Below are positions 1 to 28,210 of a stretch of 28,210 nt of DNA, piece by piece. The position numbers were made by a program, and so were the translations under genes. The DNA comes from a virus. Taxonomy: Duplodnaviria; Caudoviricetes. Every line of letters begins with the position of its first letter. Positions within the stretch are counted from its first letter, which is position 1. The stretch is from positions 1 through 28,210 of IMG/VR virus record IMGVR_UViG_3300010362_000084, one strand, 5' to 3'. The notes under the pieces were generated by a model. That model ran no database searches and was not told the DNA's origin. It saw only the letters and a list, made by a program, of their open reading frames with translations.

Positions 1-444
1 ACCGCCGTCCACCTTCGCGACTGTGGGAGGCGTAGGCTCTCCCGGCGCGGGCATCGTCGCATCTGCAATCGTCTCGAAGTAGATCGGATCGAGTCCGTTG
101 CCGGGGTCGTACGCGGCCAGCGTCCCGGTCGGGATGAAAGCTCCGTCCTCTCCTGAAAACATGAGCGTGCCCTCGGAAGGCGTTCCCTGGAACATGGGTA
201 GGCCGTACTGCTCGCCGTAGCGAACCAGAGCCTGGTAGCTCGCCGTGGAGACGAACATGTCCTCGGAGAGAAGCTGCTCCGCGAGGTAGAGGCTCTCGAA
301 CTGGCCTGCCTGGATCTCGAAGATGATGCGAATTACACCGTCCACGCCGACGTACGCATCCGGAATTCCGGCAACGAGTTGCTGGAGCATCGTCGCAAGG
401 ATCTCCTGACGAGGCTTGTAAATGTTAGCGAGTGAAACAGGCAC
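1..444 (-). CDS. Baseplate J/gp47-like wedge protein, 5' part (runs off the window)
   Basis: Not in the ORF track. GTG at 444 follows GGAGGAGG and the upstream TAA. Manual translation gives MPVSLANIYKPRQEILATMLQQLVAGIPDAYVGVDGVIRIIFE...DMFVSTASYQALVRYGEQYGLPMFQGTPSEGTLMFSGEDGAFIPTGT...YFET, which fits the typical baseplate J N-terminal pattern. It lies directly after the wedge gene. Confidence 0.85.
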   Translation of the reverse strand, partial: MPVSLANIYKPRQEILATMLQQLVAGIPDAYVGVDGVIRIIFEIQAGQFESLYLAEQLLSEDMFVSTASYQALVRYGEQYGLPMFQGTPSEGTLMFSGEDGAFIPTGTLAAYDPGNGLDPIYFETIADATMPAPGEPTPPTVAKVDGG

Positions 445-870
445 TTAGCCACCTCCTCCCGGCACGACTGGAATGGTCACGGTCGTAGAAGTTGAAAACT
501 CTCCGGTCACTGCCTGAAGCGTGGACTCGTCACCCTCCGGACTCTCCGACCACTCGACGCGCACGACAACGGCGTTTCCATCCGCTGTGTACTGCCAGGC
601 CACGTCCTCCACGAGGATGTCGTCCATGCCGCGCAGAGCATCTCGCACCCGCGCATCGATTTCAAGCTCTTCGTCGGTTGATTTTCCAAGCGTCTGGTAG
701 AGGTCGCTTCCGAACGTCCCGTCCGTGTCGTAAAACCAGGACGCTCGATGCACGAGCAGGCGAGTCGTGATCCGCTGGCTGGTGAGATCCTCACCGGAGA
801 CTCCGGCGAGATCCCTGTTCCCGGCCAGGATCAAATCGCCGTAGTCTGAAATTGCGAGATCCCAAGCCAC
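445..870 (-). CDS. Baseplate wedge / sheath-initiator protein (gp25/gp46-like)
   Basis: 141 aa and acidic, with 'DL...GDL....DL..VSG.D...Q.I..RL......W.....FGS'. Lies between the spike and baseplate J. GAGGAGG RBS. Confidence 0.75.
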   Translation of the reverse strand: MAWDLAISDYGDLILAGNRDLAGVSGEDLTSQRITTRLLVHRASWFYDTDGTFGSDLYQTLGKSTDEELEIDARVRDALRGMDDILVEDVAWQYTADGNAVVVRVEWSESPEGDESTLQAVTGEFSTSTTVTIPVVPGGGG

Positions 871-1236
871 CTAGTCCTCCTCGACTTCCAGGTAGTTTTT
901 CCCTTGCACGACCCCTAGGCAGCGAGGCAGGCGAGTCGAGCCAAGCTCGAATGCGACGAGCACAGTCTCGCCCTTTTTCGGAACCACGACTTTCGCGTCT
1001 GCCTGCCTCACGCGCAGCTTCCCCTCGTCGTCCGTGTCGTAGTAGCGCACTGTGTAATTGAAGCCCACGACCGGGATCGCCGTGTGACCCATGCCCTGGA
1101 TCCAGATGAGCCGGTTCTTTTCATCGCGCTTGATGACCTTCCCGGTCTGGAACCACTCGCCACGCGTACCGGCGACATCCCTGGCGATCTTCTCGCAGGC
1201 GACACGGATCGAATTCCATTCTTCCTCGGTGATCAT
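871..1236 (-). CDS. Short baseplate spike/assembly protein (gpV/gp45-like OB-fold)
   Basis: 121 aa with 'GKVIKRD....IWI' and 'VPKKGETVLVAFELG....PRCLG', a gpV-type N-terminal motif. Synteny fits. Confidence 0.65.
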   Translation of the reverse strand: MITEEEWNSIRVACEKIARDVAGTRGEWFQTGKVIKRDEKNRLIWIQGMGHTAIPVVGFNYTVRYYDTDDEGKLRVRQADAKVVVPKKGETVLVAFELGSTRLPRCLGVVQGKNYLEVEED

Positions 1237-1239
1237 TTT

Positions 1240-1746
1240 TCAGAATGGGTAGCGCCTCACCGCTTGTAGTGGGCCTCCCGACCAACCCTTGTACGAACGC
1301 TTGAGCGGCCCGCCTTCGCCGCCGTGCGAGATCACCTCGCCGCCGCCGACGTACAGACAGACGTGCGTGAAAAAGTTTCCGGTCAACCCCTCGAACGTGA
1401 CATCGCCCGGTTGCAACATCCCTTCCTTCACGTTCGCGCCACCGACCAGGGTGCCGTGCCGGTACAACTCGTTCGTCGTTGAAATTGCCTTGTAGTCCGA
1501 CTCGTACGGATCCGGGCACCCGGCCACCTTGTAGCAGTACCCGATGAAAAACGAGCAGTCCATGACTTCCGGAACGTACGGCGGCGGTTTCAACTGCGCG
1601 TACTGATGCGAGCCGCGCTCCTGGTGGTAATGCACGTCGGCCTCGTGCCGCAAGCACCAGATTGCAGCGCAGCAAACCTTGTACTGGCGAAATTCAGCCG
1701 CACTGAGAACGGATGGATCGACGTTTTCCATGCTGATGAGCGGCAT
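1240..1746 (-). CDS. NlpC/P60 family cell-wall peptidase
   Basis: Motifs Y.Q.R, MDCSFF (catalytic Cys), LQPGD, HVCLYVGGG.VISHG. The start is placed at ATG 1746, which makes a TAATG overlap with the upstream stop, rather than at the track's GTG 1785. Confidence 0.85.
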   Translation of the reverse strand: MPLISMENVDPSVLSAAEFRQYKVCCAAIWCLRHEADVHYHQERGSHQYAQLKPPPYVPEVMDCSFFIGYCYKVAGCPDPYESDYKAISTTNELYRHGTLVGGANVKEGMLQPGDVTFEGLTGNFFTHVCLYVGGGEVISHGGEGGPLKRSYKGWSGGPLQAVRRYPF

Positions 1747-4700
1747 TAGCCTGCGTCCTTTACCATTTGGATGTAATCGTCCCACGGGAAATTCACGCCA
1801 GGGTCGGTGTGATCTCCCCCGAACAGGGCGGTCATCTGGTCATGCCCGACAAAACCCGAGACACCCGACGTGATTTCATTGTTCGTCAGGTGCTTGACCG
1901 TGATCCCGTACTTCTTGGCCTTCTGCGCCGTGAGCCTGGCCGAGAGCCTGAGCATCGCCTGGCTGTAATTGTCGCCCCACATCGCAGCAGTCTGGAGCGC
2001 AGAGCCGCCGTGCTCGATGTGCAGCGCGTAATCATTTGTTGAAAACGATCCGGGAATGCCTGGGCCTACGGCTATGCCCGGCGTGCCGTACGCCGTGTCT
2101 GCGTCGTAGACGCTCTGCCAGATCTCTTTTTCATCGACGCAGTAGTGGGCAGAGGCAGTGCGATCGAGCGTTGAGAAATACTGGGCGCAGCCAGACGCAG
2201 CACCTGTCGGCTCGTGCGCGGCCTGGGCGACGGTCGGTGTGCCCGACTGATTGTTTTCCATCGTGTGGATCACGATCCAGAGGATGTTCGCATAGCGCCC
2301 TTTGCGATGCTGCTTGGCCTGGAGGAACTGAATATTCAGCGGGCCGGACGAGACAGGGCCAGCCGTCGGCTCGGACGGAATTACACCGAACCACTTGCTG
2401 TCCCGGAATGCTGCGATGATCTGGTCGTTGTTCGGCCAGCCCAGCGGGAAGATGTCGCTCGAACCAGTGCCGGGGCCAGGCATGTCCGTCTCACCCGCTT
2501 CTTTTTCAGCTTGCTTCACCGCGTCGTATGCAGCACGGGCGGGATCCACGAAGATCGCCGCGCTCTTGCGCACAGTTGCAGCGGCGGCCTTGCCTGCGCC
2601 GTTGTAGTGTGAAAACGCCTCCTCCATTGCGGCCATCTGGCCCGTCTGGTCGTCGGCCTGCATGTGCGTCTCGTCCAGCAACTCCTTGAAATATCTCGCG
2701 CCCTCCATGATGTTCGACTCCACGTCCCAGCGTCCGCCCGTGTACTGGTCGTGACCGAAGCTCGCAGTCACGGCGGCCTTTCCTTTCTGCGCCACCTGGA
2801 GTGAAATATCGTTCGGGTCGCCACCCATCTCCCGCAGAAATTGCGTGTTCGTCGGGATCCAGTTCTTGTTCAGACCTTGTGGGTCGTTCGAGGCACCGAC
2901 GGGACACCACTTCGCGCCTACGGCTGCGACCGTGTGCCGCCCGTTCGGGTAGTCCGGATCCACGTCGTTGATGTACGTGTTGCCGAGGTAGTCGGATGTC
3001 TTTGAAATCGCATCCGTCCAGCCGGTGAAAGCCGGTGCAGAAAGCCAGCCCCAGGCGTTGTACGGAGCGAAGCAGTTCTTGCCGAAGCTCGACTCGCCTC
3101 CTGAAATTGCAACGAGCATGCGCGGGTCGTAGCCGTTGCGCACGCCGCCTGCGACGAAATCCGTTCCGTGCCCGGCCATCGGTGAGCCTTTGCCCGTCAG
3201 GTACTTGTCGATCGCAGCGGCTGTCACGGGTGAGGCTCCGGCATCTCCCGTTCCACCCGTGTAGATGTCGTCTGCATTTTCCTTGTGCCTGCGCTGCTTG
3301 AGTTGCATCGGGCCGACACCGGCTTCCACCTTCAGCCCGTGCGTGCCGATCTGGTTGGCGAACGTAAGCTCCCACTGCGCATGCGAGGCCAGGCGCTGGC
3401 CCTTGAGGATCGCATCGGCCGCTGCCTCGCCGTACGTTTTCGGATCAGGGCCGGGGAGATCCGCATACCACTCGACCCCTTCGTGCCCGATGTTCATGCC
3501 CCGCTCACGGATGTTGTGAAATTTTGTCTCGAACTTGGCGATTGCCATCAGCCAGGCAAGGAAGATGTCGAAGTCCCAGTTGCCCTGATGAGCCGCAGCC
3601 GCACGCCAGAAGTAGTCACCCCAGTCCTCGTGACCGGGAACGAGATTTACAGTGTTCTCGTGGATGATCGCTTCTTCGTCCACGTTGTCGCTCGTGTCCG
3701 TCGCCTTGGGCTTCTTCGTGAGCTTGGGGATGCGCGGCTCCTCGGGGACACGTTGCGAAAGCGCCATGCCTTTTTCACGCAACCGGATCTCCTGGATGAA
3801 GCCGCTCGAACCAGCCTGGACTTTCACGCCCACGATGAAATAGTGGCCGTAGAAGTCGATCTCCGGGATGCGCACACGGCACATGCGATTGATGTTGATC
3901 ACGAATTTCGGATCGGAGATGACCATGCGGATTTCGACTGCCCCGACCTTGCCCTCGTAGATCTCCAGCCAGCCGCGCTTCTTCGCCATCGTGATCGTAT
4001 GCGAGTGAGAGTCCTGCACGATTTTCACAGGACGCTTGATCCAGTCACCGATCGAGCCGTCGTACACGGGCACGGTCGCCCTGAGCCTGCCGTTGTTCAC
4101 GTACGTCCAGACTCGGTAGACCCTCCCCTGCGTGGACTTGCGAATTTCAAGACCCTCGACGGGGATGTGCGCATCCGCAATCGCCGGGCGATCTGTCTTC
4201 AACGGGGTTCCGAAGTAGTACGTGGGTTGCTTCGTGTAATTCAGGCGGTTGAGAATCAGTGCGCCGTTCGGCCCGCACCAGATGTATGCCTTGTCGTTGC
4301 GCACTAGCCGGTACCAGAATTCCCAGTACGTCTCGGAGCCATCCGTCTTGATGATCTTTTTCACCTTGGAGATGCTGTTCAGGTTCGCCGAAGGGAAGCC
4401 AAGCTGCTTGGCCTGGTTCCCGATCAGGTACATCGGCTTGATCTTTTTCCATTTGTTCGGCTCGACCATCGAGTCCAACGCAAGCGAGGCGTAGTCACGG
4501 CCGGAGATCGTGTAAAGCCCGTCCTGGTCGTAGACCAGATCGTCTGAAATTCCGGTCATGATGTGCCCTGCGCCACCGGGGTCGGCCGAGAGAAGCTCGA
4601 CGCGCACCTCGTTGTCCCGGTTCATCATCGCCAGGAAGTCACCCGTCGGATCGCCAAGCTGGATCTGCCAGGAGTCGGCGTCGTTGTCCAGCGAGGAGTC

Positions 4701-4817
4701 CACGTAAAAGCCCTCGACCTGGGGAATTACACGCTTGCTGTAGCCGCGCTCCCACTTCGTCGTGATCACCGCACGCAGGCCGGGCAGGTACGTGTTTACA
4801 TCAGTGCGTGGCGGCAC
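1746..4817 (-). CDS. Baseplate hub (gpD/gp44-like) fused to lytic transglycosylase, glucosaminidase-like and Zn-amidase domains
   Basis: The first ~350 aa carry hub motifs (VDSSLDNDADSWQI, YTISGRD.ASL.LD, ETYWEF..RL). Then SLT motifs (AIAKFET, GVGPMQL, NIMEGARYF, SHYNG), a second lysozyme-like domain (AISGGESSFG, NAWG) and a C-terminal Amidase_2 domain (IVIHTME, SAHYCVD, IEH, GH, HTDPG). AAGGAGG RBS. Confidence 0.85.
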   Translation of the reverse strand: MPPRTDVNTYLPGLRAVITTKWERGYSKRVIPQVEGFYVDSSLDNDADSWQIQLGDPTGDFLAMMNRDNEVRVELLSADPGGAGHIMTGISDDLVYDQDGLYTISGRDYASLALDSMVEPNKWKKIKPMYLIGNQAKQLGFPSANLNSISKVKKIIKTDGSETYWEFWYRLVRNDKAYIWCGPNGALILNRLNYTKQPTYYFGTPLKTDRPAIADAHIPVEGLEIRKSTQGRVYRVWTYVNNGRLRATVPVYDGSIGDWIKRPVKIVQDSHSHTITMAKKRGWLEIYEGKVGAVEIRMVISDPKFVININRMCRVRIPEIDFYGHYFIVGVKVQAGSSGFIQEIRLREKGMALSQRVPEEPRIPKLTKKPKATDTSDNVDEEAIIHENTVNLVPGHEDWGDYFWRAAAAHQGNWDFDIFLAWLMAIAKFETKFHNIRERGMNIGHEGVEWYADLPGPDPKTYGEAAADAILKGQRLASHAQWELTFANQIGTHGLKVEAGVGPMQLKQRRHKENADDIYTGGTGDAGASPVTAAAIDKYLTGKGSPMAGHGTDFVAGGVRNGYDPRMLVAISGGESSFGKNCFAPYNAWGWLSAPAFTGWTDAISKTSDYLGNTYINDVDPDYPNGRHTVAAVGAKWCPVGASNDPQGLNKNWIPTNTQFLREMGGDPNDISLQVAQKGKAAVTASFGHDQYTGGRWDVESNIMEGARYFKELLDETHMQADDQTGQMAAMEEAFSHYNGAGKAAAATVRKSAAIFVDPARAAYDAVKQAEKEAGETDMPGPGTGSSDIFPLGWPNNDQIIAAFRDSKWFGVIPSEPTAGPVSSGPLNIQFLQAKQHRKGRYANILWIVIHTMENNQSGTPTVAQAAHEPTGAASGCAQYFSTLDRTASAHYCVDEKEIWQSVYDADTAYGTPGIAVGPGIPGSFSTNDYALHIEHGGSALQTAAMWGDNYSQAMLRLSARLTAQKAKKYGITVKHLTNNEITSGVSGFVGHDQMTALFGGDHTDPGVNFPWDDYIQMVKDAG

Positions 4818-4992
4818 GCTTCCTCCTTTCGCTCACACGAGGAAGCGCGTCATCGATGTACGCGTCGAAAACCTGGATCTGCTTCTCCAGCCTAGCGCGA
4901 GGATTGCGCTTCTTCCAGCGCTGAAATTCGCGAATGGCCTGCCGGTGCCTCGCCTTGACCTTTGCCTTTGCCTGCGGACTATCCATTTTCAA
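4801..4992 (-). CDS. Small basic hypothetical protein (63 aa)
   Basis: Fills the gap between the LysM gene and the hub, overlapping both, and is K/R-rich. Start is TTG 4992 or ATG 4986. Confidence 0.6.
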   Translation of the reverse strand: MKMDSPQAKAKVKARHRQAIREFQRWKKRNPRARLEKQIQVFDAYIDDALPRVSERRKRAATH

Positions 4993-5783
4993 TAGTTGAG
5001 CTTGAACCCCACGGGCAGGCGGACGTTGGCGAGCTTGTAGCTACCGCCCTTCGCGCCGCTCTTCTTCTGGAAGTCTTCGAGCTTCTGCTTGTTCAGGGAG
5101 ACAAGCTGCTTCCACTTCTCCACGTTGTTGTAAACCTCGGGCTTGGCTGCGATCGTTTTCAACGTTCGCGCTCCGGCCTTGACCGTCCAGATCCGTGTGG
5201 CCTTGCCCTTCGGCTTCGACTTCTTGGGCGTCTTGAAGAGCGGCGGCATCCCCAGCGGATCCTTGACCTTCGCACCCTCCCCGATTTTCACCAACGTGAT
5301 CGAGTAGTGGATCGAGTGTGTGCGATCGTCCTCGTCGTGGGTGAAGTCCCAGTTCTCAGGCAAGACGAACTGCTCCTTGAAAAAGAGGCCAGGTGCGTAC
5401 AGGATCAATCCACGCCCGACGTGCTTCGAGCGCAGCATCATCAGGCAATCGACCATGTTGATCTGCGAAGTCTGGCCGGGGAAGAGGCCGTTCAATGTAA
5501 TTCTGCCCTCTTCGTAGTGAACCGTGATGCCGTCGGCGTGCCAGTCTCCGATGTAATGGCGCAGACCGAGTTGTGCCTGGCCGGTGCGTGAAAATCCTTC
5601 GATCGGAGTCGGAAACACAAACATCTTGCTGCCGTTCGCCAGGTACGGGCGAGCGTGCCTGAGTTGGCCAGGGGAGTGCCTTCCCGGCGCTCTGACCGAA
5701 CCTGGGTTGATCAGGTACTTGGCAACGTCTTCGCCGTAGTACCTCTGGGCATCGGGATCGATGATGGGCGGAATCGGAGACAT
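4989..5783 (-). CDS. Tail tube initiator-like protein with C-terminal LysM-type domain
   Basis: Directly follows the tape measure gene. The C-terminus WTVKAGARTLKTIAAK..VYNN..KWKQL..LN...LPVGFKL is LysM-like. Confidence 0.75.
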   Translation of the reverse strand: MSPIPPIIDPDAQRYYGEDVAKYLINPGSVRAPGRHSPGQLRHARPYLANGSKMFVFPTPIEGFSRTGQAQLGLRHYIGDWHADGITVHYEEGRITLNGLFPGQTSQINMVDCLMMLRSKHVGRGLILYAPGLFFKEQFVLPENWDFTHDEDDRTHSIHYSITLVKIGEGAKVKDPLGMPPLFKTPKKSKPKGKATRIWTVKAGARTLKTIAAKPEVYNNVEKWKQLVSLNKQKLEDFQKKSGAKGGSYKLANVRLPVGFKLNY

Positions 5784-5786
5784 TTT

Positions 5787-7985
5787 TCAGGTTCCTCTCG
5801 CTTTCACCTTGCCACCTTGTGTCGGGGGTTTTCCATTCTGGTACTGAGTGATCGGGAGGTGAACCTTCTTCTGCTGCTTCGTGCCGTCCGGGTGCTTGAT
5901 GTTCAGGTTCAGCGTCAGTTCCTTCTTTTTTTCACCGCCGCCGCCGAAGAGAATGTCAGAGTCGTTTGAGCGACCACCACCCGACCAGAACAAGTCCTGG
6001 GCGCTCTTCGCAGTCTGAGCGCGGAGAAGATCGTCCGTGCGCTTTTTCATCTGGGCTTTCTTCCGCGCCTGCACGGCCTCGTTGAAAGATGTCCTGTTCC
6101 TCTTGTTGTCGTCGTCGTCACCGCCGCCGAAGATGCCGTGCCAGAGCTTCTTGGCCACGCCGATACCTGAATTTTCACCGCCGAAATTCGTGATGTCCTT
6201 GTAGAGAAAACCCTTCCTCAACTGATCCTTCGTCCAGAAGTCCGACTCGAAGACACCCGGCTGGTCGGGATGCGCCATGCCCTGGTAGATGTCCGCTGCA
6301 ATTCCAACACCGAGAGCCGTGCCGCCAACCCTGAAGCCTGCCATGCCGAGACGCTTCAAGCGGCCCGGTGGTCGTTTTCCCTTTGTCATCGGATCGCCGG
6401 GAAGATCGCCTGTCGGCCTGGGCTTCGGGCCGTACGGAGTCGGGATCCTGTTTCCACCCGGATTGAAAATACTGGTCATGTCACCGACGATGATCACGAA
6501 CATCGGGTTGGTCAGCGTTCCAAGCTCGCGATTTCCAGACGCCAGGCTCTGCGCGGCAGCGAGTGCAGGAACACCTCTACCGCCCAGACCTTTCAGGAGT
6601 CTCCTGCCGTAAATGGCGAGGCCAGCCGCGCCCAGCGCAGCGACACCGACCGTCGTGGCCACCGGGTGATCGACTCCGGCACCGGCAACGTGAGCAACCG
6701 TGCGTGCGATCGGGTTGATTACAGGAGCGAGTGCATGGCGCTCGACAGTCGTGCGCAGTGAGTCGAGTGCGACCGCAGCCGCTTCGAGCGGGTTTTCCTT
6801 TTCGTAGCGCTTCCAACCCTCCTTGAGGCTGTTCGTGGAATCCACGACGCCGTTCTGAATATCCGCCATCTCCTGCAAGTCCTGCTGCATCTGCCCGGCC
6901 TTGGCCTGTGTGGAAAGCGCAAGCGCCATGCGCAGAGCGTGGATCCTTCTGAAAACGGTGCCGAGGAAGACTGCGCCCGGCCCCTGGATCCCCATCTGCG
7001 TCATGACCTGTTCGGTCGGCATGTCCTCCATCAACGCCATCGACTCTTCGTCCAGGCTCATGACCTTGCCCAGATCGCCGCTCACACCAAGAACGCCCGC
7101 CCTCTTGAAAATGCGGTTGAGCGTGTCGGTCAGAGGCAGATTCGCAGACGGTGTAATTCCAACCGACGCAAGCGCTGCCTTGCCCGCCTTCGTCTGCTGG
7201 CTCGGGAACGCGAGCGTCTGAAGGAAGAATTGCAGAGCACGTCCTGCCTGCGCCGGAGGAATACCACCGCGCAGACCGGAGAGCATGAGCGCGAACATGT
7301 CTGCCGGTGTGCCTCTCGCCTGCGCCGTCATCGCGGCCAACTGACCCATCTGCTGCGCCATCTGCTGACCGGCTGCGACTCCACCCGGAGCTTCCTTCGT
7401 CAGGGCGAAGAAGAGGTTTGCGACTTTTTCAATGTTCGTCGTGTTCGCCTTGACGCCGAACGCAGTGTTGAGCGTTGTAAATGCGCGGGTCGCGTCCTCG
7501 GCTCCAAGCTGTGAGAGCTTGGCGGCGCGGGTGATCGTCGTGACCATCGGTGTAATTTCATCCTTGGGCACGTCCTGGATCGTGGAGAGCAGGTTGATCA
7601 CCGCGTCGTTGTACTGGTTTACAGGAGTGAGCGAGTCGATTGCGCCCTTGGCGGTCTGATCCATCAGGTCTTGGAGATCCTGACCGACGATCGGTCTGCC
7701 GCCGGTTTGCGTGCCAATCGCTGAGATCAGACCCATCTGATTCTGAATTTCACGAAGCTGCGTGACGAACCGGCCCATACCGAACACGACCTGACCGGCG
7801 ATGGCGTAACGCATCGTCGTCCCGAACGCCCGCCAGAGAGCACCCAGTTTTTCAGACTGCCGTGTTGCGTCGGAGATGCTGCGCGTCCACTGGTTCGTGC
7901 CGTACGCAAGCTGCCCCATCGCAGCCTGAACCCCGGTACCGCGTACCCGGAATTCAGTGACGATCTGCTGGATGATTGCGCTCAT
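5787..7985 (-). CDS. Tail tape measure protein
   Basis: 732 aa, rich in Ala/Gly/Gln/Met and helical-looking, with hydrophobic segments in the C-terminal half. Lies downstream of the chaperones. Confidence 0.9.
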   Translation of the reverse strand: MSAIIQQIVTEFRVRGTGVQAAMGQLAYGTNQWTRSISDATRQSEKLGALWRAFGTTMRYAIAGQVVFGMGRFVTQLREIQNQMGLISAIGTQTGGRPIVGQDLQDLMDQTAKGAIDSLTPVNQYNDAVINLLSTIQDVPKDEITPMVTTITRAAKLSQLGAEDATRAFTTLNTAFGVKANTTNIEKVANLFFALTKEAPGGVAAGQQMAQQMGQLAAMTAQARGTPADMFALMLSGLRGGIPPAQAGRALQFFLQTLAFPSQQTKAGKAALASVGITPSANLPLTDTLNRIFKRAGVLGVSGDLGKVMSLDEESMALMEDMPTEQVMTQMGIQGPGAVFLGTVFRRIHALRMALALSTQAKAGQMQQDLQEMADIQNGVVDSTNSLKEGWKRYEKENPLEAAAVALDSLRTTVERHALAPVINPIARTVAHVAGAGVDHPVATTVGVAALGAAGLAIYGRRLLKGLGGRGVPALAAAQSLASGNRELGTLTNPMFVIIVGDMTSIFNPGGNRIPTPYGPKPRPTGDLPGDPMTKGKRPPGRLKRLGMAGFRVGGTALGVGIAADIYQGMAHPDQPGVFESDFWTKDQLRKGFLYKDITNFGGENSGIGVAKKLWHGIFGGGDDDDNKRNRTSFNEAVQARKKAQMKKRTDDLLRAQTAKSAQDLFWSGGGRSNDSDILFGGGGEKKKELTLNLNIKHPDGTKQQKKVHLPITQYQNGKPPTQGGKVKARGT

Positions 7986-8311
7986 GGAATCTCTACGTCA
8001 ATTTCACTTTCTTGGTTGAGGCCGAAGCCGTCGATCCTTCCATGCTCGCGGCTCCAGGTGACATCCTGAACTTCGCCATCTTGCCCTGGTCTGTAGATCT
8101 TGTCTGCAATTTCAGGATCCACCTTGCTCAGGTCGGGGATGACTTCGTGGCAGACTTCGCATCGGGTTTCGTAGAACTTGGGGAGGCAGTGGACGTGGAT
8201 TTTTCGGACTCGCTCGTCGTAGTCAACGAGTTGGTTGAGGTAAACCCAGGTAAGCTGTCCAGGAGTGGCGAGGGCGTAATCGTTGAAAGGAAGCGTTTCG
8301 CTGCGTACCAT
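7982..8311 (-). CDS. Tail assembly chaperone, -1 frame extension (gpT-like)
   Basis: In the -1 frame relative to 8128..8787 and open from the A7 run at 8353-8359 (KTLAGNGLERSIWAIMVR...). Its stop overlaps the tape measure start (ATGA). Confidence 0.7.
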   Translation of the reverse strand: MVRSETLPFNDYALATPGQLTWVYLNQLVDYDERVRKIHVHCLPKFYETRCEVCHEVIPDLSKVDPEIADKIYRPGQDGEVQDVTWSREHGRIDGFGLNQESEIDVEIP

Positions 8312-8787
8312 GATTGCCCAGATAGAGCGCTCCAGTCCATTGCCTGCAAGAGTTTTTTTATTTCAACGAACTCTTCGTCCGGGATCCCTTCTAGGCTGGG
8401 AGACGACTTCTGCGTCATCTCCTTGTACCTGTCGAAGATTTCATCGATGTCCTCGACCTGGAGATCTTCGAGCATGTCCTCGATGTTGCTGTAAACGCGC
8501 TGCGTCAAGTCATGCTCCTCGCGGATCGCACGAGCACACATCTCCTCGGTCTGCACACGCTCACGCAGAGCCATCCCGGCGATGTCATCTGCCGCCTCCA
8601 CGTCCTTCGTCTTCTCGATCACCTTGAGGAAGTCGGCCTCGGTGAGAGGCACGATGCACACGCGAATTTCAGGGTCGGACGGCAGTTCCACGAAATCGCA
8701 GACCGCCTGGCCCAGACGCATCCGATCGAGCCTGCGCTCGCGGATTCGTTCCTTAGTTGTCTTTTCCATTGCGTTCGTAGCCGCCAA
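8128..8787 (-). CDS. Tail assembly chaperone (gpG-like)
   Basis: Acidic helical protein between tube and tape measure. Contains the slippery ATA AAA AAA CTC. Confidence 0.75.
   Translation of the reverse strand: MAATNAMEKTTKERIRERRLDRMRLGQAVCDFVELPSDPEIRVCIVPLTEADFLKVIEKTKDVEAADDIAGMALRERVQTEEMCARAIREEHDLTQRVYSNIEDMLEDLQVEDIDEIFDRYKEMTQKSSPSLEGIPDEEFVEIKKLLQAMDWSALSGQSWYAAKRFLSTITPSPLLDSLPGFTSTNSLTTTSESEKSTSTASPSSTKPDAKSATKSSPT
8353..8359 (-). promoter_or_regulatory. Putative -1 programmed ribosomal frameshift site A AAA AAA
   Basis: An X XXY YYZ heptamer in the correct phase. A -1 shift enters the frame of 7982..8311 without a stop. The location is canonical for tailed phages. Confidence 0.75.
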
Positions 8788-9076
8788 CTTGAATCTTCTC
8801 CTCGATGAATGCCCTCACGTCCATCGTCGTTTTCAGACACTCGTAGTGCAGGGGCACGACGTAGAACACCTTGTGGCAGTGAAGGCAGTGGGCTTCGATG
8901 AAAAATTCGACCATTGGGCCGGATCCGGTTGTCTCCACCCGGATCTTCGGGTTGATCACATTGCAATGCGGACAGACAGGTGGCTTCGTCTCCACCTGAA
9001 ATTCGATCTCGTCGCTGGCGAGCTTTTCGAGCGCAGCCACGCCACGCTCGATTAGCTCCTCGGTTCGCTTTTCCAC
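8753..9076 (-). CDS. Zn-ribbon hypothetical protein
   Basis: 107 aa with CPHC and CLHC pairs plus HxxC. Tightly packed after the tube gene. Confidence 0.7.
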   Translation of the reverse strand: MEKRTEELIERGVAALEKLASDEIEFQVETKPPVCPHCNVINPKIRVETTGSGPMVEFFIEAHCLHCHKVFYVVPLHYECLKTTMDVRAFIEEKIQVGGYERNGKDN

Positions 9077-9079
9077 GGC

Positions 9080-9499
9080 TTAGCCTGCGCCTACTCCCTG
9101 CGGGAACGGAGCCGGGTAGCCCGGAACCGACACGTCGGCGTCGAGCGTGCATTGATCGAGCGTCGAGCGGATCGAGATCCGGTTCCAGTTGCACCCGTGG
9201 TAGACCGTCGTCTGGTTGCCGCGCTTCGTCGTGACCTTGAAATCCTCCATCTCCTTGAGCTTGTCCTCGTTGTTCATCTCCCCTGAAATTCCGCCCTTCA
9301 GGAGGATGACCGAGAAGCTGATCGTGCCCTCGTCCGAACGCCGCTTGCGGCGCAGGACAGGGCCGTCGTGCCGGAACGCGCCCTGGTACTGGACTTCCTG
9401 GCGGAACTCCTCCGTCATCTCTTGGACGGCTGTGAAATGCACTCCGTCCTCGAAGGTGATGTCCAGGTCTTCGGCGGTGATCCCTGCGAGCCAACCCAT
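9080..9499 (-). CDS. Tail tube protein
   Basis: 139 aa and beta-rich (GTISFS, TTVYHGC). Immediately downstream of the sheath. AAGGAGG RBS. Confidence 0.85.
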   Translation of the reverse strand: MGWLAGITAEDLDITFEDGVHFTAVQEMTEEFRQEVQYQGAFRHDGPVLRRKRRSDEGTISFSVILLKGGISGEMNNEDKLKEMEDFKVTTKRGNQTTVYHGCNWNRISIRSTLDQCTLDADVSVPGYPAPFPQGVGAG

Positions 9500-9516
9500 T
9501 TTCAGTTACCTCCTTC

Positions 9517-10665
9517 CTAGACCGGGATCGACAGGTTGCCCGCGACCTTGATCGTGGAGATCCCCCTGACGATGACCCCTTCGTAGCCGACGATGACCTG
9601 TCTGAAATCGGACGACGGGACTGCGCTGACCTTGTAGCCGAACGTGCCGTCCGCCTGCTGCACAGGAGCGAGCCACGTCCTGCGCTCGTCCAGAAGCGCC
9701 TTGACTCCGGCGGCGATCCAGTTGCGAGTCGCCTCGGTATTTCCCTGCCTGAAAAAGCCGCCGTTGTTCAGATAGTCCCGCACGTCGATGAAAAGCTGAT
9801 CGATGATGATGCGGGTGTAGAGCGAGTCGTACGCAGTGTTCGTGTTGTACGCCGTCCTCAGGTGCGTCGTGGCCACGCCTCCGGCGACACGAGACGGCTG
9901 GAGCGGCGAGACACCGCCCTGGAGCAGATCCTCGTAATCGTTCATCGGCACGCCGGACACGACCTTCCTTCTGAAAACCGGAAGGCCGAACGTGTCCAAC
10001 TCGATCGCGAGAACCTGAGGAATGTCCCACAGGTCGAGATCGTTCGAGGGATTTCCGTTCTTGGCGACTTCGGCGGCCACGACAGCCGCTGAAAACGATC
10101 CACCCCTGAGTGTTCCGGCCTGGTCATACGTTCCCGGAGCGACGAGGCACGTCCTCGAAGCCGGGATTTCACCACCGGACGTAATCGCCGTCGCAGTCGT
10201 GAGCAACGCCGCCTTCGTCGTGCCCGTCGGCATTCCGACGAACGCGATCTGCTTGTTGTCGATCAGACTCGCATTGGCGCACGAAACTGAAAGTGCAGTG
10301 AGATCGGCCTGCACCTCGGAGTCGGTCAGCCGGATGCGAACGTCCACGTTCGACTCCAGCTTTTCCCACGCTGCCTGCCGCTGCGCAAGCGTCGGCGCAG
10401 TCGCTCCTTTTACAGAAGAGATGCCGATGACCGGGCCTGCGCCACGGTTGAGCAGCGCAGCGATGATCCGGTACAGCGACGAGTTGGCACCGAACGAGTC
10501 GGCCGCCTGGTCGAGTCGTGAAATCAGCGTCGGCACGTTGATGTTCGCAGTGCTCGTCGCTTCCGCCTGGCCCTCGACTGCGGGCTGGAGGTAAATCGAA
10601 CTGGTCTGCCTCGGTGTCAGTGTGCTGGCGTCGATGACACGAGGGTCGAGTAGCGTGCTTGACAT
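9517..10665 (-). CDS. Tail sheath protein (compact)
   Basis: 382 aa with sheath C-terminal features (EDLLQGGVSPL, YTRIIIDQLF..VR, GNTEATR..I...VKALL). GAGGAGG RBS. Confidence 0.9.
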   Translation of the reverse strand: MSSTLLDPRVIDASTLTPRQTSSIYLQPAVEGQAEATSTANINVPTLISRLDQAADSFGANSSLYRIIAALLNRGAGPVIGISSVKGATAPTLAQRQAAWEKLESNVDVRIRLTDSEVQADLTALSVSCANASLIDNKQIAFVGMPTGTTKAALLTTATAITSGGEIPASRTCLVAPGTYDQAGTLRGGSFSAAVVAAEVAKNGNPSNDLDLWDIPQVLAIELDTFGLPVFRRKVVSGVPMNDYEDLLQGGVSPLQPSRVAGGVATTHLRTAYNTNTAYDSLYTRIIIDQLFIDVRDYLNNGGFFRQGNTEATRNWIAAGVKALLDERRTWLAPVQQADGTFGYKVSAVPSSDFRQVIVGYEGVIVRGISTIKVAGNLSIPV

Positions 10666-10682
10666 CTATCCTCCTCTCGTTT

Positions 10683-11348
10683 TCACTTTGTCTTGTAAAG
10701 CCCTGAAGGTTCTCTGACCCAGATCGTGGGATCCTGGATGATCTCCTCGATCGCCGGGCCATGCATGTCGTCGTCCAGCGGCACACGGCTGAAAACACGG
10801 ATCACGAGCGTGGATTCGATCATCCTGAAAACCTGCACGTCGTTGATCCTGTCCATCACGAAGCGGCCACCTGAGTAGCTGAGGTTCTCCAGCATCCCGT
10901 CACCGCCGTCGCTGAACTGCTTCAGCCGTACGATTCCCCGCGTACCGCCGAGGCTGTTCTGGAGGATCTGCTTGGCTCGCATCCGCGAGGTTGCACCGCC
11001 GGAGCGATCGGACGCCCAGATCCCGATGTCGAAGTTGAAAACGTGCATCTCCCCGGTGCGCCCAGTGACCTGGCCGGTGTCCACGTCGTACGTCTTGGCG
11101 AAAATGTTGTCCCCCATGCCGACGACATCACTCTGGATGTCATCGATCTCGAAGTGGACGATCGTCCTCTCCATCGGCATGCGGCGCGTGTCGAGCGCGG
11201 AGCCTGGAAATTCAGCGACAACCTCGTACGCCTGCTCGCCCACGTACGTCATGCCGTCGTTGACCGAACGATGAAATTCCTGCTCCAGGTATCCCTTGAG
11301 CACATGCACGGTGGACTCGATGAATTCCTCCGGGTTGTACGGAATCAT
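10683..11348 (-). CDS. Tail terminator / tail completion protein
   Basis: 221 aa and acidic, directly upstream of the sheath, with an 'FNFDIGIWA' beta strand. Call rests mainly on synteny. Confidence 0.6.
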   Translation of the reverse strand: MIPYNPEEFIESTVHVLKGYLEQEFHRSVNDGMTYVGEQAYEVVAEFPGSALDTRRMPMERTIVHFEIDDIQSDVVGMGDNIFAKTYDVDTGQVTGRTGEMHVFNFDIGIWASDRSGGATSRMRAKQILQNSLGGTRGIVRLKQFSDGGDGMLENLSYSGGRFVMDRINDVQVFRMIESTLVIRVFSRVPLDDDMHGPAIEEIIQDPTIWVREPSGLYKTK

Positions 11349-12115
11349 CCTGGCAGCCTCCTGAGCTTCCCGCGATGCCGTGCCGCGTCGTACGGGCCAC
11401 GGTACGAGCCACCGCCCTGGTTGGGCACACGCCTCTGCCAGTTGCCGCCCTCGTGGCGCAAGCCGGTGAGGATCTGCCTACCGTGAAAAACGTTGCCTCT
11501 CGCCACGGAGCCAGCCTGGTGCTGCGAGATCGTCTCCCAGCGCATGTGGCCGCCGCCGGGAGACTGCACCTTCTGCGTGAAGCCCCCGTATGCGCGGTTC
11601 GACTTGAAAATGTCCACCCAGACCCGGTGGTACGCGTTCGTCTGCGCCATGAACCTGACCGTCTTGAGCAAGGCGAGCTTCCTAACGGGCCGTCTGATCC
11701 TGCGCTTGGGAACGTGGCGGTTTTCACCGAAACCGACTTCGGAGATCCCGTACTCGATGAAGTACGCCTCTTTCGAGTTGTTGAAAACGCTGTACCAGCC
11801 CATCCCGCGCTTGCGCAACCGCCAGCCGAGGTAGTACGCCTGTGAAATTCGCCTGATCCCCTGCTCCGGCGTGCGCCAGGCAAGCTCTGTCCTGCGCCCG
11901 TCCGGGTCGAGCGGGCCGAACGCCATCTTGCGCGAGTAGCCCTGGTTCGTGAGCGCCATGAAATGCGCGAGCCTGTCCATGTAGTACGGGAGCTTGTGCG
12001 GCACCTCGTACTGCGCCCACTGGATCCACTGCTCGATCGCGTCCATCGACTGGGGCGTGATTTCAACAAGCGTCTTCATCCCCTTCGGGGTATCCCAGTG
12101 AACGAGCCTGGCCAC
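11345..12115 (-). CDS. Neck/virion morphogenesis protein (HK97 gp10-like)
   Basis: Basic protein with 'VFNNSKEAYFIEYG...P.RP'. The start is placed at GTG 12115 (TAGTG overlap), in frame with the track ORF 11345..12163. Confidence 0.65.
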   Translation of the reverse strand: MARLVHWDTPKGMKTLVEITPQSMDAIEQWIQWAQYEVPHKLPYYMDRLAHFMALTNQGYSRKMAFGPLDPDGRRTELAWRTPEQGIRRISQAYYLGWRLRKRGMGWYSVFNNSKEAYFIEYGISEVGFGENRHVPKRRIRRPVRKLALLKTVRFMAQTNAYHRVWVDIFKSNRAYGGFTQKVQSPGGGHMRWETISQHQAGSVARGNVFHGRQILTGLRHEGGNWQRRVPNQGGGSYRGPYDAARHRGKLRRLPG

Positions 12116-12942
12116 TAGCTCACCAACCCATCTTGCCGAAGCATGCGCAGGCCAAGCTCCCAATGATGTTCCGGATTTCCATCACCGGGATCAGGAATCA
12201 TGTTCGCATTGATGCAGAAGAAGCGCTCGCCGTTGTATTCGATGAAATCTGCGCCGTCCTGTGCCCACTCGTCAAATTCCAGCCGCTGCTCTGCCCAGTT
12301 GCCAGGGAAGATGCCCAGGTGATCGTCCGCCTCGATGTTGCCGAAAACCTCCTGGAGGTACTCGGTCGAGAGCCTCGTGGCTCTCGTTGACTGAATCGGC
12401 TGGCAGAACGCCTTGACCATGATGTCCACAGGCGATGGGATCAAGCCCGACTCGTTGCACATCACCGGCGGTGAAAACGATCCAGGCGCATACTGACCGT
12501 TGTCCACGAACACGTCTTGCGGGTGTGGGAAATCTCCGCAGTACGTAAGTGGGTCGTTCGCTATCTGCCGCCAGACCTCCCAAGCCCCATCGACAAAATT
12601 CCCGCCGGGCGGCCACTCGAACGTGAGCGCAACCTGAAAATTCACGGTATCCGTGATATGCGGTGAAAACGGTGTCGGATACACGACGACCGGATACATC
12701 CCCGTACCCGCCGAGTTCTTCGCAACAAGCGTGTAGCGGATCAGCGAATCGGCAGGGAGGTTTCCGGGAGATGTCTCGTATGAAATCGGGCCATATCTCC
12801 CGAACGAGAGATGAAGCTCCGGATCTCGAAAGCCCTCTGGGGTGTTACACGGGCAATTGACGGAACGGCCGGACGAGCGGTAGTACCTGGCGTCAGACGC
12901 GTTCGACTGAAAAAGCGCGTTCATCTGCGGCACGGTGCTCAT
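12115..12942 (-). CDS. Head closure / head-tail joining protein with an inserted beta-sandwich
   Basis: Position in the neck module. C-terminal 'DFIEYNGERF...HHWELGLR' resembles a stopper protein. CPC..H and a distal Cys flank an Fn3-like stretch. Confidence 0.55.
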   Translation of the reverse strand: MSTVPQMNALFQSNASDARYYRSSGRSVNCPCNTPEGFRDPELHLSFGRYGPISYETSPGNLPADSLIRYTLVAKNSAGTGMYPVVVYPTPFSPHITDTVNFQVALTFEWPPGGNFVDGAWEVWRQIANDPLTYCGDFPHPQDVFVDNGQYAPGSFSPPVMCNESGLIPSPVDIMVKAFCQPIQSTRATRLSTEYLQEVFGNIEADDHLGIFPGNWAEQRLEFDEWAQDGADFIEYNGERFFCINANMIPDPGDGNPEHHWELGLRMLRQDGLVS

Positions 12943-13664
12943 GCGTAATCCACCATTGCAACCGTCCTGGTCAGGTCAACACCGTGCAGACTTGCGCCTG
13001 ATGAATTACAGTAGCCGTAACTCGAACCGGACGGATCGACCGTGGACATGAGCAGCACGTAGCTCGCTCCCGTGCCCAGGTCGTCGTTCGCAGCCTTGAT
13101 CAGCGCCTCAATCGCCTTGGTCGGATCAGCGGACGTGGTGCCTGCCTGGAGCGAGACGAGGCCCGCTGTAAATTTCGATGCGGAGCCTCCAGATGCGAGC
13201 GTCGTTGCGATCAACGAGCGAGCGAGTGTCATGTTCGTCATCCCTCGGATCTGCACGTACGTCGCATCCTCGACGGGGATCGTGTTCGGATCCTGGCCGG
13301 GGAAGCTCTCTGAAATCACGGCCTGAGCTTCCTGCGTGACGATGATTTCATTGAGCGTCGGGTTACGCAGGAGCGTACGATCCACGATCTCCTGGACGAG
13401 CGTTTTCGTTCCGCCTTGGAGCGCCAGCGAGTACGGCGTCGAGACGCCCTGGCTCGTCTCCCAGCGGATGCGGAACCAGTAGTTGTTGTCCGTCGCAAAC
13501 GTCGTCGTGTAATTCGAGATGTAGTTCGGGTACGTCCCGACGGCCGTCACGACCTCGATCTCTGCAAACGTACCGTCCTGTGTCGGTGCCTCCTCGATGT
13601 GAAGCTCAGTCACGTCGGGGAGCATCGGCGGTGTGAAGTCGAGTCTTACTGAAGCCATTTTCAT
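12939..13664 (-). CDS. Head-tail adaptor with N-terminal Fn3-like domain
   Basis: N-terminus VRLDFTPP...YWFRIRW...TPYS is Fn3-like. The C-terminus is helical with 'SKFTAGLVSL', an adaptor-like beta hairpin. Synteny fits. Confidence 0.55.
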   Translation of the reverse strand: MKMASVRLDFTPPMLPDVTELHIEEAPTQDGTFAEIEVVTAVGTYPNYISNYTTTFATDNNYWFRIRWETSQGVSTPYSLALQGGTKTLVQEIVDRTLLRNPTLNEIIVTQEAQAVISESFPGQDPNTIPVEDATYVQIRGMTNMTLARSLIATTLASGGSASKFTAGLVSLQAGTTSADPTKAIEALIKAANDDLGTGASYVLLMSTVDPSGSSYGYCNSSGASLHGVDLTRTVAMVDYA

Positions 13665-13670
13665 GCCCCC

Positions 13671-14324
13671 TTACGCAGCCTGGAAGAAAATCGCCGGGGA
13701 AGAGATGCTGTTCTTCGTGGTTCCGGCCATCGGAAACGGATCGGGTACGGCTGTACCGGCTCCCGTGTTCTGCCAGCCGTTGTACGTCGTGTTTCCCACC
13801 AATGCAATACCGGGCAGCAAAGCGTTGAAGCCGCCGAACGCACGCATTGTCGGAGCACCGCCCGATGCTGCAATGTTCTGCATTCCGATCCAGTACGTGC
13901 CCGGTGAGAGCACGAACGGAAATGTTTTCAGACCAGCCACGCCGCCGTCACTCGATGCAGACTGCAAGACGAGCGCACCGGGTTGTGATGGCGAAGAAGC
14001 ATCGGCATACGCCATCACACGCAGGATCGCTCCGGCACTGAGTGTTGCCACTTCAAGGCTTGCCTGCACGACGTTTACAGGGACGATGATGCGAGTAACG
14101 CGCAACGCCTGGATGGGAAATGTGAGCGTCGTAAGCGTCGAAGCCTGCCAGGCGGGGAACCAGTCTCCTGAAATGTACGGAACGGCCGGTGGAGCCGGGC
14201 CTACAGGGCCGGTGTCACCCTTTGGGCCTTGCGGGCCAATTTCACCTTGATCCCCCTTCGGCCCTACGAGTGCAATATCCTGCCACCCATCCGTCGTGCC
14301 GACCCTGACTGCCTTGACCGTCAT
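13671..14324 (-). CDS. Short collagen-repeat fibre protein
   Basis: (GXY)7 GPKGDQGEIGPQGPKGDTGPVGP followed by a ~170-aa beta domain resembling the C-terminus of the upstream giant protein. Confidence 0.75.
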   Translation of the reverse strand: MTVKAVRVGTTDGWQDIALVGPKGDQGEIGPQGPKGDTGPVGPAPPAVPYISGDWFPAWQASTLTTLTFPIQALRVTRIIVPVNVVQASLEVATLSAGAILRVMAYADASSPSQPGALVLQSASSDGGVAGLKTFPFVLSPGTYWIGMQNIAASGGAPTMRAFGGFNALLPGIALVGNTTYNGWQNTGAGTAVPDPFPMAGTTKNSISSPAIFFQAA

Positions 14325-14326
14325 TT

Positions 14327-17300
14327 TCAGGCCGCCAGTCCGTAGAAGACGATCTGTGAGCCGTCAACACCCTGCCCCGCAGGCCAGAAGGCCGGAGTCG
14401 GCACGCCGTTGAAACCAGACAGGGAATACCCACACGGGTTGATCGTGGCCAGGTCATACGCGGCCAGCGCACCCGGATGCCAGGGATTTCCATAGTTCGT
14501 TCCGCGCATCGCCACCGTCACAGGGCCGGGGTTGTGGCACACAAACCAGTAGACACCGGCAGGAAGGTCTATTGCAAACGGCTTTTGCCCAGTCGTTGCG
14601 GCTGAAATATCACCCGACACTCCGATCAGGTTTCCGGGGTACGGGAACTGCGAGTCATCGAACACGGCCAGTCGGATGATCCCGGTTGCGGCGGCAGTTG
14701 CCACTGTAAAAGCAAGTTGTGAAACCGGAACGGAGAGTCGCGCACGGCAGGCATACATGTTGCCGATCGCGGTCGTAATTACAGACGACGCAACCGGCAT
14801 CGGCGTGAGTGTCTGCCAGCGCCCTGGGTAAGCTCTGAAATCCATTCCGCCACCAACGCCTGGCGATCCCTGTGGCCCCATCGGCCCGGTAGGGCCGACT
14901 GGAGGAATTTCATCCGTGTCGATCCACAGTGCGCCGATGTCGAGCGCAGGAGCAGCAGCCTGCTCGTAAACGGTCACCACGCCTGGCGGCCCAGTCGGGC
15001 CAGGATCACCCTCCGGGCCAATTTCACCCTGCTCACCAGCCGGGCCGGTTGCACCAGCCGGGCCAGGATCTCCCTCCGGGCCAGGCGGCCCCGGCTCACC
15101 TGGCGGGCCTGGCGGCCCCATCGGGCCGGTCGCACCTTCGCCCGTGCCCGTGATCAGTGCGCCGGTCGATCCTGTTGCGACCAGTGCCGGAATTTCACTA
15201 CCCGCGCTCATGAGCACAACCTCCTCGTCCTCGAACCCATTGACCTCGTGAAGCTCTGCCGGAGCGAGTGCAGTGGCGAAGAGAGTGGCCGTTGCCTTCC
15301 GCGCTGCGTAGCGAATGAACCCGAGTGTTCCGGTGAAAACTGCGTTGGCCCGGAACAGAATCTGGTTGCCCTGACCAAAGACCCAATCCGGATCCAGAGG
15401 CAGCGGGAGAACGAATGAAATCTCCCTCTTCCTAGTAGGTAGAAGGGCGACCTGAAGATAGGTCAAACTATCAAAACTCCGGCTGAAATGCGACTGATTC
15501 GACATCGACGGCGCTGTGGTAATCGATATGGAGAGCAGCTTGGTGCTGCGCATCTGAATTGCAGGCACCATGCTGGCTGCTGCTGCCATTTTCACAGTTA
15601 TGCCACGCTTCATGGCAGGCACCATTGCCATTACAGCATCCAGGAGCATGACGTACTGCCCCTTTCTGGTAGCGATCATGTTGGCATCGAACGTGGCTGG
15701 AGTAGCCATTGTCCTTCCCAGTCTCAGGCTCCTTGCCATGCTCCCTAGGAGGGAGGCAGAGACAGCGAACAGACGGCCGTTCTTTCTTGAAAATGTCGCC
15801 GTGATCGTCGTGGTAGCTGCGAGCGTCCTATATGCACTCAATTTGCGAACCAGCGTCGATGTGGTAAGTAGGCTCGCCGCCATGAGTCGGGGGGCAAAGC
15901 GAACCCGAGTCATGGCGGCCGAAATTGTCGTCGTAACGGCAAGCGTCCTGTTGTCCTTCGCCACTGGTGAAATTGTCGGAGCAAACACAGCCGAAGCTGC
16001 AATGGTCTTGAACTCCTTCGTGAATCTGACCAGCGCAGGCGTGAGCACAGGTGTCACGGCATTCGTCCGTGAAAACTTCCTGGCTTGCACGAGTGCAGGA
16101 GCGAGCGTCAACCCGGCGTCAAGCTGGACAGGCGTGTTGGGCGCGACGTACAGCCACTTGGTTCTCAAGTAGTTTTCAACTTGCTGCCGATCTACGTCGG
16201 ACAGCTTGTTGTCGTAGAGTACCAATTCAGCAATCTCGAAGTCGCACGTCTCCGACGTGGTGGTTGCGTCGTAGCCGGACAGGTTGAGCGTGTTCCCAAA
16301 CCCGTCGCCGGAGGTGAACCCGCCGACCGAGCCTGGGCCGACACCGCTGATGAAAACACCGTCACCGAACATCCGGCCGGTAGCTGGGTTGTTCGTCATA
16401 TCGGCCGAGTAGAGCTTCCAGTTGGTCGTGACTGCCACCCGCGCATCCGGCGCGTAGAACGAGCCATTCACCGTGTACCCCACGTCCTGAAAACTGTTCC
16501 AGAACCCGATCAGGTGATTCGGCGGCGGATAGTTAGCGGTGACGATCCGACCGCTTGAAATTCCGCCGGGAACCATGTGAGCGACGTAGGCAAGCGTGTA
16601 CTCCTTGTCCACCCCGGTGTTGGTCATCCGCATTCGCGCCTGGTTGTTGTAAAAACGAACGATCTTTTTTCCGTTTAGCTGGTTTGTGCTGACAATGGGC
16701 ATGATGTCGTTGCCGGGATTAGTGAACATCGTTCCCGGCTTGGCGGCATCGGCAAGGTTGGGCCAGGGATTGACATCCTGACCAGTCGTCAGCGGAAGCT
16801 GCGAGGCATCGAACCAGATTTTCAGGCCGGTGAGGTGCGAAGGGTCGAACGGCCCACCGGGGATTTTCACATGCTGCTCTGTCGGCATCAGCGTCGTCGT
16901 CGCAGCAGCCGTCCTGAAATACTTCCTCAGCGAAGTCGTCGCAGGAAGGAGTGTCGTCGCCAGCGCAACCGTCTTGGTGATCCGCTTCTGAATCGCCGGT
17001 GTGACAGCGGTCGTAGCCGCGAGCGTGCGGAAGAAGAATTTCACAGCGGTCTGCGTCGGCGTGAGCACTGCCGTAACTGCAAGAGTCTGGAGCCTCTTCG
17101 CGACTCTCGTCATCGTCGGCGTGAAAACGGCCGTCACCGGGAACGCTCTCGGGAAGGATCTTCCCTGCGTCATCGTCGGCGTCACAGTCGTCGTAGCGTT
17201 GAACGCTTTGAAAATCGCTGCGAGTCGAGACATTCCCGGAGTGACCGTCGAAGAGACGGCCAACGTGTCGGCAATCCTGCGCTGCACGGCTGTCGCGAAC

Positions 17301-20300
17301 GTCACCGTGACGGCATTCGTGCGTTTGAACATTTTCAGAAGCGCCTGCGTCGGAGTCAGCGTCACAGTGGCAGCGAGTGAAAACCCTCGCGCCTTCTGAG
17401 ACGACATCGCAGCAGTGAACGTCGCCGTCACGGCATTCGTCTTGAAAAGCTGTTTGAACGATGTGAGCGTGGCCGTGAACGTTGAAGTCACGGCCAAGGG
17501 CTTGGTGATCTTCCTCGACACTGCGGGCAGGATCGTCGTCGTCGCAGCCAGTGTCCTGAAGACGAACGCCTGGCGCGTCTGGGTCGGCGTGAAAACAGCC
17601 GTGAGCGCGACTCCACGGTTGTTCTTCGCCGCCGCACCGGCTGTGGGCACAAGCGTCGTTGACGCTGCTTGGAGGAAGCTCGTTTTCAGAGCCTTGTTCA
17701 TTGCCGGAGTGACCGTCGTCGTTGCATCGAACTGCCGGTTGTACGACGCTGGCGGATTGAGAAAACCGAAATCTTCGATCACGAAGCCGTTGTCGGCAGA
17801 GATGGCGGCATACCCGGCGGCCGTGATGTTCGTGTCGGTGCGAGACAAGACCTGAGTCCACGTACTGCTGCCCGACGCCTTGCGGTAGACCGTGATCGTG
17901 CTGCCCTTTATTTTCGCACCGATTGAATCGCCGTTCGCCCAAGCCTGGCTCGTGTCCGTCGCGCCAATTGACAGGAAGGCAGTGCCAGTAGCCCTACGCA
18001 CGAGAATCTGATCATTCCCGGCTTGTGTATTCAGTTGCACACCGTAGTACGTGGCGTCGTTGAACGTCTTCCTGAACTGAATTTCAAATTTGAGAAACGT
18101 CGTAGTCGGAATCGTCGCGAGCGTTGCAAAGACCTCGAAGTCCGCCGTCGTGCCTTGCGGCGCAACCCACCACATCTGGTTCCGGATGTAATTCAGCGTG
18201 GCAGACCAGATGCTCTGAAGCTGGTTGCTCACGACTTGAAGACCGCCGCGTCCGTATGAAAATCGGTTGTTGATCCCCGTCGTGCTTGGAATCCCGCCCC
18301 AGGCCGAGTTCCAGAAGGCGATTTCATCGATCAGGCCGGGGAACACGACACTGCTCGACCAGTGAGCGCCCACGTACATCGGATTTCCCAGGGCTATGGT
18401 CGCAGGGCCGGTCAAGGTTCCCTGTGCGACCTGGACAGCATTGCGGTAGAGCGTCATCAAGCCGCTCGATGCAACGTATGTCAGAGCCAGGTGCGTCCAC
18501 TGGTTGAGCGGAAGATCAGTTGTGTCTGAAATCGTGCTCCACGTCGTCGTGGCAGCAACGTAGAAGCCAGCCCAGACACGTTGGGCCGAGCCTGATTTCA
18601 CTCCGTACCCGAGCACGAACGGCTTGTTCGTCGCCGCCCCGCCGTGACCGAGGATCATCGCATCGTCGGCACAGGCGGCAGACGGGTTGACCCAGACTTC
18701 GATTCCCCAGTCCCCAGAGCCATTCGTGTAGCTCTGGTTGTGCGGAATTTCAACACGCCCACCGGAGTTGAAGCCGACACTGCCGTCAACCGGGTCGTTG
18801 ACGATTGCAGACGCCTGGCCCTGGATGCAGTTGACGTACGTGGCGTTCGACAAGCCGGTGACGCCGAATCCCCTCGCAGTCGTGCCCGACGGCTCTCCGA
18901 GCGAATAAAGGAAAACCTGCGAAGAGACGGCCTCCTGGAAGAAATTCCCACGAAAGCGCGAGCGTGCAGCAGTGGCAGTGACAGCCAGGTTCGAGATCGA
19001 GACATCAGAGAACCTGAAATTCGAGCCTTTGCTCTCCGAGTTGCCTGCGCCGATGAAGAACCAGTAGCTGTTGCCCCAGTTGGGCGTAGCGTTCGTCGTC
19101 GCGCCAGACACATCCTCGCCGTCGAGGTAGATCTTGATGTTCGAGCCGGTCTTGGAGACGATGACATGATGCGGGTTGAGATCTGTAATTCCGACCGTCG
19201 AAGTACACATCATCGCCCCGAACGAGAGCAGAAACTCGATCTTGCCAGCCGTGTTCAGACGAGCAGAAGGAGCACCCGGCCCTTTTGAAAACAGATACTG
19301 ATAGTCCGTGTCAGTCGTAGAGAGCCGCTGGAGCCACATCTCGAATGAAAACGTGTCTCCGAGGCTGTCAATCGCCGTGCCTGTCCCGGTGTAAAACGCA
19401 CTTGCCCCGTCCGTGTTGGGGCAGGCGACCGAGTAGCCCGGCCACGGTGCCCTCGGATTACAGCCCGGCTGCCTGTAGAGCACAGATCCGGTCGGAGACA
19501 GAGGGATTTTCGTTCCCGAGTGCCAGTCGTAGAGTCCTCCCGCTGCGTCTATGCAGCGCCAGTACGCCTGCGGTGACACTTGCACACCAGCCATGTCGGC
19601 ATACGTCGTCTCTTTCCAGTTGCTGCCGGGCGGGTTCTGATTCGCTCTGTTGAAATCATCGACAACTGCGGCGGCCGGGAACTGAGCCACCTTCTGGGCG
19701 AGCATGTCCGGCGTGAGCGTCAGCGTTGCTGCAAGTGAAATCGGCGTGTTCGCAAACGTAGGAGGGGCACCCCAGTTGTCGAACATCCACGAACTGTCGT
19801 TGCAGTAGAGCGCAGGCGTACCGGCATTCGGAAGCGGAGATGCGTCGTTGCGAATGCAGACCAGTGACCAGCTTCCTGACAACGGCTTGTGCCACACTTG
19901 AATTTGCCCGCCGACGACTCGCGCACCGATTGAATCGCTCGATCCGATTGCCCGCGAGGTATCAGAGACGCCCAACTGCGTATCGACCCCGTTTACACGC
20001 CGGTACACGTCGATAGTCTCGTTCCCGGATGCCGAAAGGAAATTGACGACGTAACCAGTGTCGGCCGTACGCATACGCCGCAAATGAATCTGGCACGACC
20101 TCCCTGCGGTACCCAAGGAGCCAATCGTGATGTACGCCTCCTGATCGAGCGAATCGGTGGATCCCCATGAAATTCCGTCCCAGGAAGCGGCGACCATCGT
20201 CTTGAGCGTGTTGATCGAAGTCTGAAAACCGTCGCCGCCCGTCCTGATCTGGTTGAACCACGGCGCAGTGAGTGGCCCGTCTGCACGCTGAAAATTATCT

Positions 20301-20944
20301 CGAACGGCTTCGTTCGGGAACGTCGGTGTTTGATCGGTGAAATCGGGAGTGACAAGCCGAGAGCCACCCGCTGACTGTCCCGTGCGAATGAGCACGTCGC
20401 CGTTGTTCGAGCCAGACGCTGTTGTAATTTCCCAGGCAACGGCGAAGAACAGGTATTCGCCGCTCAGCGTGATCGTCGTGCCCGGTGACCACGTAAGCGT
20501 CGTCGTCTGGTCGGCCGTCGTTGAAAGTGCAGCGGCTGTCGTCGTGCCGACGACTATGGCAGATGTCAGTTTTGTCGCGCTCGATCCGTCTGCATTCGCG
20601 CTCCTGTAAACTTCCATCCGCATCCGCCCACGCTGCGACGAAGCGGTGCCTGCACGCACGGCAAATGTGAAAACCCAGTCGGTCGCGGCGAACGTCCCGA
20701 ACAAAGCCGCAGGAATCTTGAACGCATTCGACATCGGTGAAAACAGAGACGGGCGTGAGCTAGCGCTTACGAACGTGCCGGATGCCTGTTTCGTACCGGC
20801 TCTGAAATCGGCTGCGTTGGCTGCTGCAATCTTGGCGACCGTCCAGCCGTCCGTCCTGCTCGCCGCCGCCTGGTCTACGCCGTCTACGAGCGCACCACAA
20901 ACTCCGTCGTTGGTCGTGGCGACCATGAACGTCTCAACCGCCAT
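14327..20944 (-). CDS. Giant fibre/adhesin: LamG (ConA-like) domains, Thr/Ala-rich repeats and collagen
   Basis: 2205 aa. LamG motifs (FSFEMWL..HHVIV; [28 protein letters not shown]; [19 protein letters not shown]), ~20-aa T/A repeats, and GPP/GEP collagen near the C-terminus. Confidence 0.85.
14980..15140 (-). repeat. Collagen-like Gly-X-Y coding repeat
   Basis: Translates as [52 protein letters not shown]. Confidence 0.9.
16870..17750 (-). repeat. Degenerate ~19-22-aa Thr/Ala/Val stalk repeats; a second block lies at about 15300-16140
   Basis: Recurrent [21 protein letters not shown] and AVTATFTA units, with recurring DNA such as cgtcggcgtgaaaac. Confidence 0.75.
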
Positions 20945-21233
20945 TGCTCACCTTCTGAAATTTATACGAGCAGGACGGCTTGTCAGCGATCTGGTCGGGA
21001 TGCGACGGGAAGATGTTGCAACCCTTCAGGTAGTACGGGTGCTGCCGGTCGGTGCAGTGATACGAGCCATCGTGAAAACCCAGGAGCGGACAGGCTCCTG
21101 GAATCTCAGGCTCACCCTCCTGGCCGAGGAAGGGATCGCCCCAACAACACTCGCCACACCGACAGCACTCCCCGGTGCGTATGAAAATGCCGTCGTGGTG
21201 GGAGTATGTAACTGCGGTCGGATCCTCGCTCAA
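20934..21233 (-). CDS. Cys-rich metal-binding protein (YkgJ/CxxCxxCC-like)
   Basis: CCRCGECC...CPLL.......C.....P....C..FP........C. TTG start overlaps the upstream TGA. Confidence 0.75.
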
Positions 21234-21340
21234 AGAACGTCGATGCCCCAGAGGAAGATCGCAGCGAGCATGAGTGCGATGGCGGCCAGGCAGATCTCGG
21301 TGAATGAAAACTTTCCGCCCACTGGTGCCTCCTGCGTCAT
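21230..21340 (-). CDS. 36-aa single-transmembrane peptide
   Basis: ATGA overlap with the upstream stop. Sequence [36 protein letters not shown] is the 3' part of track ORF 21230..21505. Confidence 0.6.
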   Translation of the reverse strand: MTQEAPVGGKFSFTEICLAAIALMLAAIFLWGIDVL

Positions 21341-21705
21341 GACGGGTCGAGGGTGAACGTGTACGTGATCTGATCGCCGGACTGGAGCGCGACTCCGGTG
21401 TGATCGCCCTTGATCACGCACGTACCGGCCGACGACGCGGTGAAGCAGGCGGCGTTTGTAATCGTCTGCACGGAGCCGGACGTGAGCGTGCCTACGTTCT
21501 GCCACTTCGCAGCCGATGTCGCGCCCTGCTTGGTGACCGTCCCGTTTACACGAGCTTCGGCCGCCGGAGTGAAAAGATCCGTGTCGCCCTTCGCAGCCGT
21601 ACCGGCCCCGGTGCCCCAGCCGATGTAACTCGGGTTCGTCTGCACCGATTCGGTCAGCTTGTCAACGATGTACTCCTCGCCCACGTTCGTGAGTACGACA
21701 GCCAT
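21337..21705 (-). CDS. Small virion structural protein resembling the fibre/collar attachment domain
   Basis: 'LTNVG...YIGWGTG...DTDL....E.R...TITNAACF......GDQITYTFTL' resembles the N-terminal domain of P2 gpH-type tail-collar fibres. GGAGGG RBS. Confidence 0.65.
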   Translation of the reverse strand: MAVVLTNVGEEYIVDKLTESVQTNPSYIGWGTGAGTAAKGDTDLFTPAAEARVNGTVTKQGATSAAKWQNVGTLTSGSVQTITNAACFTASSAGTCVIKGDHTGVALQSGDQITYTFTLDPS

Positions 21706-22116
21706 TTACAGACCCTCCTCCCTCTTCGCCGCATCCGGATCCTCGGTGAGCAGTGAAAACGTGACCGTCTCGCCGCTCTGGAAGTTCTCGTCGCCCGTAC
21801 GCGCTTCGGCCAGCGTGACCAGGCATGTGTAATTGTGGATGTGAACCATCTCGCCTGCGCCGAACTTCGTGCCCATGTAGAACCTGTCGCGTGAAATCGC
21901 CGGGTCGGACACGTCCACGGCCAGAGCGACGATGTTGCCCTCCTCGTCCGTCTCCGCGCCGACCAGGGCGGCGTCCACGATCTCGATCACGTTCCTGACC
22001 GGCGACACCGTGAGCCTCAGGTGCTCCGTCAGCAAATTCAACTCCTTCCCGCAGCCGGGGCATGTGACCGCCGTCTGGAGATCGGAGATGTTTTCAACTG
22101 CGCTCTCGTTTGCCAT
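21706..22116 (-). CDS. Acidic Zn-finger-like hypothetical protein
   Basis: CPGC and distal HIHNYTC. AAGGAGG RBS and TAATG overlap. Confidence 0.75.
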   Translation of the reverse strand: MANESAVENISDLQTAVTCPGCGKELNLLTEHLRLTVSPVRNVIEIVDAALVGAETDEEGNIVALAVDVSDPAISRDRFYMGTKFGAGEMVHIHNYTCLVTLAEARTGDENFQSGETVTFSLLTEDPDAAKREEGL

Positions 22117-22382
22117 TAACCTTGCCTCCTTGCTTCTGCGTCGAAATCTCCTACCATCTCCTCTACGTACTTCCGGGGGGCATCATGCTTGGGGCAGTTT
22201 TCAGGATCTCCTATGGGAGGAGCCTTGCAGCCACACTCGTAGACGCCCTGGAACCTCCTGACGACGACCGTGAGGCTCGCTTTGGCCGTCATCTGGACGT
22301 TGGCGGGGTTGTTCCCCGTCTTCTGGACGCTCTGTGAGCCTCTGAGAGCCTCTCTGCGGCCCAGGAACCGCCTAGCAGCCAT
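22116..22382 (-). CDS. Hypothetical protein with CxC..CxxH motif
   Basis: YECGC...NCPKH. Its stop is coupled to the next gene. The true start is uncertain and may be the internal ATG at 22292. Confidence 0.6.
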   Translation of the reverse strand: MAARRFLGRREALRGSQSVQKTGNNPANVQMTAKASLTVVVRRFQGVYECGCKAPPIGDPENCPKHDAPRKYVEEMVGDFDAEARRQG

Positions 22383-22416
22383 CCCAGTACCCCCGGAACG
22401 GCAGAGAGGCTCTCAG
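22342..22416. repeat. Perfect 16-bp inverted repeat with a 43-nt spacer
   Basis: ctgagagcctctctgc (22342-22357) and gcagagaggctctcag (22401-22416). Confidence 0.9.
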
Positions 22417-22423
22417 GCCGTCT

Positions 22424-22448
22424 GAGGGGCATCGGGCTGGTGCCCCTC
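22424..22448 (-). terminator. GC-rich hairpin just after the major capsid stop (possible terminator or stabiliser, no U-tract)
   Basis: GAGGGGCA-N9-TGCCCCTC, about 25 nt downstream of the capsid TGA. Confidence 0.45.
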
Positions 22449-22472
22449 GTTGGCCGGTCTGCATTTTCACGC

Positions 22473-23660
22473 TCACGACGTTGGCAGCGTGACTTCCTCG
22501 ACGGAGTTCGGGATGTCGAGATAGAGGCCGCGCCGAGCACGCGCAACCTGCTGGCCCTCGATCAGCCGCGAGATGTCCGCCGGGCCGATGTCGATCCGGA
22601 GGTCGTGGTGGACAAGCTCCTTCATGCGCAGGCCCGGTGCGATGAAATAGCACTTGCCCGCCGTGACGCCGGGGTAGACGTACGACTTGATGCCGTTCGT
22701 GACCGTCGCGCCGTTGTAGTAGATGATGCCCGTGACCGGCACCCGGCGAAGCGGATTTCCGTTTGCGTCGATGACGGGCGTGAGCAGCGCGTCCTCGATC
22801 TGAAAACGGTCGGCCTCGTTCGCGAGGATCCACGTCGGCACCCGCTGAGGCAGAGCCGTGGCGGCGTGCTTGTACGCGTTCTGAAAAGTCACGAGCGTAT
22901 TCGCCTGGAGCGATCCGTTGCCGGTTGCTCCCGCCGTCTTGTTCGCGGCGGCGTACGTGTAGGCGATGATCGGGGACAGGTGGAGGTGGTTGATCAGGTA
23001 GTTGTACGCCCGGCCGAACGCCCGACTGTTCATCGAGATTTCATAGGAGCGGTCGTACTCGATCATGTCCTCCGTCCACTCGAACCCGGCCGCGTACGTC
23101 GAGATCGGCACGAACGAGGGTACTCCTGCCTTGGCCAGCGAACCGAAGATGATTTCACCGGCCTCGAACTTCTCCAGGAAGACCACGTTCGCGTCGAAAA
23201 CGACATCCCCGCCGATCTGCACGGAGCCACCGGGGAACGGCCCGTTTACACGCTCGTACAGCGGAGTGTAAAGAACCGGTACCTCGGCCAGCCCCTGGTC
23301 GATGTCGATGCGAACCTTGTCGAGCAGATCCATCGCCCCGTCGGACGTGGTGATCATCTCGCCCACGGACTGGAGCAAGTCGATGGAAACCATGTCCTCG
23401 AAGAACTGCGGCACGAGCCGCCCCTCCATCTCGGAAGCCGAGACGAGTTGGACGGACGCGATTTCACCGACGAGCCTGCCCGGCTGCCAGCGCTGGTGCG
23501 TGAGATCGGTGAAATTCCCGTCCGTCATCGGCTGACCCGCCGTCAGCGGGCCGAAGCGTCCGTCGTGCCCGATGAACATGCGCCCGCTCTTGTCGTGGCG
23601 GACGATCTTGTCCATCGTCAGCGCGTCGGGAATCAGGACACCCTGTGCTGTTTTCGTCAC
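22473..23660 (-). CDS. Major capsid protein (HK97-type fold inferred)
   Basis: 395 aa, strong AAGGAGG RBS, highly biased codons, 'YAAGFEWTEDMIEYD' motif. Follows the scaffold and decoration genes. Confidence 0.9.
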   Translation of the reverse strand: MTKTAQGVLIPDALTMDKIVRHDKSGRMFIGHDGRFGPLTAGQPMTDGNFTDLTHQRWQPGRLVGEIASVQLVSASEMEGRLVPQFFEDMVSIDLLQSVGEMITTSDGAMDLLDKVRIDIDQGLAEVPVLYTPLYERVNGPFPGGSVQIGGDVVFDANVVFLEKFEAGEIIFGSLAKAGVPSFVPISTYAAGFEWTEDMIEYDRSYEISMNSRAFGRAYNYLINHLHLSPIIAYTYAAANKTAGATGNGSLQANTLVTFQNAYKHAATALPQRVPTWILANEADRFQIEDALLTPVIDANGNPLRRVPVTGIIYYNGATVTNGIKSYVYPGVTAGKCYFIAPGLRMKELVHHDLRIDIGPADISRLIEGQQVARARRGLYLDIPNSVEEVTLPTS

Positions 23661-23675
23661 TGAATTTCCTCCTTC

Positions 23676-24047
23676 CTACGGCCCGACGTTGAGCACGCGG
23701 ACTGCGCAGTAGCCGTTCGCGTCTTTCACTTCGTCCACCTTGGCGACGGGAGCGCCGACGACGGCTGCCGCCAGGTCGGTGTCGCCCCGCTTGAAGCCCG
23801 CGCCTGATGTCCAGTAGATGTAATCCCCGACGGCCGGAGAGAGCGCGGCCGGGAGCTTGATGTACCAGACGCGATCCGGTGCGATCTCCATGTCCATCGT
23901 GCGGAGGGTGTCCGAAGCGCCGATTGTTTTCAGAGCGATCCCGTTCCAGCCGTTGATGCGGTACAGGTCGCCCTTCACGATGGCCTGAGCGGCAGGAGCG
24001 GACACACCGCCCTGGGTCGCCCGGCCGTCATGCTTCAACTGACCCAT
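23676..24047 (-). CDS. Head decoration / cement protein (DUF2190-like)
   Basis: 123 aa with 'APAAQAIVKGD.....GIAL...AVGDYIYW...VRVL'. Directly upstream of the major capsid gene. Confidence 0.75.
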   Translation of the reverse strand: MGQLKHDGRATQGGVSAPAAQAIVKGDLYRINGWNGIALKTIGASDTLRTMDMEIAPDRVWYIKLPAALSPAVGDYIYWTSGAGFKRGDTDLAAAVVGAPVAKVDEVKDANGYCAVRVLNVGP

Positions 24048-24098
24048 CTCCCAACTCCTTCCTTGCTCATCAAAGATGCATTTTCAGGTCTGGTCGTG

Positions 24099-24710
24099 CT
24101 AGGCGGCGTCGTCCGCCTGGAGCGCCGAGATGATCTCGGCCTTCGTGTTGGAAGACGTGACATCGAGGCCACGGCTCGTCGCCTCGGCCAGAAGCTCGTC
24201 CTTCGTCTGGACGCTGTAATCGACCGCCTCGCCGCCCTCTTCCGTCGCACCCTGGAGATCCGTCTCCAGGTCGGTGCGGCCGGGAGCGCCGGGGAAGTTC
24301 GTGCCGATTTCATCGGGCGAGAGATCGGCCTGGTAGCCGACGCCGTAGTTTTCATCGATCCTGGCCGGGTGGTCGTCCGGCAGGGCCGACGGGTTGAACG
24401 GGTGCTGTTCGAGCGGCAACAGCCGCCCGGCAGCGGTGATGGGATCCGGCGAGCCGTAGCCCGGAGGGCCGACGATCGCGGGTGTCATGTCCATGCTCTG
24501 CTCCTCCTCGCTCATGCCGCTGACCTTGGAAGCGGACTGAGCCGTCTCGACCAGGCCGCCCGCTTCGTCCAGGGCGTCGAAGTCGATGTGCTCGCCCGCT
24601 GCAATTGCCTCGTCCTGCGGCTGAAGCTCGAAGTCCTCCTCGACCAGGCCCGCCTCGGCCCGGCTGGTGGTCTTCTTCTTCGGCGTTGCTTCGGTTTCGC
24701 TCATTTTCAC
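24099..24710 (-). CDS. Very acidic protein with C-terminal SAP/HeH (Rho-N-like) motif
   Basis: D/E-rich, apparently disordered body. C-terminus YSVQTKDELLAEATSRGLDVTSSNTKAEIISAL. Confidence 0.75.
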   Translation of the reverse strand: MKMSETEATPKKKTTSRAEAGLVEEDFELQPQDEAIAAGEHIDFDALDEAGGLVETAQSASKVSGMSEEEQSMDMTPAIVGPPGYGSPDPITAAGRLLPLEQHPFNPSALPDDHPARIDENYGVGYQADLSPDEIGTNFPGAPGRTDLETDLQGATEEGGEAVDYSVQTKDELLAEATSRGLDVTSSNTKAEIISALQADDAA

Positions 24711-25868
24711 CTACCTTGCCGAGCGGACGCGAATCCGCGAGGTTGTCGTGCCGACTTTCAACTCGCGCTGTCCGTTGCGCGAGCGCTCCGTCGTCGGCGG
24801 CGAAGCGGGTGTCTCCTCCATCTCGGACACCTGAGCCTTGATCGAGTCGTCCCCGTCGATGAAAGTGTTGACCATCTCGGAGACGGTCTTCTCGTCGTCC
24901 GTTGAATTTCCGGTCGCCTTGAAATCGCGGAGGTCGTCCATCTCGCTGACGATCAGCCGCTTGACGAGCGAACGCGTGCCCACGTCCTTGAACTTTTTCA
25001 CGAGGACGGACTCCAGGATCGAGTCGCGGACGGTCTTGCCTGCGTCCTTGATCGACCCCAGCGCCTTGGCGAGCACGGTCACGTCGTCCACGTCGTCGGC
25101 CAGGCCGAGGATGCGACGAAATTCCGGGATCAGGGCGAGCGTCGGCTGCAACGCGGCTGCCTCACCCTCCATCTCCCCGACCTTCGTCTCCAGCGGCGTT
25201 TTCACGGCCGTCTCGATCTCCAGCACGAGGTTCGGGTTGTGCGCCCGAAGCTCGTTCTGGGTCAGAGCACCGATCTCTTCCGGCTTCAAGTCATTGCCTC
25301 CTTCCATTTCACTCGTGAGCGCGACAAGTCCGGCGTTCATCCCGGCAGAGCGCGGCCTGGCCAGGTCGATGGACTCGATGCGGAAGCTCTTGATTTTCAC
25401 TCCGTCCTCGAAGCGCTCCTGCGCCACCTTGCCGCGCCAGGAGACGTTCTTGACCAGACCGCGCGTCAGGTAGTCCCGGCCCTTCGTTCCGGGCAGGACG
25501 TACGCCTTGACGGCCAGCCTGGCTTTTTCACCCAGCGTCGTGAGCTTCGCGCCCAGCCACTGAAGCTGGATTTCAGGGAAGACGTACGGGTCGTCCTCGT
25601 CCTTGATGTGGCCCATGTAGCCGACGATCGGCTCCCCGCTGGCCGCTGTGTTCATCTCCGCTGCCACGTTCGTGAAAAGCTCCGGCCCCCAGAAGCGCTT
25701 GCTGCGACTCCAGCCGGACTCGATCACGAACGTGGCGAAGCGGGGATCGTCGTCTCCGGCGGTGACGCGGGAGAGGATTTCAGGTGCGATGGCGACGACA
25801 GCGTTCGAGTCGGTCGTCATCTCGACGGCCGTCTCGAATACCTCAGTGATCACGTCGTCCATTTTCAC
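24711..25868 (-). CDS. Prohead protease-scaffold fusion
   Basis: N-terminal beta domain (GWSRSKRFW, YMGH, VSWRG, SIDLAR...AG) like phage maturation proteases, then an acidic helical C-terminal half. Canonical position. Confidence 0.75.
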   Translation of the reverse strand: MKMDDVITEVFETAVEMTTDSNAVVAIAPEILSRVTAGDDDPRFATFVIESGWSRSKRFWGPELFTNVAAEMNTAASGEPIVGYMGHIKDEDDPYVFPEIQLQWLGAKLTTLGEKARLAVKAYVLPGTKGRDYLTRGLVKNVSWRGKVAQERFEDGVKIKSFRIESIDLARPRSAGMNAGLVALTSEMEGGNDLKPEEIGALTQNELRAHNPNLVLEIETAVKTPLETKVGEMEGEAAALQPTLALIPEFRRILGLADDVDDVTVLAKALGSIKDAGKTVRDSILESVLVKKFKDVGTRSLVKRLIVSEMDDLRDFKATGNSTDDEKTVSEMVNTFIDGDDSIKAQVSEMEETPASPPTTERSRNGQRELKVGTTTSRIRVRSAR

Positions 25869-26242
25869 CGCCTCTTCAGTGTCTTCCCGCCGGTTTTCAT
25901 CTGGTTCGTCTGCGTGATCACCTTCTGGTGCCCGGCGCTGAGCTTGCCCGGCCCCGGCGGCGGCGGCGTGCCGTCCAGGACACGGACGCTGCCCGGCCCC
26001 TTAGACGGATCGTAGCGCGGGTTCGCGTTGTTCGTGAACTGCGACTCGACCGGACTGAAATTGTTGCTCGTCGTGCTGCCGAAGACGAACGGCACGAACA
26101 GCCGACGCACGGACGCCTTCGTTTTCACCGTCCGCCGCGTGAGTTGGCTCTCGTCGTGCCAGGAGCCGCTCTTCGGGTTGGCGGTAACGCCCTTCGGCGT
26201 CTTGGGGCTGTTGACGCTCTTCGCTCTCAGGATTCTTGCCAC
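25865..26242 (-). CDS. Small basic hypothetical protein (125 aa)
   Basis: Rich in K/R/P/S/T. GGGAGG RBS. Its stop overlaps the next start (GTGA). Confidence 0.75.
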   Translation of the reverse strand: MARILRAKSVNSPKTPKGVTANPKSGSWHDESQLTRRTVKTKASVRRLFVPFVFGSTTSNNFSPVESQFTNNANPRYDPSKGPGSVRVLDGTPPPPGPGKLSAGHQKVITQTNQMKTGGKTLKRR

Positions 26243-26245
26243 GCT

Positions 26246-26461
26246 CTACCTCCCTTCGACTACTTGCGGATCTTGCCCGCCGGACTGTGAACCACCCGGT
26301 AGACGCTCTTCTTGAAAATCGTCTTGCCACTGCGCTTGTTCTTGTTGTCCGGCATTTCCAGGATCCTTGCCACTTCCGCTCCTCCTCGCTGCTCTCGCCT
26401 TCTTGCCTCTTTCGTATTTTGCTTTCTTGGATGCCTGGGGGATCTTCGGCCTCTTGCTCAC
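26246..26461 (-). CDS. Small protein with basic N-terminus (71 aa)
   Basis: MSKRPKIPQASKKAKYERGKKARAARR. GTGA coupling upstream and a 3-nt gap downstream. Confidence 0.65.
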   Translation of the reverse strand: MSKRPKIPQASKKAKYERGKKARAARRSGSGKDPGNAGQQEQAQWQDDFQEERLPGGSQSGGQDPQVVEGR

Positions 26462-26568
26462 CCGCGCAGGAACCTTCCCCAGCGCATTTTCACAGAAGGG
26501 GTCGCATACGAGGACGGGAACGTAAATTTCACTCGACCGCGACTGTCCTTGACCCGTACGCGGAACAT
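26458..26568 (-). CDS. 36-aa Arg-rich peptide (below the track cutoff)
   Basis: Manual translation MFRVRVKDSRGRVKFTFPSSYATPSVKMRWGRFLRG*. AGGA precedes the ATG and the stop overlaps the next GTG. Confidence 0.55.
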   Translation of the reverse strand: MFRVRVKDSRGRVKFTFPSSYATPSVKMRWGRFLRG

Positions 26569-26594
26569 GAGTCCTGAGATGTCCTGAAATTTCC

Positions 26595-26852
26595 TCATCT
26601 GCGCCTCCGTCTCGTCGTTCTGCGCCTAGAAGAGCGCTTCCTGCTGCGGGTGCGGCTTGATTTTCTGGAACGGCCTCGGTTCATTTTCCGAAGCGTAAGC
26701 GCGAGTCTTGCTCTGCGTCCGGTCTTGCCGCCCTTCTTGGCCATAGCCCGCAACTTCTTCTGCGGGATCTTCTGGCCCTTTTTCACTCCAGCCGTCTTGC
26801 GCAACGCTCCCTTGTTCTTGATCGCGCCTTTGATCCATCTCTTGCGTGCCAC
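26595..26852 (-). CDS. Protamine/histone-tail-like highly basic protein (85 aa)
   Basis: MARKRWIKGAIKNKGALRKTAGVKKGQKIP...RSRKRSSRRRTTRRRRR contains no acidic residue. Confidence 0.8.
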   Translation of the reverse strand: MARKRWIKGAIKNKGALRKTAGVKKGQKIPQKKLRAMAKKGGKTGRRARLALTLRKMNRGRSRKSSRTRSRKRSSRRRTTRRRRR

Positions 26853-26858
26853 TGTATT

Positions 26859-26984
26859 TCACTTCCTCTTCCGCCTCATCCTGGCGGCTGCCAGCTTCGT
26901 CGGGTTCTTACCGCCGACCTTCTTCTTCCTCACGCGGATCGACTTCCTGCGGCCGATCCGGGGAGAGTGGCTTCTTGTTTTCAC
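26859..26984 (-). CDS. 41-aa Lys/Arg-rich peptide (below the track cutoff)
   Basis: Manual translation MKTRSHSPRIGRRKSIRVRKKKVGGKNPTKLAAARMRRKRK*. The GTG overlaps the portal TGA and the ORF fills the gap almost exactly. Confidence 0.7.
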   Translation of the reverse strand: MKTRSHSPRIGRRKSIRVRKKKVGGKNPTKLAAARMRRKRK

Positions 26985-28210
26985 TGCCTGGCCCCTGCCG
27001 GTACCGGCCGGTTGCGAATCTCGGGAGGCGGCAGACCGGTTTGCACCTGAACCTCGGGGAGCATCGCCTGGCGCTCCTCCTGATCCTTCTTCGCGTCCTT
27101 CGACTCCTGGTCGATCGATTTCATCGCGGGCAGGAACATCTTGACCATGCGCATGTACGTCTCGTCCGAGATTTCACCGGACTGCAACGCAACCTCCAGG
27201 CCCATGACCAACTGCTGGAACGCCTGCATATGGACGACGAGATCGTCCGGCCTGACCATCTCCCAGGAGAGCTTGGCCCGGACGGGAATCATGCCCGACA
27301 TCACGAGCGCCATTTTCAGAAGGTTCTGGATCGGCCGCTGGTAGACCTTGCGCTTGCGCTCGATCTTTTTCAGGAACGGAACGGTCTGCGCGTTGCGGTC
27401 GGAGTTCGCCGTCCCGCCGGACACGCGCATGAACGCCCACTCCGGCGTCTGCGCCGCGATGCAGATGCAGTCGATCAGGAATTCGAGCAGGTTGTTCGTG
27501 TCACCGAGCACGGAGCGAGCTTCGAGGAATTCCATGTCGTCGCCCGTTTGCAGGAACAGGATTTCACGGCCGCGCCAGGAGATCTCCGCGTGCGGCTTGA
27601 TCTCTCCCGTCTGCGGATCGACCGCCTCGGGGAAGTTGTTCTTGATGAACGGAGCCACATCCTGCAATTTCAGAACGACCTTCGGCGTCGAGTGGTACTT
27701 GTGCGCCTGGAGTCCCTGCGTGAGCACGTCGTGAAAAGCCCGCATGAACGGCAGCACCGACTCGTACTCGCTCTGGCCGGACTGGAGTGCCGAGTCCCAC
27801 TCGTTGTAAATCTCTTCGAGCGGGACGAAGCCGTAGCGGTTCGTCGCACCAAGCTCGTCCAGCCACACGTTCTCGGTCTGATCATAGAACCTGTAATCCT
27901 GCCGCGTGATGATCTCCAGGATGTCGTGCTCCTCGATCGTCGGATCCTGGCCGGTCGCCGGATTGCCGGGCGATTTCACGATTGCCATCTGATGACGGAC
28001 GATTGCCCGCTCGATCACACGCTTGTTGCGGGCGTTGCGCTCGATTGTCACCGTCTCGGGCGGGATAATTTCAAGAGCGCAGTGCTCAGCCTCGTCAATC
28101 GTCATCAGCGGATCGAGGATGTCGGGGCGCTGGATGCGGACGATCGTCTTCGAGTCGCGCAGGGAGTCTCTCAGCATCGCCTGAATTTCCTCGACCCAGT
28201 AGTCCTGGAT
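26981..28210 (-). CDS. Portal protein (5' truncated by the window)
   Basis: The frame is open to the window edge. 'N.YGFVP...IYN......GQSEYE.V' and 'I..AAQTPE..F' are SPP1 gp6-like portal motifs. First gene of the head module. Confidence 0.9.
   Translation of the reverse strand: MQDYWVEEIQAMLRDSLRDSKTIVRIQRPDILDPLMTIDEAEHCALEIIPPETVTIERNARNKRVIERAIVRHQMAIVKSPGNPATGQDPTIEEHDILEIITRQDYRFYDQTENVWLDELGATNRYGFVPLEEIYNEWDSALQSGQSEYESVLPFMRAFHDVLTQGLQAHKYHSTPKVVLKLQDVAPFIKNNFPEAVDPQTGEIKPHAEISWRGREILFLQTGDDMEFLEARSVLGDTNNLLEFLIDCICIAAQTPEWAFMRVSGGTANSDRNAQTVPFLKKIERKRKVYQRPIQNLLKMALVMSGMIPVRAKLSWEMVRPDDLVVHMQAFQQLVMGLEVALQSGEISDETYMRMVKMFLPAMKSIDQESKDAKKDQEERQAMLPEVQVQTGLPPPEIRNRPVPAGARQ

Follow-up and report, generated by a model that had tools for sequence, protein, structure and literature searches.

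The phage sequence studied here carries a short word, TGWAAW, that is repeated under selection and at even spacing along the genome, and the explanation that we favor, with a probability of roughly 0.55, is that its copies form a lattice read by a phage-encoded, lysine-rich protein resembling linker histone H1 (H1-like protein). The window, meaning the whole 28,210-bp stretch analyzed, covers the head and tail half of the genome (about 70 kb) of a contractile-tailed phage that is uncultured. All of its genes lie on the - strand, including the contractile-tail module (1..20944; LamG/collagen large protein, sheath, tape measure, hub-amidase, NlpC/P60, and baseplate), the major capsid protein gene (22473..23660; Pfam PF25209), and the portal protein gene (26981..28210; PHROG 64, E 7e-17), which carries sites, is truncated at the window end, and served as the query for finding relatives. 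Contigs from four runs in three studies, one of which runs may be the source, cover 28 to 30 of the 30 bins of positions 8300 to 28200; the sequence is therefore not an assembly artifact. The closest capsid matches in cultured phages were limited to those of Bacillus, Clostridium, and Weizmannia (32 to 41% identity), and a GTDB prophage search with the capsid protein returned no match.

TGWAAW occurs 229 times in the window, from position 154 to 28073 (last copy at 28068-28073), with an average of one copy every 122 bp. The word is read in either direction, with 127 copies on the + strand (154..27897), antisense to the genes, and 102 on the - strand (332..28073), sense to them. The variants TGAAAA (101 copies), TGAAAT (81), TGTAAT (25), and TGTAAA (22) recur window-wide on both strands, as claimed in the original prediction, which had also counted about 95 copies by hand in the first 12 kb, where a program finds 94. 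A pyrimidine usually comes next (179/229 sites), another point noted earlier, and the flanking sequence past position 7 holds little information. Single substitutions in the word lower the count about 5- to 50-fold.

Markov models of orders 0 to 4 predict 21.1, 23.3, 26.4, 69.7, and 199.8 copies, respectively. The order-4 value is uninformative because that model is assembled from enriched 5-mers and absorbs the motif (TGAAA occurs 198 times versus 89.7 expected at order 3). In coding DNA, 212 sites were observed (88 sense and 124 antisense to the genes) versus 33.8 after within-gene synonymous shuffling (maximum of 52 in 300 runs), and the word was found in all six frame/strand settings. The sites had been expected to use codons that are otherwise rare. 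This applies to TTT, TCA, and ATT, with 43/76, 38/82, and 48/106 of their occurrences inside sites, and only weakly to ACA (16/86).

Spacing is more even than random, with few long gaps, as had been suspected: the mean gap is 122 bp, the median is 107.5, the maximum is 415, and 4 of the 228 gaps exceed 300 bp. The coefficient of variation (CV) of the gaps is 0.56, versus 0.99 ± 0.065 for random placement (minimum of 0.81 in 10,000 placements). For 56 other frequent hexamers the median CV was 0.98 (minimum, 0.79), and draws from the 519 positions where the word is synonymously possible gave 0.96 (minimum of 0.76 in 5,000 draws). The last null replaces a dicodon-preserving shuffle, which by construction retains in-frame sites. 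Helical phasing of sites at 10.5 bp was not found in the window, and one relative (G010) is not under-dispersed (CV, 1.07).

The logic of the two strands bears on whether the word is a strand-specific signal, either a primase site or a Chi-like stop for a phage PD-(D/E)XK exonuclease acting with RecA. Primase, DnaB, RecA, and the PD-(D/E)XK nuclease are all core in the clade, and phages can over-represent Chi (PMC3784561). However, each strand taken alone is nearly random (CV of 0.90 for + and 0.91 for -), yet sites exclude each other as strongly across strands as within one. In eight genomes pooled, the observed/expected ratio of site pairs was 0.30 on the same strand versus 0.26 on opposite strands at 6 to 15 bp and 0.51 versus 0.52 at 25 to 35 bp, and it was near 1 beyond 65 bp. 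Mutual exclusion thus reaches about 55 bp and is blind to orientation. Because same- and opposite-strand exclusion are equal, primase and Chi signals are disfavored, and we give a strand-specific signal a very slim chance. Chi, like TGWAAW, is a short motif that marks self and is over-represented in phage DNA, but it is described as a host RecBCD octamer, host-enriched, present at about 0.2/kb, and concentrated near the origin and cos (PMC3784561), whereas the phage word is 40-fold denser (8/kb), uniform, and nearly absent from the inferred hosts. The use of both strands and the equal exclusion across them bear out the predicted difference from strand-polarized Chi and KOPS.

Several observations show that density is maintained while positions turn over. 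The word occupies 213 of the 519 synonymously possible positions, and A/T at third codon positions is kept at 503/856 positions inside sites versus 1333/3557 outside, as judged from 11 close, non-independent relatives. The closest relative (G001) shares 63/112 sites versus 24 expected; distant orthologues have matching site counts (57/55, 70/60, and 52/57), yet only 8 to 14 positions are common. Across 54 loci, with the 15 loci of the drifted branch described below left out, sites fall from 9.3 to 6.5 per kb as GC rises from 45-50% to 59-64%, while the chance expectation falls from 2.2 to 0.73. Local compensation for lost sites was not above the null. Over-representation holds both within and between ORFs, the pattern used to characterize HIP1. 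Synonymous shuffling, possible-position sampling, orthologue counts, and silent-position conservation agree in supporting the original view that selection acts on the DNA and not on the proteins.

An alternative hypothesis is that the word has no binding function and that its copies build up through biased recombination (molecular drive) or through a bias in mutation or codon use. Bacterial uptake sequences provide the precedent; their density is about 1/kb, far below that of the phage array, and to our knowledge phages have no uptake step. Those of Pasteurellaceae and Neisseriaceae are described as non-palindromic, without orientation bias, frequent inside ORFs, and evenly spaced, features shared with the phage word, and drive has been put forward to explain them (PMC1939737). 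Their words are longer, however, and are recognized by cellular competence machinery. Against this hypothesis, the array survives synonymous shuffling, silent positions are conserved, density is held against GC, and exclusion extends over about 55 bp, all of which make it very improbable. It is quite likely that a protein binds the word.

The array spans the whole genomes of relatives at uniform density (about 500 to 630 sites per 64- to 74-kb genome), and in the window the tail module is as dense in sites as the remainder. In a redundant set of loci it is present in 79/81 of the ingroup, defined by at least 49% identity in the capsid protein, versus 2/18 of the outgroup, so that it marks a clade; further viral scans added one genome. 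In one branch the word drifts to TGACAA and TGCCAA, and the TGCCAA loci form one supported branch in a quick tree. The frame TG-N-N-A-W, with an invariant fifth A, is kept down to 49% capsid identity. The AT-richness of the word is incidental, given a branch whose word is 50% GC.

A single gene suggests that the hosts are Thermoleophilia; a host call from the flanks of G001 was rejected because each junction lies inside an ORF and appears chimeric. In 25 Thermoleophilia-type loci from putative hosts we found 33 sites in 442,653 bp (0.075/kb), or about 100-fold fewer copies than in the phage. These counts bear on the idea that a host protein reads the word, in which case the phage would recruit or titrate a nucleoid or defense protein and drift would reflect host shifts. 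The constancy of the frame fits this idea, and in the PANGU system nucleoid-associated proteins are reported to act as phage sensors, although the sensor is described as binding without sequence specificity (bioRxiv 10.64898/2026.04.06.716658). Reading by a host protein seems rather improbable to us, given the scarcity of sites in loci whose host status is itself inferred, the confinement of drift to one phage branch, and the clustering of sites at the promoter of a phage gene.

BREX methylation falls on the fifth base of the recognition site, and a fifth A that is invariant would fit the possibility that a DNA-modifying enzyme acts on the word, with the modified sites marking self. The word is also a non-palindromic 6-mer, as BREX sites are described to be (PMC11341690). 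However, no methyltransferase family appeared among the 142, 25, and 53 non-structural proteins scanned (220 in total, with small and boundary-crossing ORFs covered in part) or in the core clusters, and we consider a modification target highly unlikely.

Other phage proteins could read the lattice, namely, a MerR-like winged helix-turn-helix (HTH) protein, an HU-like protein, the small terminase HTH, or a virion-internal DNA organizer. All are core or nearly so. In addition, the site maximum is in the non-coding DNA that precedes the terminase genes (12 sites per 500 bp in G001 and 15 in G003), and four sites precede the small terminase gene in G010. HU proteins, however, are mostly sequence-nonspecific, and the terminase HTH varies greatly between genomes with TGAAAT in common. 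The MerR-like protein was rejected as the reader: its recognition segment does not track word class and has the consensus form in G016, the genome with a divergent word described below. The small basic ORFs between the portal and head protease genes (25865..26984, - strand), possibly non-specific core proteins, are not favored because they are patchy in the clade. The acidic head-module protein (24099..24710, - strand; PHROG 3281/38661 at residues 152-201) is core (15/15 sequences), and its C-terminal segment presumably has a SAP/HeH-like fold; it is a weak candidate. Overall, reading by one of these other phage proteins is unlikely.

The best candidate reader is the H1-like protein, whose gene lies outside the window. 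It is core, being encoded by 8/8 near-complete relatives, and has 248 to 313 aa with 60 to 80 K+R. Its homologues form a closed family of 206 clusters, and across 250 proteins Arg83 is conserved in 98% and Gln94/His95 in 100%. The central domain (~100 residues) gives a confident three-helix model (pLDDT, 85.5) and is apparently undescribed: it had no Pfam, PDB, or BFVD match, a PDB sequence search gave nothing below E 0.49, Atlas matches reached only 0.75 to 0.76 and were to unnamed viral clusters, and a fold search gave no significant match (best Z, 4.9, with SANT, LysR, and sigma4 at 4.0 to 4.9). PF07382 (HC2) is annotated on 5/120 homologues. The central domain is probably reused at the N terminus of a MoxR-type AAA protein (hhalign probability of 62%, E 7e-5). 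As a universal reader, the AAA/DUF7192 pair was rejected; it was not found in G007 to G010.

A sigma70-like promoter precedes the H1-like gene in 8/8 genomes, and the lineage's word or its core lies at this promoter in 5/8. By strict sites the promoter ranks first among 106 genes in G008 and 100 genes in G009, whereas there is no cluster in G001 or G007 and a marginal one in G010; G002, G003, and G006 have 0 to 1 strict sites, with only a post hoc AATT count being high. Near-consensus counts at the promoter are high in G003, G008, G009, and G010 and not in G001, G002, G006, and G007. In the TGACAA genomes, one promoter copy coincides with the -35 box itself.

Recognition codes commonly pair Arg with G and Gln with A. 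Homologues without Arg83 carry Gln (P0142 and P0212), Ser (P0153 and P0245), or Lys (P0172) at this position. In G016, the one genome in which Gln takes the place of the near-invariant Arg83, the top hexamer is ATAAAT (85 versus 29), which comes 69th or lower in each of the 80 other sequences; this combination fits the code. It is a single case in which the array is weak (2- to 3-fold) and lacks even spacing (CV, about 1), and avoidance of other sites is no stronger for ATAAAT than for typical AT-only words. The match between protein subfamily and word class is not independent evidence because both follow phylogeny.

The word copies make up a lattice that is under selection, evenly spaced, and blind to orientation. 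We propose that it is read on double-stranded DNA and, at odds slightly better than even, that the protein binding its sites is the H1-like candidate. It is predicted to dock through the central three-helix domain, with its lysine-rich tails covering flanking DNA. One bound protein would serve roughly 50 to 60 bp on each side; a second site nearer than this would add little and decay, and long gaps would be refilled through synonymous change. After filling the genome sites, the protein would turn to its own promoter and repress it. Tentatively, the resulting coat may compact or shield phage DNA in the cell and let the phage distinguish its own DNA (8 sites/kb) from that of the host (about 0.08/kb). 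Half of all 6-bp palindromes are missing from the phage sequence, which implies that any coat does not release the phage from restriction-site avoidance. Among the three options first offered, a coating-protein array fits best, given the exclusion length, the uniform density, and the core H1-like candidate; no enzyme for a modification mark was found among the scanned proteins, and a host decoy is weakened by drift that follows the phage tree.

In linker histone H1 and the Hc2-type proteins of chlamydiae, a small folded domain is flanked by basic tails rich in Lys and Ala, an architecture that the candidate resembles, although its central domain matches no Pfam, PDB, or BFVD entry; we know of no sequence-specific binding by H1/Hc2-type proteins. 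Mycobacteriophage stoperators are about 13 bp, number a few dozen, are oriented with transcription, and are mostly intergenic. They are asymmetric sites scattered over the DNA of an actinobacterial phage and bound by a phage-encoded protein, as proposed for the lattice, but the word described here is 6 to 7 bp, has hundreds of copies in both orientations, and is mostly coding, consistent with the distinction drawn originally. Protein p6 of phi29, also a phage-encoded genome organizer, which assembles with phage DNA into a nucleoprotein complex, is described as reading a bendability pattern near the ends and no specific sequence (PMC10899789), unlike a base-specific word that tiles the whole genome without 10.5-bp phasing, far outnumbers its single-substitution variants, and drifts to TGCCAA. 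Cyanobacterial HIP1 is likewise a short motif dispersed in very many copies, which DNA-level selection conserves inside ORFs as well as between them and for which a nucleoid role has been proposed, but it is a palindromic octamer of a cellular chromosome with 10- to 90-kb periodicity (PMC5861425). TGWAAW is non-palindromic, not of the GCGATCGC type, in keeping with the predicted difference from HIP1, and it has about 55-bp exclusion, lineage drift, and a phage-encoded candidate reader.

Open-access main texts contained no description that we could find of the motif or the H1-like protein. At odds somewhat short of even, we speculate that the system is sequence-addressed chromatin, in which a protein of the linker-histone type would use a new DNA-reading domain to recognize a self word present ~550 times per genome, coat phage but not host DNA, have its level set by titration, and co-evolve with the word (TGWAAW, TGACAA, TGCCAA, and RTAAAT); in some members the domain may aim an AAA+ remodeler at word sites. 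Known phage self-marking relies on base modification or on loss of host target sites. If our reading is correct, a dense self word acquired in every gene and matched by a co-evolving reader would add a further way of telling self from non-self and of organizing the genome, and it would be a phage case of a HIP1-like hyper-abundant motif with a nameable candidate reader. The clade would be a natural series for following joint shifts of specificity in a binding protein and its hundreds of sites, and the word serves as a binning signature for it.

The window carries 229 TGWAAW sites (127 on the plus and 102 on the minus strand; positions 154 to 28073), against 21 to 70 expected under Markov models of orders 0 to 3; an order-4 null absorbs the motif. 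As originally noted, the enrichment occurs on both strands, and a pyrimidine usually comes next (179 of 229 sites). All window genes lie on the minus strand, in the order portal, capsid, sheath, tape measure, and baseplate, and coding sites are present in all six frame and strand settings. Enrichment persisted under synonymous codon shuffling within genes (212 coding sites observed versus 33.8 after shuffling; maximum, 52 in 300 shuffles), and the word is present at 213 of the 519 positions where silent changes could create it. These counts, and third-position A/T kept at 59% inside sites versus 37% outside among non-independent relatives, uphold the proposal that selection acts on the DNA. 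The 19.9 kb of the window that we tested is covered by contigs of sequencing runs from three studies. The array is real and strongly selected.

Spacing is also more even than random, as had been suggested by eye. Gaps between sites average 122 bp with a coefficient of variation (CV) of 0.56. The CV is 0.99 ± 0.065 under random placement and 0.96 when positions are drawn at random from those that silent changes allow; its median among 56 other common hexamers is 0.98. We looked for helical phasing in the window and found none. In the 25 largest gaps, near-variants of the word are overrepresented (GGAAAA, 9 versus 2.4; TGAAAG, 6 versus 2.0). Each strand alone is nearly random (CVs of 0.90 and 0.91). 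Across eight pooled genomes, observed/expected ratios for same-strand and opposite-strand pairs were 0.30 and 0.26 at 6 to 15 bp, 0.51 and 0.52 at 25 to 35 bp, and 0.84 and 0.71 at 45 to 55 bp, reaching about 1 beyond 65 bp; one relative, G010, is an exception (gap CV, 1.07). The equal depletion of pairs on the same and opposite strands indicates that the word is probably read as double-stranded DNA. For a primase or Chi site, spacing would be confined to one strand, irrespective of sites on the other, whereas depletion here is seen across strands. The exclusion length suggests the reach of a protein.

Among loci of at least 3.8 kb in a redundant set, a TG-N-N-A-W word was enriched at least 2.5-fold in 79 of 81 ingroup loci (capsid identity of at least 49%) and in 2 of 18 outgroup loci, both marginal. 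The array is clade-wide, and in relatives, which have 62- to 74-kb genomes (several complete), it spans the whole genome at near-uniform density. The two ingroup loci without an enriched word, L169 and L171, have low GC (41% and 48%); AATTAC occurs 15 times versus 2.9 in L169, and the absence may reflect loss, drift, or chance supply. The word itself drifts, from TGAAAW/TGTAAW in the window and its closest relative, G001, to TGAAATT/TGTAATT in G002 to G006, TGACAA plus TGAAAA in G007, G008, and G010, and TGCCAA plus TGACAA in G009 and G013; in a quickly built tree of capsids, the loci with TGCCAA group on a single branch. Density in 54 TGWAAW-class loci, a set that excludes 15 from the drifted branch, declines only from 9.3 to 6.5/kb with rising GC, while chance expectation falls threefold. 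The window and G001 have 63 of 112 aligned sites in common (24 expected). Site counts match in G003, G002, and G006, but few positions are shared (14 of 57, 12 of 70, and 8 of 52), which argues that selection acts on site density. A test for replacement near lost sites was negative.

No cultured phage is close to this one, and a GTDB search with the capsid protein gave no prophage. The host is inferred from a single Rpf-like gene of G001, for which 15 of the best 20 matches are Gaiellaceae, Gaiellales, Solirubrobacteraceae, or Thermoleophilia and 5 are unplaced Actinomycetota. As for a host-wide bias, 25 loci of this inferred host type have 33 sites in 442,653 bp (0.075/kb versus 8.1/kb in the phage); at 65 to 75% GC, this scarcity is mostly what composition gives.

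Relatives encode DnaB, primase, DnaE, RecA, and an SF2 helicase, which contains an intein in G003 (L046:7629-9842). The DnaE/RecA region is missing from G001, whose ends (L035:1-500 and L038:6550-8116) turn mid-ORF into high-GC bacterial sequence and are probably chimeric assembly. Free-standing LAGLIDADG and HNH genes occur in several relatives (L293:2367-2795; L035:15533-16000), and the sole ARAGORN call in five genomes is a tRNA-Leu (aag) in G001 (L035:10106-10181). NADAR-domain genes in G006 (L288:12493-12981) and G008 (L297:3437-3994) might counter DNA ADP-ribosylation. In the window, the capsid protein (22473-23660, minus) has an 88-residue N-terminal extension unaligned to Bacillus/Clostridium phage homologues. 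The stretch from portal to head protease (25865-26984, minus) contains several very small and strongly basic ORFs that are possible core proteins; one of them (26595-26852) has an Arg/Ser tail like that of a protamine.

A methyltransferase, proposed as one gene to look for, did not appear: three sets of non-structural proteins (142, 25, and 53) scanned against Pfam, which did not include some small or boundary-crossing ORFs, gave no such family. All eight near-complete relatives share a MerR-like protein, a small terminase, and a basic protein of 248 to 313 residues (60 to 80 Lys/Arg), here termed H1-like; most also have an HU-like gene. The H1-like gene lies outside the window (L035:8334-9080 in G001, whose capsid is 92% identical to the window's). 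In 2 of the 5 products scanned, the protein begins with a Rho_N-like segment; it also has two tails rich in Lys and Ala and, conserved in its middle, a domain of about 100 residues that AlphaFold models as three helices (pLDDT, 85.5). The family of this domain is closed and comprises 206 clusters at 50% identity, of which 197 have E < 1e-10; none of 120 listed homologues has a functional name, and a fold search with the model gave no significant match. Among 250 proteins with the domain, Arg83 is 98% and Gln94/His95 are 100% conserved. We consider the H1-like protein a good, if unproven, candidate reader. A segment resembling the middle domain begins a MoxR-type AAA protein of G001 to G003, G006, and G015, which was not found in G007 to G010. 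The gene pair of this protein and DUF7192 (L036:1533-3905 and L043:2971-5532, both minus) lies on the opposite strand and adjoins a long noncoding region; at its place, G009 and G010 have opposite-strand ORFs (L300:6386-9532 and L303:6713-8779, both plus) of 1,048 and 688 residues without confident Pfam matches.

The links between this protein and the word are indirect and point both ways. A sigma70-like promoter precedes the H1-like gene in all eight genomes and just 2 to 6 other genes per genome. When strict sites were ranked in the 110 bp upstream of each gene, the H1-like gene came first in G008 (5 sites; 106 genes) and G009 (4 sites; 100 genes), tied for first in G010 (4) and G007 (2, with 23 others), and had 0 or 1 in G001, G002, G003, and G006. 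Without the -35-box copy, 3 TGMCAA remain in G008 and G009 (0.8% and 0.3% of AT-matched windows), and by a post hoc measure G002, G003, and G006 have 3 AATT cores each (0.2 to 1.9%); G001 and G007 showed nothing and G010 was marginal. A terminator-like hairpin 3' of the gene holds TGAAAT in its loop in G002, G003, and G006 (e.g., L046:11550-11600). The densest site clusters, L036:4500-5000 and L043:8100-8600 (12 and 15 per 500 bp), are noncoding, precede terminase genes, and are possibly a genome end or packaging region; the G001 cluster includes tandem TGAAAATGAAAA copies.

In the recognition code for bases, Arg pairs with G and Gln with A. G016 has Gln at the Arg83 position, and its motif, examined after this substitution was seen, is led by ATAAAT (85 versus 29), alongside GTAAAT, GTAATT, and GAAATT; none of the other 80 sequences places ATAAAT above 69th. 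In this single genome, the pairing fits the code. Its MerR-like segment matches the consensus. The G016 array is weak and unevenly spaced, and ATAAAT has no special exclusion.

HIP1, which is under selection both inside ORFs and between them and has been tied to nucleoid structure, differs from this word in being a palindrome of cellular genomes (PMC5861425). Uptake sequences, which lack orientation bias, serve competence (PMC1939737). Chi occurs in phages at about 0.2/kb and is common to phage and host (PMC3784561). The phi29 protein p6 organizes phage DNA by recognizing bendability, rather than a base-specific word (PMC10899789), and the PANGU sensor binds DNA nonspecifically (bioRxiv 10.64898/2026.04.06.716658). 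Searches of the open-access literature turned up no account of the motif or of the H1-like protein, and the array is apparently undescribed.

In the most likely mechanism, the H1-like protein would dock at the word and extend its tails over 50 to 60 bp on each side. The result would be a coat that forms on phage DNA but cannot be seeded by host DNA, and once sites are full, the protein would repress its own gene. Avoidance of restriction-type sites is nonetheless strong in this phage: the window lacks 32 of the 64 six-base palindromes, GGWCC occurs 0 times versus 51 per word, and relatives lack GAGCCC, CAGCTC, and others. A coat would thus be no substitute for site avoidance and may form only after entry.
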